Virus record (IMG/VR): IMGVR_UViG_3300042520_000860
Span: 14,299 to 78,298 of that record
Length of the DNA stretch: 64,000 nucleotides
Source: a virus
Direction: 5' to 3' (one strand)
A model generated the notes under the pieces. That model searched no databases. It saw only the letters and a program-made list of their open reading frames with translations, and had not been told where the DNA came from. The position numbers were made by a program, and so were the translations under genes. Below are positions 1 to 64,000 of this stretch, piece by piece (the first letter of the stretch is position 1; each line of letters begins with the position of its first letter).

Positions 1-205
1 GCTGGCAACGAAATCAATCTACGTTATGCCCTTTCGTTTTGCAAACTTTTTCTCGTAAATCTTTAAAATCCCTGTGTTTATGCGCCCTGTAGCTCCTTAA
101 AAATTGCAAACTATTTGCAAAACGTGCAAATTTTCCTCATCTTTTTGCCCTCTTTTCCTTTGTGTGTATTTTTTGAATACACTTTGGCAAATCCTCTTCC
201 TCTTC
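1..205 (-). repeat. ~200-bp dispersed intergenic promoter cassette, copy 1 (cut by window edge)
   Basis: Near-identical to 49128-49333 and 55035-55237. Contains minus-strand TTGCAA(39-44)-N17-TAGATT(16-21) and a GTGTATT/AATACAC hairpin. Confidence 0.95.
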
Positions 206-215
206 GCTAGTCAAC

Positions 216-617
216 TCACGCGCTCAACTCGGCGCGGATGCGACGCACGTCAGCAATCTTCGCTGAGACTGCTTTGGAGATCAAGCGATCATCCTTAGAT
301 GGGCTGCGCTCAATCGCTTGGCGAATCTTTTCGTCCAAGTCACTTGTTGGAGCGGCCTTCGCTTTCGGCGCAGGCTTTTCAGTATCGCCACCAACGCGGT
401 AGCAAACCACGCGCACGGTCATGCGCCGCGCGCTATCCCAGACAGGAAAATCTTTGCGCTCAAAGTCGCCCGACTGCAATCCGGGTTTAAGCAGGTCGGC
501 AACTCGATCAGGATCACACTGCAACTCCACTGCGACTTGCTCGCGTGTCTGCCATCCGGCAGGAATTTGAAAACGATTGGAGTTGATTCGGTTGATTGTT
601 TTTAACCACTTGGACAT
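216..617 (-). CDS. hypothetical protein, possibly HTH-like
   Basis: 133-aa ORF closely following the phosphoesterase gene. Confidence 0.7.
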   Translation of the reverse strand: MSKWLKTINRINSNRFQIPAGWQTREQVAVELQCDPDRVADLLKPGLQSGDFERKDFPVWDSARRMTVRVVCYRVGGDTEKPAPKAKAAPTSDLDEKIRQAIERSPSKDDRLISKAVSAKIADVRRIRAELSA

Positions 618-622
618 AATGT

Positions 623-1627
623 TTATTCTAAAAAGATGGGGAAGGTGCCTGTCCGTCCGTAGCTAGGGTCGAACAGGAAATATGTCTGGGTAGGAGATTC
701 GTAAGGAGCCTTGATCGCAACGCTGTACGCGTTATGACCAATCAGCGAGCCGTTGCAGATCCACTTCGGATTCTGCTGCGACTGGTGCCAGTGGCCGAAG
801 ATGTCGAGGTCGGCGGTGATGCCTTTGTTCCAAGCCGAGATTGCTTTCTCGACGGGAATCGTCAGGCCGCCGATGCCGCCTTGGTACTTTAGGCCATCGC
901 CGTGATGGACGCGGAGCGTTTTGCCATAAAGCTCCATCAAGAGATGGTAGCCGTCGCTCACGTGCCACTCGGCCTTATCGGCAAGCTGCTTGGCCATGAT
1001 ATGATAAAGCATCCACTCGTAGCTATTCGCCGCGCCAGTCGCATGGCGGGGCTTGCGGGTAGTGCGGCCATGGTTGCCATAGACGCAAGGAATGACGATT
1101 TCGGAGAAGTGCTTGCTAAGTAGGTCAAGCCCACCAGCAATTCGATCCTGAAGCCAAAGAACGGTTTCGGTGGGCGACAGCGCGTTCTGCTCCTGAAGCT
1201 CCTCGTGGATGTAGCCAGTCATCAAGTCGCCGCCAAGGATCAGCATCAAGCGGTCAATCTTCGCGCCTTGTCGCTGGATCTCAGTCAACTTGACGATGTT
1301 TGTGAAGAACTTGTTGATTCTTTCCTCCGCGATTTGAAGAGAGAAGGCGTTGAGGCCATTGACGGTTTTCTTATCGACGGTTTCTTCCACGTGCCAATCA
1401 GATGCAACCGCAACGGCGGTCACCTCGTTCTTTTTGGCTGGCGGCAACACGATCTTCGACGCCTTGGGATGATGTGCGGTCAGCGCAAGTGCAGCATCGA
1501 GCTGCGAGTCCTTGTCGTCCAAAATCGCAATCAACCGCTTGCGCTCGTTCTCAAGCTCATCAACGGTCTTGCGGTGACGCTTTTCTGTCACTTCATGAAT
1601 TGCAGTACTCCAGTCTTTGTCGCTCAT
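623..1627 (-). CDS. calcineurin-like metallophosphoesterase
   Basis: SDWH, GGDL, GNHG, HHGD and GHWH motifs in canonical order. Confidence 0.9.
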   Translation of the reverse strand: MSDKDWSTAIHEVTEKRHRKTVDELENERKRLIAILDDKDSQLDAALALTAHHPKASKIVLPPAKKNEVTAVAVASDWHVEETVDKKTVNGLNAFSLQIAEERINKFFTNIVKLTEIQRQGAKIDRLMLILGGDLMTGYIHEELQEQNALSPTETVLWLQDRIAGGLDLLSKHFSEIVIPCVYGNHGRTTRKPRHATGAANSYEWMLYHIMAKQLADKAEWHVSDGYHLLMELYGKTLRVHHGDGLKYQGGIGGLTIPVEKAISAWNKGITADLDIFGHWHQSQQNPKWICNGSLIGHNAYSVAIKAPYESPTQTYFLFDPSYGRTGTFPIFLE

Positions 1628-1638
1628 TTTTTTAGTGG

Positions 1639-2151
1639 TTAGATCATGAAGCGAATCCTTGACCTGATTGCCAAGATGCTTCGCCTTTTGCGGTAGACGC
1701 CATCGCCTTCGCGAGACCCTGCGCTGTTAGTGTTTCCTTCGATGGTTTCGATGACGCCGTCTTTGTCGGGCGAACTCAGCGCAATGCCGATGTGGGAGAA
1801 TTTGAAGATCACCAAGTCGCCTCGCTTGATGTCGCCGTCATGTGGTTTCTTGAGGATTGCGGTTCGATCAACTTTCTTGCACCAGTTTTCAAAGTCCCAT
1901 GCACCGGGTGTTCGCGGTCTTTTGAACGTGGCAGTCTCTTTGATGTCAGCCTCTTCAAGCGCCCTCTTAACTGCCCAACAGACGAATGCGGCGCACCATG
2001 CGTAGCCGTCATCTCCGGGTTTCGATCCGTTCGGGTCATACCAATCGGATTCAAAGAACTCTTTAAGGCCAGCGCCTTTGTTCGGGCCGCCTTGCTCACG
2101 GACGCCAACCTTGCTTAATGCAAAACTTGCAATTTTTTCGGGTAAGATCAT
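1639..2151 (-). CDS. CHAP-domain endolysin/amidase
   Basis: WCAAFV, SHIGI and TIEGNT motifs. Start chosen at the ATGA overlap with the upstream gene. Confidence 0.85.
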   Translation of the reverse strand: MILPEKIASFALSKVGVREQGGPNKGAGLKEFFESDWYDPNGSKPGDDGYAWCAAFVCWAVKRALEEADIKETATFKRPRTPGAWDFENWCKKVDRTAILKKPHDGDIKRGDLVIFKFSHIGIALSSPDKDGVIETIEGNTNSAGSREGDGVYRKRRSILAIRSRIRFMI

Positions 2152-2345
2152 CTGTTTTTCCACATGCAGTTGTCCACACCGCAGCCCTTTGACATGCGCA
2201 CGATGTCGGCTCTCATTGAGTCAATGATTCGGTCTTGCGCCTCAAGCCGAGTACGCATCGTTGTCCACAGCAACGCGGCCAAGGAACCGATGATGCCGCC
2301 AAGTGAAAGGAACACAGTCAAAATCCAGTCAACGGGGATGCTCAT
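2148..2345 (-). CDS. small single-TM protein (holin/lysis accessory candidate)
   Basis: N-terminal hydrophobic helix; overlaps endolysin start. Confidence 0.55.
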   Translation of the reverse strand: MSIPVDWILTVFLSLGGIIGSLAALLWTTMRTRLEAQDRIIDSMRADIVRMSKGCGVDNCMWKNR

Positions 2346-2493
2346 TTGTTCGGGATGACAACAGGCTTCGGATAGATTGACACTTCGCCGCTTTTTGAGG
2401 AAGACAAGTCAACCCAAGGAGTTTTCAGCTCGAAGGGGACGCCAGCGCACCCAACTAAAAGAGAACAAAGCGCAGCGAGAAGGAAGATTTTCA

Positions 2494-2703
2494 TTAGAAC
2501 GAGTTGTTGCGTTTTCCGTCATCGACGAGGTCGCCAATGACCACGGAGATTTCCTTGACCGCAAGTGCGGCAGCGGAGCCGCCGAGGATGTAGACGGCGA
2601 TGTCGGGTGGCATGATTGAGATGAAGCCGCCGAGGTTAAGCGTAGCGACGGCGGATGCCGCAGCGCCGACGGCAGTGAGTGTACGAAGGATGTTTGTTTT
2701 CAT
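2494..2703 (-). CDS. putative holin (two hydrophobic segments)
   Basis: 69 aa, charged C-terminus, lysis region. Confidence 0.5.
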   Translation of the reverse strand: MKTNILRTLTAVGAAASAVATLNLGGFISIMPPDIAVYILGGSAAALAVKEISVVIGDLVDDGKRNNSF

Positions 2704-2808
2704 AAGTCGTTCTTCAGTTATTCACAGCCGCGCCATTCGACGCGGTGATGGGCATGAGGCTGAAGCATTTACGCCGACTAGTCAAGTCGGCAATGCCGGA
2801 CGAACTAC

Positions 2809-3054
2809 TTACCAATTACTAATCGGGCAACTTTCAGTACCTAGCCGAAGTTTTGCCGGAATGATGCAGCCGCATTCCAAGCATCCGCCAAGACCTTTGT
2901 AGCCGTCGGCATCGTAGCGTTTGCAAGGCTTGCAAATTGCCAATCGGCGTTCGTATTCGCTTTCAGACGCCAACGGACAGCCGCCTTTCAACCAACCAAT
3001 CGCGGCCTTCGCGACGGTAGCAGTTTTTTGCGGCAAAGACGGTGACGCGGACAT
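2809..3054 (-). CDS. small Cys-rich protein (DUF6171-like)
   Basis: ERRLAICKPC...CLECGC...K...CP..NW pattern; start taken at MSASP. Confidence 0.65.
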   Translation of the reverse strand: MSASPSLPQKTATVAKAAIGWLKGGCPLASESEYERRLAICKPCKRYDADGYKGLGGCLECGCIIPAKLRLGTESCPISNW

Positions 3055-3065
3055 AAGGAATGCGT

Positions 3066-3671
3066 TTAGATAGGATCGGCGGGCGGAACCACGACCTCGA
3101 AAGAAACACTGCCGCTGGTTGACGGCAAGGGTTTGTTTATGCCTTCGCCAGTAGGCTGGATTGCCGCGCTGAGCCAAAGAACTAAAGGGCAAATCGTGGC
3201 GGGTAAAAGAATAGTCTCAGTGGCGGAAGAGTTCTCAGGGGTAAGCAGCTTAGCCGTCGTATCAACAAAGCTCGTTACCAAGTCCCCTTTCAGCGTACTG
3301 TAAAGGCCAGCGCCAAGTTTGATGTTATCGTTATCAAGCGTAAACGCAGTTGACACTGACAAGGCTATGTTAGCCGAAAAAGGCTCGCTGGCAACGTATG
3401 CAAACATGCCGCGAACTACGGTCTGCCCAAGCGTTGACGAGTCTTGCACGGTGAACACAGGCGCACTCCGAGCATAACCATTCGACGACGTCAAAAGCGG
3501 CGCTTTGGTGTTGAGCGTCTTTGTCCAGAAATAGTTCCACGGCCATACGTCGGAATCATGGTCGGCGCAATTCACAAACAGCTTTCTTTGCGCCCCCACG
3601 GGGGTGATGTAATCGACCTGACAACCAAGCCGAAGAATCGGTGGCGGGCGAAGATCAGCGATAAGGGACAT
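3066..3671 (-). CDS. hypothetical protein, tail module
   Basis: 201-aa beta-rich ORF in contiguous operon. Confidence 0.6.
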   Translation of the reverse strand: MSLIADLRPPPILRLGCQVDYITPVGAQRKLFVNCADHDSDVWPWNYFWTKTLNTKAPLLTSSNGYARSAPVFTVQDSSTLGQTVVRGMFAYVASEPFSANIALSVSTAFTLDNDNIKLGAGLYSTLKGDLVTSFVDTTAKLLTPENSSATETILLPATICPLVLWLSAAIQPTGEGINKPLPSTSGSVSFEVVVPPADPI

Positions 3672-3682
3672 AGCGGTTAATC

Positions 3683-4141
3683 TTATGCTTCCAAGAACAA
3701 AACCTTGCCAGTCTTAGGCTCATTGTTCAAACAAAGAGTGACTTCTACCTCCTCGAATCGTTTCCATTCAAGGATGTCGGGGACGCCTTTAACACCAGTC
3801 AGCACAAAAACGCCGTCGCCCGTAATCGGCGGTAGCTCAAACTTTTCATCTATGGCAGGCCCGCCAGTGGAGCTTGGCCAAGTCACCACAATACCGGGCT
3901 TAACCTTTACCTTGGGATCATCGGGATTTTCAAGTTTAGTCTCATCACCAGCATCCGCCCCATCGGTACTTATCGGGTCGTTTTTGCCTGAAGATAACAA
4001 CCCCGTTACTTTGGAAAGTATCTCGGCTTCACCAGTACTCGCAAGCGTATCTGCATTTTTAAGGATTAGCTCAGTAATGAGCTTCGCTTGCGTCAGCATA
4101 ACGTTAAGCTCACCTGATTGAGTCGTGGTTGTGTCTTCCAT
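3683..4141 (-). CDS. hypothetical protein, tail module
   Basis: 152-aa ORF in contiguous operon. Confidence 0.6.
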   Translation of the reverse strand: MEDTTTTQSGELNVMLTQAKLITELILKNADTLASTGEAEILSKVTGLLSSGKNDPISTDGADAGDETKLENPDDPKVKVKPGIVVTWPSSTGGPAIDEKFELPPITGDGVFVLTGVKGVPDILEWKRFEEVEVTLCLNNEPKTGKVLFLEA

Positions 4142-4146
4142 AGCGG

Positions 4147-7100
4147 TTAGCGGTTCACATCAAGGTCTAGGCCAACGGGGAAGGTCGCGGAGCTGTAGCT
4201 CTTACCGTTTTTCACCCATTCAATTTCACCGACACACGCGAGAGGCGCGGCAATCTTAGGCTGCGAAGTGGCGGTGGTCGTAGCTTGTTGCGAAATGATC
4301 CAGTCCTCCACTATGCTCATTGACTCAGTTGAAGAATCGACGCCCCGAACGGATGCGAGTTCGTAGTACGGGGTGTCCTCTTCAGTGACGACGGTAGGAG
4401 AGTCAACTGATTCAAAGATCAATGGATCGTCCACGTTGTTGATTGCGCGAATCGTCAAACGAATGCGAGTCGGAGCGATGGCAAAAGACTGCTCGTCGCC
4501 GTCGATGAAGAACACTCCGAATCTCAAATCGTCGCCAATCTTAAAGGCGAGCGAATCAACCATCAAACTACTCTGCACTAAACGCGTGCGGGCATTGATT
4601 TGAAGATCAATCAAGTCCCACTTCGCGGCAAGCCACGGGAAGCGTGCGATTGCCTCGCCAGCGCCTTTCTCTTGAACCTTGGCAGCGGTAGTCGGATCGA
4701 CAATGAAGTCAACAATCAGCGGCAAACTAGCAGCGCGGCCAATCGCCGTAGCCGTCACTTGCGTCAGGTAGGTTCCTGCGGTCGTCACGGTTCCAGTGAT
4801 TGTCCCAGTCTCTCTATCAATTTTTAATCCGGGTGGTAGCCCATCGGCAGCCCACTCGGCTGGCGCTGGATCAGACTTGAATGCGATCTTCACTTTATCA
4901 CCAATCAACAGTGGCTTATCGCTGGTGTATGATTTGAGATTCGACGGGGTCACAATCACGGTCGGCATTTCAGACGGATCGAGAAAGTCAGTCGAAAGAA
5001 CCGATAGCGTGTAAGTCACATCGACGAAGCGAGTCGGGGTGTAGTTCTTTTGCGTAGCGCGAAGAACGATGCTGTACGAGCCAGTCGCCGCCACTGAGCC
5101 TACAAGATAAGGAGTCCCAACAGAGTCAGTGATGATCGAAACGCCAGCGGGTGCGCCAGAAACAATCGTCCAAGTAGAGTCTCTGCTCGCTTCGAGTTTT
5201 TGACGGATGTAGCGATTGACGATTGCGCGGATTGATTTCGGGTCGGAATAGAAGTCACGAACGGTAACGGTAAGCGACTGACTCGAAGTGCCTTTTCTAT
5301 TACTGGCGGTGATAGGAATTACCTGAATGCCAGCCGATGTGAAAATGCCCTCAATCATTCCGCTTTCGGTATTCAGATAGAACTCAGGAAGATTGGTCAA
5401 CGTTGCGCCAAACGAGGCCGCGCCGAGCGCAACAATCTGGTACTGGAAAGTTGTCCCAACGTCGGCAAATACTGATAGCTGGCTGGTAATAGACGGTGGT
5501 TGAAGTCCGCGATAGTAGTATTCAAACCCAACTGAAGCCGTCGCATTGTTTGCAGCAGCCGACCAAACTTTTTTACCACTTGACTCAGTGACAACAGTTA
5601 AAGAACCAGCTAGTGAGTAGCGGGCCTCAGCAAAGTACCTTCCTCCATCTTTGAGTCCGTAGACTTGTTGAAGGGTAGTAAATTGCAGACTGCTTTTTGG
5701 AATGCTAGTCATGCTAGCGTCAATCTTTTCAAAAATCTTCCAAGTGCTTGGAGGCGGCGCGGTGCTAGAAATCTGCGGCGTGGTCAATGCGTCAGCGGTG
5801 AAGGTTACTAGCCCAACCGTGGTATCAAATTCACTAGAGACTTGCGCCAAGTCGAATGACGGCAAGTTGATGTTTCCAACGTCGTCATAGGCTAGTTGTC
5901 CAGTGAGCTTTCCAGCCTGAGAGGTAGAAACTCCGTAGCTTCCTAAGCCAGCATTAGACGTTGAGTAGTCCCCTACGACATAAACCTTCAAAGAAAAAGA
6001 TTTTGACTCAAATTCCGTAGACGCATTCCAACTACCGATAAGAATCGAAGTAGTTTTTTGGCTACTCTTTGGAAATGAAGTGGACAAGGTAACCCCCGTT
6101 TCGTTGTCGTATCTATCGACCTTAACAGAGTGATTTTTAGTCTCATTGTTTAACCACTCAATGACCCCGTAATAGCTAACAGTAGTCTTATCAGATGACA
6201 GTACGCGCCTAACACTCGTAGCCCTAACGGATAGAGGCTGGTCCAAGTCTCTAACACTGATACTTATGGTAAAGTCATCACTTACAACGGGGCTTGAGCC
6301 AGTCAACGTTGCTCGGATAGTAGCAGTGTATGAACCAGCAAACCTAAGAACTCCATTTAAGCGTCCGCTTACTATTGTCAACGCTCCAGTAGGTACTTCG
6401 GCGCTTGTACTTACTAGGGTAAAAGTCGCTGGCGATGACGCGCTTAACGCAAGGTCAATAGGCTCGCTAGGGCTTAGTTCGATAGAGGTATCATTACCTA
6501 CAAATGCCGCTGCCGTAAACTTAACTGATCCAGTTGATGTGCCTACCGCATTTGTCGCAAAAACTTGCAGCGTGTAAGTACCAGCGGCAGTCATAGTAGC
6601 CGTGATAGTTCCAGTAGGGTCAATCGTCGCGGTTAAACCAGTGGGGATAGTGCCAAGGCTAAAGCTAGCTGCTCCTGCTGCGGCAGCCGTTACCGTTCCA
6701 CCAGACACGGATTTTACTACATAGGTAAAAGGCTGACCAACTACTGTTCTAATCACAGGGGTTGAGGTAGTCTCAATAGAGGGCAAAGAAAATATCTCAT
6801 ACTTGACATCAGCGTTGCTTTTGAATTTTTGTGAAAGCTGGCTAAATAACCGAACTGTAGAAGTTGAATTTCCAGTTAAGGTCATGTAAAAGTAATAAAG
6901 AGCCAGTGTAGCTTTGCCTTGGATTGCGCTTGATAAGTAATTACCAGCCCATGCTTGGACGTTTTGAAATCTTGTAAGTGAGTGGGAGGGTGTAATTTTT
7001 TCAGGTAAAAGATCAACGGTGGCATCCAAGCCGCTGCCATAAGTTATTTCAGTAGATACGGTGTAAAAACGACCGGGGGTCATAAATGGGCTAACAACGC

Positions 7101-7890
7101 TTTGGTTTATCACCTCAACGTAAGGAGACCTAACCAACCTATTTTCGATAGGACTTGCGGTGTCGAGTAGACGTGCAGTATCTACGACTGAATCAGACTC
7201 TGTAACAAAAGCAGGGTCAATAAACCTAGTACTAATAGAGCCGTTAGCCCCAAGCTGCGGAGTTAAAGGGCCATCCAAAACAACGGAGTCGCCTAAACTG
7301 ATAGTTTTCGTTAAAACTGAGGTTTTAGTTTCTTGAGTATCTGTAACGCGGATCTCAACTGTAACAATCGTTGATTGAGATGAGAACGAGGTATTAGGGT
7401 CTAAGTCACTCAAGTAAAAGGTACACCCTGCAACTTTGGCCCTGTTTAATCTCCCCCCTCCAACATAGGAGGAGCTTGATTCATTTTGAGCGTAGTAAAT
7501 CTGCTGGGATTGCCTTGCAATACCAGTAGCAAAGCATAGCTTATGTGCATAGACTTCGGCTTGTGCAGCCGTAACGTTGTTTTGGTTTAAGGACAACACC
7601 TCATTAGCAAGATTAGTGTAGTACACTTCAGTCAGCACGCGCTTCATTCCAACCTCATAAACGGTGACAGTGGTGTAATGGCTGTCCGTGTTTGGATTTA
7701 CCCAAGAAATGTCTAGCTCATACCTTACGTTATGCTTACCGACTGGTAAAGCGTAGGAAAGTCCAGTATTTAGTAAATTTTGGTCAAAGAACGTTGGAAA
7801 AAACCTACCGTTGCTTTTAGGGAAGTGACCGTCGTCTATTGACCGTGTGATTTTGTCAATCTTTAACCCTGTGACTGCTGTAAGTGCCAT
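4147..7890 (-). CDS. large tail/adhesin protein with putative-Ig (He_PIG-like) repeats
   Basis: Repeats such as GLPPGLKIDRETGTITGTVTTAGTY and IPTGLTATIDPTGTITATMTAAGTY; Ser/Thr-rich. Confidence 0.75.
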   Translation of the reverse strand: MALTAVTGLKIDKITRSIDDGHFPKSNGRFFPTFFDQNLLNTGLSYALPVGKHNVRYELDISWVNPNTDSHYTTVTVYEVGMKRVLTEVYYTNLANEVLSLNQNNVTAAQAEVYAHKLCFATGIARQSQQIYYAQNESSSSYVGGGRLNRAKVAGCTFYLSDLDPNTSFSSQSTIVTVEIRVTDTQETKTSVLTKTISLGDSVVLDGPLTPQLGANGSISTRFIDPAFVTESDSVVDTARLLDTASPIENRLVRSPYVEVINQSVVSPFMTPGRFYTVSTEITYGSGLDATVDLLPEKITPSHSLTRFQNVQAWAGNYLSSAIQGKATLALYYFYMTLTGNSTSTVRLFSQLSQKFKSNADVKYEIFSLPSIETTSTPVIRTVVGQPFTYVVKSVSGGTVTAAAAGAASFSLGTIPTGLTATIDPTGTITATMTAAGTYTLQVFATNAVGTSTGSVKFTAAAFVGNDTSIELSPSEPIDLALSASSPATFTLVSTSAEVPTGALTIVSGRLNGVLRFAGSYTATIRATLTGSSPVVSDDFTISISVRDLDQPLSVRATSVRRVLSSDKTTVSYYGVIEWLNNETKNHSVKVDRYDNETGVTLSTSFPKSSQKTTSILIGSWNASTEFESKSFSLKVYVVGDYSTSNAGLGSYGVSTSQAGKLTGQLAYDDVGNINLPSFDLAQVSSEFDTTVGLVTFTADALTTPQISSTAPPPSTWKIFEKIDASMTSIPKSSLQFTTLQQVYGLKDGGRYFAEARYSLAGSLTVVTESSGKKVWSAAANNATASVGFEYYYRGLQPPSITSQLSVFADVGTTFQYQIVALGAASFGATLTNLPEFYLNTESGMIEGIFTSAGIQVIPITASNRKGTSSQSLTVTVRDFYSDPKSIRAIVNRYIRQKLEASRDSTWTIVSGAPAGVSIITDSVGTPYLVGSVAATGSYSIVLRATQKNYTPTRFVDVTYTLSVLSTDFLDPSEMPTVIVTPSNLKSYTSDKPLLIGDKVKIAFKSDPAPAEWAADGLPPGLKIDRETGTITGTVTTAGTYLTQVTATAIGRAASLPLIVDFIVDPTTAAKVQEKGAGEAIARFPWLAAKWDLIDLQINARTRLVQSSLMVDSLAFKIGDDLRFGVFFIDGDEQSFAIAPTRIRLTIRAINNVDDPLIFESVDSPTVVTEEDTPYYELASVRGVDSSTESMSIVEDWIISQQATTTATSQPKIAAPLACVGEIEWVKNGKSYSSATFPVGLDLDVNR

Positions 7891-7909
7891 GATTTTGTAA
7901 TTCTAAAAG

Positions 7910-10327
7910 TTATGATGCTGAGTAAGGCGTAATTTTTGCGAAGCCGTAAACGTCTGCCGTAGTATCGCCTTCGATCTTCACGTTGAGGCCATTGATAGCC
8001 ACAAGCCCGCGAGGGTCAGTTTCATTGTTGCCAGTATCGAATCTCGCCAGCCTACCGCGAACGATGAAGTTCGGACTAGTAAGCACCGTGGTGGTTGTCT
8101 CGTAGCCGCCATAGAGTTTCTTTTCGACAATGAAGCTGTCTTGAAGGTTCGCGATTGTTCGGGCAATCTTGATTCCGAATGTGTGCGTACTGGCGACTTC
8201 AGTGAGAAGGAAAGAGTAATCAAGCGACGGCGCGAGGAAGGTAACGTCATCAAGGTTGCTCGGATTGCTCGGACTCTTTGTTGGAATGCCGATGTCGATG
8301 ACAATACCCCAGTGAACTGGCGTGCTGGATTTGAAGACTGCGGCAACTATTCCAAGATCCAAAATGAACTGGTTGCCAGTGCGGAGCTGACGGTCATTGA
8401 CTGGTACGCGGAATAGCTCACGGGTAAAGTCAGACGGGTAATAGACGCTCTCGCCGCTATTGACTCGCTCGACTTGGTAGAAGCCACGGCCATCCCATGC
8501 GTAGAAGGCGGGGGCTTTGACTTTCTTCAGCTTGCGCCCAAGATAACCGGGGATACTGAGTTCTTTGGAAGTGTCGGTGTATTGGTAGACCGCCGACAAT
8601 GAAGGCGCGGTCGGAAGCGTGTTTGCAACCGTGACCGCTCCTTGCAGATACTTCGCGGGTAACAAGCCACCGCCGCGAGGAAGCGAGCTTGGAATGATTG
8701 ACGCGACGCCTTGTTCTCCACCTCCGCCAGCTTCAAGCACGGGCTGAGTGCGTAGCGGGAAAATCTCGAAGAAAGAAGGAAGAGTCCACGCGGCGACGCC
8801 TTGTACCTTACTGGACGAGCTGACATTGGCGTTTGGAATGTAAGTTTCCAATGCCTCGACGCGCTCGCCCAAGTCCTCTAACAAAAAGCCCAAGCCATTG
8901 ATCTGCGCAATCGTATGGGTGTGGTTGACGAATGCCGATTTTGGCCCTGCCGTGGTAATAACCACGCGAAATTGATTGTCAGTTGCAAGGTTTGCAAACT
9001 TAACGGAAAGCACGTCGTCACTTTCATGAAAAACATCTTCAGGGTAAATGAGCTTACCTCCGTCTAACTGATCGAAGACCGACACGTGCAGGTCGGTCGT
9101 TCCAAGATTGTGTGAAACTTTGTAGCATCCTTCTTGAGCGTCGTAATCGCTTGAACTAAGCGTCAATGAGTAATGCTGTGATCCGAAAATCACTTGATCG
9201 CGGGTGAACGGAACGTAAGTCTCACCAATCGGCGGGCGAAGCCAGTCAACGTTTGAGGCAGCTTCGAGCCCCTCCCAGTTCAGTTCACGCTCGATGGTAA
9301 TCGGCATCTTGCAAAGCGACATCGTTGTGAGCGTTTCATCCGCTTCCTCAAAGGTGGCTTCGATCTCTAAAAAGGATTTTACATCAGGCGCGGAGCGAAG
9401 AGCCTCGGCAACCTCAATAGTATTAGTGTCAAGCGTCAGGGTAGGATCGCCGACGTCGTTGGAAGTCACAGTAACCTCTATCAACTCTTGCGAAACCCCT
9501 TCCATCGAGCCTTTGAATGTAATGTGGGCAAAGTTGTTTCGCGGGTTTGTCACCTCAAAGTTACCGCCTTCATCAGCAAGTTTTACGATAGCGGCTTTGA
9601 TTTCGTCTGGCCCGTCCTCGATTGAAAGCTCATCGGTTCGTTTGTAGCCACGCTTTAGCACGTAAGTGCCACGGAAGGATGGAAGAACCTTTAGGCTTTG
9701 AATTTCTGGCCACTTGGTGAATGCGTCTTCGCCACCCTCTTGAACTCGCTTCACTTCCGGCATATCTGGAAGAATCGGCACGAAATCCACCGTTGACGCC
9801 AACGGAGACTGAATGAGGCGAATGTCATAGTGGTAGGCATCGTTAAACCTCATTTCCCTTACCCGAACGAAGGATAGTGGTTTCAAAGATTCGACAAGTC
9901 CAGAGACTGAAGTTCCAGCCAATCCTGTGATTCGCTGTCCTTCATTAGAGATGATCCACGAACCATCAGTATTGACAACCGTCACGCCGCCAAGCCCGAT
10001 TTCTGCTAGTGCGCTTTGAACGGCCCGCGAAGTTGCATTGAAAGCGATTGCGGGCGTTTGATTCTCTCCTTCCACATACGGGCCGTTGCCTTTCCGTAGC
10101 ACGAAATGGCCTGATTCGGGTCTTGAATCGTATGCACCGATTGATGCCCTAATAGATACAAGGTTCTTGGTAACTTCAGATGACGATCCGTTGACAGACG
10201 AAAGAAAGCGAAGCCCGATTCTCAGCTTATCGCCTTGTGTAATAGCCGGAAAGGTAAAGCCAGAACCGCCAGACGCTGTTTCGGTAAGCGTTTTTTTGTT
10301 TAAGTCAGCGTAGAGAACCAGTTGCAT
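7910..10327 (-). CDS. tail/baseplate-associated protein
   Basis: 805 aa; HNLGT and HTHTIAQINGL fibre-type motifs; downstream of tape measure. Confidence 0.65.
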   Translation of the reverse strand: MQLVLYADLNKKTLTETASGGSGFTFPAITQGDKLRIGLRFLSSVNGSSSEVTKNLVSIRASIGAYDSRPESGHFVLRKGNGPYVEGENQTPAIAFNATSRAVQSALAEIGLGGVTVVNTDGSWIISNEGQRITGLAGTSVSGLVESLKPLSFVRVREMRFNDAYHYDIRLIQSPLASTVDFVPILPDMPEVKRVQEGGEDAFTKWPEIQSLKVLPSFRGTYVLKRGYKRTDELSIEDGPDEIKAAIVKLADEGGNFEVTNPRNNFAHITFKGSMEGVSQELIEVTVTSNDVGDPTLTLDTNTIEVAEALRSAPDVKSFLEIEATFEEADETLTTMSLCKMPITIERELNWEGLEAASNVDWLRPPIGETYVPFTRDQVIFGSQHYSLTLSSSDYDAQEGCYKVSHNLGTTDLHVSVFDQLDGGKLIYPEDVFHESDDVLSVKFANLATDNQFRVVITTAGPKSAFVNHTHTIAQINGLGFLLEDLGERVEALETYIPNANVSSSSKVQGVAAWTLPSFFEIFPLRTQPVLEAGGGGEQGVASIIPSSLPRGGGLLPAKYLQGAVTVANTLPTAPSLSAVYQYTDTSKELSIPGYLGRKLKKVKAPAFYAWDGRGFYQVERVNSGESVYYPSDFTRELFRVPVNDRQLRTGNQFILDLGIVAAVFKSSTPVHWGIVIDIGIPTKSPSNPSNLDDVTFLAPSLDYSFLLTEVASTHTFGIKIARTIANLQDSFIVEKKLYGGYETTTTVLTSPNFIVRGRLARFDTGNNETDPRGLVAINGLNVKIEGDTTADVYGFAKITPYSAS

Positions 10328-10331
10328 TTGT

Positions 10332-10550
10332 TTAGGAGGATATTCTTTCGGAGCTAACGTTAAGCAGTTGTTGTGGAATCAAAGGGATAATTCTGTAAGG
10401 AAAAGACGGATTGATGATTAGCTCAAAGCGTGGTGAGTATTGCTCAATCTGCTTCTGGTTGTCAAGCCGCGCTCGCTTATTCAAGCCAAGGCCGTCTTTT
10501 TTACCAATATCTAGGGCGTTAGCGCCGAATGAAATAGTGCTATCACTCAT
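10332..10550 (-). CDS. hypothetical protein
   Basis: 72 aa; ATGA overlap with upstream gene. Confidence 0.55.
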   Translation of the reverse strand: MSDSTISFGANALDIGKKDGLGLNKRARLDNQKQIEQYSPRFELIINPSFPYRIIPLIPQQLLNVSSERISS

Positions 10551-11782
10551 GTCGTCCAGAAAATTCCTTTTTGACGCTTGGATCGCAACGCCGCCATGTA
10601 TCGTGAGACCATGTCATTTATCGGCGCTAGTAGTGCGTTAAAGAATCCGCCTAGAATTGCGAATCCGGGGCTGGGGGGCAAGAAAATCCTAAGAGGGTCG
10701 GGGTTCATAATTGGCGGAATCTCGGCGGGCATGTAGCATAGGTTCCAAAAAACCTCATTCTTGACTTCTACCTGCCAATGCTTCCCTATTGGGTCTTTTG
10801 GATCGGTACCAAACGGTGAAATGAAGTACACCGTCGCCAGTTTTAAGTAGTCAAACTCTTGGTCTCCGGCACTGTCGCTAAGCCCTGCTAGCGTTAGCGC
10901 CTCATAGTCCAGTTCGATGGGTGGCTTAAAAGGGCCAGAATCAACAAAAACCATTGCGTATCTTCGCGTTTTTGAAAGCCGCGCATATCGCGGGGTGACC
11001 AGCTCGTTGTAGCCATCCAAGAATGGGTTTCCTTTTGTGACGTCATACTTTAGCGAGGCCCGTTCAACTCTCAAAACAACGTCCACCGCTTTTAAGATTC
11101 TGATTTGTTTTAGGTCTGGATCTTTTATCTCTTCCGTAAACTTTATGCCAGCCCCAGTGATCTTACGCTTTTCATTTGACTCTTCCACGCCCATCATTTT
11201 GAACGCTTCGGGTACTGGTTCATAAGCAAAGTCTATCTGCCCTTGTTTTAATGTAAGTTGCGACTGTGATCCAAACCCTATGGTTCTTGCGCCTAAAGGA
11301 GAGATTTCGTAAAAAGGGAACTCGCTAAGAGGAACGTCAATTATCTCTTTATCTTCGGGAGCTTTCGCTTCCTCGCCTGTTTCCTCCGAGGCTTTTTCCC
11401 TTTCCTTTTTTACTCTGTCTCGGCTAACCTGCGAGGCATTTTTCGCCTTAACCATAACTCTAGGCGGAGTACCGTTTACAAAACCGGGCGTGATTTGAAG
11501 ATGCCATGCGTAGTTTTTTTCGTCATCGTCCTTGTTACTTGATCCAACATAGGAATCCAGTTCGAGTTTATTGTTTACCTCTGTATCATTACGCATCCAT
11601 GCGGCGGTGACGCTAAAAGGATGAAGAAACACAGGGGGCTTTTCGTTAATCGTGAGCCTTGACTCTTCGATCTTACCTTGTAGCACGTCAAGCGCCTTAC
11701 GGCTGACAGCAGGAAGCTTTACAATACGTGGCCTTGTAACAACAGTAGACGCGCTGACTGCGTGTGGTTGGGCTTTTTTCAT
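10547..11782 (-). CDS. hypothetical minor tail protein
   Basis: 411 aa; shares HPFxV..xxGxVNG motif with 11782-12498. Confidence 0.6.
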   Translation of the reverse strand: MKKAQPHAVSASTVVTRPRIVKLPAVSRKALDVLQGKIEESRLTINEKPPVFLHPFSVTAAWMRNDTEVNNKLELDSYVGSSNKDDDEKNYAWHLQITPGFVNGTPPRVMVKAKNASQVSRDRVKKEREKASEETGEEAKAPEDKEIIDVPLSEFPFYEISPLGARTIGFGSQSQLTLKQGQIDFAYEPVPEAFKMMGVEESNEKRKITGAGIKFTEEIKDPDLKQIRILKAVDVVLRVERASLKYDVTKGNPFLDGYNELVTPRYARLSKTRRYAMVFVDSGPFKPPIELDYEALTLAGLSDSAGDQEFDYLKLATVYFISPFGTDPKDPIGKHWQVEVKNEVFWNLCYMPAEIPPIMNPDPLRIFLPPSPGFAILGGFFNALLAPINDMVSRYMAALRSKRQKGIFWTT

Positions 11783-12498
11783 TAGATTTGATAAAATACG
11801 TGCCTTCCGATTGTCAGCCGTTTTGGGTTATCAATAATCTCCGCTAAAGTTGCGCGACGATCTTGAAAAGAATAGCGAAGGTTAAAGTGAGTGACTTGCA
11901 AGACGGTTAAAACCGACAGTTTATCATCGCTAAACTGGACAAACCCAAGGGGGTGGTATCCAAATTCATCGTTCTCGCCCGCAACAGGCCCCTCAAACTC
12001 TTTTTCAAGAACAATTTGTAAGTCCTCTGGGTTTGTGGTGGTGCCTTTTTCTTCGTCTATTTTGGTTCCGAAGTCGCCCGTCGTTTTATTTCTTTTGACC
12101 CTTACCAGAATGTAGAGGCCCCCGTCGTCATTGATTTTGCTCATGTCCATTGTACCAACGGGCAGGCTTGTCGTCTCGTAGTCAAACTCTCCCTTCTGAT
12201 TGTAGCCATTCAACCTCAGGAACTCTCCCCCAGTCGCTGACTTGATGTAGGGTATGATACCGTTTACAGTCCCTGCGCTGACGCTAAAATAAGAATCGTT
12301 TGCGGCCACGCGAAATGGATGATCCCAAAAATCTTGCTTGAATAACTTAACTAAAGTCCCTTGGGGCGTAATCGTTCGATTGATACTAGGGGCAGACACC
12401 AAGCGCGGCGGGTTAAGATCCATGCTGCGTTGGAGTCTCTTAAACGCAAGGCTAACAGGCTCGCCAAGCCTGCTTTTATTGAACATCGACGGTCTCAT
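11782..12498 (-). CDS. hypothetical minor tail protein
   Basis: 238 aa; HPFRV...AGTVNG. Confidence 0.6.
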   Translation of the reverse strand: MRPSMFNKSRLGEPVSLAFKRLQRSMDLNPPRLVSAPSINRTITPQGTLVKLFKQDFWDHPFRVAANDSYFSVSAGTVNGIIPYIKSATGGEFLRLNGYNQKGEFDYETTSLPVGTMDMSKINDDGGLYILVRVKRNKTTGDFGTKIDEEKGTTTNPEDLQIVLEKEFEGPVAGENDEFGYHPLGFVQFSDDKLSVLTVLQVTHFNLRYSFQDRRATLAEIIDNPKRLTIGRHVFYQI

Positions 12499-12528
12499 AT
12501 TTTTTATTTTCTATTAAGGTTTGACACC

Positions 12529-13320
12529 TCAGACGGCTTTCTCAAACACGTCTTCGGGCCACTTTTTACCGGGCGCAGATAGAAGCCACTCTACTTGGAC
12601 TCTAAAAAAAATACCGTTCTTTTCCAATTTTGGAGGAAGTTGAAGCCAGTTCCTACCCTTGAAATCGCCTTTATCTGATAACGTTGCGTCTGGTATTTTG
12701 TCCCGTATCTTACCAGCGTCTGACACGTATTTCATCCACCTGTCCTTTGTCCCGAAAACTTTCGAGAACCTAGCCTGTAATGCAGGATAGGTTTTCATTC
12801 CGTACAGCGGGTTGATGTCGCCGCCAGCCCCGCCAAACTCACTAAGTCCACTACCCTTTTCAGCGGCGGCTGGCCTAGTAGCGGGGAAGTCATATGTGCC
12901 ATCTGACCTTGGAACGCCACCGTACTTTTTAGCGAGTGCTTTAATGTTTGGATGCGCTTCAAGCGGCTCTTCGCTGTAGTTGTAGTCCATGGTTTCAACA
13001 ACGCCAAACTCACCCTCGTAGTCGCCCTCTCCTTTAACTTGGTAGAGCGTCTTGTAAACAGCCGTGACAATGAAGTGGCCGCCAGAATCGTTCAGTGCCT
13101 CGGCGGACAGTGAATCAAGAACAAACTCAGTGTACCCCCCAAACTCAGGAACTTTTTTAGGGGTACCAGCTATCTCAGCCTCTTTCCTTAAAAAGCGAAG
13201 TGTTAGCGTTACGATGTTGTTTTCGTCACAACTTACAGTTTCACCATCTAGGATCTGATTTGGAGGTACAGCCCCTAGGAGGTTAGTTTTAGTGCATGTT
13301 TCTATTGTTGCGTTTGACAT
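12529..13320 (-). CDS. putative tail-tip/distal tail protein
   Basis: Directly after tape measure (TAATG overlap). Confidence 0.55.
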   Translation of the reverse strand: MSNATIETCTKTNLLGAVPPNQILDGETVSCDENNIVTLTLRFLRKEAEIAGTPKKVPEFGGYTEFVLDSLSAEALNDSGGHFIVTAVYKTLYQVKGEGDYEGEFGVVETMDYNYSEEPLEAHPNIKALAKKYGGVPRSDGTYDFPATRPAAAEKGSGLSEFGGAGGDINPLYGMKTYPALQARFSKVFGTKDRWMKYVSDAGKIRDKIPDATLSDKGDFKGRNWLQLPPKLEKNGIFFRVQVEWLLSAPGKKWPEDVFEKAV

Positions 13321-16300
13321 TATGCTACTGTTGCTACGTATTTAATACTTTCTTTGATTTTTGCAAGTTCGACAAGTGTCTTCAGGTAACCGTTCTGCTC
13401 CTTAGCCGCTTCAAGCAAGCCACTATTGGATGATCTGCCGAAAAGCTGGTTCATAGCGGTTGCGCCGCTGCCTAGTTGACGAGGCTTACCAGCGAGCGGG
13501 TTCATCTCTTCGTTCTTCTCGTTTAGGGAAATCCCTAGATTTGCTGATACTTTTCTTTTAGCAAGCTCACGTGCCTGCGCTTGTCCTTCTTTGCCTGTTA
13601 GCTTCATTGCCGCCGCAATGGCCGCTTGCTCTTTGGCTATCTCATTCTGTATCCCTTTTCCGTCACCTTCGGTAAACGCCAACGAAGGGTTGGCGTTAAG
13701 CCTACTAGCTACTGAAGCCACGTCATTCTGGCCATTAAGGCTAGGCGCAGCGTCGAGCCCTGCCGCTGCTTGGAGCCCTGCCGCGCTTTGTAAACTACCG
13801 CCAGCTTTATTGAGGTTTTGAGCGGCGCGGGTAAGCGCATCCTCCCATGGGAATTTACCGCTTTTCTCCTTTGCTTCAAGAATTTCAATTTCTCGCATTT
13901 GCGAGTCTTTAGACTCTTTTTCTTTTAGCGCGTCGTCATACTTTTTATTTGCGGCACCGACTTTATCCAGCAAAGAGATAAGATCATTGAATGGCTTTTG
14001 AGTGAGTATGTCACTGAGGCCTCGTTTTTTTAGCTCCTCTGCAACTTTTGCGTAATACGCCGCAATGTCTTCAGCATTTTTAAGCTCAACGCTTGGATCA
14101 ATAAGCGGCTTTATGCCGTTTTGGGATAGGATTTCGTCAATCTTTTTACGCGTTTCATTGGCATCCTTAATAGCCGAGTCATCATCTGCGGAGGCTATGC
14201 TCATACGCTGACCCTCTGGTAGAAGGATGTTTACGCGAATGTCTCGTTGCTCAAGTGCTTGACGAATTTTATTTCCAGCCTCTATGCTTGCTTTAACTGC
14301 TTCATCAAGTTGCTTCAAAAAAGGCTCTACCGTGGCCTGAAGTTTTACATTTCCAGATTTTTTAGCCTCTTCAAGCACCTTGTGATAGTACTTTGCAACA
14401 GACTCTACGTCGGTTAATGCCTCATCCTTATCAAAAGTTAATTGTAGCTTAGAAGGTGTTAGACGGTCAACTGCGCTTTTTGCCTCTGCTAACTTAGGAT
14501 CAGAGTTGACGACATCCATGAAGGATTTTCCGTCGGTAGAAGGGGAGTTTGGCTTTACGCGTTTGTCCTTAGCCAAATCTTTGGTTAAATCGGAGCCTAA
14601 CTCCGACTGAGGGGACACCGCAAACTTTGCAGCCGCATCAAGTTCTTTTCTTATTCCAGCTACTTTATCACGAGCCTCGGAAAACTTTTTGCCCTGTGCG
14701 TCTAATGCGTCAGCGTCACTTAACCCACCTATCGCAACGTCGAGCCTTTGGCCATAAGCTGCGTTAAACTCTTTGGCAGCCTCTGCCTGTAGTTTAAGGT
14801 TTTGTGCAATCTGGGCTGACATCTTGACGCGCATCTCCTCTATCGCCAGTGCGTTTGCATTATGGTCTTTAATCTCTTGCTCGGTTCTTAGCTGAGCCTG
14901 CCTTTTGGCATTTAGCTCGACTGACTTATCAAGCAGTCTATTTAAGTAAGCCTCCGTAGCTTTCAGGTTTTCTAACTGGGCTTCATTCGGCTTCTGCTTA
15001 CCAATGAGGGCTAGCTTTTCAAATAAAGTGCTTCCTGCATTTACGTCTTTTTGGGCTTGATACCTTAATTTTTCAATAGCGAGAATGTCTGCTTGCAGTT
15101 GTTTCTGTGCTTTTGCCAAAGCCACGCCGTCTTTTGCCTCGGCGATGTTCCTTGTCGCGTTTGAGGTCATCTGGTTGCCAGTCTCATTTACAGTGTCGGC
15201 CCCTTCAAATTTTTCAGAGGCTAACTTATCAAACTGCGTAATCGCATAAGCCGCTGCGGCAGCTATCGGGGTACGTGTTGCTAATCTAATCTGTACAGGG
15301 ACGCTGGCTAACTCTTTTGCCATGACTATCCTCGCACCACTTGCCCAGTAGCCAGCATTCTTTAACAAAGCTGGCCCGCCAAACGAGGTAAACGCTTTTC
15401 CGAGTCCAGCTGCAATTCCTTTGCCTATGGCATTCGCTACCACCATGGCTCCAATAACATACGCAGTGGTTTCTAATCCACTAGCATCCTCAGGGGCTAT
15501 CTCCATCCCTATCGCTGCGCCAGCTACTGTTCCAACGTTACCCCCTATTGCTTTTAGTCTAGCGGAGGCATTGGTGGTTAGCGCAGTAGTGTTTGCTTGA
15601 ACCATTTTTGTCTCAAATGCCCATCTTGCTGCGCTTGCGACAAGATGCCCAATAAGTGATGCAGCCTGAACTGCTTTGTAGGCAATGACTACTTGCGCAA
15701 GCACAAGAGCGATATTCCCTACCTCTCGTATGTTCTCAACAATAGCGTCGCGATTGTCATTTAGGTATTTAGTGAAGTCTTCAATGTCTCCCCTAAACTT
15801 TTCATAGAAGTCTGAGGCAAGTGCAATGCGCAACGCATCGAAAGCCGCACCAAGCTCATCCAAGTCGCCAGTAAGGTTATCCATTCGCGTTTCGGCCATC
15901 TTCTTTGCAGCGATGTTAGCGTCATTCATGGCCTGCTTCATACCATCAAACGAAGCAGCGTTTCGACCTAGTATGCTTGAAATGTCGATGTTCTCGACGC
16001 CAAATAATTTTGAAAGGGTAGGGATGTCTAGGGTAGCCAACTTATTCAGTGAGTTTTCAACTCCTACAATCTGTGGGTTGATCTCTGATGCAGATACTCC
16101 AACGGCACGCAATGCTTCCACAGCGTCTTTTGTTGGACCTGCTAGCTTGACCATCACGGAAGTTAGGCCGCGTCCAGCCATGCCGCCACGAATGCCATTA
16201 TTTGCAAGGATTGCAAGTAGTGCGCTAGTCTCATCCAAGGGAATGTTCATGGCTTTGGCAACGGGGGCCACGTACTTGAGTGCCTCACCCATATCATCAA

Positions 16301-17105
16301 TGCTGGCAGTGGAGGCATTTGCAGCACGCGCAAGCGTGTCAACAAAATTAGTGGACTCTGAGACGCTAAGTCCCATTGCTTGCATACCAGCCACAACAAT
16401 CTCACTAGCACGAACCAGCGACATATTTTCAGTCGAGGCAAGATTTAGCGTATCGCCAAGAATCTTTGTAGCATCTGTGGTTTTGTAGCCAGCAGCCACA
16501 AGTTCTTTCAGGCCATCAGCCGCCTCAGCGGAAGTGTACCTAGTAGCGGCACCCATTTCAACCACGACACCCGTGAGACGTTGAAACTCAGCACTTGTTT
16601 TATCAAGGCCGCCGACTGAGGCAACCGCACTCATCGCATAGTCCAAATCAGCGACTGCCATTACGGCTTTTCGTATTTCATTGCCAAGTGCGGCCATGCC
16701 AACCGTGAGGCCGGTAAACGCAGCCGCTTGCGCGGCAAGCCCTGCAATCGAGCTACCAAGACTACTAACCTCGTTTTGTGCGACGCTAGTGTTAAGAGGA
16801 ATCTGGATTGGTGTGCGTGCTCTCTGCTGAAATCCAGCTAAGGCAGCCGAGAGTCTGTCAATGTCTTGAAGTCCGCCATTAGCACCACCGCCAGACCCCG
16901 TGGAAGACTGATTAGGGGTAGTGACACGCTGATTTCTAGTATCGAAGTTGCCTGCTGATACGCGAGACGAGCCGCCCTTGAACGTAGCCTGAACTGATTT
17001 GTACTGCGCCTCAACAGCTTTGAGCGACGCAATAAGTGCGTTATTCGCTTGGATTGACTTATCGACGTCGCTGCTAAAGTTGATGGATACGCTTTGATCT
17101 GCCAT
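13320..17105 (-). CDS. tail tape measure protein (TP901-like core)
   Basis: 1261 aa, Ala-rich helical; TRYTSAEAADG, LKYVAPVA, GIRGGMAG, RMDNLTGD motifs. Confidence 0.95.
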   Translation of the reverse strand: MADQSVSINFSSDVDKSIQANNALIASLKAVEAQYKSVQATFKGGSSRVSAGNFDTRNQRVTTPNQSSTGSGGGANGGLQDIDRLSAALAGFQQRARTPIQIPLNTSVAQNEVSSLGSSIAGLAAQAAAFTGLTVGMAALGNEIRKAVMAVADLDYAMSAVASVGGLDKTSAEFQRLTGVVVEMGAATRYTSAEAADGLKELVAAGYKTTDATKILGDTLNLASTENMSLVRASEIVVAGMQAMGLSVSESTNFVDTLARAANASTASIDDMGEALKYVAPVAKAMNIPLDETSALLAILANNGIRGGMAGRGLTSVMVKLAGPTKDAVEALRAVGVSASEINPQIVGVENSLNKLATLDIPTLSKLFGVENIDISSILGRNAASFDGMKQAMNDANIAAKKMAETRMDNLTGDLDELGAAFDALRIALASDFYEKFRGDIEDFTKYLNDNRDAIVENIREVGNIALVLAQVVIAYKAVQAASLIGHLVASAARWAFETKMVQANTTALTTNASARLKAIGGNVGTVAGAAIGMEIAPEDASGLETTAYVIGAMVVANAIGKGIAAGLGKAFTSFGGPALLKNAGYWASGARIVMAKELASVPVQIRLATRTPIAAAAAYAITQFDKLASEKFEGADTVNETGNQMTSNATRNIAEAKDGVALAKAQKQLQADILAIEKLRYQAQKDVNAGSTLFEKLALIGKQKPNEAQLENLKATEAYLNRLLDKSVELNAKRQAQLRTEQEIKDHNANALAIEEMRVKMSAQIAQNLKLQAEAAKEFNAAYGQRLDVAIGGLSDADALDAQGKKFSEARDKVAGIRKELDAAAKFAVSPQSELGSDLTKDLAKDKRVKPNSPSTDGKSFMDVVNSDPKLAEAKSAVDRLTPSKLQLTFDKDEALTDVESVAKYYHKVLEEAKKSGNVKLQATVEPFLKQLDEAVKASIEAGNKIRQALEQRDIRVNILLPEGQRMSIASADDDSAIKDANETRKKIDEILSQNGIKPLIDPSVELKNAEDIAAYYAKVAEELKKRGLSDILTQKPFNDLISLLDKVGAANKKYDDALKEKESKDSQMREIEILEAKEKSGKFPWEDALTRAAQNLNKAGGSLQSAAGLQAAAGLDAAPSLNGQNDVASVASRLNANPSLAFTEGDGKGIQNEIAKEQAAIAAAMKLTGKEGQAQARELAKRKVSANLGISLNEKNEEMNPLAGKPRQLGSGATAMNQLFGRSSNSGLLEAAKEQNGYLKTLVELAKIKESIKYVATVA

Positions 17106-17131
17106 GGCTAAGTAAGGTCAGGCCAACGCTA

Positions 17132-17332
17132 TCAGTCATTGAGCAAATCCTCAAGCGTTTTGTCCATGTCGCCCAAGGTGCAAACCATGCCCTGCTTGGC
17201 CAGCGTCATGTGCTCGCATGAGAATAGAATCTTTAGCGAGAGAGTCCTGAACGCATCCATAGCGTTTACGTTCAGTATCTCTGTCGCCGCCGCCAGTAGC
17301 CTAATCGGCCAAGGCGGCGCTATTCGTTTCCC
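17132..17332 (-). CDS. gpGT-type -1 frameshift extension of tail assembly chaperone
   Basis: In-frame slippery G GGA AAC (17326-17332); -1 frame open 66 codons to TGA at 17132. Confidence 0.75.
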   Translation of the reverse strand, partial: GKRIAPPWPIRLLAAATEILNVNAMDAFRTLSLKILFSCEHMTLAKQGMVCTLGDMDKTLEDLLND

Positions 17333-17871
17333 ATGTCATCGTCTTTCACGCCGTTTTTTAGGCTTGCGGGAAGCTCGGCATTGACTCGCGTGGAAGTAGC
17401 ATCATTGATGTAGGCGATAACGTCAAGAATCAGGGAATCGCTAGGTTTAATGAATGCGCAGAATGTGATGACGCTTTTCTTGAACTCATCACGGCGATTG
17501 AAAACCAAGTCGGTCATTTCATCGAGGGATGCTTCGGCGTTGCACGCGAAGAGGAACTCGCCAGCGGCGAGCAGTGGGTTGGTCATTTCGCCGACTCGTT
17601 TACCCAGCATGATCTCGTTGCCGACTTCATGCAGGAGCATCACCATGGCGAGCGATAGTGGTCGAAGCTCAACGCCGCAAACTACAGGGCCTTTGCCCAT
17701 CAGTTCGCGAGTAATTGAGTGGTCGAGTTTTGTTTGATCATCGAAGGAACTCTCTCCATCAGCGAGGAACTTATCCAAAAAGTCATCGGACGGGTCATTC
17801 TTAGGAGGCGAGGTACGCGGGCTCTTTGCTGGGCGGCCAACGGCAATGTCATCTGGTGTATTTTTTTTCAT
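17320..17871 (-). CDS. tail assembly chaperone (gpG-like)
   Basis: Before tape measure; ends ...MGNE over the slippery site. Confidence 0.75.
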   Translation of the reverse strand: MKKNTPDDIAVGRPAKSPRTSPPKNDPSDDFLDKFLADGESSFDDQTKLDHSITRELMGKGPVVCGVELRPLSLAMVMLLHEVGNEIMLGKRVGEMTNPLLAAGEFLFACNAEASLDEMTDLVFNRRDEFKKSVITFCAFIKPSDSLILDVIAYINDATSTRVNAELPASLKNGVKDDDMGNE

Positions 17872-17892
17872 AATTCTGGTGGTTGGAGGTTA

Positions 17893-18312
17893 TTAGTCGG
17901 GTTTCAATCCCTTTGCAATCAACTTATGGTACTTTTCACTATTCTTTTTTATCAGGAATGTCATACCATTTTTTAGCTTAAATCTAACCGTAGGCTCAAT
18001 GCGGTCAATTAGTCCTTGCATCTCTATGTAGTTGCGAACCGCCACATAAGCGTAGCCAAACGGGTGGTCAGGGTTATCTATGAACCATTTCTCAGGGTCT
18101 TTGAGTGCCTTTGATATGCGAGAGAACTCTGATGGAGCAACAACACCCTCCGGGTTCATTCCCCATACCACACGCTCAGTCCCGTTGATTTCTGAGTAGC
18201 TACACGGTTCAGAAAAGTCCGTAAACTTAACGCCTAGCGCAACTAAAGCGGCGGCAAAAGGGGTGTCTGCGACTAGTGTTATCTTGGTTCCTTTTTGTAG
18301 TCCTTCACTCAT
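17893..18312 (-). CDS. hypothetical protein
   Basis: Start taken at MSEGLQK, just after the (ACAACCAG)4 leader. Confidence 0.6.
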   Translation of the reverse strand: MSEGLQKGTKITLVADTPFAAALVALGVKFTDFSEPCSYSEINGTERVVWGMNPEGVVAPSEFSRISKALKDPEKWFIDNPDHPFGYAYVAVRNYIEMQGLIDRIEPTVRFKLKNGMTFLIKKNSEKYHKLIAKGLKPD

Positions 18313-18344
18313 CTGGTTGTCTGGTTGTCTGGTTGTCTGGTTGT
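18313..18344. repeat. tandem repeat (CTGGTTGT)x4
   Basis: Read directly; abuts a start codon. Confidence 0.95.
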
Positions 18345-18451
18345 CTAGGTAAATAAGCAGCTTCGCCGCCGCAAAAACTGCCCCCCAGACTAAGGCATGA
18401 TGAATCACAGCGACGAAGCAAAATAAATAGTCTGGGTAAGCAGGAAAACTA

Positions 18452-18874
18452 TTAGGAGTCGTTCCCCGCATAGGCAACCGCTTTGACGGTCGTTTTAGTA
18501 GCCTCAGTGTTTGACTGTTCAGTAGTCACTTCTTCAAGGTAAACGGTAGTAATGCCCTCAATGAAATCATTTGCGGCTTCAGTAAAACTAGACCCAATCC
18601 CGAACGGAACAATAGTTGCACCGCCTCCAATGCTTTCTGCAGCCTTCGGAAGGCCGAAGTGAGTGTATTCGATGTCGAGAGCCCTCTTAGAAAACACGAC
18701 AGCTTTTACGGTTCCACAAGATCCACGAATTTCTTGTTTGTCCGCTTTTGCAGTTAATTTTACGTTTTGGATGTAGCTTCCAAACTGGGCTTCAGGGGCG
18801 GTCTCTTCTTGAATACCGAACTTGACTCCCGACGCTGGTTCCTCAAAGATGGTTGCAATTGATGTACAGGCCAT
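18452..18874 (-). CDS. putative tail tube protein, paralog 2
   Basis: Similar to 18930-19322 (GSCGTV, EVTxExSN); position between tail terminator and chaperone. Confidence 0.65.
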   Translation of the reverse strand: MACTSIATIFEEPASGVKFGIQEETAPEAQFGSYIQNVKLTAKADKQEIRGSCGTVKAVVFSKRALDIEYTHFGLPKAAESIGGGATIVPFGIGSSFTEAANDFIEGITTVYLEEVTTEQSNTEATKTTVKAVAYAGNDS

Positions 18875-18880
18875 AATAGT

Positions 18881-18928
18881 GTTAGTTAAAAGGTTAGTTA
18901 AAAGGTTAGTTAAAAGGTTAGTTAAAAG
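18881..18928. repeat. tandem repeat (GTTAGTTAAAAG)x4
   Basis: Read directly; fills the gap between the tube paralogs. Confidence 0.95.
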
Positions 18929-18929
18929 G

Positions 18930-19322
18930 TTAAGTGAGGTCTTCGTAGCAAGTGAGCTTGAGCGTTGTCTTATTGAAGTCCTCGTTTGACTCTTCGTAGG
19001 TCACTTCATCAACAATCATACTTCCAATTTTAATGGGTTGTTGTGCTAAATCACTTGCGCTGAGTGAAATTTTCGTCCCTACCTTAGCAGTCGCTTTGCC
19101 ATTTCCGCTGATTTCAACTTCGCTATGACGATTGTAGTAGTGCATAGCGATTACGGTTCCGCAAGAACCGACAAGTTCTTTTTTGTCGATCTTGTTTGTC
19201 ACTTTTACATTCGTGACCATGATGTTGTTAACGGGTGTTTGAAGTGCGCTGCCGTAGCCAAATTGTATTTCGGTGTCAGCGGATGGTGGTTGAATTCTTG
19301 CGAGACTAGTACACGTGGACAT
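18930..19322 (-). CDS. putative tail tube protein, paralog 1
   Basis: 130 aa beta-rich; similar to neighbouring gene. Confidence 0.65.
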   Translation of the reverse strand: MSTCTSLARIQPPSADTEIQFGYGSALQTPVNNIMVTNVKVTNKIDKKELVGSCGTVIAMHYYNRHSEVEISGNGKATAKVGTKISLSASDLAQQPIKIGSMIVDEVTYEESNEDFNKTTLKLTCYEDLT

Positions 19323-19415
19323 AAATTTTGGTGGTTAGAGTTGCTTTACGGTTTTAAGACTACGACGAACTTTGAGTACTCGTCAAGTGTCGAATCGTTT
19401 AAGTAAAAAAACTTC

Positions 19416-19970
19416 TTACGCAAACGGACAGGCGCGTTGGCCACGGCGCTGAAGGTGCGTATCAATCCGAATGTCAATTACAGACGAAATCGTAAGCTCT
19501 TGGATCTCTATGTCCTTCATCGTCGCCTTGATCGGGCGTAGCAAGGTTCCGTCCAGCCGCGAGTCAACTCGCTCGTCCTCGGCGGTCTCAAGCGCGTCCA
19601 TAACCAGCGCAGACCATTCCATGTGGCCTTTGCGCTCTGTTGGTACATCGGGGTTTCGACGCAGGAACCCATGTTTGCTGTCGGTGCTCAGTTCGAGCTT
19701 CAGCTGGAACGAACTAACGAAGGGCGTATTGGCCTCCTTGTCGGCGGCGTTGTAGACGGGGAAGTTGCCGCCCGCGAAATAGTCCATGTCCTGCTCAATC
19801 GAATAAGGCTGAAGCAAGGGCAGTTTATCAGTTTGCAAGTTTTGCAAACCTCCCTCGCGGCTCCACTTCAAGCCTTGCAGCATCCCGCCAGTCTGGCAGT
19901 GAAATTCGATTCGCTTGAAGAGAGTCCAAACGGCGGCGGTAAACTGATAGCAGTCTGACAAGTTGCTCAT
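19416..19970 (-). CDS. putative tail terminator/completion protein
   Basis: Synteny only. Confidence 0.5.
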   Translation of the reverse strand: MSNLSDCYQFTAAVWTLFKRIEFHCQTGGMLQGLKWSREGGLQNLQTDKLPLLQPYSIEQDMDYFAGGNFPVYNAADKEANTPFVSSFQLKLELSTDSKHGFLRRNPDVPTERKGHMEWSALVMDALETAEDERVDSRLDGTLLRPIKATMKDIEIQELTISSVIDIRIDTHLQRRGQRACPFA

Positions 19971-20023
19971 GACGACGCACTCTGCAACAAATCATCGCGC
20001 ATTGCAAGCCTACGGAAGAGCTT

Positions 20024-20602
20024 TCACAAAGCACCACGAAGGGTTTTCACAAGATGCTGAACCATAAGCATCCTGCACGTAGTGTTAGCAAATGACCGCG
20101 CATTCTTGACGATGTTCATGGCGCGGATGCCGCGAACGCGTTTTGCGAAAACGAAGTCAACGCCTACCACAAATGGAAGTTTCTTTTTCTTGGTCTTTTT
20201 GCCAGCGGCTGCTGAGCCATAGTTTGACCATTGACTCTGCGCTGCCGCAGCCTTATTAGCTGAAATCACCCCACGCGGGCCAGCAAGGAAAGCGCGTTTC
20301 GTAAGCGGTACGAACAAACGCTTCGCTCGTTTCGGGCCGTGCGCCCTTGTCCCGTCTTCAAGGAATTTCATTACCTTGGAAGTATTAGTCAGAACGACAC
20401 CGTCGCCACCTGTCCTTTGTATGACCCATGACCTGCGGGTCTGGCCAGTCCAGCGTTTCGGCGTCTGACGAATCATTCTACCGCGAACGACCTCAGCGGC
20501 CTTTTGATGAACCGCCAAGCGATTGGGGGTAGACATCGCCGAGGTGACTTTTTTAATAAGATTAGTCGTCGGCTTGAAGTTGAATTTGATGTCGATGTTC
20601 AT
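20024..20602 (-). CDS. HK97 gp10-like tail completion protein
   Basis: Basic; TPKRWTGQTRRSW and FLEDGT motifs. Confidence 0.75.
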   Translation of the reverse strand: MNIDIKFNFKPTTNLIKKVTSAMSTPNRLAVHQKAAEVVRGRMIRQTPKRWTGQTRRSWVIQRTGGDGVVLTNTSKVMKFLEDGTRAHGPKRAKRLFVPLTKRAFLAGPRGVISANKAAAAQSQWSNYGSAAAGKKTKKKKLPFVVGVDFVFAKRVRGIRAMNIVKNARSFANTTCRMLMVQHLVKTLRGAL

Positions 20603-20617
20603 TGGCGCGGGATTCGG

Positions 20618-21496
20618 TTAGAATCCTACCGCACGACCGCGCTGAATCCAAGGTTTAACCAATTCGTTCACCTCACTAGGAACCTTGGTCTCAAGTAGGC
20701 TTTCGCGGCTGCCGTCAAAGGCAACACGCTCCCTGCGCCACTCGCTACTGAAGGCACACGCAGTCAGAATCGTTGCGCGGCGGATACTAGCAGGGATAAA
20801 CGTGGGTGATCCAATAAACGATTTCGTAATGGTTATCGTGCCGCCTCCCTGTTCACTAGTCCCTGGATTCCAGCTTGTTACCAGTTCGGGAGAAGCAACA
20901 TTTTGAAAAGAATACCAAGAAGCGTAAGTTGGGTTGGTGTCATCGTAACGCATAACCCATGCATTTCCGGGGGTTTCCCAATAACAAACACTATTGCCTG
21001 ATCTGTAGCTCGGTTTTCCATTTAGAATGCCTTCATAGTGGAGAATGGGAAAGGTAATCGCCTCTCGCGGAATCGCGCTAGTCAATGACCCCGTCACACG
21101 AATTGAAGGACTCGCCGTAAAACCAAACGTTCCTTTGATTGCAAGCTCGCCAGTGAAAGGAATAGAACCGAAGTTGGAAGAGTATTCAAAGAAGGTATCA
21201 CCCTCAGCATAACTCAAGCTGGCGAGGTCAATTTCTACGCCGTCGAGTTTTACTTCCGTCAACGAATTGATTTCAAAAGGAAGCATCACCACGTTGCCAA
21301 TCACGCGACGCCTTGGCACGATGTACGGGTCAATCGAATGATTGTGAAAATTGAAGTCCCTGCCGCAAATCTCATCAATGCGACGAGACGCAAGCTCGAT
21401 AGATTCAATGAAGATGTCGCTAACCTCTGGCTCGGAGTTGCCAGCGGCCTGAACCACGTCGTCCAGCGAGCAGTATGGTTGGTAAAGCGTTGCCAT
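20618..21496 (-). CDS. head-tail adaptor (gp6/gp15-like) with internal insertion
   Basis: YCSLDDV, ASRRIDEICGRDF, IPASIRRAT motifs. Confidence 0.75.
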   Translation of the reverse strand: MATLYQPYCSLDDVVQAAGNSEPEVSDIFIESIELASRRIDEICGRDFNFHNHSIDPYIVPRRRVIGNVVMLPFEINSLTEVKLDGVEIDLASLSYAEGDTFFEYSSNFGSIPFTGELAIKGTFGFTASPSIRVTGSLTSAIPREAITFPILHYEGILNGKPSYRSGNSVCYWETPGNAWVMRYDDTNPTYASWYSFQNVASPELVTSWNPGTSEQGGGTITITKSFIGSPTFIPASIRRATILTACAFSSEWRRERVAFDGSRESLLETKVPSEVNELVKPWIQRGRAVGF

Positions 21497-21697
21497 TTAT
21501 GCAAAGTTTGCAATTTTTCCAAGTTTGGTTTGTGGGCGAGCAAGCAGTGAGTCGCCACGCAAACGACGAAACTCATCCACTCGATCCTCAGCCTTGTCGC
21601 ATTTCTTGAAACGAGCAACAGCGGCCTTTACCGATTTGTCATCGGTCAGGGTTCGCTGCGCTTCGCGTTGAAAGGTGGCTAGGTTGATGTCGAGCAT
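21497..21697 (-). CDS. hypothetical protein
   Basis: 66-aa ORF abutting adaptor gene. Confidence 0.55.
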   Translation of the reverse strand: MLDINLATFQREAQRTLTDDKSVKAAVARFKKCDKAEDRVDEFRRLRGDSLLARPQTKLGKIANFA

Positions 21698-21705
21698 AAG
21701 GTGAG

Positions 21706-22257
21706 TTAGCGGCGACGGCGCTTGGTTGAAGTGGACTCCTCTTCCTCAGACGCATCATCTTCGTCGGCAGACGCGACTGGCGCAGGAGCCTTAACCGCTT
21801 TGGCGGCTACATTGGCATCCTTGGCTCCCTTGACGGCTGCCGTATCAGCAGTGCCAAGCGCCAGTCGCGTTTCTTTACCCAACTTATCCCATCCAAGCTG
21901 TACCGCCTCGGCGTAAATCGCGTCAGCAATTAGATCATCGTTGTCATGTTCGGTGACAACCAGTTCGCCGCCAATAAAGTTGATTGCTTCCGCAATGTTT
22001 TTAAGCGTGGACTTGCCACTCGCGATCAACTCATTTTGGAGATTCTTGTGCGACCAATCAACAAGGCGGAGGTCGAAGTAAGGAGTTCCAAGCGGTGAAA
22101 GGTCTTCGCGGATTTTGCGGCGCGACAAAAGCGTGAAGCGCGAATCATCGGAAATACCAGAGTATTCAGCTTCAGTAAGTTGGAGGGTAGCACCATCATC
22201 AACAGTGCCGAAGCGTCCAAGTGCAATCGTCGGGCCAGAGTAAGATACGGTTTTCAT
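21706..22257 (-). CDS. hypothetical protein after capsid gene
   Basis: Start taken at MKTVSY; low-complexity C-terminus. Confidence 0.6.
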   Translation of the reverse strand: MKTVSYSGPTIALGRFGTVDDGATLQLTEAEYSGISDDSRFTLLSRRKIREDLSPLGTPYFDLRLVDWSHKNLQNELIASGKSTLKNIAEAINFIGGELVVTEHDNDDLIADAIYAEAVQLGWDKLGKETRLALGTADTAAVKGAKDANVAAKAVKAPAPVASADEDDASEEEESTSTKRRRR

Positions 22258-22284
22258 AGAGTAGATTGTTAGCGAACGACGCAA

Positions 22285-22313
22285 ACCATACCGATGATTT
22301 TGAAAGTGCGCAA
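22285..22313 (-). promoter_or_regulatory. sigma70-like promoter candidate
   Basis: TTGCGC-N17-TATGGT on minus strand, just past the capsid terminator. Confidence 0.45.
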
Positions 22314-22323
22314 GCCTTTAATG

Positions 22324-22359
22324 AAAAAGCCCCCGCTCCAATTACGAAGCGAGGGCTTT
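22324..22359 (-). terminator. intrinsic terminator after major capsid gene
   Basis: GCCCTCGCTTC/GGAGCGGGGGC stem followed by TTTTT. Confidence 0.75.
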
Positions 22360-22390
22360 AACGAGTTAGGCGGCTAAAGCCACCGTTAGC

Positions 22391-24046
22391 TTACGAGTTG
22401 TAGTTGTAGCCAACGATTGCAGAAGGCACAGTGGCAAGCGATTCCTTAGCCTTGAAGTCGCGGCGGAAGGAAGCGATGACATAGTTGACTTGTTGCAAGC
22501 GGTTGACGTCCACTTCGACGGTGAAGCCACGGCGAACACCGACAACCCAAGACGGACGATGGATGAGGAACACCGAACCTTTGGTGGTGGTGGTTCCGTC
22601 ATACACGCCAGTGGCGTTGAGGTCTTCACGAACAGCGTCGCTGACGATGATCGGGATACCGTAGATGGAAGCTGCGGTACCGCTGAGGATACGAGCTGCA
22701 TCAGGGTTGCCGACCTTGTCGAAGGTAAGCGTTTCGCTGAGGCTCACCAAGTCGTTGTAGGCTTTAGGCCCAACCACGAGAGCGAGGTCACGAGGACGCA
22801 CACCGTACACACCCATTTGCTTGCGCATTGCGGCGATGTTTGCAGCGGAGATTCCACCAGTTGCAAGATCACGCTTGGTACCTGCATTGGCGAGCGCAAG
22901 AGTGCGAACACCGTTGAAGGACTTGGCAGCGTGGCCAGCGATGGCTTCGATGTCGGAGTCTTGGTGCGCACCAGTTGAATCACCGCTAAGAACGGCTTGC
23001 TCAAAGGTGAATGCAGCGCCAGAGGCCATGTCTTCCTGAAGCATTGGAAGAATCGCAATGATCGAATCTTCGTCGGCTTCGTAGGAGTACTCAGCAACAC
23101 CAATCATCTTGGTGGAGTCGAGCGTGATGGAACCAGTACCGGGATTCGAGCTGGTTGGGTTCGAGCCGGGAGCTTCGCTGCCTTTGTAGAACTGCGTGCG
23201 GGTCGTCTTCAGCGGGAGCTTGAACGGATCGCTCGGCATGTCGATTTCAGAAGCGATAAGCGCGGCAGCAAGTTGCGAGTCAAGGTACATGCGCATTTGC
23301 AGGTCGCTCGACAGGTCAGAAGGGATCAATTCAGCACCGTTGCCAGCGCCGCCAGTGGTAAGAGCCTTACCATAGGCAATCTGATCGCGAAGACCTTTGA
23401 TAGCACGAGTGCCGACTTCTTTGGCGCGGACAAGATCCGACTCGCGGATACCGTCGTTGAGGCCAGAAGGACGCTTAGTGCCAGTGCGCTCAAGAGCTTC
23501 ACCGCTCACATTGCCAAGGCAGATGTTGAGGAGTTGCTTTTGCGCGACGCTCATGTTGCCCGAACGATGCTCAACAGGGAAGTTGCCACCGAAGGTTGCA
23601 AACTGATGCTTGCTTTCTTGGCGCAGTCCCTTGCTGAAGGAATCAAGCGAGGCTTCAAGGTCAGCCTTGGTCACGCCAGCGGCGGGAAGGCTTTTCTTGA
23701 TCTCGGCAACGAGTGCGTCCTTGTCGAGTTTCGATGCGTCGAGGTGCTTGGCAACCGCTGCTTCGATGTCAGCAAGTTTCACGCCTTCGCCGCTCTTCTT
23801 GACTTCGTCAAGGATGGCTGCGGTGTCAACGCCTTTGCCTTCGAGTGCCTTGCTAACTGCCTTAGTGACGGCAGCCTCAAGTTCACCTTCAGTCACGGTG
23901 GTGGATTCTTCAGTACCGCCTTCTTCGGCTTCGCCTTCGATGGCTTTGAGGCCAGCGAACTCGACGCGCTCCGAATCGGTGAGGGTGTCAGCGGCTTTGG
24001 CGAGCAAAGCGGCGAGACGACTTTTTTGTTCTTCAGTCAATTTCAT
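22391..24046 (-). CDS. major capsid protein (HK97 fold) with N-terminal scaffold region
   Basis: GAELIPSDLS, AVLSGD, SIYGIPIIVSD motifs; helical N-terminal ~220 aa. Confidence 0.92.
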   Translation of the reverse strand: MKLTEEQKSRLAALLAKAADTLTDSERVEFAGLKAIEGEAEEGGTEESTTVTEGELEAAVTKAVSKALEGKGVDTAAILDEVKKSGEGVKLADIEAAVAKHLDASKLDKDALVAEIKKSLPAAGVTKADLEASLDSFSKGLRQESKHQFATFGGNFPVEHRSGNMSVAQKQLLNICLGNVSGEALERTGTKRPSGLNDGIRESDLVRAKEVGTRAIKGLRDQIAYGKALTTGGAGNGAELIPSDLSSDLQMRMYLDSQLAAALIASEIDMPSDPFKLPLKTTRTQFYKGSEAPGSNPTSSNPGTGSITLDSTKMIGVAEYSYEADEDSIIAILPMLQEDMASGAAFTFEQAVLSGDSTGAHQDSDIEAIAGHAAKSFNGVRTLALANAGTKRDLATGGISAANIAAMRKQMGVYGVRPRDLALVVGPKAYNDLVSLSETLTFDKVGNPDAARILSGTAASIYGIPIIVSDAVREDLNATGVYDGTTTTKGSVFLIHRPSWVVGVRRGFTVEVDVNRLQQVNYVIASFRRDFKAKESLATVPSAIVGYNYNS

Positions 24047-24162
24047 AAGAGATTTTGTGTGTTAGTGTTAGAATGCTATCGGTCTTTGTTTCCCGTACTT
24101 GTTTGACGCTACTTCCATTTGGGTTCGCCCTCACGCGCTTGGTCATTTTTGACTTGAGCGCG

Positions 24163-24214
24163 ATTTAACGATCACTTTGGTTAGCTGTCAATCACTATTT
24201 TGCAAGGATTGCAA
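24163..24214 (-). promoter_or_regulatory. capsid promoter candidate with adjacent TTGCAA-N3-TTGCAA site
   Basis: TTGACA(24186-24191)-N17-TTAAAT; motif at 24200-24214. Confidence 0.55.
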
Positions 24215-24308
24215 ATGAGTAGTCAGCCATTCATCACGACAACAATCGTCAGCCAGATTGCAATCGCGGCCACAATCGCAAACAACAGGGGCATAGTATC
24301 TTCCTGCA

Positions 24309-24674
24309 TCAGGCTTCAGGTTCAGGCGTAGGCTCTGGCGGAGCCACGTACTCATAAGTGCTGCCGTTAAAGACAATGTCTTGGCGGCCAGCGGAGACTG
24401 GTGCGCGGGTAGAGAACTGAGGCAATGCAAGCTGATCCAAAAGTCCGTTGATCATAATCCCAACGGAGGTGTTTACCTCAAACGTAGCCTGTGTGGTCGG
24501 CACGTCGTGGTTAAGGACAGCGAGCAAACGGTCGGTCGGCAATGACCAGAAATGTTCGTTCTCGTTGCGGAGGGTGGCGGCTAGATGATGCACGGCTTCA
24601 GCGCACCGGATAACGGATGCGTCTTTGACTGCGAGATCAATCTCGATCTGTGGTTTTTGTGTGAGTAGTGACAT
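24309..24674 (-). CDS. hypothetical protein (possible fibre accessory)
   Basis: 121 aa, follows fibre gene. Confidence 0.55.
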   Translation of the reverse strand: MSLLTQKPQIEIDLAVKDASVIRCAEAVHHLAATLRNENEHFWSLPTDRLLAVLNHDVPTTQATFEVNTSVGIMINGLLDQLALPQFSTRAPVSAGRQDIVFNGSTYEYVAPPEPTPEPEA

Positions 24675-24680
24675 AAGGTG

Positions 24681-27545
24681 TTAAGCTATTTTTCTGGCAA
24701 TGAGGTGCGCCCTTTTTCTCGTGCTAAGCGTAATAGGCGCGGCTGGAAGCGCGGGTTGTGTAATGAGAGTGGCTTGTGAAAACTCAATAGACAAAACCGT
24801 ACTAGCGGTAAGCACTTCAACAATACCAGTAATCTGCCTTCTTTGGTTCATGGTAGTGCTGCCTGTCACAGACCGTGAGAAAGTTTGAACGCTTTCAGAG
24901 CTGCTAACATTTCCCGTAGTAAGGTTTGATCCGTCAGCAGCGTAGTGCTCTACTAGCCCAAAGTGAACATTTGCAGATGCCCTAAGCGTGAATAGATAAC
25001 CGCCGTGTCCAGTGGCGGAGGCAGTAGCTGCAATCAATGAATCAATTTGATAAGTGCCAACGGGAAGCGTGACGGAGGCTAGTGTGACGGGGGTAGTATT
25101 AGCCGAAACAACGTTATTGATATTAACGCTGGAGAAGGTGTTGCCTACTGTCCCAAGCCCATAACGAGCATCTCCTAACGCTCTAGTCATCACGCTTGTA
25201 CCATTAGTCGCAGCTTGGCCACTAAGCTCCATTTGACCGCTGAACGATTTATTACCACCAATAGAGGTTTGGTCTCCAGTCAGCATGACCGCTGAGTTAT
25301 TCGTTGCAATGGTTCCACCAGTCGTCGGAAGGGTGAATGTCTGTGTGCTGGTCAGGCCGGACGGCGGATCAACTTGAGCGTGGAAAGAGTTGCCGCTTTG
25401 CTTTAGTCGCAAACCACCGTTAAACACATGTGTACCGAAAAACGTGGATGTTACGCCTGTTGTGCTAGTGCCAAAATTATTGTCGCCAGTGAACGTTTGG
25501 TCTCCGGCTCGCCGTGCAACGTTCGAGTTACAGGAAAGAGTGTTTGTTGCGGTGTTAAACGCCAAACCGTCCCCATTGACAAACGGAAGATGTGCAACCC
25601 AAACCGCAGCGGTAGCCGTGGCGGCAGTGCATTCATAAGATGTTCCGTCATCTAAAACCCAAAGAGATCCGATAACAAAACCTTTTGTGCTGTCGTCAGT
25701 AGCCGTCGGTGCGATGTTCCGGCAACGGTCAACACGGCGAATGGTGAAGCCGTCCTGCTCCATTGTGTAAAGGCGACCGGCTTCCCACTTGAGTTCGTAG
25801 TCTAGCGAACATTTAAGAGCTACGCCTTTGTTGCCGTCAGCAGCGGTGGTTCCTTTCCTGACGCTTGCGGTGTTGTCGAATGTGAGCGCATCGCCTGAAA
25901 GGTGTGCTGAATTGGCTGTGATTGTTTCGGCGTGGAAGCCATTAGGCTCGACATACGCGTTTAAGCCCGTGTTTACGCCATCTTCTTTCTGTTGAACACC
26001 AAAGCCCCAGCCGCCGACCTCTGCGTCTGTGCTGAAGTCGTTGACATCAGGAGCTATGTCGAGCGTAATAACGGCACCAGTGTTCATTGCGCCGCCAGTA
26101 AGTGGCAGTTTGTCGTCGGCTGGCGTCGTGTTCTTCCATAACCCGTTAACCGAATCGTAAGTCAGGACTTGATTGTTCGACGGGCTTGAAATTTGCACGT
26201 TGTGCAATTCCTCAAGCTCGAAACCATTCTGCACTTTGACATAAATGCCATTGAGCGTGTTGCCATCAACCTTAGTCACATAGCCAATGAAGACCATGTG
26301 GTTCGGCGCGGCGGGTTTGTTCGCAACTTTGAAAACCATTGCGCCAGCCACGGTAGGAGAGAGCCATATTGGATCGCCTTCGATAATTCCGTGGCCACTT
26401 GTCAAAGCAATGCCAAGCCCAGTGATGCTTCCCTCAGTCAGTACATATCCAAAACCATTTGCGGCAAGAGATTGAATCGCCACGCCGATGGTCTTGCTTG
26501 AAGTCGCTTCACTGTTTGCAAGCGCAGGAGAGATGATTTTGTTTTCTCCAGCCGCGCCAGAGATGTAAACGACTGCGCCCTTTGTGATTGCTGTAGCGGC
26601 CTTCGCGTAAATTTCGATGTTCGACGCAGTAAGCGAACCATTCGCACCGCGAAGCGCAACAGTATCAGCGGCCACTCCAGTTGAACCAAGGCGTGCTTTT
26701 ACATCGCCGCTTTCACCATACAAGAATCCTTCCATTGTAGTCTGCGTCGTGTCGCCGATGAGGTTAGGGCCACCGCTGATTTCACTGACTTCAAGGGTAG
26801 TTTCGATCCATTCCGCAGCACCAGCGGTGCTCGCTACACAACGATACGCCTCTTTGCCGATAACGTCGATCCAGAGTGAGCCGGGAGAATAACCAAGCAG
26901 TGTACCATCGTTTACATTCGGTGCGCGGTTACCATCCCACCTAGCTTTCGGAAAGCCTATGTTTTGCTGGGCGCGTTGTTGTTGTGAGAGACTGAGTGTT
27001 TGTGGAGTGTCGTAGCGGACAGCTCGCGTATTGAGCCAGCTTTCTGGCGAAGGGAGATTGATTGGCGTCGCTTCGTTGCCGCGAATCACATCATTGTTGA
27101 CGACAAAAAGGGCCTCGTTTTGAGTCGAGGCATAAGTAGTTCCGCCATCCCGCGTCCATGTGAGTTCCAGCATGCCGCTTACAGAGGCCACGTCAGCCTC
27201 AAGCGGAGCATTTACGCGCAACGCATCGTACAAGTCGAGGCCGTTGAGAGTGAAGTCAAGATTGTAACCATCAGCCGCCAACTGACTATTGACGTTCAGG
27301 GTTGCGTAAGCGTAAAGGAGTTGCGAGTCGTATTCGTTTATCGGCTTAACAGCCATCGTTAATACCGTGCCATTAGGAAGGGTGACTGGTAGACTAGCCG
27401 AATCAAGAAATACCACGTTGAGTCTAACCGAATCACCGCGTTTGAAAGACAACCCGCTTCCAGATAACTGAAAGCCAGCGGTATCGGTAGTTGAAGAACC
27501 AAGTACCCCGTTAGCGTTTACATAGACTGTTTTTTTGATAATCAT
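24681..27545 (-). CDS. fibre-like virion protein encoded in the head module
   Basis: Gly/Thr-rich; ELEELHNVQI..VLTYD...WKN, LPLTGG, GDQT fibre motifs; duplicated APxxxD..GSLW module. Confidence 0.75.
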   Translation of the reverse strand: MIIKKTVYVNANGVLGSSTTDTAGFQLSGSGLSFKRGDSVRLNVVFLDSASLPVTLPNGTVLTMAVKPINEYDSQLLYAYATLNVNSQLAADGYNLDFTLNGLDLYDALRVNAPLEADVASVSGMLELTWTRDGGTTYASTQNEALFVVNNDVIRGNEATPINLPSPESWLNTRAVRYDTPQTLSLSQQQRAQQNIGFPKARWDGNRAPNVNDGTLLGYSPGSLWIDVIGKEAYRCVASTAGAAEWIETTLEVSEISGGPNLIGDTTQTTMEGFLYGESGDVKARLGSTGVAADTVALRGANGSLTASNIEIYAKAATAITKGAVVYISGAAGENKIISPALANSEATSSKTIGVAIQSLAANGFGYVLTEGSITGLGIALTSGHGIIEGDPIWLSPTVAGAMVFKVANKPAAPNHMVFIGYVTKVDGNTLNGIYVKVQNGFELEELHNVQISSPSNNQVLTYDSVNGLWKNTTPADDKLPLTGGAMNTGAVITLDIAPDVNDFSTDAEVGGWGFGVQQKEDGVNTGLNAYVEPNGFHAETITANSAHLSGDALTFDNTASVRKGTTAADGNKGVALKCSLDYELKWEAGRLYTMEQDGFTIRRVDRCRNIAPTATDDSTKGFVIGSLWVLDDGTSYECTAATATAAVWVAHLPFVNGDGLAFNTATNTLSCNSNVARRAGDQTFTGDNNFGTSTTGVTSTFFGTHVFNGGLRLKQSGNSFHAQVDPPSGLTSTQTFTLPTTGGTIATNNSAVMLTGDQTSIGGNKSFSGQMELSGQAATNGTSVMTRALGDARYGLGTVGNTFSSVNINNVVSANTTPVTLASVTLPVGTYQIDSLIAATASATGHGGYLFTLRASANVHFGLVEHYAADGSNLTTGNVSSSESVQTFSRSVTGSTTMNQRRQITGIVEVLTASTVLSIEFSQATLITQPALPAAPITLSTRKRAHLIARKIA

Positions 27546-27611
27546 TGGAGCCGTGCCGCATCAAGGCACCGCAACGCTGCCAAAGCATCCTCGACTTGTC
27601 AAGATTAGCCA

Positions 27612-27959
27612 TTAACCTTTGCGCCGAATCTCGTCTGCGAGAGAACGAAACTCAGATGTTTGTTGCTCGGTGGCACGAATCAAACGCTCCCTGCTTTCTT
27701 GGATGTTAGCGACCAGCTTATCCATCCGCGACTCATGTTCATCGCGATCCTTGATGCGGTCGGACATGCTTTGCTTGTAGGCGTTGTGAATAGAAACAAG
27801 CGCATACATTACCGCAATCAAAAACGCAACGGGCAGCCCCAGCGACGAAACCCACTCAGGCAATCCGGGCAAGGTAGCCGTGTCAGCCAGCAAAGTTGTG
27901 CCAGCGCAGACAATCGCTGCAATAGGCTTTCCAAAGTCTATGAGCATTTCCGATTGCAT
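27612..27959 (-). CDS. membrane-anchored coiled-coil protein
   Basis: Hydrophobic N-half, charged helical C-half. Confidence 0.55.
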   Translation of the reverse strand: MQSEMLIDFGKPIAAIVCAGTTLLADTATLPGLPEWVSSLGLPVAFLIAVMYALVSIHNAYKQSMSDRIKDRDEHESRMDKLVANIQESRERLIRATEQQTSEFRSLADEIRRKG

Positions 27960-27964
27960 GAAGG

Positions 27965-29092
27965 TCAGGCGTTAATGGTCAACTGCTTGGCCGAGTGACG
28001 CTTGAACAATTTTGAGGCACTGCCCAAGTCGAGCGAGCGTGCTTGGAAAATCGCGTCAGGATTTGCAGGGATTGCAACTAGGCTGATCTCAAACAGATAG
28101 ACCTTTTCAATCGTGTGGCCATCGGGGCCGTAAAGGAACACCCCGCCCATGCTCAGAGTTTTGAGGTGGCCTTCCATAATCAGGAAGCGAATCGCGCGCA
28201 ACTCAGGCGCATTGCTTACCTTGCCGACCACGCGCAAGCCAATGTCGTCTTGCATCACTTCGGTGTAGCTCCCTGCGATGTTAGCCACGCTGTTTTTGTG
28301 GTCGGTCAGCATCACGGGGTTGCGCTTGAACTCACGAATTGTTTCGGTAAACGCACCGGGCATTACGGTATCACCATCGCGGTCTTTGGCAGTGACATTG
28401 GCAAAGGTCGAACCATAGCCCGCAATCATCACGTCTGAGTAGTCCACTACGCGGTTGGATTGATCCTTCACCGCCACGCCCTTGGTTCCGTCCTGAAGTA
28501 ACGCCTCATTGGTTTGCCAAGCGGACATCTTGCGTTCGACATACGGCGCATCGAAAGGGGTGAGGCGGTCAGCGGCAAGCTCAACCGTAGAATCGCTGGC
28601 CAGTAGCAAACCATTTTCATCGGGAATAGCCAAGCGGACTGAAGCCACGTCATTTGCAAGGTTTGCAATTACGCCAGCGACTTTGACGCCGTCGTGCTCA
28701 AACATCACTGCTTTGCCCTCGGCCAGCGCAGGAGTAAGTGCGGCTTGATTGGTTTGGGCAATCGCGGGAGAATCGACCTTGGTCAGCCCAGCAAGGTAGA
28801 AACCAAGAGCTTGGCCAGTGAAGCCCCCGTCTTTCCATACCGAAACCAAGGCCACGGGATTGTCAGGCGCTGCGTCGAGCTTGGTATCGCCAAAGTTGAG
28901 CGTTCCTTCAGGCATGATGTGGTCAATGCGACCAATCAACTCATCGCCCCACGACACGAAATCGCCTTCTTTCAAGGGCGCGGCGGGTGGCGGCTCGATA
29001 AGCAGATCCTTTTGGCGCGGCGATTCGCGTTGCTTTACAAGATTGAACTTGAAAGCTGGGGCTGGTTTGTCGGCGAGAAACTTGAACGGCAT
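27965..29092 (-). CDS. prohead protease (HK97 family) with N-terminal extension
   Basis: DRDGDTVMPGAF, MLTDH, LSMGG, EISLVAIPANP motifs. Confidence 0.92.
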   Translation of the reverse strand: MPFKFLADKPAPAFKFNLVKQRESPRQKDLLIEPPPAAPLKEGDFVSWGDELIGRIDHIMPEGTLNFGDTKLDAAPDNPVALVSVWKDGGFTGQALGFYLAGLTKVDSPAIAQTNQAALTPALAEGKAVMFEHDGVKVAGVIANLANDVASVRLAIPDENGLLLASDSTVELAADRLTPFDAPYVERKMSAWQTNEALLQDGTKGVAVKDQSNRVVDYSDVMIAGYGSTFANVTAKDRDGDTVMPGAFTETIREFKRNPVMLTDHKNSVANIAGSYTEVMQDDIGLRVVGKVSNAPELRAIRFLIMEGHLKTLSMGGVFLYGPDGHTIEKVYLFEISLVAIPANPDAIFQARSLDLGSASKLFKRHSAKQLTINA

Positions 29093-29136
29093 GCCGCAAA
29101 CACTGGCAGCTCAATCGGCTGATGTCAAGCCAAGGT

Positions 29137-29433
29137 CTAGCCTAGCTCGTCGTCGGGCAACTCTTCAGGCGTTACGTCTGGTTCGATCTCTTTGACGTCA
29201 AACACCGAGCTTTCTTGCAAACCAAGTTCATGCGCAAGTCCACGTACTACGTCGATTGAGAATCCATTCTTCGTGCGTCTACGATTGACCGCGCCCGAAA
29301 TGAACTCAACGGCGATCATTCGGTCTTCTTCGGTCGCCCCATGAACATGCAAGAACTCACAAACGTCGGGTGCCACGCGAATGTGCGCTATTCCAGCAAC
29401 CTTACATTCTACGATTCCATAGTTTATGTTCAT
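29137..29433 (-). CDS. hypothetical protein (possible immunity partner of the MuF effector)
   Basis: 98 aa acidic; ATGA overlap with MuF stop. Confidence 0.5.
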   Translation of the reverse strand: MNINYGIVECKVAGIAHIRVAPDVCEFLHVHGATEEDRMIAVEFISGAVNRRRTKNGFSIDVVRGLAHELGLQESSVFDVKEIEPDVTPEELPDDELG

Positions 29434-32414
29434 TTCAAGTTATTGAGGTGTTTCAAAACGTGCGCAAAATGCTCTGGGTCATCTCTCAGGAACGAAGATG
29501 GCTGGTGAAGCATACGCTCTATGCCCATCGTAAGGATTTCATTTGATAACCGACCATAATCTCGACCGGTGTAAATGTGTCCACCTCGCTTTTCCCATTC
29601 ATCCTTGAAGTACCGCTCAGTACCGCGACCTTTTCGTGTCACAGACTGTTTTCCGCCAGCCCGTTTGTACAGATACCTGCTTCCCTCTGCTTTAATATCC
29701 ATAAATGTATTTTCTAGTGCATGTCCCAATTCGTGCATGATTGTCGTTCCGGGAGCCGCCCCATCTGCGGCAATTTTTATCATTCTAGTATCATTGTTGT
29801 AACTACCTCGTTTAATAGAACTCGACACCTGAACAGTAATTCCTCGCGCACTCATTTTATCAAGAGCAGCTTGCGGAATCATTCGCTCAAACAATTCCAC
29901 TCCTTTCTTGATTTCATCTAAAGTAGATTGCCTGACACCTTTAGCGTTTAAAGTGAAGCGCAACTTCTTGTCCGCTGCGACTGGAGGTCTGAATAGCTGC
30001 TCACGAATTAAATCATCTGTCGAAGGAGTGGGATTGTAAGGCGCGGAGGCATACCCCGCCATGGATACTTCTCCCGCGCCTTGACGTATTTTTGACTCTG
30101 CCAGCATAAGCGACTTATTCTTTGCCTGATAAGCATCAAACGCGGAGATGACCTCCTTAGGCGTTTCAGGCTTCCAATCACGAGTGTCATAGTCGAAGTA
30201 TTGCATCAGTTTTGCAGGTTCATACTCTCGATCCAGTGCTTGAATCGCTTCGCGAACGTCGTTTGCGTTTTTGAACACTGCGCGCTCAGTTGTGGCAGTG
30301 GCTTGAACCGTTATTGGTTGATTGACGAGGGTATTCAGCTTATTGATTGTCTCGTCTATTGACAAGCCTCTAGCGACTACTGGGTTATCGTTAACTTTAA
30401 CGGCGGGAACTTTTGATACCCTGACATACTTAACAGCTGGTCGAGTAGGCTTAGGCGCAACGGCTGGCTTTGGAGCGGGTAGTGCGGCAGGGGCTGGTAC
30501 TGGGTCTGGAACGATAGGCGCAGGAATGACTGCCACATCATCCACCTCTACGCGAAGTTTTACTACGTCCCCTTCTTTGCCAAGAAACACGAACCTCCGA
30601 CCCCGTGGCAGAAGAACTTCCTTTTGATAGGCGAAGTAGCCCTCGCCTTGTGCCCATAGCGGCAGTCCCGACATCCCTTCGCCCATTTCTATCTCTAACA
30701 CCACAGGCTTGAGATTCCTCTCGGCAAGCTCATCTATCAAAGCGTCGCGAGCAGCTGCAGTTGACGAGGTTGAAACGAATCCTTTGTCAACCCACTCATT
30801 CTTGCCACTGTAGAAACTCTCAAAGTCGTCCTCGTCAATAACTCGATAGACCTTAGTGCCCTTCGGTATGGCGGGTGCTTTGGCAAAGATGTTGTCGAGG
30901 TCGTCGATAAGTTCCGCGTCTACCGACCGAAGCGGCGTGCCGCGCCTGAGGGGGTCGTTCACCATGCGTGAATCACCGACATAATCTTGAAGCGCATCCT
31001 TTTGCTTCTGGGTCAACGATTTGTTGAACTCGTCAACATCACTCCATGTACTCCAAGCGGGGCTTGGGCTTGGCGTAGGTGAAGAATCGGCAATCGACGC
31101 AACAGGCGGTGCAAAGGGAGTCGCGGGTACTGGATCGGGAATGATAGGCGCAAGTACTGGCGTTGGAGCAATAGCGGGCACTGGATCAACAACCGCAGGG
31201 ATCGGCACTGGCGCGGGCGTTGGCTTTGGCGCGACTACTGGTTTTGGTTTTGGCGTTGGCTTTGGTTTGACTGGAACCATTGGCGCGGCAGCGGGAAGCG
31301 GTGGCGTAGGCGGCAAAGGCTTCGGTGCAATCGGCGCGGCGGGTGGTTGCGGTGGCTCAGGCGGTTTCGGTGGTTTGGGCGGGCCGCCATCGGAAACAAA
31401 CGCAGGCACAGGACGACCGCGATCTTCCCATGTACCAATACCTTCGCCGCCTTTCAACGGTAGCGATGGCGTGCTTCCATTCTCTTGACGGAAGCCACTG
31501 GCCGTAAGAGCGCCCGTGTGATTGATGTGGAACTGCAAGTCGCCTGAGTATTCAATCGGCACGTTCTTGATGTTGCAGGTAGGAGTGCCACGAAAGGTGG
31601 GGATTCCTTGCTCGATTGCTTCGCATCCTGACACGCTAACATGCGTCACGGTTCCGCTGTCCTTCATAGAACGAATCGCTGCTCTATCTGCGGCGCGACC
31701 AAGCTCAGTGCGAACGATGGTCGGGACACGGTTAGTCGCAATCTGAGGGATCTTTGTGCGAATCTCTTCCATCAACTCACCGGGACTTTTGCCGCCGTCA
31801 ATGCCCTTTGAAATCAGCCTAGCGAGTCTGCTTTGCGTGGTCTTGTTGATACCAGACACATCCTTGGCGATTTCGCTGATGGATTGTTGCATGACGCGCT
31901 TTGCTGGCACGGAGGGTTTTCCGCCAGTAAGGAGCATGGTTGATTTTTCATGGATGTCGTCAGCGACAGATTGCATCACTGGCTGAATTGTAGCCTCGGC
32001 ATCTTTGCCGAGAATGCGGAACGCTTGGTTTAACGCTTGCACCCACAACTCGGAGTGCTGATCTGCCTGAACGGTAATGGTAACCGCTTTGGCTTGTCGC
32101 GTTGCCGAAACGCCAGCCATCCGAATCAATGACGACTCGAATAGTTCAAGAACCTTCTCCACTTGGCGGCGCATCACTACGGTGAGTGATTTGGTAAGCA
32201 GACGGGTGCCTTTGATCTTGGCGGCACGTTGGACATTGAGCAGGTCTTTGGTCAGTTGCACGCCATTGCGCGTCATGAAAGACTCCATCGTCCATCCGCC
32301 ATCAGGTAGCTTGCTTTTTGCAACTTTTGCAAATAACTTAGACGGCGAAACAAAGTGCCTGCAACCGCAAGTCGGCTTCGTCCGCGTCAAAGGCAAGGTG
32401 CGTTGATACCTCAT
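29430..32414 (-). CDS. MuF/gpF-like head morphogenesis protein fused to ADP-ribosyltransferase and HExxH zincin domains
   Basis: INKTTQSRL and IVRTELGRA (MuF); VYR, FVSTS, QKEVLLPR (R-S-E ART); HELGH...EILTMG (zincin); Pro-rich linkers. Confidence 0.85.
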   Translation of the reverse strand: MRYQRTLPLTRTKPTCGCRHFVSPSKLFAKVAKSKLPDGGWTMESFMTRNGVQLTKDLLNVQRAAKIKGTRLLTKSLTVVMRRQVEKVLELFESSLIRMAGVSATRQAKAVTITVQADQHSELWVQALNQAFRILGKDAEATIQPVMQSVADDIHEKSTMLLTGGKPSVPAKRVMQQSISEIAKDVSGINKTTQSRLARLISKGIDGGKSPGELMEEIRTKIPQIATNRVPTIVRTELGRAADRAAIRSMKDSGTVTHVSVSGCEAIEQGIPTFRGTPTCNIKNVPIEYSGDLQFHINHTGALTASGFRQENGSTPSLPLKGGEGIGTWEDRGRPVPAFVSDGGPPKPPKPPEPPQPPAAPIAPKPLPPTPPLPAAAPMVPVKPKPTPKPKPVVAPKPTPAPVPIPAVVDPVPAIAPTPVLAPIIPDPVPATPFAPPVASIADSSPTPSPSPAWSTWSDVDEFNKSLTQKQKDALQDYVGDSRMVNDPLRRGTPLRSVDAELIDDLDNIFAKAPAIPKGTKVYRVIDEDDFESFYSGKNEWVDKGFVSTSSTAAARDALIDELAERNLKPVVLEIEMGEGMSGLPLWAQGEGYFAYQKEVLLPRGRRFVFLGKEGDVVKLRVEVDDVAVIPAPIVPDPVPAPAALPAPKPAVAPKPTRPAVKYVRVSKVPAVKVNDNPVVARGLSIDETINKLNTLVNQPITVQATATTERAVFKNANDVREAIQALDREYEPAKLMQYFDYDTRDWKPETPKEVISAFDAYQAKNKSLMLAESKIRQGAGEVSMAGYASAPYNPTPSTDDLIREQLFRPPVAADKKLRFTLNAKGVRQSTLDEIKKGVELFERMIPQAALDKMSARGITVQVSSSIKRGSYNNDTRMIKIAADGAAPGTTIMHELGHALENTFMDIKAEGSRYLYKRAGGKQSVTRKGRGTERYFKDEWEKRGGHIYTGRDYGRLSNEILTMGIERMLHQPSSFLRDDPEHFAHVLKHLNNLK

Positions 32415-32417
32415 AGG

Positions 32418-33737
32418 TCATAGCGACTGCGGCGACTCAGCGGTTCCATTCATGCCAGCAACCGCCAGCGGAACCAGCCCACTCTCGATAAAGAATTGAT
32501 CCAAGTAAGGGTCGTCAATCCGTTGCAATCCAGCTTTCTCACGAAGTTCGTTCGGGGTCATTGCGCCGATCTTAACCATCGGGCCGTAATCCTTGAGCGT
32601 CTGCTCAACGTCGATCAGGCCAGACATGCTGTAATCGTAGCACAGGTTTTCTCCGTAGGCTTTAGCAATTCCGCCAGCCATGTTGATGCGGCCAATCAAT
32701 AAGTCAAGCAACGGCACGCACTCGTACTTGCGGAAGTTGATGTCATCCTGCCTAGCGGTTGCGTAGTTTGCCGCGCCAGCAATACCAGCAACAGAAAGCG
32801 GAACGCCGTGGATGAGGAAGATTTGTTCAACCGTCCATTTCTCACGCTCAATCGCTTGCATCTCCTGCATCGTCAGGCCGAGCTTATGGTATGACCAGTC
32901 TCCGTTCAGGAAAGCAGTCTTACCTGCGTTGCGACGACCACCGTATTCCGAGTTGAACTTTTGTCGAAACGCTTTCCATGCGCCTTCATCTTCAACAACG
33001 TCTTTCTTAGTCAGAATACCAGACGGCATTGCGCCATTCTCAAGGAACTTTTCATCCAGAGCATTGCGGTTGATGTAGGCCGAGAGCGTGTCCTGCGATG
33101 GTTCGACGTCGCCAAGTCCCATGATGAGATTGTTAGGATGCGGGCGTCGGAACTGGAGGATTTCCTCAGGCTTTAACGCAATCGTTTGGCCGTTGATCTT
33201 GTACTTCCAACCCTTGATTTTGATCTTTGGGTCAGGGTCTGCCTCGATGTACTGAGGAAGTAAGGGGAAGATTGCTTTTGGTTGGCCAGCGCCATTAGGC
33301 TCGTCTTTCAGCCAATAGGCAGTACCCGTCAACTTCATGTGGAATGTCCACATGTAAATCAATTCTTCCCATGAGTCGAATGGGTTAGGCGTTGACAGGA
33401 ACATTGCCAACGGGTGCGTATCAGGCAGGAGCTGGTCTTCGGACTCACCCACCCCAAGTTGAATTGCTTGGACTTTTGCGGAGACGAGGACGTTGGCGAC
33501 CAAGTGACAAGCGCGGAACGAAGCCCAGACCTTTTTGCTACCGACGTCGAGGAAGGATTGGAAGTCGGCTAACTTGGAAATAGTGACGCCTACGCGTTGT
33601 TCAATGAAGTTGCGCTCCTTTACATTCGGGATGCGAGAGAGGACAGTTTTCTCGGCAACGCTGAACAACTCTTTTCGATCATTGTAGCTGAGGTCTGAGA
33701 GTTTGGCTGGCGTATTCTTAAAGATCCAGAATGGCAT
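32418..33737 (-). CDS. portal protein (HK97 family)
   Basis: PNPF, LTGTAYW, ENGAMPSG, MTPNELR motifs. Confidence 0.92.
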   Translation of the reverse strand: MPFWIFKNTPAKLSDLSYNDRKELFSVAEKTVLSRIPNVKERNFIEQRVGVTISKLADFQSFLDVGSKKVWASFRACHLVANVLVSAKVQAIQLGVGESEDQLLPDTHPLAMFLSTPNPFDSWEELIYMWTFHMKLTGTAYWLKDEPNGAGQPKAIFPLLPQYIEADPDPKIKIKGWKYKINGQTIALKPEEILQFRRPHPNNLIMGLGDVEPSQDTLSAYINRNALDEKFLENGAMPSGILTKKDVVEDEGAWKAFRQKFNSEYGGRRNAGKTAFLNGDWSYHKLGLTMQEMQAIEREKWTVEQIFLIHGVPLSVAGIAGAANYATARQDDINFRKYECVPLLDLLIGRINMAGGIAKAYGENLCYDYSMSGLIDVEQTLKDYGPMVKIGAMTPNELREKAGLQRIDDPYLDQFFIESGLVPLAVAGMNGTAESPQSL

Positions 33738-33780
33738 TGCGCGAAATGGTTAAGGTCGTTTTTCAACTATCAGTAGTTTC

Positions 33781-34548
33781 TCAGTCCTTTGGGAAGGCAA
33801 CGTCCTCAACTGGCTTGGCAGCGGGAACGGTTTTCTTTCCGCAGCCACCGCATCCACCGCCTTCAGCAGTTCGGGTTAGATTTGGTTCTCGCGTCCACAC
33901 GGGTTGAGTCTTGAGTCGGTTGACATCTTCAATCAGCAATTCGGTAAGCGGCGCTTTGAACTCATTAGCGACGTAGCGAACCTCACGAGACCGAATCATA
34001 TCGAAGTTGAGTGCATTCAACCCGCGCTCAAAGTTCTTATGAGCGTTGGCGAACTCGGCAAGCGTCGTAAACGCAACGACAAGGTCAGGGTCACCGCTCA
34101 AGTAGTCGATCTGAGACTTGAAGATTGTCGGCCATTCGTTAGCAGTTTTGAACCATTCAATCGCTCCTTCGGTTGCGCTGGTTAGCGTATTGAAGTCAGA
34201 CAAGTAAATTGCCAAGTCCTCAAATGCGCTGCCGCCATAGTCGGCAATCTCTTGCTTGGTAAATTCATCGAATGACTTGCTGATAGTGAGACTGATTGCA
34301 CTCACGAATCGCTCCAACGGATTACGAACCGCTACCATTACCGAATAACCTTCGAACTGCGGGGGCAACGCGCCTTCGCTTTTCAAATCGGCGGCGGTTG
34401 CAAACCTTGCAAAACCTTCAATCGGCTCTGCTTGCAACATGTCGGCCACGGAGAAGTTGGCACAACGCGGGTTCTCTATGAGAATGAGCTTATGTAAGTG
34501 ACTTACTTGCATGGACGTGACGGTGACAGGATTCTCAGGAAGTTGCAA
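33781..34548 (-). CDS. Sulfotransfer_2-like protein (divergent)
   Basis: LIENPRCANFS (5'-PSB-like) and VRNPLERFVS (3'-PB) motifs. Confidence 0.6.
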   Translation of the reverse strand: MQLPENPVTVTSMQVSHLHKLILIENPRCANFSVADMLQAEPIEGFARFATAADLKSEGALPPQFEGYSVMVAVRNPLERFVSAISLTISKSFDEFTKQEIADYGGSAFEDLAIYLSDFNTLTSATEGAIEWFKTANEWPTIFKSQIDYLSGDPDLVVAFTTLAEFANAHKNFERGLNALNFDMIRSREVRYVANEFKAPLTELLIEDVNRLKTQPVWTREPNLTRTAEGGGCGGCGKKTVPAAKPVEDVAFPKD

Positions 34549-34551
34549 GTA

Positions 34552-34809
34552 TTACTTGACGATTGACGCCCGCTCGCGCTTTCGGTGAGTCGCAGCGATC
34601 AGGAACTCAATCGCGGCGTCCGTATTGTCAATCTTGGTGATTTTCAATACATTGCCGATTCTCTTAAACGCGAACAGCGCCTCAGCGTTGGGTTGCTGGA
34701 TTGCGGCGAAAAGTTGCCCAAGGTTGAGTTTGACGCCGTCGATTTCAACTACCGAGTTTAGCGGGATGTGGACGGCAACCCCAGTGGGGATCTTGACGGT
34801 TCGGGCCAT
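34552..34809 (-). CDS. hypothetical protein
   Basis: Start taken at MARTVK, just after GroES stop. Confidence 0.55.
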   Translation of the reverse strand: MARTVKIPTGVAVHIPLNSVVEIDGVKLNLGQLFAAIQQPNAEALFAFKRIGNVLKITKIDNTDAAIEFLIAATHRKRERASIVK

Positions 34810-34813
34810 CCGC

Positions 34814-35080
34814 TTACTCTGCCTCGCGTTTCGCCAACAGCTTGCTTTCTTGAATGAGGATGTAGTCGATTCCCTGCAAGACAACATGAGTCCCAAGGTG
34901 GGCTGGGACATACACGCTATCACCATCGGAAACCATTTCGCAGGTATGGCCAGCCTTTTGCACGGTTCCCCATGTTTCGGTGGTTTGAGAGATTTGCGGC
35001 AGGGCAATGCCTCCAGCGGTCTCAGTTTTGCGGTCGTCCATGCAGACGAGGACTAGGTCGTTAATAGGGGTCAGGGTCAT
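34814..35080 (-). CDS. groES: co-chaperonin GroES
   Basis: LTPINDLVLV, TAGGIALP mobile loop, GDSV, ESKLLA; start at MTLTP. Confidence 0.85.
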   Translation of the reverse strand: MTLTPINDLVLVCMDDRKTETAGGIALPQISQTTETWGTVQKAGHTCEMVSDGDSVYVPAHLGTHVVLQGIDYILIQESKLLAKREAE

Positions 35081-35132
35081 AGGTGGGCAGAACTTAGCGT
35101 CTGAAGGAAATTTCGCAATCACTTTTTGCAAC

Positions 35133-36620
35133 TTATGCAATTAGTAGTTTCGGAAGAGGCGTCGTCAACTCCTCATGCGCAATCGAAACGGCATCGACTT
35201 GGTCGTCATGTATCCCTTCTGGGAATTGCTCAAGCTCTTCGACGAACTCTTTTGTCCATAGGCCGCGAACGATAGTCACGCGTCCGGCCTCGATCAAATT
35301 TAACCACGGCTGCGCACGCAAGAGTTTTCCGCCTCTAGGTGGGTTGCGTTTGTGGACTGCGATGTTGCCGAGCAAGGATGCTTTGACGTCTTGGTAAATG
35401 GCATCGAAACCTCCCACGCCTTCGACCGCAATCCGCAAAACGTTCATCTTCTCACGGTCACGGAGCGCCTGTTCAATCATCTGGCCGCGAACTTTCGCCC
35501 ACGCCCACTGTCGTTTGAATATGTCCACGATGTAAAACTGGTCGCCATCCCACCCGCATAGCGCGCCAGCGGTAAAGTCTGCGGATTGCTTTTCAGTAAT
35601 GGCCAAGTCCCATCCTCGCGTCAGGGTTAAGCCATCTGGTAATTCTGATCGCTCAATGTACCGCAACTTCGATAAATCCGCCTGTCCCGATGATGCGGTT
35701 CGAGGCGTACCCTCGTACTGACTCGACCACTCATAGGCGGGCAGCGCCGCCTTCAATCCAAGCAAGAAGGACAACGGTCGCTCTTGAGGGAATAGCGGGT
35801 CTCCCTCGCCGCGCATCAATGGATCATTTGAATCTGCGATGGCTTTAAGGTTGGTCACTTCAAACGCAGACGAGCCTTGGCCCTCAGCCTTGAGTTGCGC
35901 AACGTAGTCTTCACTTGTCAAGTGACCGATTAAGTCATTTGGATGCCAGCGCGTTCCGATAATGAACACCTTAGCGTTTCGGCTAAGTCGAGTTGCGCAG
36001 TCGGCGAAGTACCATTCGATCACTCGACGACGTTGCAAAGATGACTCGGCCTCTGCACGTCCCGCGTGCGCATCGTCAATAATAAGCCAGTCAACTTTGC
36101 GTCCAGTCAACTTAGACCCAGCCGATTTTGCAATGATCGACGACCCATTAGAAAAGTAAACACTATCCGCGCGGTCGCGTCCAAACACTGGGGCAATGTT
36201 CGGAAAGATCCGCGCATAGGCCGGTAAACCCATAATGTTTTTAATCTCACGAATGAAATCAGTTAGCAGCGAATGAGAGAACCCGGTAATAGCGACGCTA
36301 ATTCCGGGCTTGCTTCCGACCAACCATGCCACGGCACGAACTGCAAGCAGGCGACTCTTACCATGCTGAGGAGGAACGCTCACTGCTTGGCGTGGTGCAC
36401 ACTGGCCTGTTATTACGCCTTGAACTTTAGTGGCAAGAAACTGGTGAAGCTCGCCGATCACATAGCTGGCTGAGTCATTCTGAGGAAACATTACGTGCAG
36501 AAACGAGAGAAAATCCTCTTGAGCAACTGCTGTCAGACGTTTGTACAAGACCAAGAACGCCGCATCATCGAGATCAGGCGCAGTCTCAGTCTCATCAAGC
36601 GATGGTTTTTTTCTTGGCAT
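35133..36620 (-). CDS. terL: terminase large subunit
   Basis: PPQHGKS Walker A, IIDD Walker B, GTRWH, WDLA, HDDQVDA. Confidence 0.95.
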   Translation of the reverse strand: MPRKKPSLDETETAPDLDDAAFLVLYKRLTAVAQEDFLSFLHVMFPQNDSASYVIGELHQFLATKVQGVITGQCAPRQAVSVPPQHGKSRLLAVRAVAWLVGSKPGISVAITGFSHSLLTDFIREIKNIMGLPAYARIFPNIAPVFGRDRADSVYFSNGSSIIAKSAGSKLTGRKVDWLIIDDAHAGRAEAESSLQRRRVIEWYFADCATRLSRNAKVFIIGTRWHPNDLIGHLTSEDYVAQLKAEGQGSSAFEVTNLKAIADSNDPLMRGEGDPLFPQERPLSFLLGLKAALPAYEWSSQYEGTPRTASSGQADLSKLRYIERSELPDGLTLTRGWDLAITEKQSADFTAGALCGWDGDQFYIVDIFKRQWAWAKVRGQMIEQALRDREKMNVLRIAVEGVGGFDAIYQDVKASLLGNIAVHKRNPPRGGKLLRAQPWLNLIEAGRVTIVRGLWTKEFVEELEQFPEGIHDDQVDAVSIAHEELTTPLPKLLIA

Positions 36621-36626
36621 TCAAGA

Positions 36627-37181
36627 TTACTTCAGATCGACGTCCTTGTTATTTGCCGCTATTCGTGAGGCGTCCGTAAAGGCCGATGGGAACGCGCGCA
36701 TGGCCGCTTGCAGGGCTTTGCCCAAGGCATTGCCACTCATCTCTTCTCTAGCGTCACCTACGATTGAGACCTCACCTTTAAGTGGCTGGTCGGCAGGGGT
36801 GGTCAATTCAACCCGCGTCGAATAACCACGACCGCGTCCTTTAGTAGATAAGTAAAAGGTAATCGCCCGCGTATCGTTGTTCTTGACGTTCTCCAGCAAC
36901 TTGCGTTCGACGAAATCAAGTTGCTTGTGGTCAATTTCTTTTACCTTGCGCTGGAAGTCTAGGTCTTGCTCCATCCATTCGTAGATAGTGCGGCGAGGAA
37001 TACCTACCTGCTGAGCAGCATAGGAAATGATTCCGAGGTGCTCATCTAGCATGACAAGGAACTTCTGCTTATCACTGGCCTTCTTTTTCTCACGCTGCTC
37101 AGCCAATGAAACTGTATTCTTTTCTTCATTGATAATTAAACGTCTGCGCCGAGGCGCTGCTTTTTGTTTCGGTTCTTTCAT
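36627..37181 (-). CDS. terS: terminase small subunit (HTH)
   Basis: AAQQVGIPRRTIYEW HTH, AITFYLSTKGRGRGY; directly upstream of terL. Confidence 0.85.
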   Translation of the reverse strand: MKEPKQKAAPRRRRLIINEEKNTVSLAEQREKKKASDKQKFLVMLDEHLGIISYAAQQVGIPRRTIYEWMEQDLDFQRKVKEIDHKQLDFVERKLLENVKNNDTRAITFYLSTKGRGRGYSTRVELTTPADQPLKGEVSIVGDAREEMSGNALGKALQAAMRAFPSAFTDASRIAANNKDVDLK

Positions 37182-37194
37182 AAGCTATTTAGAT

Positions 37195-38322
37195 TTAGTG
37201 CGACGGAATAAGGCGGCTTGCTTCAGCAAGGGCCATCCCGACAACCTGATCCATGTTGTAGTAACGATAAGTCGCAAGTCTGCCAATAAAAGAGACATTC
37301 TTTTCAGAATCGGAAAGCTCCTTGTATTTTTTGTAAATGACCGAGGACTCAACTGACGGTACGGGATAGTACGCCTCTTTTCCTAAGGAAAAATCATCGG
37401 GATATTCACGAACCACCGTCGTATTCTCACATGTTTGACCCGTTATGTGCTTTACCTCAACAGTTCTGGTAAAGGGAATTGACTCACTAGGGTAATTAAC
37501 TTGTACGGCTGGTTGATAAAAACTTCCCCCAAGCTCCTTTTCAGAAAAGGATTCATGCTCAAATCGTAACGAGCGGTAAGGCAACGCACCGAACCTATGG
37601 TCATAAAAAGAATCAATCGGGCCTGTGTACACCATGTGATTAAACGTTACGTTTTTAACGGTATCGAGATAATCCTCATTTAGGACTACGGTAAGTAGAC
37701 TACCGCATGACGAAATCATCTTTTTGAACATAGCCGTGTACCCTTCCTTCGGCATTGCTTGAAAACTCTCTTGAAGGTAGCGGTCATCGCGGTTCATCCT
37801 AATTGGGATACGCGCACAAACGCTGGCGTCGAGGTCTTTTGGATGACGCTTCCACTGTTTCATCGTGTAGCCCTTGAAGAATTTTTCATAAAGTTCCCAT
37901 CCAACCTGAGAAACCACGACCTCCTCAGAATTTGCAGGGTTTGCAATTTCAATGCGGTGTGTATCGAGCCACTCACTCATCTCCTCACTGGTCGACGGCC
38001 TTCCAATAAACTGCTCGAATGTGTTTAAGTTTATGGGAAAGTTCCAGTAGTCCTCATCTATTTTAGATAGGATTTTGTACTCAACTGGTAGCCATTCAGT
38101 AAAAAGCGAAAGGTAGTCTTTAATCCTAGCAGAGTTGGTTCTAAAGTAATGAGGGCCGTACTTGTGGATTAGCACACCTGCCCCATCGAGCATGTCATAA
38201 CAGTTCCCGCCTATGTGCTCGCGGCGGTCAACCACTAGGCACTTGCGCCCAGCGCTGCACGCCCTCTCAGCAAAGGTAAGGCCCGCGATACCCGCGCCGA
38301 CAATCAAGTAATCGTAGTGCAT
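37195..38322 (-). CDS. glf: UDP-galactopyranose mutase
   Basis: GAGIAG, HIGGNCYD, HKYGPH, LPYRSL, YYP, GRLATYRYYNMDQ. Confidence 0.95.
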   Translation of the reverse strand: MHYDYLIVGAGIAGLTFAERACSAGRKCLVVDRREHIGGNCYDMLDGAGVLIHKYGPHYFRTNSARIKDYLSLFTEWLPVEYKILSKIDEDYWNFPINLNTFEQFIGRPSTSEEMSEWLDTHRIEIANPANSEEVVVSQVGWELYEKFFKGYTMKQWKRHPKDLDASVCARIPIRMNRDDRYLQESFQAMPKEGYTAMFKKMISSCGSLLTVVLNEDYLDTVKNVTFNHMVYTGPIDSFYDHRFGALPYRSLRFEHESFSEKELGGSFYQPAVQVNYPSESIPFTRTVEVKHITGQTCENTTVVREYPDDFSLGKEAYYPVPSVESSVIYKKYKELSDSEKNVSFIGRLATYRYYNMDQVVGMALAEASRLIPSH

Positions 38323-38329
38323 GGCTTAT

Positions 38330-39250
38330 TTACGGCTTACGCCACTGTTCAGAAATAAGTCTAGGCACCGCGTTATTCCACATTGTGTTATGGTGAAAGC
38401 GGCGATTAGTTGTCCATAGCTCTGAAACGGTTGTGGATGATGGGTGCTGTATGACCGTGTAGAATGATTTTAGATACGTACCGTTATCCATGTACACCTC
38501 TGTCATGCCACCCGCCGCAGCTTGAGTCGGGACTTGTGTAAGCTGTGCTTGTGTAAGTGTAAAATAAAGATGGCCGCGTGATCCGTTAAGCACTGCCGCG
38601 CTTACATCCTCATTCATGCGACCGCAGAACGTAAAAGGTCGATCTGTCCGACATACCCACGAGTTCATTATCTTGCGAAGTAATCGCCAACCGTTCTTGA
38701 AGTAAGAGTTATCATGCCCGCCGATGTAGTCCCCGCCTTGCGCAATGGCAACGGCTGACGTGGGCGTAGCGTCCATAAATTCCACGAGCGCCGCAAATAG
38801 TCCATCTAACGAAAGTAGTTTCTTTTGCGAGATAAACTCTCCGTTAGCATTTGCACGGTAAGAGAACGTCGTGTAGTCGTCGTCTAGTTGGATAAAATGA
38901 GTAATGCCAAGCTCGGTGGCGATCTCAAAGCAAGCATTCCTAGCATAGACTACAGCCCTACGATCAGTAAAGTTGTCACAGTTAGGATAAGTCTCGGAAA
39001 TCTTTTTCTTATCAAAGATCACAACTTCATCCCCGAATTTTTCCTTGTACGCATTTCGTTTCTTGTCCTCGTTATCCACGACAAGAATAATACGCCCCTT
39101 GTACCCTGCCGTCTTTATGGCATCATACGTTCTTACATTGTCTGGTCTTCCATGCGTAAGAATAAACGCGGCAAAGGTTTCCGGCAAGGTTTGCCAGTTT
39201 GCTTTCGGCGGGCCTGCATTTTGTGTTAGCTTGCTCATCGTAATGGTCAA
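38330..39250 (-). CDS. GT-A glycosyltransferase, TAGT/GREB1-like
   Basis: ILTHGRP, YARN, LDDDY, GRMNEDV, GGM motifs. Confidence 0.85.
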   Translation of the reverse strand: MTITMSKLTQNAGPPKANWQTLPETFAAFILTHGRPDNVRTYDAIKTAGYKGRIILVVDNEDKKRNAYKEKFGDEVVIFDKKKISETYPNCDNFTDRRAVVYARNACFEIATELGITHFIQLDDDYTTFSYRANANGEFISQKKLLSLDGLFAALVEFMDATPTSAVAIAQGGDYIGGHDNSYFKNGWRLLRKIMNSWVCRTDRPFTFCGRMNEDVSAAVLNGSRGHLYFTLTQAQLTQVPTQAAAGGMTEVYMDNGTYLKSFYTVIQHPSSTTVSELWTTNRRFHHNTMWNNAVPRLISEQWRKP

Positions 39251-40188
39251 TCGTTAGTGTCCTCAGTGGAAAGCTCATCCGAATGGTCTTGGGCATACAA
39301 GGCTTTGACCCGTTCAGTCAACCTAACATAACCAAGCTCAACGGCCCTATTAAAGTCCACTAGAACCAAGGCACTGTTTTCCATTAAACGCTGAACCTCT
39401 TTCGGCGCATGCGCATAGTACTCGGCGACTTTACCATAATCGAACACGATGTGCCGACTAGCTGCGAATTTAAGAAAATCGGCAACTTCTTGATCGTCTA
39501 TTTGAGCACTTTCGATTTCCTCAATAAACTGATTGTACTTTTTAAGCCCTGCAAGCTCAGCCACTTTAGGTTTGTCACCAGTTGGAGTGTAGATAGGGAC
39601 GACAACCTTTCCAGTGTACGCTGATTCAGTATTCTCCGAGGACTCATCCGAATCCCCTTGCATACCAAGTCCATCCTCATCCCCCATAGGAGGAATAGCG
39701 CCATCAAAGCCAGTGATTTCAAGATCAAACGGAAGCTCCTCTGTTGAAAGCTCCGTAAGTATTTCATTTAAGGCAGGGAAATCCCACTCAGCGCTCCAAC
39801 GATTCGCCGCAATCATCGCCGCCTTTTCTTTTTGATCGTTCCACTTAACTTCACGATAGGCAAAGCGCGTACCCGTGCTGAGGACTACGTAACCGTAGGC
39901 AAGAGTCCCGGCCTCATCCGCACTCGGCAGTATTAACTCAACTGACTTAGTAGCCGCGCTATCTTCCTTGAACTCTGCCAACCTTTTATGACCACCGACT
40001 AAATGTCCAGAGGTCGTATTGAACACGATACCCGAAAGGTCGCCGAACTCTTTTAGCGATTTTCTGAATGCCTCTCGCTGGTCATCATCTCGCCATTCTT
40101 TACGAGGGTTTTTAGGGTTAGACGCTAGGGTATCTAAGCCTAGCGAGTCTACGGCATTTACAGCTTTTTCTTTTTTATTGTTTGTCAT
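39247..40188 (-). CDS. ParB/Srx-like N-terminal domain protein with additional C-terminal domain
   Basis: NPKNPR, SLKEFG, LVGGHKR, IAANR, WD motifs; acidic linker; YTGKVVVPIYTP...AEYYAH..SALV C-domain. Confidence 0.8.
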   Translation of the reverse strand: MTNNKKEKAVNAVDSLGLDTLASNPKNPRKEWRDDDQREAFRKSLKEFGDLSGIVFNTTSGHLVGGHKRLAEFKEDSAATKSVELILPSADEAGTLAYGYVVLSTGTRFAYREVKWNDQKEKAAMIAANRWSAEWDFPALNEILTELSTEELPFDLEITGFDGAIPPMGDEDGLGMQGDSDESSENTESAYTGKVVVPIYTPTGDKPKVAELAGLKKYNQFIEEIESAQIDDQEVADFLKFAASRHIVFDYGKVAEYYAHAPKEVQRLMENSALVLVDFNRAVELGYVRLTERVKALYAQDHSDELSTEDTND

Positions 40189-40211
40189 GTGATTAAGTAT
40201 TTTGTCGGAGG

Positions 40212-41024
40212 CTATTTTCGAGGAATTTCAATAGCCTTGCCATTATTAAGAATAGGGCGTTGCTTGAACTGAGACCAGCTAGCCCTTCCGCTGGCTTTAC
40301 CAAAGTGATTACACGCGACTAGACTTATGTCGTCTGGCCATAATTTTTTGAGATTACGTAGATGATTAAGTCTTCCAGTAGCGCCACCCCTTACATCCTG
40401 CATACCACCCGCTATGGCATCCGAACTAGCTGAATGTTGAAGATATTGAAAACAAAGTAGCGTTACCCATCCTTGTTTAAGTACTTGAAGAGAATAGTCA
40501 GTGTCTCCGGGAATAACGCGCCACCATGCGTCAACATCTGTGCGAAATAGCCCACAGGTGTAAATCAGCTGGTTCACTAGGAATGGGCGCGGCTCATTAA
40601 ACACCGCCCCTTGTGCTTTTGGACATGCCGCCGCTACGTTCTTAAACTGTGTAACAAACTCTTGAACGCCCAGTAAGGCATCGAGAGCCTCACACCGTTC
40701 GGCCTTAAATTTTCCATCAATGATTCCAACTCTTCGGCGAAATGAAATAAGATCGTCATCTATTTGCCAGTGCCACTTTGCCCCCATAGTACGGGCATGT
40801 CGCTTACAGAAATTACGAGAAAAGATAATCCCTTGATTATCCTTAGGCAATACGAGAATCCTATCTTCGCCATATTGGTTTGCGTAAGCCTCGCTTTCTT
40901 GCGGCTCCACCACTAAACGAAATGGGATATTGTTCCTCAGAAGTAGCTTGGGAGTAGTAGCGGAGTTTGCCCTTCCCTTTGAGGGCACATAGATAGGGAA
41001 TAGATTCTCTAGTTTCGCGCTCAT
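40212..41024 (-). CDS. second GT-A glycosyltransferase, TAGT/GREB1-like
   Basis: IYVPSKGRA, VEPQE, SRN, IDDD, DTDYSLQ, GGM motifs. Confidence 0.85.
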   Translation of the reverse strand: MSAKLENLFPIYVPSKGRANSATTPKLLLRNNIPFRLVVEPQESEAYANQYGEDRILVLPKDNQGIIFSRNFCKRHARTMGAKWHWQIDDDLISFRRRVGIIDGKFKAERCEALDALLGVQEFVTQFKNVAAACPKAQGAVFNEPRPFLVNQLIYTCGLFRTDVDAWWRVIPGDTDYSLQVLKQGWVTLLCFQYLQHSASSDAIAGGMQDVRGGATGRLNHLRNLKKLWPDDISLVACNHFGKASGRASWSQFKQRPILNNGKAIEIPRK

Positions 41025-41036
41025 GATTATCGGCGA

Positions 41037-41981
41037 TTAGTGACTCTCCCGCAGCGAGGGAACGCTCAGCACTGCCTCCATTGCTTGTGCCCAGCCTGTG
41101 TGTGGGCTAGTCATCCATGGCTCTCTTATTGCAAGAATGTCACGGCGTATCTGCATGGCCACACTGCTAGTGTTCACCGATCCATATGGCGAGATACGAA
41201 TCATAAACGGCTGCTCGAAACGCCTCACCAGATCGCTATGATACTCTAGCGCAGTGCTCCACTCTGCCGCGTGAGGCTTCAGACCGGCAGGAGTAGGTGC
41301 TGACCTAGATTGAATGATCTGTTTAGCCGTCAACTCTGGATCAATAAACGGCGACTGTATCTTTGTTAAGCACTCTACAAGAGCGTCTTCACTTGAAGTC
41401 ATTAGCTGGTCGAAGTCAAAGACCTCGCAGCCAATTTGAGTGAACGCCCAATCCATCCTCCACCTCATAAGCTGCCAACCCGCCACGGCCTGTCTCCGAA
41501 GGTCAGTAGCCGTTGAGCGTAGAAACTCCTTCAATTCACAATCAACCAACCCATGCGACAGGATTGAATGAAAGCAGGCCACGTACCAGCCGACTACCCT
41601 AACAGTAAGGGGCGGAAAGGTGTAGGAGATGTTTCTAGTTACGCCAAACGTGTGGAAACGTTTTGAGAATGCCTCCGCACAGAATGAGAAAAATACTTCT
41701 TTGGTAAAGTTGTAGGGCTCCTTATTCCACGACGAATCCAAGATTTTATCCACCGTGTCCGAATCAAGTTCTTTCGGGATATTACCTACGCACGGGTAAA
41801 GCTCACAACCTAAGTATGGCGAAAGCGCCTCATAGTACTTTTGATTTAGTACAGGGTTAAAGAACTCTTTAGGGTACATCGAAATGGACGGATTTGCCTT
41901 AGCGATGCAGTTTGAAAACCAAGTTGAGCCGGAGTTTGGCTGACTCACGAGCAGTAAATTACACTCAGTTTTCGTTTTCAT
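41037..41981 (-). CDS. P-loop sulfotransferase-like (or kinase-like) protein
   Basis: SQPNSGSTWF loop followed by EFFNP; start at MKTKTE. Confidence 0.6.
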   Translation of the reverse strand: MKTKTECNLLLVSQPNSGSTWFSNCIAKANPSISMYPKEFFNPVLNQKYYEALSPYLGCELYPCVGNIPKELDSDTVDKILDSSWNKEPYNFTKEVFFSFCAEAFSKRFHTFGVTRNISYTFPPLTVRVVGWYVACFHSILSHGLVDCELKEFLRSTATDLRRQAVAGWQLMRWRMDWAFTQIGCEVFDFDQLMTSSEDALVECLTKIQSPFIDPELTAKQIIQSRSAPTPAGLKPHAAEWSTALEYHSDLVRRFEQPFMIRISPYGSVNTSSVAMQIRRDILAIREPWMTSPHTGWAQAMEAVLSVPSLRESH

Positions 41982-42112
41982 GGTTTTGACTTGGTGAAGT
42001 TTTCGATCAGCGCAAACGAGCGCGTGCCACTTGGAATGTTCCAAGCGTAAGCGGACGGGTCAAACAAGTAGCGGTTGCCCTTGGTAAATGCTGGTTTGAG
42101 TTCTGGGGTCAC
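41978..42112 (-). CDS. possible 44-aa ORF (not in ORF track)
   Basis: GTG start, MTPELKPAFTKGNRYLFDP...; TGA overlaps next ATG. Confidence 0.35.
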   Translation of the reverse strand: MTPELKPAFTKGNRYLFDPSAYAWNIPSGTRSFALIENFTKSKP

Positions 42113-42329
42113 AGCGGGTGAGTCACCAGACAATCTTAATCCTCAAATGCTGTCAAGCTATTGGTGTGCAACTTGTGCGAAATAGTTTGTGACAAATCGC
42201 ACAGCTTTTCTGTCACAAAAGAAATTGCAACGTTTGCAATTTTGAAAAGTTGTTACTGGCAAGGACTCCTACGAGTAACAAACCTTTCGCCAACTCATTT
42301 GACTGGACGCGGTTATCCTATGGCTTATC

Positions 42330-42638
42330 ATGCGCCCGATGCTCAAGAGCGTTTCCATCGCTGGCCACAAGATACCGATACGCGTGAAGAATCTTGAGGA
42401 TTGCTACGGGCAGTATTCTCCCGATGCGAAGGTGATCGAACTCGACAGGAAGACGCTCAAGGATAGTAAGCTCCTTCGCGAAACTCTGCGGCATGAGATG
42501 GTCGAAGCCGCATTGTATCTCAGCGGCGTTGCCTACAGCGAAAACTACGAGCAAGAGCCAATCGTCCGTGCACTCGATGAGTTATTCTGGCCAGCTTGGG
42601 ACTCGGCCAGCAAACGGCTGGACAAGCTCACGCAATGA
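42330..42638 (+). CDS. small zincin-like (ImmA/IrrE-like) protein with degenerate HExxH
   Basis: YGQY...IEL...ETLRHEMVEA...EQE; only credible plus-strand gene. Confidence 0.65.
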   Translation: MRPMLKSVSIAGHKIPIRVKNLEDCYGQYSPDAKVIELDRKTLKDSKLLRETLRHEMVEAALYLSGVAYSENYEQEPIVRALDELFWPAWDSASKRLDKLTQ

Positions 42639-42661
42639 TTTGCAAGGTTTGCAAACTAATT

Positions 42662-42946
42662 TCAGCAGACTGGCCATGCTCGTAGCTCGTCATAAGTGAA
42701 GTCGTCATTGTCGTGGTCCGCCGACTCAAAGGGATTGTCGTCGTTCGGCCACGTGGGCTTATTCCAGCTCAGGCCGTTCTTTGCCAGTTGCCGCAATTCC
42801 TCTACCGTAGAGTTTTCCGCCGCCGCAATTCTCGACAAGGCCCTTTCCATCATGAATAGCTTTCCGCGCAGCGCGGATTCACGCTCGCCGCTCATTGCCA
42901 GCAGCCGCGCTTGCTCAAGGCATTCGTCGCATTGGCGCTTACTCAT
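42662..42946 (-). CDS. hypothetical protein
   Basis: Start taken at MSKRQC; LEQARLLA resembles LEQSKLLA in 45313-45543. Confidence 0.55.
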   Translation of the reverse strand: MSKRQCDECLEQARLLAMSGERESALRGKLFMMERALSRIAAAENSTVEELRQLAKNGLSWNKPTWPNDDNPFESADHDNDDFTYDELRAWPVC

Positions 42947-43136
42947 CAACGTTCTTTCCGCAGTCAGGGCAGTAATCCCCCATTGGCTCAACCCGTGAGA
43001 AGAATGGATCTTTGTCGCTGCCGCAATGCGGGCACTTAAACGACTTGGCCTCCTTGCGGAAGATGTCGTCGTGGTTGTTCCGAAATACTTCGCCGTTTAC
43101 GGGGCGCGGCGCATGGCCTTTTCCTGCTTGGTTCAT
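42939..43136 (-). CDS. small Zn-ribbon protein
   Basis: CPHCG...CPDCG. Confidence 0.6.
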   Translation of the reverse strand: MNQAGKGHAPRPVNGEVFRNNHDDIFRKEAKSFKCPHCGSDKDPFFSRVEPMGDYCPDCGKNVDE

Positions 43137-43762
43137 TTGGATGGTGGTAGTTCCCAGTTAAGCGGTACGAACGTCCTGCATGAAAAGTTGCTAAGACAAG
43201 CACTTATGGCTTCGTCACACTCTTTGAGCTGATCCTTGAGTTGCATGGCCTCTACTTCAAACAGATTGGCGGCGAGTCGGTAACGTTCAGCGGTTTCTTT
43301 TAGCGCAACAATCTCGCTCTCTAGTTTTGGAATGACCTCATCTGGTGAAACGATTCCATTGTCGTTCGGATGTTTTACCCCGCGAAGTCTAGCATCCATA
43401 ATTAGCGCCTCACTCTTCCAAGCGTCTCGCTCTTCTTTTAGCTCGGCGCACTCGCGTTCATGCTGATCGCCTAGCGTCGCAATCGACAGCAGCGCGTTGT
43501 CTCTTTTCCTTGTCATGCTTTGGAGTTCAGCCAGCGCGTCGTCTAGTTCTTCTTCGAGCTTTTTGACGTTAGATCGCGCCTCAAATAGGTTTTTCTCCAT
43601 CTCTAGCGATGCTTGATTGACGTACTTTGCGAACTCCCGCGCTTCGTCCCGCTCTTTTTCGAGCTTACGGGCTAAGTTGGAATGAACGACTGTCACTTCT
43701 AGCCCAGCGCCAACAAAGGTGCTGGCAGGGTATTCATTTGCGTCTGTTTCTGGTGTTTTCAT
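43133..43762 (-). CDS. coiled-coil hypothetical protein
   Basis: TPETD and ERDEAR motifs; overlapping junctions. Confidence 0.65.
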   Translation of the reverse strand: MKTPETDANEYPASTFVGAGLEVTVVHSNLARKLEKERDEAREFAKYVNQASLEMEKNLFEARSNVKKLEEELDDALAELQSMTRKRDNALLSIATLGDQHERECAELKEERDAWKSEALIMDARLRGVKHPNDNGIVSPDEVIPKLESEIVALKETAERYRLAANLFEVEAMQLKDQLKECDEAISACLSNFSCRTFVPLNWELPPSK

Positions 43763-44190
43763 CAGTTGTAGTTTTCGTCGCGCATAAGGCGGTTGAGTTT
43801 GGCAACGGCATTGCCTGAATGGATGACATTGATGTCATTGTAGAGTTCAATCAGTAGCCCTCTGTACTCGCCAACCTCTTCGGCAAGTTTTGCGTTGGCT
43901 TCACGGAGAACCTCTACGTCCTTTGGCAACATTCCTTCTGGAAAGCCAGCCGCCAGCTTATCGGCATAGGCTGTCATTTCGGAAAGCTCGCGTTGCAGCC
44001 CGTCGCGTTGCTCGCGCGCCTCAGCAAGCTCGCATTCGAGCTGGGGTAACTTAGCAATGCGGTTTGCAAGGTCAATCTGTTCGCCAATTGTATTTCCGCC
44101 GATATTTCCGCAAATCGTGTCATATCCGCTTGTTATGGTGAAGTCATAATCTTCGCGCTCATCCGCTACATACCAGTTCTCTTCACTCAT
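43762..44190 (-). CDS. coiled-coil hypothetical protein
   Basis: EAREQRD motif. Confidence 0.6.
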   Translation of the reverse strand: MSEENWYVADEREDYDFTITSGYDTICGNIGGNTIGEQIDLANRIAKLPQLECELAEAREQRDGLQRELSEMTAYADKLAAGFPEGMLPKDVEVLREANAKLAEEVGEYRGLLIELYNDINVIHSGNAVAKLNRLMRDENYN

Positions 44191-44437
44191 GGCTCCCTCC
44201 TTTCACGGCTTCGATTGCGGCTTCCCAACCATCAATCCATACGTCATGTCCAAGATCACGGATAATCCATATAGCCCAATCTTCGACTGTAAAACTCTCT
44301 CCGCCGTAGCAATGTGCAACAGGCTTCATTTCGTGGACTAGCTTTCCGTCACGGTATATTTGGTAGCCTTCCGCGTAACTACCACCGCAAGTTTCGCAGT
44401 CGTAGTCGTCATGAGTTGTTTTGATTTCGTATCTCAT
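44183..44437 (-). CDS. hypothetical protein
   Basis: 84 aa, CETCG; overlapping junctions. Confidence 0.6.
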   Translation of the reverse strand: MRYEIKTTHDDYDCETCGGSYAEGYQIYRDGKLVHEMKPVAHCYGGESFTVEDWAIWIIRDLGHDVWIDGWEAAIEAVKGGSHE

Positions 44438-44787
44438 TGATGTTCTCCTTTCACGGCGGCGAGTGCTTTCTCGATTAACTCGTATGCTGCACCTGTTAGT
44501 GAATAATTATGCCAAAGATCATTGAGCACCTCCGCCAGCCTGTCGCGTTGCTCGATAGCTTCCTCGTAATCTTCTATAGCAGAAAACAGAGCTTTCTGTG
44601 CTGTGTCGCGTTGCCCTTTGGTCTCAAAATAACGGTCTTCATATTTAGATGCTATCACCCTCGCCTCCTCGCGTTGCTTGCGCGCTTCATAAAGTTCGCT
44701 TTCCAATTGGACGATCCATCTCGACTCAAAACTATCATAGCCAAAGGCGGTTATGTCTGGTGTGTCGGTTTCTTGTTGGTCACTCAT
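44434..44787 (-). CDS. coiled-coil hypothetical protein
   Basis: Repeated EAxxQRD units. Confidence 0.6.
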   Translation of the reverse strand: MSDQQETDTPDITAFGYDSFESRWIVQLESELYEARKQREEARVIASKYEDRYFETKGQRDTAQKALFSAIEDYEEAIEQRDRLAEVLNDLWHNYSLTGAAYELIEKALAAVKGEHQ

Positions 44788-45092
44788 TGCTGGTTTCTTT
44801 CTACTGCAATCGCGAGGGCTTCAAGAGTGTCTGGGTCGATCTCGCCGCCTAGGTTGTAATCAGTCAGTGCGCTATCGACTAGCTTGGTAAGCTCATCCTT
44901 TGTCGCATTTGCAAACATTGCAAATTGGAGTGCGTCGTCTCTGTCGCGTTCCATGCGTCGGATGACTCCTAGGGCGCAAGTCACTTGCTCTTCAAGCAAA
45001 CCGATCTGTTCCTTCGCCCAAACCAACTCAGCCCGAAGGTTTGGTGAGTCCTCTGGCGGACTCCACCCTGTTCCGTACTCGTCGCTTATCAT
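44784..45092 (-). CDS. hypothetical protein
   Basis: ATGA overlaps at both ends. Confidence 0.6.
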   Translation of the reverse strand: MISDEYGTGWSPPEDSPNLRAELVWAKEQIGLLEEQVTCALGVIRRMERDRDDALQFAMFANATKDELTKLVDSALTDYNLGGEIDPDTLEALAIAVERNQQ

Positions 45093-45307
45093 TTTGTTTC
45101 TGGGTATTCGAGTTCAAGTAAAAGCTGAAGGCAATGGATTGCCTTTTCGATGTCTTGCCTACCGTTCTTTTCGCGGTGGCGCGTGACATAGCGAATCACG
45201 CTCGACTCGCAGTAGGGGAGGCGGTTGAGCTGGCAGTACTCGGCTGGCTGGATTGCGAGATGCTTGTAATGGGTTCCAGCGACTTGCGTTTTGAGCGGGT
45301 CGTTCAT
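45089..45307 (-). CDS. DUF3310 protein (T7 gp1.7-like nucleotide kinase family)
   Basis: QVAGTHYK, IQP, IRYVTR..KNG.QDIEKA. Confidence 0.8.
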   Translation of the reverse strand: MNDPLKTQVAGTHYKHLAIQPAEYCQLNRLPYCESSVIRYVTRHREKNGRQDIEKAIHCLQLLLELEYPETK

Positions 45308-45312
45308 GTGGG

Positions 45313-45543
45313 TTAGATGGATAGGTCTCGCAACGCGTCCTGTCTGGTCACTGCCAACCGCCGCCACTTTTCATTCTCGGCGAGTAGCTCTTCGATCCGT
45401 TTGAGGCTTGAGGCGAGGAGTTTGGATTGCTCAAGGGCCTCAGTCTTCCACGCCTCAAGTTCATGGCGAAGTGAATTGCATTCAGCCTGATACATCCGCT
45501 TGTCGGCAAGGATGCGGTCGATTGCTTCGTCAACGTAGCTCAT
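45313..45543 (-). CDS. coiled-coil hypothetical protein
   Basis: Start taken at MSYVDE (ATGA overlap). Confidence 0.55.
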   Translation of the reverse strand: MSYVDEAIDRILADKRMYQAECNSLRHELEAWKTEALEQSKLLASSLKRIEELLAENEKWRRLAVTRQDALRDLSI

Positions 45544-45830
45544 TGCGCGTCCTCCTTTTCTGCGGCCAAGATGATGAACGCTGGCGTATTCTCGCCAACC
45601 CATGCGCCTTCAACGTTGTAGGAAAAGTATTCCTCGGCTTCCTCAAGCGTCATGGATTCCATGAGTTGTCGGATGCACGCTTGCTGATCGTAGACTGCAA
45701 ATGGTTTTCCGAACTGCCTCGCAATTCCTAGGAAGCAGGATTCAAAGCCGTCGGCGAGTAGGATCACTTCATCATCACCAAGGCATACTTCAATGGCGTC
45801 GGAGATTCTTTTGTCTGGGTGGTAGGGCAT
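45540..45830 (-). CDS. conserved phage hypothetical protein
   Basis: ADGF...AVYD...EEAEEYFSYNVEGAWVGENTP, a pattern I recognise from aquatic phages. Confidence 0.7.
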   Translation of the reverse strand: MPYHPDKRISDAIEVCLGDDEVILLADGFESCFLGIARQFGKPFAVYDQQACIRQLMESMTLEEAEEYFSYNVEGAWVGENTPAFIILAAEKEDAQ

Positions 45831-46099
45831 TAGTCTAGGCGAGGGTTGAGTATTTCGGAGAGGATTGCTTTTATGCGATGATCGTCCTCAGTCAAGGCGT
45901 AAGCAAGTTGAGTTTTAAGGTTGTGCAGTTGTTCTGAACAATGGCGCAACTGCTTACGAAGCCTAACGACTTCCTCGTTTGAGATGTTCGCCTCAGTTAT
46001 CGCAGCTCCGTATTTGTCGAACCAATTACGCGCTGACTCTTGCCAGCGGTCGAGTTCTTTTTGCAGACTTGCGCAGTCAGTGTGGGTGTCAGTATTCAT
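45830..46099 (-). CDS. coiled-coil hypothetical protein
   Basis: 89 aa; TAATG overlap. Confidence 0.55.
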   Translation of the reverse strand: MNTDTHTDCASLQKELDRWQESARNWFDKYGAAITEANISNEEVVRLRKQLRHCSEQLHNLKTQLAYALTEDDHRIKAILSEILNPRLD

Positions 46100-46111
46100 G
46101 TGGGTTTATGG

Positions 46112-46993
46112 TTAGAGGTCTTCTGGGTGGCGAAAGCCAAGAAACGACGGGATGCGCGGCTTGTCCTTCATACCGATTGACTGATAGCGAAACTTGACGA
46201 GCTTTCCAAGATAGTTTTTGCGGTTGTCCCATATCTCTTTCCTCAGCGCGGCATCAAAGCCAGTGCCTAGGTTGAAGTCGCCGAAGCGTTCATGGCGAAG
46301 TACTAACGCGCCAAGGGTTCCAAGCGGCGTGAGGTTTTCTTTGTGCGACGAGCGGCGCGTATGACCAAGCTCATTGGTGGTGGCCTCGTTATCATTGCGA
46401 TGCTGTTCCTCGAAGTCGATGATCTCGGCCTCGTCGTCCTCGAAAGGTTTGAGTTTAATGAGGTGGCCTTCCTTGAAGGTTGACCTACCGAACTTGTAGA
46501 CTCCTCGCGGGGCGCGGATCATTGCGCCCTCGTATCCACGCGTCAAGCATGAGTCCAGATAGTCGTCCAGCTCGATGCGGTCGCGAATGAACTTGGTTTC
46601 AACCGCCTTCAGGAACGGGTGCTTTTTTGCAAGGTTTGCAATCCTGAAAATGTACTGATTGACCCGTTGCTCATACGGTAGCGCGGGACTGGTGAAGGTA
46701 TCAAAGACATGGAAGGCGAAGTCGGGCTTGCCGCCGCGCGTCATAATCCCAGATGTGACATCTTGGAATGATGCGCCATCGCCCACCATCAACTCGCCAT
46801 CAAAGCCATCGAACTCAGGCCGTGTCAGCGTCGCGCTGATGTGGCTGTTTGGAATGGGTTTGAGCGAGCGCGTCTTTGGCATGCCGTTAATCACAAGGCA
46901 ACGGATTCCGTCCAGCTTCGGTGAGGCAATCAGCGGAAAGCGCAGCGTGTGCGCCTCAGCATCAAAGGATGCCGCGAGCATGGGCTTAATCAT
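46112..46993 (-). CDS. minimal ATP-dependent DNA ligase
   Basis: KPMLA, KLDGIR, DGEL, VFD, EGAMIR, KLK, PRIPSF motifs. Confidence 0.93.
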   Translation of the reverse strand: MIKPMLAASFDAEAHTLRFPLIASPKLDGIRCLVINGMPKTRSLKPIPNSHISATLTRPEFDGFDGELMVGDGASFQDVTSGIMTRGGKPDFAFHVFDTFTSPALPYEQRVNQYIFRIANLAKKHPFLKAVETKFIRDRIELDDYLDSCLTRGYEGAMIRAPRGVYKFGRSTFKEGHLIKLKPFEDDEAEIIDFEEQHRNDNEATTNELGHTRRSSHKENLTPLGTLGALVLRHERFGDFNLGTGFDAALRKEIWDNRKNYLGKLVKFRYQSIGMKDKPRIPSFLGFRHPEDL

Positions 46994-47556
46994 TGCGCAC
47001 CTCCTTTCTGCTTGAGCGACAAGCGACCAAGCCCAGCGGTGAACCATTTAGGCGGGGAGCAAAACTTCCACTTAGCGAAACTACTTTTATCGTAGATGTA
47101 GTACAGGCGATACTTTTCAACTGCCGTAAGGCCATCAAACCCTTGATGCTTGCGGCATTGCTGCTGGTCTGAGATGGCGATAGCAAAGTCGGTCAGCCCA
47201 CCAAGAGGAACGAGCGAGTCATTGTAGCGCAAGTCGCACCATCGAATAAATTTCTCAGAAAAGTGAGACCCGCCATAGCGGCGCTTTTTTTCATGGCACA
47301 TAGACAGCGCGTGAAGGATCAGCCAATCCATGTTTTCAGAAGAGGCCATAACCCACCGCGTGCAAGGGTGGTTTGAGTACCCATGCGAGCGTGGGTTGCC
47401 GTTACTATTGCGGGGACAATCATTCGCGGCAAGGCGTTCCAAGGTAAAGCAGTTAGCCAGCATTTGAGCAGACTCAACAATCATCTTGATGACATGGGCA
47501 TCACATAAGTCCCTCGCCGCTTTTTCTGGATCTTGATCTAAGCAGAATATGTTCAT
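46990..47556 (-). CDS. pyrimidine-dimer DNA glycosylase/endonuclease V-like protein
   Basis: MNIFCLD, HVIKMIVESAQML, HPCTRW, YRLYY motifs. Confidence 0.8.
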   Translation of the reverse strand: MNIFCLDQDPEKAARDLCDAHVIKMIVESAQMLANCFTLERLAANDCPRNSNGNPRSHGYSNHPCTRWVMASSENMDWLILHALSMCHEKKRRYGGSHFSEKFIRWCDLRYNDSLVPLGGLTDFAIAISDQQQCRKHQGFDGLTAVEKYRLYYIYDKSSFAKWKFCSPPKWFTAGLGRLSLKQKGGAQ

Positions 47557-47559
47557 GGG

Positions 47560-47724
47560 TTAATCTCCTAGTGCGGTTCTATCAACATAGTCCTCGAAGC
47601 AAAGCTCACAAAGGATGCCGATCTTGCTACGGTGCATTCGAATCTCATCGGACTTCATTTGCGCTGGACTGACGACTTGCCCACAATCAGCGCAAGTCAA
47701 AGGTTGGTCATGTATTACAGACAT
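47560..47724 (-). CDS. 54-aa CxxC..CxxC zinc-finger protein (not in ORF track)
   Basis: Manual translation MSVIHDQPLTCADCGQ...LCELCFEDYVDRTALGD; paralog at 51312-51479. Confidence 0.75.
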   Translation of the reverse strand: MSVIHDQPLTCADCGQVVSPAQMKSDEIRMHRSKIGILCELCFEDYVDRTALGD

Positions 47725-47792
47725 AGCGTTAATTTATTTGGTTGGCGAGTTGGTAGTTTAAGAGGCGCGGGGATTGAACCCACGCCGGAAGT

Positions 47793-48662
47793 TTAGGCAT
47801 CAGCGGATTCGTTATTGAACTGCACGCCCATTATGAAGTCAGCGGCGCGTTGTGCTTGCGCGGCGGCTTGCACCACCAGCTTAGAATCATCCTTGAGCGC
47901 TTTGAGCCATGAGGCAATGTACGAGGCACTTGTTTTCAAAGTGTTTTCAATGCCCGCTGAGGCGCTCAAGAAGGCCGCGCCCATCTCGGCGACTAACTCT
48001 TCCTTGGCGTAGCACTCATCACCGAAGGCCGCCAGCTCCGTAACGCCAGCGCGGTTTAAGCGCGACTCATGACCCGTGGCGTGGGTTAGCTCATGGAAAA
48101 GGACTGAGTAGTAATTGCCCTCGGCATCGAATGACTCACGCGGCGGCATCGTCACGCTATCCTCGCAGGGGCGATAAAAAGCACGCCCACCTCCATGATT
48201 GATGCGGGGGGCCTTTGGCATCTCGGCCACGATCTTTTCCGCCGCCTCAATCGGGTTGAACTCTGGCAGGTTGGCGGGTGCTTCATCGACCGCAAGACCG
48301 TCGCATTGCTCGACATTGAAGACGGTGAAGTATCTCAGGAAAGGAACTTTCTTCGGCGTGCCATCGGCTTTCTTTTCGGTCTTGGAGTCAACCCAGTTCC
48401 AGAAGACAATCGGCGTTCCCTTTTCGCCCTTGCGCACTGAGCCGCCAAGGGAAGTAGCTTGCTTGAAGGTCAGCCAGTAGGGCGAGGCATACGGGGCGAA
48501 TCCAAGGAGGAACCAGTTGACGCCGCGATAAGGCTTGCGGCTGATAAAGTTAGCAGGGTTTCCGCCGTTCTCGGCTTTCCACGGCTTGCGCCATGGCACT
48601 GTTCCAGCTTCGAGTTGCGAAATGATTTGCTCGGTGACGATTTCGTAGATGTCTTTTTTCAT
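47793..48662 (-). CDS. ardC: ArdC-like antirestriction/ssDNA-binding protein with zincin domain
   Basis: PWRKPW, YRGVN, WLTFKQ, VRKGEKG, VFNVEQ, HELTHATGH, EELVAE, YIASW. Confidence 0.92.
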   Translation of the reverse strand: MKKDIYEIVTEQIISQLEAGTVPWRKPWKAENGGNPANFISRKPYRGVNWFLLGFAPYASPYWLTFKQATSLGGSVRKGEKGTPIVFWNWVDSKTEKKADGTPKKVPFLRYFTVFNVEQCDGLAVDEAPANLPEFNPIEAAEKIVAEMPKAPRINHGGGRAFYRPCEDSVTMPPRESFDAEGNYYSVLFHELTHATGHESRLNRAGVTELAAFGDECYAKEELVAEMGAAFLSASAGIENTLKTSASYIASWLKALKDDSKLVVQAAAQAQRAADFIMGVQFNNESADA

Positions 48663-48731
48663 GGTCGTATTTGGTTTTGGTTTTGGTTTTGGTTGGTTAG
48701 GGTTAGCCGGGGATGGAACCCGGCGGGTTGG

Positions 48732-49091
48732 TTAGATGCGCTTGAAGTGGATCGGGTCGCTGTACTGATCACCGGCTAGGAGGACTTTGAAAGTTTCGCC
48801 TTCGATGATGACGAGTTGTTTGTTGTCGAGAATTACTGAGTCCCTGATTTCTTGGCGCTCTTTTTCAAGCTCTTCGGCTTTTCCTGCGTAGTCAGCGGTA
48901 AGCATGGCTGGCTTTTGATTAGCCCAAGCAGTGTCGTGGCCACGCATTAGGCAATGCTCGTGAGCCTCTTCTGGGTCTGAATTGCATTCGTGGGCATATC
49001 CACGAGCCGTTCGGACTCTAATCTTTTTGGCGTATTGGCTGAAGCCGAAGCCGCGAACGACTTGGTTGTGGTGGAGTTGGATTGGATTCAT
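48732..49091 (-). CDS. hypothetical early protein
   Basis: First gene after promoter cassette copy 2. Confidence 0.65.
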   Translation of the reverse strand: MNPIQLHHNQVVRGFGFSQYAKKIRVRTARGYAHECNSDPEEAHEHCLMRGHDTAWANQKPAMLTADYAGKAEELEKERQEIRDSVILDNKQLVIIEGETFKVLLAGDQYSDPIHFKRI

Positions 49092-49127
49092 GGTCGTATT
49101 TGGTTTGGTTTGGTTTATTGCCTATTT

Positions 49128-49333
49128 GCTGGCAACGAAATCAACCTACCTTATGCCCTTTCGTTTTGCAAACTTTTTCTCGTAAATCTTTAAAATCCTT
49201 GTGTTTATGCGCCCTCTAGCTCCTTAAAAATTGCAAATTAGTTGCAAAACGTGCAAATTTTCCTCATCTTTTTGCCCTCTTTTCCTTTGTGTGTATTTTT
49301 TGAATACACTTTTGGTAAGGGCTCTTCCTCTTC
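49128..49333 (-). repeat. promoter cassette, copy 2
   Basis: Near-identical to copies 1 and 3; similarity to copy 3 extends through the leader to the ATG at 49091. Confidence 0.95.
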
Positions 49334-49357
49334 AATGAGGTAGCCTCACGCAACCCT

Positions 49358-49537
49358 TTACGCAGGTAAGTGCGCTAGAACTCTAGTCGCTTCGTCGAGC
49401 GAGCGTTGCTCCCACTCTTCGCGATGGCTAGACGTCAATCCTTCGAGGTCAGCAGCGCAGCACTTTAAGGCACTGACTAAGTCGTCAAAAGTTTTGCGGT
49501 CAAGGGTTATGCTCTGAGCGGTCTGTTCGTTGTTCAT
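49358..49537 (-). CDS. 59-aa hypothetical protein (not in ORF track)
   Basis: Manual translation MNNEQTAQSITLDRKTFDDLV...AHLPA; fills the gap. Confidence 0.55.
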   Translation of the reverse strand: MNNEQTAQSITLDRKTFDDLVSALKCCAADLEGLTSSHREEWEQRSLDEATRVLAHLPA

Positions 49538-49554
49538 TGCTTTTTAGTTTGAGG

Positions 49555-49905
49555 TTAATCTTTGACGAATACGCCGTCAATCATCTTGCCCGTTCGTCCA
49601 GCAATCTCATCGTAGGCTTGCGCAAGGCAATCATGGAAGTTCAAGCCAGCAAGTTCAGCGAGCAGAATCAAGGTCACGGTAGTGTCGCCGATCCCATCCT
49701 TCAGCTCATCCAACGCAGTCCACTGCGCGGCATCGTTTGCAGGATGCAGCAGCTTGACTGCGGCGTCGCGAGTCTCAGTCAACTCTTCCTGACTTTTATC
49801 AAGCTGGCCAAGGAGCGTGCCTTTGCCAGTGTCGCCAGTTATGCCTTTTTCAATGCCCCAGTCTTTGACGCATTGAACCAATTCTTCAAGGGTGTGGTAG
49901 TTCAT
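49555..49905 (-). CDS. MazG-like nucleotide pyrophosphohydrolase
   Basis: KSQEELTE, DGIGD, AYDEIAGRTGKMIDGVFVK. Confidence 0.85.
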   Translation of the reverse strand: MNYHTLEELVQCVKDWGIEKGITGDTGKGTLLGQLDKSQEELTETRDAAVKLLHPANDAAQWTALDELKDGIGDTTVTLILLAELAGLNFHDCLAQAYDEIAGRTGKMIDGVFVKD

Positions 49906-50138
49906 AGGGAGATCAGTTCGTCGATTTCGTATTCATCGCAGAAGCCAAAGGCTTCGATTTCATTAGCCTTCTTGACGGCGCTCAAGCGTTTGCGCATCGC
50001 GTCAACAAGTTCATCCACGGTCAACTTTTCGAATGACTTTCGCGTTTCAATAGACGCTGAGAAATCAAAGGCAATGTTGCGGAGTGGTTTTTTGGGTCTT
50101 TTGACAGACTCACTAAAGGCAAACTTTTGCTGGCTCAT
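49902..50138 (-). CDS. hypothetical protein
   Basis: ATGA overlaps. Confidence 0.55.
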   Translation of the reverse strand: MSQQKFAFSESVKRPKKPLRNIAFDFSASIETRKSFEKLTVDELVDAMRKRLSAVKKANEIEAFGFCDEYEIDELISL

Positions 50139-50347
50139 GCTCTGCCCCCAATCCAGTAGGCGCGGCTGAAGCCAAAGATACGGGCAAGCAGGGTGGGTTT
50201 GTTCTCGCTCAACTTTCGCTCGCGAATCGCGCTGAGTACAGCAATCGTGGCAAGCGGGTCAGCTCCAATTACGCCGCGATACGAGCGGCCTTCGCGGGTG
50301 GATTCAGTCTCTCTGTATTTCATTTTGTTTGGGTGTGGGTTGTTCAT
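50135..50347 (-). CDS. hypothetical protein
   Basis: 70-aa ORF in operon. Confidence 0.5.
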   Translation of the reverse strand: MNNPHPNKMKYRETESTREGRSYRGVIGADPLATIAVLSAIRERKLSENKPTLLARIFGFSRAYWIGGRA

Positions 50348-50350
50348 ATT

Positions 50351-50950
50351 TCAAGGTATCCGAGGCTGTTCGCCTTGGACAAGAGTGGTATGGGTAAAAA
50401 GCCTTAACGCTTTTGGAAGCGCAATAAGGTAGCAAAAGATAGCCGCTAGTGCGGCGCTTGCGTAAGTTGCTTTGCCGATAGCAAGCGCATAAACGAACCA
50501 CGTCGGCATCAAAGCAAAGACAGCGAGCAAAAGTAAAAGCGCAAACTCATACACAGACGCACGAAGGAATGGCCGGGTCACCTCTTTCTTAAAATTCGAC
50601 GAGGATGCCGAAATAAGGTCGCAGATAGTCGAAATCTCTTTAACAGCCGCGTTGCATGACAACGGCGACAGGCTTCCAGACGGCGCGATCTTTTTCAGCA
50701 AGTCATAATCGCCATTCGTAGATAGCTCAGTGAGCTTTTGCCGTTCCATGTAAATGATTGTTGCCAGCGCAATCGTAAAGTCCATTGAAAAAGGGATAAG
50801 GAATTGCGCCATTGCGGCTCTAGGCCAAGCGCGCGAGATAAAGGGCATCGGGATCTTACGCATTCGGATTGTGCGCATCACAAGCGAAACGATACCGCGC
50901 CGATAAAAGCCGCTCCAGTACCAAGCGCTCATGTCTACTTTTTTGGCCAT
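50351..50950 (-). CDS. multi-pass membrane protein
   Basis: Three hydrophobic segments. Confidence 0.55.
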   Translation of the reverse strand: MAKKVDMSAWYWSGFYRRGIVSLVMRTIRMRKIPMPFISRAWPRAAMAQFLIPFSMDFTIALATIIYMERQKLTELSTNGDYDLLKKIAPSGSLSPLSCNAAVKEISTICDLISASSSNFKKEVTRPFLRASVYEFALLLLLAVFALMPTWFVYALAIGKATYASAALAAIFCYLIALPKALRLFTHTTLVQGEQPRIP

Positions 50951-50954
50951 TGCT

Positions 50955-51284
50955 TCAGTCGATCTCGATGCGGGTTCCGTCGCTCATGACTTGAAAGACT
51001 GTTATGGGATTTCTCCGTGCGGCTACCCATACTCCGACTTGCGGTTTGATCCACCTCATTGAGCTTGGCCAACTCTTAACGCCGTTGATGGCGATGACCG
51101 CAGCGCTGCGGTTTTCTTCGGGAAGGCGTTGCTTAATCATCTCAGCCATGTCTCGATACGAGCGTGCGCACAGGTAGATTTGCTCGATATGCGTTTTTGG
51201 GTCAACGTCTTCCCCATAACGCTCACGGGTTCCATCAATAACGAGTCGAATAAACTTCACTTTCATTTTTTGAAGATAGTTCAC
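50955..51284 (-). CDS. hypothetical protein
   Basis: 109-aa ORF in operon. Confidence 0.55.
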   Translation of the reverse strand: MNYLQKMKVKFIRLVIDGTRERYGEDVDPKTHIEQIYLCARSYRDMAEMIKQRLPEENRSAAVIAINGVKSWPSSMRWIKPQVGVWVAARRNPITVFQVMSDGTRIEID

Positions 51285-51311
51285 TACGCTTAAAGGTCAG
51301 GGTTGTAAATG

Positions 51312-51479
51312 TTAATCTTCGCAAGAATTGCGGTCGAGATAATCCTCATAGCAGCACTCGCAAAGCAGTCCGGCGCGGGTCTTGTGGACTCTCACTTCGT
51401 CACTAAGCATCTGCTCAGGAGTGATTGTGTCGCCGCAGTCGGCGCACTGGATTGGGGTCAAACGGTCGATAACGATCAT
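51312..51479 (-). CDS. 55-aa zinc-finger protein (not in ORF track)
   Basis: MIVIDRLTPIQCADCGD...LCECCYEDYLDRNSCED; paralog of 47560-47724. Confidence 0.75.
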   Translation of the reverse strand: MIVIDRLTPIQCADCGDTITPEQMLSDEVRVHKTRAGLLCECCYEDYLDRNSCED

Positions 51480-51505
51480 GGCCTTAGTTTCCGTTTTATC
51501 TTGGG

Positions 51506-52051
51506 TCAGCGAAGCCCCTCACTTAGAAACTCTAGGAGATTTTGTTTTGGGACGAAGGAGAGCAGTGCTGCTATCGCAGTCCTGTCACCAAAGGATAAGT
51601 CTTCTTCGATCTGCTTAATCACGTTATCAACGAGGACTTCGTCTGGTTCGTCGTCGGCGGAGTCGGTAAGCAGTATTCCTTGGTGCAATGCGTGTGCGAT
51701 GATCGCGTCTCCGAAGCCCCAGACTAGCGCCTGTTCAATGGAAGGAACTGCAAGTTCATCATCAATAGTGCTTGCTGGCGCGTCGATGTGATTGGTTCTA
51801 ACAGATGGAAACCATCCCTTATTCGACTTTACTAACAAGACTTCAATCTGGTCTTGTTCAAACTCTTCGATGACGTTGTCAATCGGCTCAGTGTTAAGGA
51901 TAAAGTCTTCGATTGAAGAGTTGAGAAGCGAGTGAAGTTCAATCGCTGCCTCGGTTTCTTCGTTCTCCCCTCGGATAAACTCGCGGTGAATTTCATTCGC
52001 AAGTTCGATAGTTTCAGGGGGCAGGCTACCTATGTATTTTTTCGTTATCAT
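51506..52051 (-). CDS. acidic hypothetical protein
   Basis: 181 aa, strongly Asp/Glu-rich. Confidence 0.65.
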   Translation of the reverse strand: MITKKYIGSLPPETIELANEIHREFIRGENEETEAAIELHSLLNSSIEDFILNTEPIDNVIEEFEQDQIEVLLVKSNKGWFPSVRTNHIDAPASTIDDELAVPSIEQALVWGFGDAIIAHALHQGILLTDSADDEPDEVLVDNVIKQIEEDLSFGDRTAIAALLSFVPKQNLLEFLSEGLR

Positions 52052-52087
52052 GTCGGTTGTTTCTACTTAGTCAATTGTTGTAAAGGT

Positions 52088-52435
52088 TTACTCAGCCAAG
52101 TGGCGGGCCAGACAAGCCATCAACGACGACTCAAACTCAGCTTTGTCGCGGTAGATGACATCACCAGCGCCAGTGACGCCAGCGTTGTAATAGTAGATGA
52201 TCTTGCCCTCGCTTGGCCGGATTCCAAACCGCGCGCCGTGCATGCCGTATTTCAGCGAAGTGGCGTCGATCTTTTTGGGGTTCAACTTCAAGCGTGGCCA
52301 CAGTTCCTCAAGGACTTCAGCGTACTTCGCCCACTCGGCCTCACAAAGTTTTTGATGGGCAATCTTGAGGGCCGACTGGGCGGCAAGTTCGGCGTGTTGC
52401 GCGTCCTTGATTTTTAGTATTTGGTTAACAGTCAT
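52088..52435 (-). CDS. hypothetical protein
   Basis: 115-aa ORF. Confidence 0.6.
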   Translation of the reverse strand: MTVNQILKIKDAQHAELAAQSALKIAHQKLCEAEWAKYAEVLEELWPRLKLNPKKIDATSLKYGMHGARFGIRPSEGKIIYYYNAGVTGAGDVIYRDKAEFESSLMACLARHLAE

Positions 52436-52447
52436 GATTCGTAAGGG

Positions 52448-52762
52448 TTATGCGGCGAAGTTGGCTTTTTCAAGGATCATCAAAGTGACGGTTTCCCCTT
52501 CATCATCAATGGCTAAAGCCTGACGCCCTTCGTCAAACAAAGGAATCGGATTTCCAGAATTGGTAAACTGGTGCAGCATTTCGTAGCCATCGCAGCCGTC
52601 AGAGATGAGGAGCTGGAATCCATCACGGCCATCTTCACTGATGAATGAATCGAAAGCGACGTACTGGCAAGCCTGCTCATGCGCTTCACATCTAATGGCA
52701 TAGGCTTCTTCGAGACGATTTGCAAGAGTTGCAAAAGTGATTGAGATTTGTTCGGTGGTCAT
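52448..52762 (-). CDS. hypothetical protein
   Basis: 104-aa ORF with AAGACC-ATG leader. Confidence 0.6.
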   Translation of the reverse strand: MTTEQISITFATLANRLEEAYAIRCEAHEQACQYVAFDSFISEDGRDGFQLLISDGCDGYEMLHQFTNSGNPIPLFDEGRQALAIDDEGETVTLMILEKANFAA

Positions 52763-52788
52763 GGTCTTGTTCTAATTTGGGTTAAAGC

Positions 52789-52815
52789 GGCTGGCTTACA
52801 CTTAGTAAGCCAGCC
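52789..52815. terminator. perfect 11-bp hairpin (terminator or processing site)
   Basis: GGCTGGCTTAC-ACTTA-GTAAGCCAGCC; only a weak U-tract on minus strand. Confidence 0.55.
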
Positions 52816-52827
52816 ACCAGTTCTAAC

Positions 52828-53838
52828 TTAGCCTTGCATGCTCAGCCACTCGGTCACGATGTGGTCGAGTGCTTGGCTATCACTCACCACATCATCACCT
52901 TCGATACCAAGCGTCGCCTTGGCTGAAGCCAGTGCGTCCTTCAATAGCGCCGCTTTATCATTGAACAGGCGAAAGCTGAAGTTAATCTGGTCAGCTTTAC
53001 TATTTCCATGGATGCGGCCTCCGCCATCGACTACCTTCTTTCGCATCGATGACTTAAACTCATTAAAGGAAAGGGTTTTGGCCTCTTCCAAGATTTCGTC
53101 CACATCAGTCTCGGAGTTATTCAATGCGCGAAGCGCCTCTTTCATCTTCGACCAGCCTATTCCAGAAAGCTGAGACTCAGTGATTCCACGCTCGGTGCAA
53201 ATGCGGTAGATGTTAATAAGGTACTTGGCCTTGCGATACTTCATGCCAAGGTGATCCTCGACGAATTTACCGAAGCCACGATGGCCCGTGCCATATCTCG
53301 ATACGCCGTACTCATCCACAATCGTTTCAAAGGCAGAGGTCTCATCGATCTTGGCAAGCAGGCCGCCGATCGTAAAGTCAGTGGCACTGGATTTTTCAAT
53401 CAGTTTTTCCACAGCCTCGATCAGTCCTCCTGCCTCGGCCATCGCCGCTTTAACGGAGGCGGTGAGCTTCAACTGATCAGACTTCTGGATAGTCTTTCCA
53501 GCCTTATCCCGAACAGGCTTGGACTTGCCCGCATCAGCCTCGGCATCAGTTTGCTTGGTCTTCTTTTTCTTTGCCTTCGGCGCGGCGGTCTCGGATTCTG
53601 GCTCGCCATCGATGATGAACTCATCACGAAACAAGGTTTCGATCGCGACGGACTTCGAGTCCACAGCGACATTGTAGCTACCGTCATCGTCATTGTAAGA
53701 TGCGATGACCAGCTGGTCGCCAACGTTGATGTCGGTCTCGCCGCTGATGGGCGTGCGGAAACCGATGAACTTAATTACTGTGCCGACTTCCAAGGCGTCG
53801 GTGGCCGTCTTTGTTGTTTTTGTTTTTGCCTTTGGCAT
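52828..53838 (-). CDS. hypothetical, likely DNA-binding protein
   Basis: Lys-rich linkers; helical FGKFVEDHLGMKYRKAKYLI...IGWSK region. Confidence 0.65.
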   Translation of the reverse strand: MPKAKTKTTKTATDALEVGTVIKFIGFRTPISGETDINVGDQLVIASYNDDDGSYNVAVDSKSVAIETLFRDEFIIDGEPESETAAPKAKKKKTKQTDAEADAGKSKPVRDKAGKTIQKSDQLKLTASVKAAMAEAGGLIEAVEKLIEKSSATDFTIGGLLAKIDETSAFETIVDEYGVSRYGTGHRGFGKFVEDHLGMKYRKAKYLINIYRICTERGITESQLSGIGWSKMKEALRALNNSETDVDEILEEAKTLSFNEFKSSMRKKVVDGGGRIHGNSKADQINFSFRLFNDKAALLKDALASAKATLGIEGDDVVSDSQALDHIVTEWLSMQG

Positions 53839-53872
53839 TGTTTTATGGGGTTGGGGGTTATGGGAGAGTTAG

Positions 53873-54214
53873 TCAGAGCTTAATGCGTTGGCCAGTGATG
53901 ACGTCAACGATCACCTTGCCAGCGCCGAACGCGGCTCGCATCTCGTGCATCTGCTCGGCTGAGGGGTTGTAATCCTTCATCTGTTCGCGGTACTGGTCGA
54001 GAACTTTCTTGGTTTCCATCTTGGAAATCAGCTGGGCAACGCGCTTGTCAACTTCGGCTAGGTTGCGTCCGTTGAAATATGGCTTGCCGCACTCGTAGCT
54101 TTCCCACCCGCCGTAGTAGCGGCGGATGTAAACGGGGCCGTTGATGTAGGCAACGTACTCGCGCTGTCTGAATGCGCTCTTTTCAATGTGGTTGAGTTGC
54201 ATGGTCGTTTTCAT
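53873..54214 (-). CDS. hypothetical protein
   Basis: EMRAAFGAG..VDVITG C-terminus; (CAAC)n leader. Confidence 0.6.
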   Translation of the reverse strand: MKTTMQLNHIEKSAFRQREYVAYINGPVYIRRYYGGWESYECGKPYFNGRNLAEVDKRVAQLISKMETKKVLDQYREQMKDYNPSAEQMHEMRAAFGAGKVIVDVITGQRIKL

Positions 54215-54249
54215 GTTGGTTGGTTGGTTGTCGGGGTTGGTTGTAATGT

Positions 54250-54453
54250 TTACTTGCTTGCTATCTCTTGGCGCGCCAGCGCGGCAGCGAGGAAGAGTTG
54301 ATCTGAGGCTGATTTGCGTGCGTCTCTGATCTCAGCCAGCAGTGCGAGAGCCTCTTCAAGATCCTCATCTGAGGCCATAGGATGCGTGAGCGAGCAAAGC
54401 GCTTCGTACATATCAGCGGCGAATGGGGCGAGGGCAAAGTCTGTCGGTGTCAT
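54250..54453 (-). CDS. hypothetical protein
   Basis: ACGACC-ATG leader. Confidence 0.6.
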   Translation of the reverse strand: MTPTDFALAPFAADMYEALCSLTHPMASDEDLEEALALLAEIRDARKSASDQLFLAAALARQEIASK

Positions 54454-54467
54454 GGTCGTTTGTTTGG

Positions 54468-54686
54468 TTAGGCGATTGCACGGAGGGAGTTGAATCGATC
54501 AAGCGTGGCTTGTGGCGTGCCTTGTGGGTGCGCGACCCAAAGGGAATGCTTTTTGGCCTTGACGAATCGCGAAGGTTTCCCTCCGCCGCATTTGACCCAT
54601 TGGCCGCATTGCAGTTTCAACTGACCGCAAAGGATGGCTTCTTGGATTCCAGTTTCCCAAAGGTTGATAGTCGGTAGGTATTTCAT
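54468..54686 (-). CDS. hypothetical protein
   Basis: 72-aa ORF. Confidence 0.55.
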   Translation of the reverse strand: MKYLPTINLWETGIQEAILCGQLKLQCGQWVKCGGGKPSRFVKAKKHSLWVAHPQGTPQATLDRFNSLRAIA

Positions 54687-54706
54687 TCTGGTGGTTCTGG
54701 TGAGTG

Positions 54707-54991
54707 TTAGCCGAGGATGGCGTTGAGTTGATCGCGAAGCGCGGCGGCTGCTTCAATTGACAGTCCTATGATTTGCTTGCAGTTGCCGGACTCCGTCGTG
54801 AATCCGAGTTCGATTGCGGCTTCGCCTTGCTTGGCGCGATGATTGAAAGCAAAGCCGAGTTTGGACTCAACGTTGGTCTGAAGCGATGCGTCGATCCGCA
54901 GGTGAGAGGCAGGGCCTATCGAATCGCAAAAGATTCCATAGTCGGTGTAAAGGGCGGCGGTTTGCTGGACGTATTTGACTTGGTTTTTCAT
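54707..54991 (-). CDS. hypothetical early protein
   Basis: Start MKNQVK, directly after cassette copy 3 leader. Confidence 0.6.
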   Translation of the reverse strand: MKNQVKYVQQTAALYTDYGIFCDSIGPASHLRIDASLQTNVESKLGFAFNHRAKQGEAAIELGFTTESGNCKQIIGLSIEAAAALRDQLNAILG

Positions 54992-55034
54992 GGTCGTTTG
55001 TTTGGTTTGGTTTGGTTTGGTTAATTGCCTATTT

Positions 55035-55237
55035 GCTGGCAACGAAATCAACCTACCTTATGCCCTTTCGTTTTGCAAACTTTTTCTCGTAAATCTTTAA
55101 AATCCTTGTGTTTATGCGCCCTGTAGCTCCTAAATAGTTGCAAACTATTTGCAAAACGTGCAAATTTTCCTCATCTTTTTGCCCTCTTTTCCTTTGTGTG
55201 TATTTTTTGAATACACTTTGGCAAATCCTCTTCCTCT
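55035..55237 (-). repeat. promoter cassette, copy 3
   Basis: Near-identical to copies 1 and 2. Confidence 0.95.
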
Positions 55238-55242
55238 ACACA

Positions 55243-55830
55243 TCAGAGACGCGAGGCACTTTGCGCAGAAGAAGTCATACGAACACACGAGGAATTAACG
55301 AAGCTAGTTCGTGTCTCGATTTGAACGCGAACCAAGGCAAGTTGAGCTAGTGCATGAGCATCGCATTCGTCATCAGTTTGAAATGATACATTCCATCGCT
55401 TGTAACTTTCCAATGCAATTCGGTTCTTTTGTAAATTGCCAGCTGACGGCAAAACGAACTTTTTCAAAGTCATAGGCGGAACGATCAACGTTGGGATTTT
55501 CCATTCGTAAAGTAAGACGCGAATCAAGCCACCCCATTCGGCCACTGCTTCGCGTGCGTGCTTGCTTCCAAACGAATAGCCTTCCAGCGCGCAAGCAGTG
55601 GGCAGAGTTCGTTTGAAGTAAGCGTCAAGCGCATCGCGTAGCTCAACCAGCCTAGCGGGGCCAGTTTTCTTTGAGCCTAAGGTTGTAGATTCAATCAACG
55701 CGCCGTGATGGTCAATCACACAAAGGCCAGTCGAAGTGAGCGACGGGTCAATGCCAAGAATTGAGTCAACATCACTCAACGGACGAGACAGCAGGGGAAT
55801 AGATGCGGCGGGTTTTGATTTTCGGGGCAT
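55243..55830 (-). CDS. ruvC: RuvC-like Holliday junction resolvase
   Basis: LGIDPS, ALEG, PMTLKK, DDECDA motifs. Confidence 0.85.
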   Translation of the reverse strand: MPRKSKPAASIPLLSRPLSDVDSILGIDPSLTSTGLCVIDHHGALIESTTLGSKKTGPARLVELRDALDAYFKRTLPTACALEGYSFGSKHAREAVAEWGGLIRVLLYEWKIPTLIVPPMTLKKFVLPSAGNLQKNRIALESYKRWNVSFQTDDECDAHALAQLALVRVQIETRTSFVNSSCVRMTSSAQSASRL

Positions 55831-55835
55831 AGCGT

Positions 55836-56747
55836 TCAAAGTGAAAAACAAAGGGTGCAAGCGGCGCAGTTCTTTGCGCGTTTGCTTGCGGGCGATGAGC
55901 ATACAGCCAATCGTTCAGGCAATGTTTCGGTTTTTGCATGCTCACGCATTTCTCCGAGCCCTTGGCGCAACGTCGCCAAGACTTGCTTGGCCGCCGACTC
56001 ATGCGGCGTAATCGAATACTCGCGGTAAGGCGACTCGCGCGGGCTAATGAAGTCCTTGGCCACATACATCACCCGCCCGCCAACTCGCAGACCAGTGGTG
56101 CGGCGCAAAAAGTCGACATACCCGTAGCACTGCATGACGTGGTCAAACTTAGGCCCCGTCAATTCGGTGAATCCGTCCTTCTTGATTGATTTGATTTCCA
56201 CTACCTCGTAGCCGCCATCCTCGGCGATGAACACGAGGTCGGGCGAACCAACCATACCAAGCTCGGAATCATGAAGCACTAACTCGCGGTAGGTTTCAAT
56301 CGGGCTGCCGCAGCAAGTACATTTCACAAACTCAGCACCAACGCCCTCACGGGTCGACTCGCCACATAGGCACTGCCAGTTGCCAATCACCCGATGCTTG
56401 CCATGCGCGCGGATGAACTGCTGCCGTACATGTGCCTCAGCCGCGCGGCCCAATGCCCAGACAATGCGCATCTGCGGCAATACATTTTCAAAGTGCTTTT
56501 GCTGATGACGTTGATTGATGAGATGCGCACGCGGGCACCAATCGCCATTGATGAGAGCCGACACGTGAACCAGTTCTCCACCAGCGCGTGACTGCTCAGG
56601 CTCGGAGTCCATCAACCGCACGCACTTTGAAACATACGATTGGTCAGTTGATTCAACATTATCGCTCGGCCATGAATGTCCAGCGGGTTTGACTTGGCGA
56701 GAACGTACGCCAGCTTTGACTTGTTTTAGGTTATTGAGTAAGGGCAT
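55836..56747 (-). CDS. Cas4-like PD-(D/E)XK exonuclease
   Basis: N-terminal CPR, GSPD, EIKS, QxxxY and C-terminal Cys cluster. Confidence 0.75.
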   Translation of the reverse strand: MPLLNNLKQVKAGVRSRQVKPAGHSWPSDNVESTDQSYVSKCVRLMDSEPEQSRAGGELVHVSALINGDWCPRAHLINQRHQQKHFENVLPQMRIVWALGRAAEAHVRQQFIRAHGKHRVIGNWQCLCGESTREGVGAEFVKCTCCGSPIETYRELVLHDSELGMVGSPDLVFIAEDGGYEVVEIKSIKKDGFTELTGPKFDHVMQCYGYVDFLRRTTGLRVGGRVMYVAKDFISPRESPYREYSITPHESAAKQVLATLRQGLGEMREHAKTETLPERLAVCSSPASKRAKNCAACTLCFSL

Positions 56748-56752
56748 CTGGT

Positions 56753-57115
56753 CTAATTTGCAGGGTTTGCAATCGCATCAAGCACCCATACAGGAACGAC
56801 CGCCACGGAAGATTCGGGCGTTCCAGTCTGGGAGAGAAATTCAATCACGAGCGCGGGAACTTCGCCAGCGCCAAGTGCGGCTTCTTCGATTTTTGTTACC
56901 ATCTCGCGGGTCACTGAGAAGGATTTGTTGGCCGTGGTCTTGCACTCAATACGCGCAACGGACTTAATCCGAACATCACCTTTCACATCGAGCGCGCCGC
57001 TGGCAGGGGTGGTCTTGCCTCCAAGCCGCGCCGCAATCTCGCGCTCTTGCACGGGACTGCGGTGATGGGCAACGGTGCGAACGCCAAGCAGTCGTTTGGG
57101 TTTACTCAGCGGCAT
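56753..57115 (-). CDS. small PD-(D/E)XK nuclease (Hjc-like)
   Basis: QERE, SGA, KGD, IECK motifs. Confidence 0.7.
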   Translation of the reverse strand: MPLSKPKRLLGVRTVAHHRSPVQEREIAARLGGKTTPASGALDVKGDVRIKSVARIECKTTANKSFSVTREMVTKIEEAALGAGEVPALVIEFLSQTGTPESSVAVVPVWVLDAIANPAN

Positions 57116-58313
57116 CGACGTCATCGGGTAAAGGATCGATTGTACTAGCTTCGCCAATCAACGAAAGATCAAGCTCAACGTGAGGGGCAATAAGGTAACC
57201 ATCTGGCGGCAACGCTGGCATTCCTTTAGACAATCGCTGCGCAGCAATCAAGTACGCTTTCATCGTTTCAAACAAATCAGGTGATTGCTTGAAGAACTCG
57301 ATGATGTCGTCATGCTTTGGAAAGAACTGGTCGGTGATGATTGGCAAACGGTACTTTCCACCGCCTCCAGCCAGTAGGCCAAACTTTTTGGCAAAGGTGA
57401 TGACCGTCTTGAAATCATCGAAGTCCCCTTGAGCTAAGTGCTCGTCCTTGTCAGGGTTGATGACCATTTGAAACTGGCCGCTACGAATTGACGAGCCATG
57501 CTTAGCTTTGGTGATTTTGAAAGTGTGATCGTTCAAATCTACGACTTCATTGCCAACCGCGTCCTCGCCCATCACCTCGCTGTTTTTGACCTCAATCTTA
57601 GTTGAAGGCATGTGGTTGATCTGTCGGCCTCCGGGCAATGTGCGCGGATCGCCAAATACTAAACCAACCTTTGAGCGGAACTGATTGATGATAATCACGG
57701 TCACGCGATGATTGCGCCTACGCTCTTTGCCCCAAGCGGTGAGTATCTTCGAGCAAAAGATCCCCATTAGCCGCGCCAACACCGCCATCGTTTGATCCTC
57801 GGCACTGCGGTCAACGATTGCCTTTGGAACGCAGCCGGGTATCGAATCCATGACGACCATGCCAACTTCAATCGGTTCCATTGCGGCGGCCATCAAGTCA
57901 ACTGCCTCTTCACCAGTCGCCGGATGAACAATGTGCAAACGCTTCAGGTCGCAGCCTAGCTTGGCAGCCCAGTCAGGATCAAACATTGACTCGGTATCAA
58001 CCCAGACCGCGAGCTTGTTCGGGTACTTGCGTTGAAACGCCGCCACCGACTTGAGCGTCATGGTGGTTTTGCCAGAGGACTCCAAGCCGTAAATCATGGT
58101 CGCAAAGCCTTCAGGTATTCCACCCATCAAAGCAAAGTCGAGCGTGAACGCGCCAGTTGGGATGCAACAGGCGGGAGGAATGACATTGGCGGGAAGGATT
58201 ATCTTTTCGCCACGATCTTTTTCAATCTGCGCAAGCAGCTTGGAAAACTCAGTCTCATCAGAGCGACGACGAACTGGTTCTTCAACTTTTGCTATTTTTC
58301 TTCGAGTAGCCAT
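57102..58313 (-). CDS. recA: RecA/UvsX-like recombinase
   Basis: GGIP, GLESSGKTT, DTE, VMDS, INQFR, PGG; start at MATRRK. Confidence 0.92.
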   Translation of the reverse strand: MATRRKIAKVEEPVRRRSDETEFSKLLAQIEKDRGEKIILPANVIPPACCIPTGAFTLDFALMGGIPEGFATMIYGLESSGKTTMTLKSVAAFQRKYPNKLAVWVDTESMFDPDWAAKLGCDLKRLHIVHPATGEEAVDLMAAAMEPIEVGMVVMDSIPGCVPKAIVDRSAEDQTMAVLARLMGIFCSKILTAWGKERRRNHRVTVIIINQFRSKVGLVFGDPRTLPGGRQINHMPSTKIEVKNSEVMGEDAVGNEVVDLNDHTFKITKAKHGSSIRSGQFQMVINPDKDEHLAQGDFDDFKTVITFAKKFGLLAGGGGKYRLPIITDQFFPKHDDIIEFFKQSPDLFETMKAYLIAAQRLSKGMPALPPDGYLIAPHVELDLSLIGEASTIDPLPDDVDAAE

Positions 58314-58317
58314 AATG

Positions 58318-58671
58318 TTAGCGGTCAGTGGCTCCTTCCTCTCCAAGCGCCGCACGTCGCTCTTGCTCAATGAACTCTTGCACCAGTTTCGATGCGCGTT
58401 CAGCCGTTTGCTTGATCGACTGGTCATCATTCGCGCACGGCAAACTGACACGCGCGTCAATCCGCAACGATTCAAAGTTGCCTAAGTTTTCAGTGAGTCC
58501 GGCTCCGATTGAAACATACGCCGGATCGGCTGGCAAATTATCGGTGCGGATGTAATCAACCTTTTGCTTGGCCGCTACGGTTTCTTTGCCGACTTTGCGT
58601 TCTACTGAGGTATGGACTTTGCCGTCATCTTCGGCGGCGACAATTCGTTTTCTTGGTCTGGTCGTATTCAT
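58318..58671 (-). CDS. conserved hypothetical protein
   Basis: TENLGNFESLRID motif. Confidence 0.65.
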   Translation of the reverse strand: MNTTRPRKRIVAAEDDGKVHTSVERKVGKETVAAKQKVDYIRTDNLPADPAYVSIGAGLTENLGNFESLRIDARVSLPCANDDQSIKQTAERASKLVQEFIEQERRAALGEEGATDR

Positions 58672-58688
58672 ATCTGGGGGTGGTTAAG

Positions 58689-59285
58689 TTATTTGAGCGT
58701 ACTGGTTTTTGCAAGCTGCTTGATGGCTAACTTGCTGGTTTCAAGGAAATGCGCTTTATCAGTTTTAAGGTGCAAGGCAATCAATTCAGCCATCGCTACG
58801 GCTTGCGCCGCAGAATAAACCTTGTTGGCTCGGTTGTCTTGGTCAAGCCAAGGGGGCGCTGGTAACTTACCCGTGCGAACCCAATCACGTACCAATGAGG
58901 AATCGCGCGAAATGAGTTGAGAGAAGTCATAAATAGTAAGCGTCGCCATTTGCCGTGGGCGTGACCTTTTATGAAAACGGTTGGTCACATTCCGCCATTG
59001 AGCAAACTTATCAATCGAAAAGACGTTCTTGCGGATCAAGCGAGTGTACGCGTCAACGTCCTCTTGCTTGTTTTGCGCGGCGTATGCTTTAGCACGTTCA
59101 ATACAGTCGATCCGATACGTTTTATCTTTTTTGTATTTTCTACGGCGATTTTCTTTGTATTCGTCACTGGTGCAATAAGCGGCCATGCGTTTGCGTCGCG
59201 CTTCGATGCGTTCTTCTTCATTTGCGTACAATGGCTTGCGGCCTCGTTTCTTTGGCTGTGGTTTGATGTCAGTCTGCGGTTTCAT
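58689..59285 (-). CDS. basic protein with C-terminal winged-HTH-like region
   Basis: RGRKP; LVRDWVRTGKLPAP...VYS. Confidence 0.6.
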   Translation of the reverse strand: MKPQTDIKPQPKKRGRKPLYANEEERIEARRKRMAAYCTSDEYKENRRRKYKKDKTYRIDCIERAKAYAAQNKQEDVDAYTRLIRKNVFSIDKFAQWRNVTNRFHKRSRPRQMATLTIYDFSQLISRDSSLVRDWVRTGKLPAPPWLDQDNRANKVYSAAQAVAMAELIALHLKTDKAHFLETSKLAIKQLAKTSTLK

Positions 59286-60712
59286 GATAAGATTGTTACT
59301 TTTGATTTTTGATACTCGCGCATCCGCGCGCGAGCAAAGCCTTCAAATAGCGGCAAGCCTTGGTCGATAATAGTCAGCCATATCGGCATCCGTTTGTTAG
59401 GAAGCGGGCGGCGAATCCGGCCAATAGCTTGAATACCATCGGCACGTGGCGTGGCGTCGATTCCTGCATCCAAGCGAGGAATGTTCACGCCTTCCTTCAT
59501 CATCGAGTAAGTGGCAAGGATGACTGAGTACTTCGGATCATCGCGCACCGCAGTCAGATAGCCTTGACCTGTTTGCTTGCGTTTGCCGCCAGCCATGTAA
59601 CTGCCAACGAACAAACCAATCTCGTCTTTGATGCCGCGCTGGTTAAGTAGCGTTTGCAAGGTTTGCAAATGTTCAATGCGGTCGGATAGCACCAGTACAT
59701 TGCGGCCATCCTTATGCAAGGCTTTGACATGATCGGCAATCAGGCGGTTTCTACCATAGCTCTTGCTGACTACTTTCAGCAGTACTGGCAGTGGCGCAGA
59801 CTTGATTTTGGAGTAAAAGGGATCGCTATGATAAAGCACGCGGCATTCGCAAGGCAAGGCATCACCGTTCAAGCGCACGCTGACAGGGCCAAAGCAGTTG
59901 TGAACCATACCCATGCAGCCATCCTTGCGCGTAGGCGTAGCCGTTGCGGCGATGCGATACCGCGCACGGAACAAAGGCATGGTCTTGGCAAACTCAGGCG
60001 CACCTAAGCGATGCGCCTCATCCCAACACACGGTGCCAAAGTAGTCGTAAAAATCGGAAGTGAACTCTTTCTGGAAAAGATTGTGAATGACAGCGATCAC
60101 TAGCTTGCGGCCTTTCCAGTTGGCCACGCTGCCTTGCAGTAAGCCGATTTCGTCAAGCGTCAGGCCAAGGTGCTTGATCGCCTCTTCTTTCCATTGCTCG
60201 GCTAATGCTTTTGATGGGACTACGACAAGCGCAGTTTTGCCAAGCAAACCAATAGCGTTAAGCATAGCCACGGTCTTACCGCTTCCAGTCGGCGCTTCAA
60301 TCAGCGCGGTGATGTTTTGTTTGACTTGCCGGATGATCGCGTCAAAAAAGTCAGCTTGGCCTTCCGCCGCATTCGGATGGTGCGGATCGGGTAGTTTCGC
60401 GGGCGACCAGTCATTGCCATACACAAACGAAGTAGTCGGAAGTTGCGAAGGGTATTTGTACTTGAGGTAATTCCAACCCCACCAAAACGGCACTGAGACC
60501 GTTCGCGTAGCGTGATCGGTGAAGTACTGAATGATAGGTTCAGGTTTTTCAGCCTCACCGCCAAACGATAACGAGCCAACCTTGGGGGTGACGGTCAACT
60601 CATCGGAGAGGCGGAATTTGTCAGACTCACCAACGACATCGAAACACATTGACACCATCGCTCCGGCTGAAGCGTGGGACTTGATGTCAAAGGTTTCGAT
60701 GCGTTGGTTCAT
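59282..60712 (-). CDS. SF2 DEAH-box helicase
   Basis: APTGSGKT, DEAH, TATP, EGVNIP, QAIGRIRR. Confidence 0.92.
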   Translation of the reverse strand: MNQRIETFDIKSHASAGAMVSMCFDVVGESDKFRLSDELTVTPKVGSLSFGGEAEKPEPIIQYFTDHATRTVSVPFWWGWNYLKYKYPSQLPTTSFVYGNDWSPAKLPDPHHPNAAEGQADFFDAIIRQVKQNITALIEAPTGSGKTVAMLNAIGLLGKTALVVVPSKALAEQWKEEAIKHLGLTLDEIGLLQGSVANWKGRKLVIAVIHNLFQKEFTSDFYDYFGTVCWDEAHRLGAPEFAKTMPLFRARYRIAATATPTRKDGCMGMVHNCFGPVSVRLNGDALPCECRVLYHSDPFYSKIKSAPLPVLLKVVSKSYGRNRLIADHVKALHKDGRNVLVLSDRIEHLQTLQTLLNQRGIKDEIGLFVGSYMAGGKRKQTGQGYLTAVRDDPKYSVILATYSMMKEGVNIPRLDAGIDATPRADGIQAIGRIRRPLPNKRMPIWLTIIDQGLPLFEGFARARMREYQKSKVTILS

Positions 60713-60748
60713 CTTTTGTTTTACTTGGGCTGGGTCAAGTAAAAGGGT

Positions 60749-61702
60749 TTACCATGGCGCGTTGTCGGCGCGACGACGCTTGCGTGGAGAAGGTTCGGAT
60801 TCTTCCGGCGAGTTGTCCGACCCTGATGCGGCTTCATCTTCAAATGGAATCGAATCGCTAGGCTCATCCTCTTGAGCCGCTCGACGGCGTCGCGGCGGGC
60901 CACTAGGCGCGGCTGGCGCGTGATCGGTTTGACTATCATCGTCATACGCTTTGCGGCTTCCAGCCATTGGACGACCGCCGAATCGTTTTGCAAGGTCATC
61001 GGGATCGGGGCGCGGGAAAAGCTCAGCATAGTCGAAGGGCTCAAGATCACCGTTCGCAGGTTTGATGATTTTTCCATCACGATTCTTGATCGGCGGATGG
61101 CCATACTCTTTCACAAGCTCGGCTTCGGGGATCATGTCAAACAGTTTGCCATTCTCAAGCATCACGGGCTCACCAATCGCAACCGATTGATCGCCACCGC
61201 CACGACGCATGACAAGGTACATGCCGCGCATGGTTCCGCATTCGCGATGCGACGCTTTCTGCAAATCAAGGAAGCGTTCCTTCTGGCCAAGTTTGATTGG
61301 CAGCAGCATCCGTGAGTATGCGTGTTCCTCACCAGTCTTTTTATTAGTCCATGGCTTCAAGACCAATGCGGTCATCATCACGACATGGTAGGCGGGGCCG
61401 TAGCCTTCCGTGCCTGCCTTATCGCAAAGCGGGCATGGCGCGAAATCGGCGCAGCATGATTCATTGAGTGACCACTTGCCGTCTGGGCCTTTAAGGTTGT
61501 GTTCGCGGATCAACGCACCACCAACTCCGGGCTCATCACTTACGAACGCAGAATCCAGCAGAACGATTTCAATCTCTTCGTTACGAGGCACCCAAAAGCG
61601 CAGTGGCATGTAGCCACGGTCTTTTCTCGACTGCTGTTCTTGTTCGGCTTTGTTCAATGCTTCCATTGCGGAAGCTCCTTGCTTTATCCATCCTGTACTC
61701 AT
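60749..61702 (-). CDS. single-stranded DNA-binding protein (gp32-like)
   Basis: RFW, H...C...CPLC zinc motif, acidic tail with IPF. Confidence 0.65.
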   Translation of the reverse strand: MSTGWIKQGASAMEALNKAEQEQQSRKDRGYMPLRFWVPRNEEIEIVLLDSAFVSDEPGVGGALIREHNLKGPDGKWSLNESCCADFAPCPLCDKAGTEGYGPAYHVVMMTALVLKPWTNKKTGEEHAYSRMLLPIKLGQKERFLDLQKASHRECGTMRGMYLVMRRGGGDQSVAIGEPVMLENGKLFDMIPEAELVKEYGHPPIKNRDGKIIKPANGDLEPFDYAELFPRPDPDDLAKRFGGRPMAGSRKAYDDDSQTDHAPAAPSGPPRRRRAAQEDEPSDSIPFEDEAASGSDNSPEESEPSPRKRRRADNAPW

Positions 61703-61998
61703 ATTAGTGTTGTTGTTTGTTTATGTTCGATGCCCACCTGCGGGCGTTTTTTCCAATGACTCTTTGTGAGTCGGGAAATCAGTAGCAGCACGTTGCGACC
61801 AGTGATGATGTCGCATCCGGCGTTAATCAAATCAAGTAGTGCGACTCCGCGCGCGGGCATAAGTAGCGAGGCCATACCTTCAACAGCAATCAATCTTTGC
61901 CCGTCTTCAAGCAAGATAAACCAAACCTTCGTCGGCTGGTTTGACATGCTTGTGACTTGCGCCTCGATCACTGAGGCTTTGCTTGTATCGTGGTTCAT
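61699..61998 (-). CDS. hypothetical protein
   Basis: ATGA overlap with SSB gene. Confidence 0.5.
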   Translation of the reverse strand: MNHDTSKASVIEAQVTSMSNQPTKVWFILLEDGQRLIAVEGMASLLMPARGVALLDLINAGCDIITGRNVLLLISRLTKSHWKKRPQVGIEHKQTTTLI

Positions 61999-62012
61999 TG
62001 TCTGGTGCAGTT

Positions 62013-62041
62013 AATTTAATACATGCTTTTACTTTTTGCAA
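62013..62041 (-). promoter_or_regulatory. promoter candidate
   Basis: TTGCAA-N17-TAAATT in AT-rich gap. Confidence 0.5.
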
Positions 62042-62049
62042 ATTCTTTT

Positions 62050-63066
62050 TTATGATTGTTCATAATCATACGACAGCATGCGCTCGACTTCATCAAAAGT
62101 CAGATCGTCTAACTCGTTGGTGCGCTCAGGATAAAGGCAGATCATCGTCGGCAAGTGTTCTTTGAGCTTATCTACCGCCCCGCCGCCAAGATAAGCGCCT
62201 CGCGTTTTATCCCATGCGCCATACAAGCCTTGCGAGCCAGCCGCGTCATCGTCAAACAAGAGGTAAATCGGTCGGTCGTATCCAATCAACGCATCACGCT
62301 GCGCCGAGGATAATGACGAACCCATGATCGCGACTGGATTGCAAAGTTTGCAAATCCCGATTTCAATCAAATGCGCCAAACCGAATAGCCCTTCAACGGC
62401 TAGGATTGGTTTATCGTCGTCAATCAACTGCTCGCCAAGCAGCCTGTACTCTTTTTTGAGGCCAGCGTAGTTCTTCACTTTCGGAATCCTTTCATCGCGC
62501 AAATCATCCGGCACGATCGAACGCCCCGTGAAGCCGTAAAGCAGTCGCGCGTGATCGAATACGGGAAATAGAATCCGCTTTGCCTCAGGATCATAGCGCA
62601 ACTGCAAGCGCGTGGCAGTCGCTTCACTTACTCCACGCGACGCAAGGTAGATAATCGCATCAGCGAACTCAACCGCGCTTGGATACATCGACAGATAAAC
62701 TAAATCGTTGATCGGTTCCGGCAAGTCGTCCAGCAGGTCTGCGTCGGACGGTTCAAACTCACCGAAGCGTTCTGGCACTTCCATCACCGTTGCTTGCAAG
62801 GCGAGGTGGTTGTAGTCTTTGTCGCGATAGTAGCCAAGCTGATTGACCAATGCGCGTACCCCGCCATGCTGTTTGCACGTGAAGCAATGGAATCCACTGG
62901 GGCCATCAGCATTCGCCCGAACATAAAACGATGGCTTGCGGTCAGTGCCTTTTGCGTGAAGAAACTCAGCAAACGGACAACGCGCCAGCAACCAACCGCT
63001 AGGGTTTTTGTCGGTGACTTCGATGTCGAGCTTCAGCAGTAAGCGGCGTAGATCGTACTCTTTCAT
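62050..63066 (-). CDS. DNA primase (Zn finger + TOPRIM)
   Basis: CPF..H, PSF, CFTC, YLASRG, GR, VEG, FDDDAAG. Confidence 0.88.
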   Translation of the reverse strand: MKEYDLRRLLLKLDIEVTDKNPSGWLLARCPFAEFLHAKGTDRKPSFYVRANADGPSGFHCFTCKQHGGVRALVNQLGYYRDKDYNHLALQATVMEVPERFGEFEPSDADLLDDLPEPINDLVYLSMYPSAVEFADAIIYLASRGVSEATATRLQLRYDPEAKRILFPVFDHARLLYGFTGRSIVPDDLRDERIPKVKNYAGLKKEYRLLGEQLIDDDKPILAVEGLFGLAHLIEIGICKLCNPVAIMGSSLSSAQRDALIGYDRPIYLLFDDDAAGSQGLYGAWDKTRGAYLGGGAVDKLKEHLPTMICLYPERTNELDDLTFDEVERMLSYDYEQS

Positions 63067-63272
63067 CCAATCATTTTGAATTGTTCGATTTTCTGGAAGG
63101 TCTTCGGATCGACGTGAACCACGTAGCCATGCAAGCCGTGGTGCATCGCCATCGCTTCCTCTTCGTCAGTTAGGTTAGTTTCTTGCCAGCTTGGTGGAAG
63201 ACCTTGCGGGTGAACAATGATCCTTGGGCCTTGCTGACAAAAATTTTCGAGTCTGTATGCGCGTGCTTTCAT
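63063..63272 (-). CDS. hypothetical protein
   Basis: ATGA overlap with primase. Confidence 0.55.
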   Translation of the reverse strand: MKARAYRLENFCQQGPRIIVHPQGLPPSWQETNLTDEEEAMAMHHGLHGYVVHVDPKTFQKIEQFKMIG

Positions 63273-63275
63273 AGG

Positions 63276-63557
63276 TTAGGAATCTCCATTCTGGTAAAGG
63301 AACTCTTCAAAGTTTTCGATGCTTCCATCACTAATTTCAATAGTGGAAAAGCCATAATTTTCTTTAACGGACATTGCGATGTCAGTACCTTCAATCAAGT
63401 CGATACCGGGGTGGTCACCCGTCTTAAAGTGATACCAGTCATAGATGCACTCGGCAGACACCGTAGGGTTATCTTTAATAAAAGATAAAAGCTCATCTTT
63501 GAAGCTGTCATCAACATCAAACTCATTCCAACAAGTCACTTTGTATGCTACTTTCAT
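63276..63557 (-). CDS. acidic hypothetical protein
   Basis: 93-aa ORF. Confidence 0.55.
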   Translation of the reverse strand: MKVAYKVTCWNEFDVDDSFKDELLSFIKDNPTVSAECIYDWYHFKTGDHPGIDLIEGTDIAMSVKENYGFSTIEISDGSIENFEEFLYQNGDS

Positions 63558-63568
63558 TTTATGGATAG

Positions 63569-63871
63569 TTAGTGTGTAAGCTCAAACTCGCCTTGTACGA
63601 TACCAGTAGGCTGTACGAGCATATTTATCCTGTACAAGAACTCGCGCTTATCTCCATCACGCATGACCTCGACTTCGATACCTTTTCCGCGCAAGTCCCT
63701 AAGACGCCTAAGCCCTTCGCGCTGGCCAGTCACTTCAATGATTTCGGTGGCTGTATGCCATGCGCCGTCTGACATAAGATCAAGGATTCTTTTCTTGGCT
63801 TTTGAAAAATCCGATAAGTCGTGGTCAGTTATGACGTCAACGCCGCCAAGTTTTGAAATTTCTTTGCTCAT
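63569..63871 (-). CDS. winged-HTH-like protein
   Basis: ILDLMSDGAWHTATEI...RRLRDLR..G. Confidence 0.6.
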   Translation of the reverse strand: MSKEISKLGGVDVITDHDLSDFSKAKKRILDLMSDGAWHTATEIIEVTGQREGLRRLRDLRGKGIEVEVMRDGDKREFLYRINMLVQPTGIVQGEFELTH

Positions 63872-64000
63872 AGTTTTTTTTTTGTTGTTTGGGTTTATGC
63901 TCTGTCCATATCGACTAGCTCATCATAGCTGAGGCCGAACTCTTCTTCAGCAAAGCGGTAAATGTCCTCACTGGTTTGATTGATGTCAGAATCAGAGGTG

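Follow-up and report, generated by a model that had tools for sequence, protein, structure and literature searches.

The KorB operator OB of plasmid RK2 (TTTAGC-S-GCTAAA) is found in some copies at promoters and in others far away. KorB and its ParB-family relatives ParB and Noc bind palindromes of 13-16 bp and have a central HTH DNA-binding domain. Dispersed palindromes presumed to bind dimeric proteins also have a published precedent in phages (PMC4351075). In Cluster A mycobacteriophages, which are temperate, the immunity repressor binds asymmetric 13-bp stoperators (PMC4351075), and Microbacterium phages of Cluster EG carry 18-bp inverted repeats, in 8-10 copies, in one genome arm (PMC7302621). 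The closest known case to the array described here is the dispersed 17-bp repeat of Cluster O mycobacteriophages (Corndog and its relatives), TGTTCGG-NNN-CCGAACA, which has the same 7-N3-7 layout (PMC4351075). In our recount, the 70-kb Corndog genome contains 34 copies.

The phage analysed here is an uncultivated freshwater phage with an IMG/VR record of 78,298 bp, and the window is the 64,000-nucleotide stretch corresponding to record bases 14299-78298. Its genome contains the palindrome TTTGCAA-N3-TTGCAAA about 30 times, at even intervals. Strong selection at the DNA level retains a site every 2-5 kb throughout the genome, with a preference for gene boundaries.

Site definition, number and placement

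A preliminary description of the window had listed 15 exact and nine one-mismatch copies of TTGCAA-N3-TTGCAA. Every exact start coordinate was reproduced, and all nine one-mismatch copies were recovered together with a tenth at 21508. The conserved unit is in fact the 17-mer TTTGCAA-N3-TTGCAAA, overlooked in that description, which consists of two inverted 7-bp arms with 3 bp between them. TTGCAA is moreover itself a palindrome, so that the site is both an inverted and a direct repeat, a point that had also been missed.

The 15 exact copies in the window compare with 0.01 expected (100 dinucleotide shuffles, largest 1), and the 25 sites with at most one mismatch with 0.63 expected. The complete record has 17 exact sites and 32 at no more than one mismatch to the 12-base core, and a search with the 17-mer allowing up to two mismatches in the 14 arm bases gives 31 sites in it; TTGCA-N5-TGCAA is present 28 times (0.35 expected). 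The hexamer TTGCAA alone is also over-represented (73 versus 33.6 expected), which does not account for the site count. Enrichment is confined to the 9-bp register: across the full record, hexamer pairs lie 9 bp apart (start to start) 17 times and 11 bp apart five times, the latter within promoter cassettes that recur in the genome; no other separation up to 60 bp is seen more than once. Within genes, 12 exact sites were observed against 0.19 in codon-preserving shuffles (largest 2 of 300). The sites are given below in window coordinates, with a strand for the cassette copies.

2921-2935: exact TTGCAA-GGC-TTGCAA, intergenic (our own gene calls)
8983-8997: exact, within an 805-aa tail-region gene
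16202-16216: exact, within the tape-measure gene
19833-19847: exact, in a 184-aa gene; orthologous position in the relative G001 identical
24200-24214: exact, intergenic, with the major capsid gene about 150 nt downstream; in G001 arms kept, centre changed
28654-28668: exact, in the gene for the prohead protease; conserved in G001
32318-32332: exact, near the 5' end of a MuF-like 994-aa gene; arms conserved in G001
34398-34412: exact, the sole reversed centre (ACC on +); conserved in G001
42225-42239: exact, between genes, upstream of the DNA-modification cassette; G001 keeps the arms
42640-42654: exact, intergenic; arms conserved in G001
44909-44923: exact, in a 102-aa gene; identical in G001
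46627-46641: exact, in the gene for an ATP-dependent DNA ligase; G001 keeps the arms
52720-52734: exact, at the 5' edge of a 104-aa ORF, possibly upstream of the true start
59654-59668: exact, in the SNF2/DEAD helicase gene
62339-62353: exact, in the DnaG-like primase gene
2118-2132: one mismatch, at the 5' edge of a CHAP-domain gene
21499-21522: a pair of overlapping one-mismatch sites at a gene junction, made up of three hexamers at 9-bp steps; identical in G001
26193-26207: variant TTGCAC-AAC-GTGCAA (fits TTGCA-N5-TGCAA), in a 954-aa gene; identical in G001
28063-28077: one mismatch, TTGCAG on +; of the alignable sites, this alone has an altered arm in G001
35126-35140: one mismatch, overlapping the stop codon of the terminase large subunit; identical in G001
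37932-37946: one mismatch, within the UDP-galactopyranose mutase gene; G001 is without that cassette
56758-56772: one mismatch, six codons before a stop and just upstream of the next gene
104-129, - strand: promoter/leader cassette copy, TTGCAC-GTT-TTGCAA with a further TTGCAA 11 bp on (coding-strand view); extends past the window start
49231-49256, - strand: second cassette copy, motif cluster as at 104-129
55138-55163, - strand: third cassette copy, motif cluster as at 104-129
Record base 2707: fourth cassette copy, upstream of the window

All genes in the record lie on the - strand, and the coding-strand consensus is tTTGCAA-ACC-TTGCAAa. On the + strand the spacer is GGN at 11 of 25 sites and ACC at one, which bears out the polarity seen earlier, and the five exact intergenic sites all share it. 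The sites had been said to fall in all three reading frames; they do, but with a marked skew (15, 6 and 1 sites per frame, record-wide). Ten of the 32 record sites are intergenic and 22 genic, in a record that is about 94% coding. They span all modules, early and late alike, a poor fit to the control of one temporal class.

Conservation and drift among relatives

Seven genomes, all relatives of one another, were compared. At the 13 sites of this phage that can be aligned with G001 (TerL identity 78%), a comparison conditioned on the sites of this phage only, 155 of 156 arm bases and 33 of 39 centre bases are identical; the surrounding local alignments are 80-97% identical, with a local identity of about 86%. 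Together with the codon-preserving shuffles, this agrees with the earlier proposal that selection acts on the DNA rather than the protein. Each relative examined has its own array of 13-18 bp palindromes: TTGCAA-ACC-GTGCAA in G012 (18 copies), TTTGCAC-GATC-TTGCAAA in G008 (14), TTTGACC-GTC-GGTCAAA in G009 (22), TTTGAAA-ACT-TTTCAAA in G013 (43) and TTTGAAC-GCT-GTTCAAA in G011. Seven more loci of the family, outside the seven genomes, have other variants (for example TGCAAC-T-GTTGCA and TGCACG-AA-CGTGCA). This use of different words by related phages points to a phage-encoded reader rather than to a host-derived repeat such as an uptake sequence, Chi or a HIP1-like word. When 185,579 species genomes were scanned for the 17-mer, the matches listed amounted to one per stretch, and the exceptions among them were two stretches of 9-bp tandem coding repeats.

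Gaps between sites are more even than by chance in all seven genomes (CV 0.37-0.61 versus about 0.93; P ≤0.045 each). More than half of the sites of this phage and of G001 are deep within genes; in G008, G009 and G013 the figure is 7-27%, against 70-76% for random positions. Both orientations are present in G008 (10:4) and G013 (about 24:13), as expected if a dimer reads the site in duplex DNA. A symmetric dimer does not, however, explain why the centre is so strongly polar (ACC-type 11:1 in this phage, and a central T in nearly all G009 sites).

Several genomes have a subset of sites directly upstream of repeated sigma-70-like promoter cassettes (cassette-adjacent: 7/9 in G013 plus two degenerate copies, 7/16 in G009, 3/20 in G011 and 4/4 in this phage). 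These copies sit in duplicated cassettes, and their fixed geometry may thus reflect common descent. Promoter-like geometry is confined to the repeated cassettes. When 148 sites were pooled, neither -10 elements nor -35 elements nor start codons lay at a constant distance from them, which indicates that most sites are not classical operators.

Candidate binders and competing readings

Our tentative explanation is that the sites form a genome-wide recognition array for a putative phage-encoded, sequence-specific, probably dimeric DNA-binding protein linked to transcription. That they are binding sites at the DNA level is probable; the link to transcription, the role favoured here, is somewhat less likely than not. 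The putative binder would have co-evolved with its own site across the phage family, reading two 7-bp arms in which the outer TTTG/CAAA is constant family-wide and the inner bases are lineage-specific, and leaving the central bases largely free. It may be a global regulator or boundary factor, similar to KorB or a stoperator-binding protein, positioned between genes of a single co-directional array, close by the promoter cassettes and also at the replication origin's side, where it would gate promoter activity and read-through over the infection cycle. One palindrome copy lies within 115 bp upstream of putative origin iterons in three of six initiator genes. No HTH regulator was found among the annotated core genes. 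The preliminary description had suggested a dimeric protein coating the genome; the dyad symmetry and lineage-specific variants fit a dimeric sequence-specific binder, whereas coating is unsupported.

The sites might instead be loading or nucleation points for a machine that moves along or spreads on DNA, such as a ParB-like clamp aiding the post-replicative hypermodification enzymes encoded beside terminase, a condensation or protection factor, or helicase reloading. This is unlikely, although the even spacing in seven genomes would give full genome coverage, sites occur both within and between genes in all modules, 7/7 genomes have a phrog_620 ParB-like gene, always beside variable DNA-modification cassettes, and palindromes of 13-16 bp are what ParB, Noc and KorB bind. 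Some phage thymine dioxygenases also require a ParB partner on double-stranded DNA (PMC13229309), Cluster O phages with their analogous repeats likewise encode a ParB-like protein (PMC4351075), and two unrelated ParB-glycosyltransferase loci have arrays (L245, TGGCAACGTTGCCA in nine copies; L258, TGGAAACGTTTCCA in four). Against this, the seven genomes are kin, so the co-occurrence is not independent evidence. The ParB-like protein itself (39247-40188, 313 aa; predicted structure with pLDDT 79) was modelled with a ParB N-domain fold (Z 7.5 to pNOB8 ParB-N and 5.2 to KorB) plus an acidic linker and, as C-domain, a helical part that gave no structural match above background, and no HTH was recognisable in the model; no obvious DNA-binding domain is reported for this ParB class (PMC13229309). 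In a survey of IMG/VR loci of at least 8 kb with a homologous ParB and a glycosyltransferase (TAGT), arrays of at least three palindrome copies occurred in 2 of 61 unrelated loci, compared with 2 of 67 control loci. The preliminary description had listed this protein among several candidate binders, a listing that the survey does not support. A more specific version, in which the palindromes are parS-like entry points for genome-wide post-replicative hypermodification, with a ParB-like clamp or other tracking factor loading at each site and escorting or activating modification enzymes over the neighbouring few kilobases, is distinctly improbable; if true, each lineage must retain one site per 2-5 kb whatever the chemistry of its cassette. 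The sites do not mark one modification chemistry, because the array is retained in relatives with different modification cassettes. Signals in single strands, either mRNA hairpins for intercistronic processing, stability or translation recognised by a sequence-specific RNA-binding protein or nuclease, or lagging-strand template priming, are improbable. All variants are inverted repeats able to form a 5-7 bp stem, G013, G009 and G008 sites lie between a stop and the next start, often 1-20 nt before an ATG lacking a Shine-Dalgarno sequence, and centre polarity on the coding strand would be expected of a loop that is read. The stems, however, are weak (-1.8 to -6 kcal/mol, and -1.8 for the 43-copy G013 motif), which excludes a stable hairpin and, with 3' bases mostly A on the coding strand, an intrinsic terminator. 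In four of the one-mismatch variants a G:T wobble is preserved on the + strand, but that strand is antisense. What is invariant within a genome is the arm sequence, beyond mere pairing; arms are perfect at reversed-centre sites in G013 and G008, the would-be loop evolves about as fast as the flanks in G001, and some variants have 1-2 central bases, too few for a loop unless the stem opens.

Binding by a lambda-O-like replication initiator, at dispersed secondary origins or for initiator titration, is very unlikely. Lambda O binds dyad-symmetric sites of comparable size, and a 482-aa core protein resembles Phage_rep_O/HTH_36 (Pfam E 0.01; Atlas feature score 0.95). This initiator is the fastest-evolving replication gene of the family (23-31% identity), and in this phage it holds three hexamers 9 bp apart, close to direct repeats of 21 bp and to 80 bp of DNA with 20% GC. 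Such clustering beside 20% GC DNA, however, was found at one place only (record bases ~8190-8350, outside the window), which sets aside lambda-type origin iterons for the array as a whole; the other sites are single, and palindromes never cluster outside that place. Iteron-like direct repeats, recurring every 22-30 bp, are moreover found in each initiator gene; they are particular to that gene and unlike the palindrome in sequence (a 21-bp unit in G008; GTCGCGTGGCGAC in G009), and this phage and G012 share arms despite differing predicted recognition helices. Also very unlikely is use of the sites by a phage-modified RNA polymerase, as promoters or -35-type elements. The half-sites all start with TTG, resembling a -35 hexamer, most sites share one polarity, TTGCAA is the -35 hexamer in 16 leaderless G009 promoter cassettes, and cassettes of this phage may use TTGCAC or TTGCAA in this way. 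Yet TANNNT or near-TATAAT was not enriched at any offset among the 148 pooled sites, leaving no -10-like element at a fixed position and no case for a sigma-70 promoter; about one third of G013 and G008 sites are reversed, and many sites are either deep within a gene or separated from a start codon by just 1-3 nt. The proteins searched included no phage RNA polymerase and no sigma factor.

Comparison with described arrays

The arrays of KorB, ParB and Noc resemble this one in their short perfect palindromes with T-rich and A-rich ends, in about a dozen or more copies per replicon and in a ParB-family gene within the element. They differ in that those proteins have a central HTH, none being recognised here, and in that arrays do not accompany the ParB-like homologues of this phage. 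Cluster A stoperators similarly comprise tens of genic and intergenic sites whose polarity follows the direction of transcription, whereas the sites here are palindromic; a search of about 60 proteins turned up neither an integrase nor a repressor family. The Cluster EG repeats are also short inverted repeats, located upstream of start codons where the space between genes is short, and kept amid diverging flanks, but they are few, restricted to one arm and fixed at 14-22 bp from start codons (PMC7302621).

The stoperator and parS analogies drawn in the preliminary description are reasonable, but among published cases the 17-bp repeat of Cluster O comes nearest (PMC4351075). Cluster O phages and this phage share invariant arms with a variable centre, tens of sites genome-wide, and intergenic, 5'-proximal and mid-gene locations. 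Both are siphoviruses without integrase that encode a ParB-like protein and glycosyltransferases, and Corndog gp96 is homologous to the AAA ATPase of this phage (31% identity, E 1e-52). The site sequences are unrelated, and the host is Mycobacterium there and a freshwater host here. Spacing of the Corndog sites is uneven over the genome as a whole (CV 1.06, and 0.62-0.67 inside each arm), unlike the array here, and its authors saw no meaningful orientation of the centre (PMC4351075), whereas here the centre is ACC-type 11:1 on the coding strand. A further difference is that the present array shows drift of the site across a whole family.

The phage genome and its site array

The IMG/VR record of the phage under study (G000; record L137) is 78,298 bp long, of which the window covers bases 14299-78298; its estimated completeness is 89%, and its predicted gene content is that of a siphovirus-like phage. 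All long ORFs lie on the minus strand, and no integrase or repressor families were found among the approximately 60 proteins searched. Megablast found no near-identical relatives among isolated phages; the nearest isolated relative by capsid is Microcystis phage Mvi-JY20 (27% identity), followed by T5-like phages. A sequencing-run search found G000 DNA in 14 DNA runs, all from lake-water or freshwater metagenomes, and listed no RNA runs.

Main features of G000 (long ORFs all on the minus strand)
Structural genes: tape-measure protein, major head protein, portal, large terminase, prohead protease, MuF-like head protein
Window 29430-32414: the MuF-like head protein, with an internal ADP-ribosyltransferase-like segment at residues ~464-608 (PHROG matches to Alt-like and exoenzyme-type ADP-ribosyltransferases)
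Replication and recombination genes: family-A polymerase, DnaB-like helicase, DnaG-like primase, RecA, two junction resolvases, RecB/Cas4-like exonuclease, ligase, ArdC-like protein, AAA ATPase
L137 2755-5493: the family-A DNA polymerase, with an N-terminal domain of the uracil-DNA-glycosylase superfamily (UDG-like; Pfam UDG, E 6e-6)
L137 7473-8921: O-like initiator gene, containing a candidate origin at ~8190-8350
Window 37195-42044: DNA-modification cassette adjoining the terminase, with UDP-galactopyranose mutase, two TET-associated glycosyltransferases (TAGT) and a ParB-like protein
Window 1-~210, ~49090-49335 and ~55000-55240, and record bases ~2560-2880 (L137) upstream of the window: four promoter/leader cassettes

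Because TTGCAA reads the same on both strands, the site TTGCAA-N3-TTGCAA is an inverted as well as a direct repeat, and the T and A at its flanks extend it to a 17-bp 7-N3-7 palindrome with the coding-strand consensus tTTGCAA-ACC-TTGCAAa; this anatomy was missed in the preliminary description. The 15 exact and nine one-mismatch copies reported there were all recovered in place, and a tenth one-mismatch copy was found at window 21508. Dinucleotide shuffles predicted 0.01 exact copies and 0.63 with at most one mismatch. The TTGCAA hexamer itself is about twofold enriched, and across the whole record hexamer pairs occur 17 times at 9 bp, five times at 11 bp and never more than once at the remaining distances within 60 bp. 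When synonymous codons were permuted with every protein kept, 0.19 exact in-gene sites were obtained (maximum 2 in 300 trials) compared with 12 observed. The shuffles, the register specificity and the codon-preserving shuffles rule out chance, composition and coding as causes, and the array is real and under selection. The polarity described for the spacer also held on the plus strand (GGN 11, ACC 1), as did the occurrence of in-gene sites in all three frames, although their use is uneven (15, 6 and 1). Ten of the 32 sites are intergenic, though about 94% of the record is coding, and those within genes are not limited to long genes.

A variant, TTGCAC-GTT-TTGCAA with a further TTGCAA 11 bp on, is present in each of the four promoter/leader cassettes, which are near-identical, about 260 bp long, and lie at the head of the polymerase operon and of three further gene blocks. 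All four share an inverted repeat (GTGTATT/AATACAC), the cluster TTGCAC-GTT-TTGCAA, an AAGGAG box and a conserved leader of about 140 nt, together with a long CA-rich AACCAAACC tract that closes in ACGACC-ATG without a Shine-Dalgarno sequence.

Conservation, family variants and placement

Conservation was examined against G001, a 28-kb fragment of a relative (TerL identity 78%) with 12 sites, most of them orthologously placed. The comparison was conditioned on G000 sites only, and all 13 alignable sites were transferred by local alignment. The 12 arm bases were identical at 155 of 156 positions and the three central bases at 33 of 39, in surrounding alignments of 80-97% identity. Arm identity well above that of the surroundings indicates strong purifying selection on the arms, while the centre evolves about as fast as the sequence around it. 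Further relatives were located by TerL and capsid alignment, taken whole and scanned de novo for over-represented dyads.

Dispersed palindromes in relatives of G000 (genome, size, site, copies)
G012, 90 kb, TTGCAA-ACC-GTGCAA, 18
G008, 75 kb, TTTGCAC-GATC-TTGCAAA, 14
G009, 88 kb, TTTGACC-GTC-GGTCAAA, 22
G013, 88 kb, TTTGAAA-ACT-TTTCAAA, 43
G011, 71 kb, TTTGAAC-GCT-GTTCAAA, 13 at no more than one mismatch

Across the seven whole genomes the outer TTTG/CAAA is kept and so, without exception, is the dyad symmetry, with drift in the inner bases and in the central spacing; this is the pattern expected of a site that would co-evolve with a phage-encoded reader. Arrays were also found in 13 of 19 family-level loci around the AAA ATPase, seven of the 13 being from genomes outside the seven, and further variants at these loci include TGCAAC-T-GTTGCA, TGCAAC-GG-GTTGCA, TGCACG-AA-CGTGCA and TGAACC-CC-GGTTCA. 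True relatives apart, searching IMG/VR for the exact words of G000 and G008 turned up mostly single matches attributable to chance. Among 185,579 bacterial and archaeal species, each represented by one genome, the matches listed for the G000 17-mer were isolated or lay in unrelated 9-bp tandem coding repeats. Pattern scans can be misled by tandem 9-bp TTTGCAxxx repeats in coding sequences of unrelated viral and bacterial contigs (L011, L072, L377 and L407), which mimic the motif and give false positives.

In each of the seven genomes the sites are spaced more evenly than random placement would give (CV of the gaps 0.37-0.61 versus about 0.93; P from <0.0002 to 0.045). Gene interiors are strongly avoided in G008, G009 and G013, where 7%, 27% and 21% of sites, respectively, are deep-genic compared with 70-76% of random positions, and it is common for a site to fit tightly between a stop codon and the following ATG. 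Avoidance is weak in G000 and G001 (57-58% versus 72%). Relative to the coding strand, G000, G012 and G009 have a polar centre; the ratio is only 2:1 to 2.5:1 in G013 and G008. In G013 a site lies just upstream of seven of nine repeated promoters, 6-8 nt (once 25 nt) before the -35, and the other two have degenerate copies; the corresponding counts for repeated promoter cassettes are 7 of 16 in G009, 3 of 20 in G011, whose 20 promoters are canonical TTGACA-N17-TATAGT, and 4 of 4 in G000. This geometry is not independent evidence because the cassettes are duplicates of one another. The sixteen promoter-like cassettes of G009 (L210-L214; e.g. 66486 and 74496) have a -35 TTGCAA separated by 17 bp from a weak -10 (cAtccT). 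An ATG lies about 6 nt downstream, which implies that the mRNAs are leaderless, and the encoded proteins begin in a similar way (Met-Ser-Asn-type).

Candidate binding proteins

The preliminary description named the ParB-like protein among its candidate binders. All seven genomes have a phrog_620-type ParB-like gene, always beside modification cassettes that vary between genomes; the cassette on the terminase side is swapped between relatives and the ParB-like gene accompanies each.

Modification cassettes beside the ParB-like gene
G000, window 37195-42044: galactopyranose mutase and two TAGT glycosyltransferases
G001, L132 267-4404: PAPS-reductase/DUF3440 protein, cupin and GP88-family protein
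G008, L133 13867-18872: two Tet_JBP dioxygenases, amino-acid:DNA transferase and amidotransferase

On double-stranded DNA, certain phage thymine dioxygenases depend on a ParB of this kind (PMC13229309). The predicted model of the G000 protein (window 39247-40188; pLDDT 79) has a ParB N-domain resembling that of pNOB8 ParB (ParB-N, Z 7.5) and KorB (Z 5.2), and the remainder is modelled as a disordered acidic linker and a helical C-domain without a match above background. A 335-aa cassette protein (window 41037-42044) had no detectable family, and a PDB sequence search with it was empty. The ParB-like gene and the adjacent TAGT glycosyltransferase gene (window 38330-40188) are a tight pair, found together at 79 of 80 IMG/VR ParB-homologue loci (L224-L303). 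Palindrome arrays were present in only two of 61 such loci of at least 8 kb versus two of 67 control loci, so the array is clearly not a general companion of the ParB-like protein. Two phages with unrelated backbones (TerL 22-23% identical) do carry dispersed perfect palindromes beside a ParB-TAGT pair: TGGCAACGTTGCCA nine times in 14 kb in L245 (IMGVR_UViG_3300044695_006908), and TGGAAACGTTTCCA four times in 21 kb in L258 (IMGVR_UViG_3300016265_001020).

A 482-aa core protein encoded upstream of DnaB looks like a lambda-O-type initiator. Its gene contains a run of three TTGCAx hexamers at 9-bp steps; next come a pair of 21-bp direct repeats, 30 bp apart, and an 80-bp stretch at 20% GC. These features make record bases ~8190-8350 a good candidate for a replication origin, located, as in lambda, in the linker-coding part of the initiator gene. 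The Ycf46-like AAA ATPase (L137 10719-12401) and its neighbours at 9268-10581 (a DUF2997 protein and small partners) rank with the family's best-conserved modules (49-59% identity), and the ATPase has homologues in mycobacteriophage Corndog (gp96, 31% identity, E 1e-52) and many large phages. Arrays do not travel with its distant homologues (2 of 57 loci), though Corndog is one case. Other core proteins of obscure role gave no informative match, and PDB sequence searches with three of them were empty.

Readings of the array and known systems

Selection on the arms and even spacing in all seven genomes indicate a genome-wide function, and the array most probably consists of binding sites for a phage protein that co-evolves with them. 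For the role of that protein we tentatively favour a genome-wide regulator of transcription or of boundaries. Ranked next, and rather unlikely, is a loading site for a machine that tracks or spreads along the genome, an idea that includes ParB and modification; the constant company of ParB-like gene and cassette, with the palindromes of L245 and L258, speaks for it, and the scarcity of arrays at ParB loci against it. Signals that act as single-stranded hairpins have the required dyad symmetry and are improbable: folded as RNA, the consensus 17-mers reach -1.8 to -6 kcal/mol, and no T run comes after them, which is too weak for terminators or structure-only signals. Exact arms kept within a genome, only one or two central bases in some variants and the weak folds together favour a protein that reads duplex DNA.

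It is more improbable still that the sites serve the initiator. The palindrome adjoins the origin in three of six genomes and is not its iteron; in the relatives, the linker-coding part of the initiator gene has iteron-like direct repeats of its own, which recur every 22-30 bp and differ from the dispersed palindrome, so the initiator more probably reads those repeats. Special promoters come last and are highly improbable, despite the sites upstream of repeated promoter cassettes. When 148 sites were pooled, neither -10-like nor -35-like hexamers nor start codons lay at a fixed distance from them; as a class the sites are therefore neither promoters of the sigma-70 type nor ribosome-binding signals. 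A likeness to sigma-54 promoters (TGGCAC-N5-TTGCA) failed on sequence inspection, as the GG is absent and the spacing 1-2 bp short, and N4-type hairpin promoters were dropped as no virion RNA polymerase was found.

With such a series of site variants the binder can be tracked down. For more than a decade, short palindromes scattered through the genome have been on record from a few clusters of actinobacteriophages, and this freshwater family, with at least 14 related genomes or loci carrying arrays and about a dozen distinct site variants, is a much better handle on them. An identified binder would explain a recurring element of phage genome architecture and could yield orthogonal protein-operator pairs.

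The closest known system is that of the Cluster O mycobacteriophages, which have more than 30 copies of TGTTCGG-NNN-CCGAACA with invariant arms and variable centres, about one third of them in genes; the published prediction is that a dimeric protein binds them and that their role is not in initiating transcription (PMC4351075). The 7-N3-7 architecture is common to these repeats and the G000 array, and Corndog, a Cluster O phage, has a ParB-like protein and an AAA ATPase homologue, as G000 does. On recount Corndog has 34 sites, which are unevenly spaced over the genome as a whole (CV 1.06) but moderately regular within each arm. In Microbacterium Cluster EG phages the 18-bp inverted repeats are fewer and tied to start codons (PMC7302621). 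The likeness to Cluster O places the G000 array in a described but unexplained class, for which the family-wide variant series, the even spacing in all seven genomes and the polar centre in several had not been reported.

Follow-up and report, generated by a model that had tools for sequence, protein, structure and literature searches.

A terminase-linked phage gene cluster predicted to encode a ParB-tethered glycosylation system with its own galactofuranose supply

Gene cluster and packaging linkage

Directly upstream of its terminase genes, a freshwater phage carries a five-gene cluster that we read as encoding a ParB-tethered system that puts a galactofuranose (Galf)-bearing, probably sulfated glycan on phage DNA, a reading to which we give roughly even odds (about 0.5). 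The phage is represented by a linear contig of 78,298 bp (~89% complete, ~9 kb unseen), and coordinates are those of the window, the 64,000-nucleotide stretch of this contig that was analyzed. Between 37195 and 41981 on the minus strand, ORF1, TAGT_A, a ParB-like gene, TAGT_B, and Glf follow one another with intergenic gaps of -4 to 23 nt and are succeeded by terS, terL, and portal. An earlier note had described five packed genes running into terS/terL, which the gene coordinates confirm, and had proposed a link to packaging, which is borne out by terS, terL, and portal lying directly after Glf on the same strand. Its five gene assignments, including a "sulfotransferase-like" call made by eye, also held, through matches to PF20691, PF03275/TIGR00031, and phrog_620 and through a structure model of ORF1. 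The features are as follows.

42045..42661, no strand: noncoding region of 617 bp upstream of the cluster, its coding strand without an ORF
41037..41981, minus strand: ORF1, sulfotransferase-fold protein (ATG start, 314 aa; an alternative TTG start at 42044 adds 21 aa)
40212..41024, minus strand: TAGT_A, GT-A glycosyltransferase (PF20691, 3.5e-31; QIDDDL [DxD] motif)
39247..40188, minus strand: ParB-like adaptor (phrog_620, 3.9e-31)
38330..39250, minus strand: TAGT_B, GT-A glycosyltransferase (PF20691, 1.5e-35; phrog_842, 1.2e-64; QLDDDY motif)
37195..38322, minus strand: Glf, UDP-galactopyranose mutase, an FAD enzyme (PF03275, 5.4e-70)
36627..37181, minus strand: terS, small terminase subunit, directly downstream of the cluster (phrog_4044, phrog_309; HTH matches)
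35133..36620, minus strand: terL, large terminase subunit (Terminase_6N and 6C; phrog_38, 1e-77)
32418-33737, minus strand: portal, downstream of terL

The noncoding region is the probable control region of the cluster operon. It holds two copies, at 42225 and 42640, of the palindrome TTGCAA-N3-TTGCAA, which occurs 15 times genome-wide against 0.01 expected. Within the cluster, matches to consensus promoters and terminators were no more frequent than in shuffled sequence. terS belongs to the same transcription unit as the five genes, and together with terL they would form one late operon encoding the glycosylation system.

Glycosyltransferases and galactofuranose supply

Both glycosyltransferases match PF20691 well above the Pfam cut-off and keep the DxD motif, with D124 and D125 of TAGT_B invariant. 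The TAGT_A family occurs in at least 129 viral loci; all 46 homologues carry PF20691, one of them fused to ParB_N, and 34 of 80 fetched loci also contain a ParB-like gene, mostly directly upstream. In one such relative, L249, a TAGT_A-type glycosyltransferase and a ParB-like protein sit just before terL inside a classical thymidine hypermodification cluster that also holds Tet_JBP, a P-loop kinase, and an amino acid:DNA transferase. Members of the T6 type put a second sugar onto the first (PMC13390438), and by analogy such an addition would fit a two-glycosyltransferase pathway here.

Glf scores 337.8 bits against TIGR00031, whose equivalog cut-off is 303.75, and matches the solved UDP-galactopyranose mutase 3hdq over its full length (E value of 2.7e-117), so that by homology it is the predicted supplier of UDP-galactofuranose. 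The earlier proposals that Glf feeds UDP-Galf to the glycosyltransferases, and that the product may be a two-sugar, sulfated adduct, gain support. In Rhizobium phage RL38J1, a phage-encoded Glf has been connected with a DNA modification that bears galactose (PMC13326640). Among 80 viral loci of the closest Glf relatives, none had a TAGT, ParB, or sulfotransferase-fold neighbor, which counts against the favored reading.

ParB-like adaptor and its coupling to TAGT_B

The ParB-like protein consists of a ParB/Srx-type N-terminal nucleotide-binding domain (~7-163), an acidic linker, and a conserved C-terminal domain (~190-300), and it has no HTH domain. Its family, found in at least 557 viral loci, matches the ParB/Spo0J/Noc N-domain at profile level (E values of 1e-4 to 0.02); in sequence, it showed no resemblance to the TET-linked ParB of phage Cooper. 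Coupling to TAGT_B is close: the start of TAGT_B overlaps the ParB-like stop by 4 nt, in 79 of 80 related viral loci, the gene right after ParB encodes a TAGT_B homologue, and of 81 matches, 75 are overlapping or abutting pairs, often with terS or terL next. Viruses with widely differing hosts, an archaeal virus among them, share this module.

Structure prediction supports binding of TAGT_B by the C-terminal domain of the ParB-like protein. The modeled complex scored 0.83, a value attained by 58 of 80 solved complexes and by 2 of 110 mismatched pairs, while the best of three controls scored 0.00. Contact agreement between runs was at least 53%, partner pLDDT was at least 71, and the predicted interface comprises ParB residues 193-202 and 248-306. 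Since no sequence relatives of TAGT_B were found in the PDB, the score is unlikely to reflect structures seen in training. Relatives carry fusions of the ParB N-domain to DNA methylases and, in P0278, L187, L205, and L243, to TAGT_A-type glycosyltransferases.

A sulfotransferase-fold family linked to furanose mutases

ORF1 returned no matches in Pfam, including its sulfotransferase models, PHROG, or NCBIfam. Its AF2 model (pLDDT of 88.8) folds like a sulfotransferase: in VIA-align, each of the 18 best PDB matches is a sulfotransferase, the first being TPST1 (5wri_A; Z of 12.3, rmsd of 3.7 over 202 residues), and Foldseek agrees, with a tyrosylprotein sulfotransferase match at 7e-5. An ORF1 profile searched against PDB sequences retrieved SULT2A1 and relatives (E value of 0.02) through the 5'-phosphosulfate-binding (PSB) loop, whose counterpart in ORF1 is the N-terminal loop LLLVSQPNSGSTWF. 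The conserved Lys94, Arg116/126, Ser139, and Arg226 of the family could bind phosphates. The catalytic Lys/Arg position of the PSB loop is mostly Asn or Ser in this family (N in 52, S in 23, R in 8, and K in 2 of 87 sequences), which counts against a sulfotransferase reading. The phosphorylation that the earlier note had offered as an alternative to sulfation is not favored, as the fold is that of a sulfotransferase and not a kinase. A role for ORF1 as an acceptor-making enzyme was considered and rejected, because its fold is not a double-stranded beta-helix.

The ORF1 family, unannotated and comprising at least 234 representative clusters, is recurrently linked to TAGT-like glycosyltransferases, ParB-like genes, and furanose mutases. 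A TAGT-like glycosyltransferase (GT_C type) adjoins the ORF1-family gene in 9 of 10 viral loci. The gene directly follows Glf in L004, L006, L176, L177, L179, and L182 and adjoins a divergently oriented Glf in L008. In L181, Glf is replaced by an RGP-family protein (PF03214, 4.6e-38), which we take to be a member of the plant UDP-arabinopyranose mutase family. The Glf genes that adjoin the ORF1 family fall in at least four separate places on the Glf tree. In L006, an APS-kinase-like gene comes next (all of its 21 highest-ranking PDB matches are APS kinase domains, best E value of 3e-9), yet such a neighbor occurs in only 1 of ~20 ORF1-family loci, which counts against sulfation. The link between a sulfotransferase-fold family and furanose supply is the novel part of the locus.

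Missing acceptor-making enzymes

TET/JBP, a ThyA homologue, DNA methylase, hydroxymethylase, radical SAM, and generic 2OG oxygenase were all undetected in the whole contig, in a search that found the divergent Mycobacterium phage Cooper gp2, our positive control for TET/JBP, at an E value of 4e-8. The absence of TET/JBP, methylase, and hydroxymethylase noted earlier for the window thus extends to the remaining contig, where the suggested check for TET/JBP, MTase, and ThyA-like genes found none. For the ParB-TAGT_B pair, TET/JBP occurred in 0 of 50 related records and ThyA in 1 of 50; in a second set of related records, TET/JBP occurred in 1 of 50. At 90% completeness or above, Tet_JBP was found in 0 of 13 and 0 of 6 records and ThyA in 0 of 13, and neither gene is present in G002 (100% complete) or G056 (terminal repeats). 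The premise that TAGT-like enzymes usually come with TET/JBP and a methylase fails for the TAGT_A and TAGT_B subfamilies. The earlier note had left two options for the acceptor; since TET/JBP is missing as a rule from related ParB-TAGT modules, a different chemical group is the likelier, and an acceptor made elsewhere in the genome the less likely.

Favored mechanism and its alternatives

In the mechanism that we favor, the ParB-like protein would dock TAGT_B by its C-terminal domain, and its N-domain would recruit that enzyme to the target, most probably phage DNA that has been replicated and awaits packaging. Glf would convert host UDP-galactopyranose to UDP-galactofuranose, and TAGT_A and TAGT_B would attach a pair of sugars that includes at least one Galf. 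The proximal sugar is probably attached by TAGT_B, since the ParB-TAGT_B pair works in hundreds of phages without Glf, and TAGT_A probably attaches Galf. ORF1 would then sulfate the furanose with host PAPS. The acceptor would be something other than a TET- or ThyA-made hydroxymethyl or hydroxy pyrimidine, and the purpose is presumably protection from host nucleases. DNA as the target is supported by the fusions of the ParB N-domain to DNA methylases and TAGT_A-type glycosyltransferases, by the Tet_JBP cluster of L249, and by precedent: in ParB-dependent phage thymine dioxygenases, ParB activates a DNA-modifying enzyme (PMC13229309). Against it counts that no enzyme making an acceptor hydroxyl was detected, together with the fact that, to our knowledge, no GT-A enzyme glycosylates unmodified DNA bases.

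A second reading, less likely but a serious rival, is that the cluster acts on protein instead. Its five enzymes would add sugar and sulfate to a virion or packaging protein such as capsid, portal, or terminase, or to the acidic linker, rich in Ser/Thr, of the ParB-like protein, so that the particle would contain or display a glycoprotein bearing Galf and sulfate. Mycobacteriophages are known to glycosylate their virions with glycosyltransferases of their own, which speaks for this reading, as do the position of the cluster against structural and packaging genes and the lack of a detected acceptor-base-making enzyme in the contig. So do the TAGT family member GREB1, which O-GlcNAcylates protein (PMC7968844), and the ~65% of phage glycosyltransferase contigs that have no DNA-modifying neighbor (bioRxiv 10.1101/2023.12.21.572611). 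Structurally, ORF1 matches tyrosylprotein sulfotransferases best, but this does not fix the substrate, as the sugar- or lipid-directed Stf0, STF1, and heparan sulfate enzymes score nearly equally, and the tight furanose-mutase link suggests sugar rather than tyrosine. Against a protein target also stands the ParB/Srx fold of the obligatory partner, a domain that elsewhere occurs in fusion with DNA methylases and alongside DNA dioxygenases (PMC13229309), and the same glycosyltransferase subfamily lies within the genuine DNA hypermodification cluster of L249.

It is unlikely that the phage uses a conventional hydroxymethyl or hydroxy pyrimidine pathway whose 5mYOX, ThyA homologue, or new hydroxylase lies in the missing 11% or has diverged among unannotated proteins. 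The contig is linear and incomplete, several of its proteins (180-480 aa) have no family, Pfam misses thousands of 5mYOX-like sequences (O'Toole et al., PMC13229309), and L249 pairs the same glycosyltransferase and ParB families with Tet_JBP. However, acceptor enzymes are normally inside the cluster, which here is contiguous from promoter region to terS; they are also absent from relatives whose records are complete or almost so; the search does recover a divergent phage TET/JBP; and the candidate ORF1 has the wrong fold. Least probable of all is modification of a host molecule (surface glycan, lipid-linked intermediate, or small metabolite) for superinfection exclusion or host takeover, with the ParB-like protein a mere scaffold: cell-surface glycans are the normal role of Glf, the 80 closest viral Glf genes sit in non-ParB contexts, and glycolipid precursors are substrates of bacterial sulfotransferases such as Stf0, but the five proteins look soluble, with no membrane-associated or lipid-carrier enzyme noticed in an unsystematic look, the cluster appears to be expressed with late packaging genes, and a substrate carried by the virus accounts better than a host-specific glycan for the presence of the module in viruses of such different hosts.

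Comparison with known systems

The ORF1 fold is shared with PAPS-dependent sulfotransferases (TPST1/2, Stf0, STF1/STF9, CurM/OLS domains, and cytosolic SULTs; Z of 8-12 over ~200 residues), as is a PSB-type loop, P-x-S-G-S/T-x-W, after the first strand. Unlike these enzymes, ORF1 lacks sequence-level family membership, its relatives mostly replace the PSB-loop Lys/Arg, and its family context is viral, adjoining ParB, GT-A, and furanose mutase genes. The kinetoplastid base-J glucosyltransferase belongs with the TAGT family. PF20691 also includes the T2/T6 beta-glucosyl-HMC alpha-glucosyltransferase and TET-associated GT-A enzymes (Burke et al. 2021; Pyle et al. 2023), whereas the TAGT_A and TAGT_B subfamilies are almost never TET- or ThyA-linked and the donor for one of them is probably UDP-Galf.

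The glycosylated 5-hydroxycytosine pathway of RL38J1 and Pootjesviridae likewise includes a phage UDP-galactopyranose mutase among its DNA glycosylation genes (Lee et al., NAR 2026, PMC13326640), with galactose as the base-proximal sugar and several glycosyltransferases. There, the acceptor 5hoC is made by a ThyA homologue, which the present phage lacks, and the enzymes are GT-B-like (PMC13326640); the ParB, TAGT pair, sulfotransferase, and terminase linkage of our cluster are all missing from RL38J1. Closest in layout are the 5mYOX176/ParB176 clusters (O'Toole et al., PNAS 2026, PMC13229309), in which a ParB homologue with an N-terminal nucleotide-binding domain, unstructured linker, and C-terminal domain, and likewise no HTH, lies beside a DNA-modifying enzyme, glycosyltransferases, and terminase, with cognate ParB-enzyme pairing (PMC13229309). 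Exactly this type of cluster is present, with a TAGT_A-type glycosyltransferase, in the relative L249. The phage described here differs in having no 5mYOX, and the predicted partner of its ParB-like protein is the glycosyltransferase itself.

Organization of the cluster and its source contig

The linear, 78,298-bp source contig from IMG/VR, of which the window covers bases 14299-78298, is 89% complete according to CheckV, and its minus strand holds nearly all genes. The earlier note had described a packed five-gene cluster leading into the packaging genes, and this is borne out by gene calls, Pfam and PHROG matches, and a spacing between the five genes of -4 to 23 nt, with terS, terL and the portal gene continuing the same run. 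The genes, in window positions, are as follows.

41037-41981, minus strand: ORF1, predicted sulfotransferase-fold protein, ATG at 41981, 314 aa
Within 37195-41981, minus strand: TAGT_A, GT-A glycosyltransferase (PF20691, 3.5e-31)
Within 37195-41981, minus strand: ParB-like protein (phrog_620, 3.9e-31)
Within 37195-41981, minus strand: TAGT_B, second GT-A glycosyltransferase (PF20691, 1.5e-35; phrog_842, 1.2e-64)
Within 37195-41981, minus strand: Glf, assigned as UDP-galactopyranose mutase (PF03275, 5.4e-70)

A 617-bp noncoding stretch lies upstream of ORF1. Since matches to promoter and terminator consensus sequences within the cluster showed no excess over shuffled sequence, the five genes are probably carried on one transcript with the packaging genes. 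Several studies have yielded lake and freshwater metagenomes in which the phage is present, and megablast returned no match to the cluster region among isolated phages. The palindrome TTGCAA-N3-TTGCAA occurs at 15 sites (window positions 2921 to 62353) against 0.01 expected, both within genes and at control regions; two sites (42225 and 42640) fall in the noncoding region upstream of the cluster and none inside it. It could be a site for a regulator, for the ParB-like protein, or for the modification itself. Separately, the early region (window positions 46990-48662) encodes a pyrimidine-dimer glycosylase of the DenV-like type (PF03013) together with an antirestriction protein that resembles ArdC and has a zincin peptidase domain (PF08401 and PF18818).

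ORF1 is predicted to adopt a sulfotransferase fold

ORF1 had no match in Pfam (E up to 10), PHROG, or NCBIfam, and only six close homologues were found, while an exhaustive profile search gathered a family of 234 representative clusters, mostly of 220 to 260 aa. An AF2 model built from an 87-sequence alignment reached a pLDDT of 88.8; one built from a 6-sequence alignment (pLDDT 57.7) was set aside. A Foldseek search with the former model returned sulfotransferases nearly throughout the top list (best hit, TPST at 7e-5). The top 18 hits of an independent all-against-all structural search of 48,161 chains were likewise all sulfotransferases (Z 12.3 to 8.1), the closest being TPST1 (5wri_A; Z 12.3, rmsd 3.7, 202 residues), with P-loop kinases at Z below 8. 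Judged from this model, ORF1 is a sulfotransferase-fold protein, the fold being one with a P-loop-like core and a PAPS cleft. The family profile aligned the N-terminal loop PNSGSTW to the 5'-phosphosulfate-binding (PSB) loop PKSGTNW of SULT2A1, at an E value of 0.02 and over 25 residues only. Language-model features, which we treat only as a lead, matched sulfotransferase clusters in 25 of 30 named cases, including Sulfotransfer_1 and _3. Public gene calls for ORF1 begin at Met35 (280 aa); such a start would drop the first strand along with the PSB-type loop, a loop kept in full-length relatives. At the loop's position for a catalytic Lys or Arg (PKxGTTW type), the 87 family members carry N (52), S (23), R (8), or K (2). 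Because this position is Asn or Ser in most members, sulfate transfer by the ORF1 family is likely but not certain. The candidate identity of ORF1 as a diverged TET/JBP dioxygenase was rejected, given its sulfotransferase fold, its lack of similarity to gp2 of Mycobacterium phage Cooper, and the lack of a PF12851 signal.

Glf and the link to furanose sugars

Glf scored 337.8 bits against TIGR00031 (equivalog cutoff, 303.75), with residues 3-372 covering profile positions 2-377 of 378. It carries an N-terminal FAD-binding Rossmann motif (NAD_binding_8, 5.6e-17, residues 7-71) and its residues 3-371 match the solved Deinococcus enzyme 3hdq from end to end (E 2.7e-117), with the RxNRDxRY and RYYNMDQ blocks inside the alignment. 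By these sequence matches, Glf is a UDP-galactopyranose mutase.

We compared the neighborhoods of ORF1 relatives across related viral and metagenomic loci (L numbers). TAGT_A adjoins ORF1 just as GT_C, a third TAGT-like subtype, adjoins ORF1 relatives in 9 of 10 viral loci; in at least five loci with ORF1 relatives, GT_C has a weak ParB-like gene on its upstream side. A glf gene directly precedes the ORF1 relative in L004, L006, L176, L177, L179, and L182 and adjoins it on the opposite strand in L008. In a quick tree (plain FastTree, no support values), the Glf sequences of these loci and of the window fall in at least four separate places, which suggests that Glf was recruited repeatedly. In a soil or bog metagenome contig (L181:1067-2029), the slot held elsewhere by Glf, between a TAGT-like transferase and the ORF1 relative, is occupied by an RGP-family protein (PF03214, 4.6e-38), a family that we take to be the plant UDP-arabinopyranose mutases. 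That one slot can be taken by either of two unrelated mutases, both converting pyranose to furanose, argues that the ORF1-family module handles a furanose sugar. Furthermore, the gene directly after the ORF1 relative in L006 (10672-11493) encodes a 273-aa protein whose N-terminal half is APS-kinase-like (top 21 PDB matches all APS kinase domains, best E 3e-9) and whose tail is nucleotidyltransferase-like, with a HIGH motif. This protein may be a miniature PAPS-synthesis enzyme, and its position fits PAPS use by the ORF1 family; no APS kinase was found in the source contig. Conversely, the 80 viral loci holding the closest relatives of the window Glf had no TAGT, ParB, or sulfotransferase-fold neighbors, so viral Glf does not generally keep such company, and its combination with GT, ParB, and ORF1-family genes is specific.

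In other phages, ParB/GT/sulfotransferase-fold modules repeatedly have small MgsA_C (RarA-tail)-like proteins nearby (L008:5030-5674, L009:8632-9246, and L182:6285-6845), and none was found in the source contig. A scan of genome contigs with alignment A1 returned no relative; the pattern was narrow and the result is no evidence of absence from cellular genomes.

The ParB-like protein and its glycosyltransferases

The ParB-like protein combines an N-domain of the ParB/Srx type with a C-terminal domain that is strongly conserved, the two being joined by an acidic linker. Its family profile matched ParB/Spo0J/Noc N-domains at E values of 1e-4 to 0.02, and the Pfam ParB_N score of 14.6 bits is below the cutoff of 26.3. 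Of the features of a chromosome or plasmid partition system, a parS-binding HTH domain and a ParA partner, neither was seen: HTH_ParB gave no match to the protein, and no parA was noted among the annotated contig genes. IMG/VR holds at least 557 loci with this ParB-like family. In 79 of the 80 that were fetched, the next gene downstream is a TAGT_B homologue (E down to 1e-97), with the two genes overlapping or abutting in 75 of 81 matches and terS or terL often next. Isolates with the same two genes include the Lactobacillus phages c5, phiLdb, LL-Ku, and phi jlb1, siphophages of Escherichia coli and Salmonella, Nocardia phage NTR1, Vibrio phages of 190 kb, and, among archaeal viruses, HHTV-2. 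ParB and TAGT_B are a pair. TAGT_B itself scored 123.5 bits against PF20691 (cutoff, 27.5; profile positions 3-204 of 205), and it keeps the GT-A DxD motif for metal and nucleotide-sugar binding as QLDDDY; D124 and D125 are invariant in 25 relatives.

A predicted ParB-TAGT_B complex scored 0.83, while the best of three controls scored 0.00; of the solved complexes, 58 of 80 reached this mark, as did 2 of 110 mismatched pairs. Contacts agreed to at least 53%, the partner pLDDT was 71 or higher, and the predicted interface joins residues 193-202 and 248-306 of the ParB C-terminal domain to residues 131-164, 183-192, 223-235, and 292-306 of TAGT_B. Since TAGT_B has no sequence relative among solved structures, the prediction is unlikely to reproduce a known complex, and it supports binding of TAGT_B by the ParB-like protein.

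TAGT_A (PF20691, 109.2 bits against a cutoff of 27.5, profile positions 1-197 of 205; DxD motif, QIDDDL) is a different TAGT subfamily from TAGT_B with the same habits. Its relatives were gathered by an alignment search (A7), a single-protein scan having returned none. PF20691 was detected in 46 of 46 homologues, one of which (P0278) is fused to ParB_N. A ParB-like gene of the window's family accompanies 34 of 80 TAGT_A-type viral loci, mostly directly upstream, and the ParB N-domain is fused to a TAGT_A-type transferase in three loci (L187:406-1785, L205:2675-4099, and L243:89-1573); some of the transferases are themselves tandem fusions. Glf lies near TAGT_A-type transferases in L221/L222 and L236, and in L221 it stands beside a 595-aa protein with two tandem TAGT domains (7005-8792).

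Proposed pathway and its target

We propose that the ParB-like protein would dock TAGT_B and carry it to replicated phage DNA near packaging, that Glf would supply UDP-Galf, that the two GT-A enzymes would transfer a pair of sugars that includes at least one Galf, and that the sulfotransferase-fold enzyme would sulfate the furanoside using host PAPS. We give this reading as a whole a probability of about 0.5. The donor of TAGT_B is probably a common host nucleotide sugar, since TAGT_B functions in hundreds of phages that lack Glf; the division of roles between TAGT_A and TAGT_B is our inference.

The strongest indication in this analysis that DNA can be a substrate for these GT and ParB families comes from a related locus, L249 (7342-15002), where genes for ParB_N, TAGT, P-loop nucleotide kinase3, a ParB-like protein, Tet_JBP, and an amino acid:DNA transferase precede terL. 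This is a complete classical thymidine hypermodification cluster with GT and ParB families as in the window. Fusions of the ParB N-domain to DNA methylases among relatives likewise point to DNA, as do the ParB-dependent phage thymine dioxygenases already described (PMC13229309). The main rival explanation, that the target is a virion or packaging protein, draws on the resemblance of the ORF1 fold to tyrosylprotein sulfotransferases and on GREB1 being a TAGT-family member; we consider it rather unlikely.

Absence of conventional acceptor-making enzymes

The earlier note had recognized no TET/JBP or methylase in the window and called for a check of the rest of the genome for these and for thymidylate-synthase-like genes. 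Six-frame searches of the 78,298-bp contig (89% complete; E up to 1) extended the observation, finding no Tet_JBP (PF12851), thymidylate-synthase homologue (PF00303), C5 methylase, N6/N4 methylase, radical SAM enzyme, or 2OG-FeII_Oxy_3. The Tet_JBP search did find the diverged gp2 of Cooper (E 4e-8), a phage with the gene order ParB, TET/JBP, terS, terL. The annotated replication module comprises PolA, DnaB, primase, a RecA-like protein, helicase, ligase, RuvC, and exonuclease, with no nucleotide-modifying enzyme by annotation, several contig proteins carrying no annotation. The family A DNA polymerase (L001:2755-5493, on the contig before the window) carries at its N terminus a UDG-superfamily domain (PF03167, 6e-06), followed by the exonuclease and polymerase domains.

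The same pattern holds in related viruses. Tet_JBP was found in 0 of 50 ParB/TAGT_B records and a ThyA homologue in 1 of 50, and none of the 13 records at least 90% complete had either, so the absence of TET is the rule for the ParB-TAGT_B module. Among TAGT_A-type records, Tet_JBP was found in 1 of 50 (L249). The premise that such transferases usually come with TET/JBP therefore does not hold for these subfamilies. The TAGT name derives from a genomic association with TET/JBP, which does not define the fold. Given that complete relatives also lack one, we regard a conventional acceptor pathway hidden from detection as quite improbable. We regard a host-directed function as very improbable. 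Returning to DNA as the target, a more specific version is that phage DNA bears a sulfated galactofuranosyl (or Galf-containing disaccharide) adduct, added after replication by a ParB-tethered GT-A enzyme to an acceptor other than a hydroxymethyl or hydroxy pyrimidine (an exocyclic amine, say, or a group in the backbone or at a terminus), with a core common to hundreds of bacterial and archaeal viruses. Such an adduct would be the first sulfated DNA modification and would be made by a new route of DNA glycosylation; we think this unlikely as a whole.

Implications and comparison with known systems

How a phage withstands restriction, CRISPR, and type IV systems is decided by its DNA hypermodifications, which are also a source of useful enzymes. 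To our knowledge, the characterized phage DNA glycosylations all start from a hydroxymethyl or hydroxy pyrimidine. Here, a very common ParB-GT pair without any starting step of that kind is extended by a sugar mutase, a second transferase, and a member of an unannotated sulfotransferase-fold family, and the recurrent furanose-mutase link together with one APS-kinase-like gene yields a testable chemical prediction, a furanoside sulfate. If the target is DNA, sulfate would join natural DNA chemistry, and the acceptor would lie outside those known so far. If it is protein, the cluster would represent a virion glycosylation system that is widespread and uses a ParB-like adaptor. In both cases, several hundred viral gene clusters would gain functions.

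ParB-GT-terminase neighborhoods have been described, and about 65% of phage GT contigs lack a nearby 5mYOX (TET/JBP-type) or ThyA gene (bioRxiv 10.1101/2023.12.21.572611; PMC13229309). What is new is the sulfotransferase-fold family, its recurrent coupling to the ParB/GT-A/furanose-mutase set, and the predicted sulfated furanoside; our literature search returned no paper linking a sulfotransferase to phage DNA hypermodification. In RL38J1-type 5hoC glycosylation, Glf is tied to a galactose-bearing DNA modification alongside a ThyA-homologue 5hodCMP synthase (PMC13326640), whereas the contig has no PF00303 match. The ParB of TET-bearing Cooper has no sequence similarity to the window's ParB-like family, and therefore membership in the 5mYOX-associated ParB group is not demonstrable by sequence. 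The window protein nonetheless matches the ParB of the ParB-dependent 5mYOX system in layout, with an NBD, a linker, and a CTD and without a DNA-binding domain (PMC13229309). In that system the cognate TET/JBP-type dioxygenase lies beside ParB, while here the ParB-like gene is flanked instead by two TAGTs.
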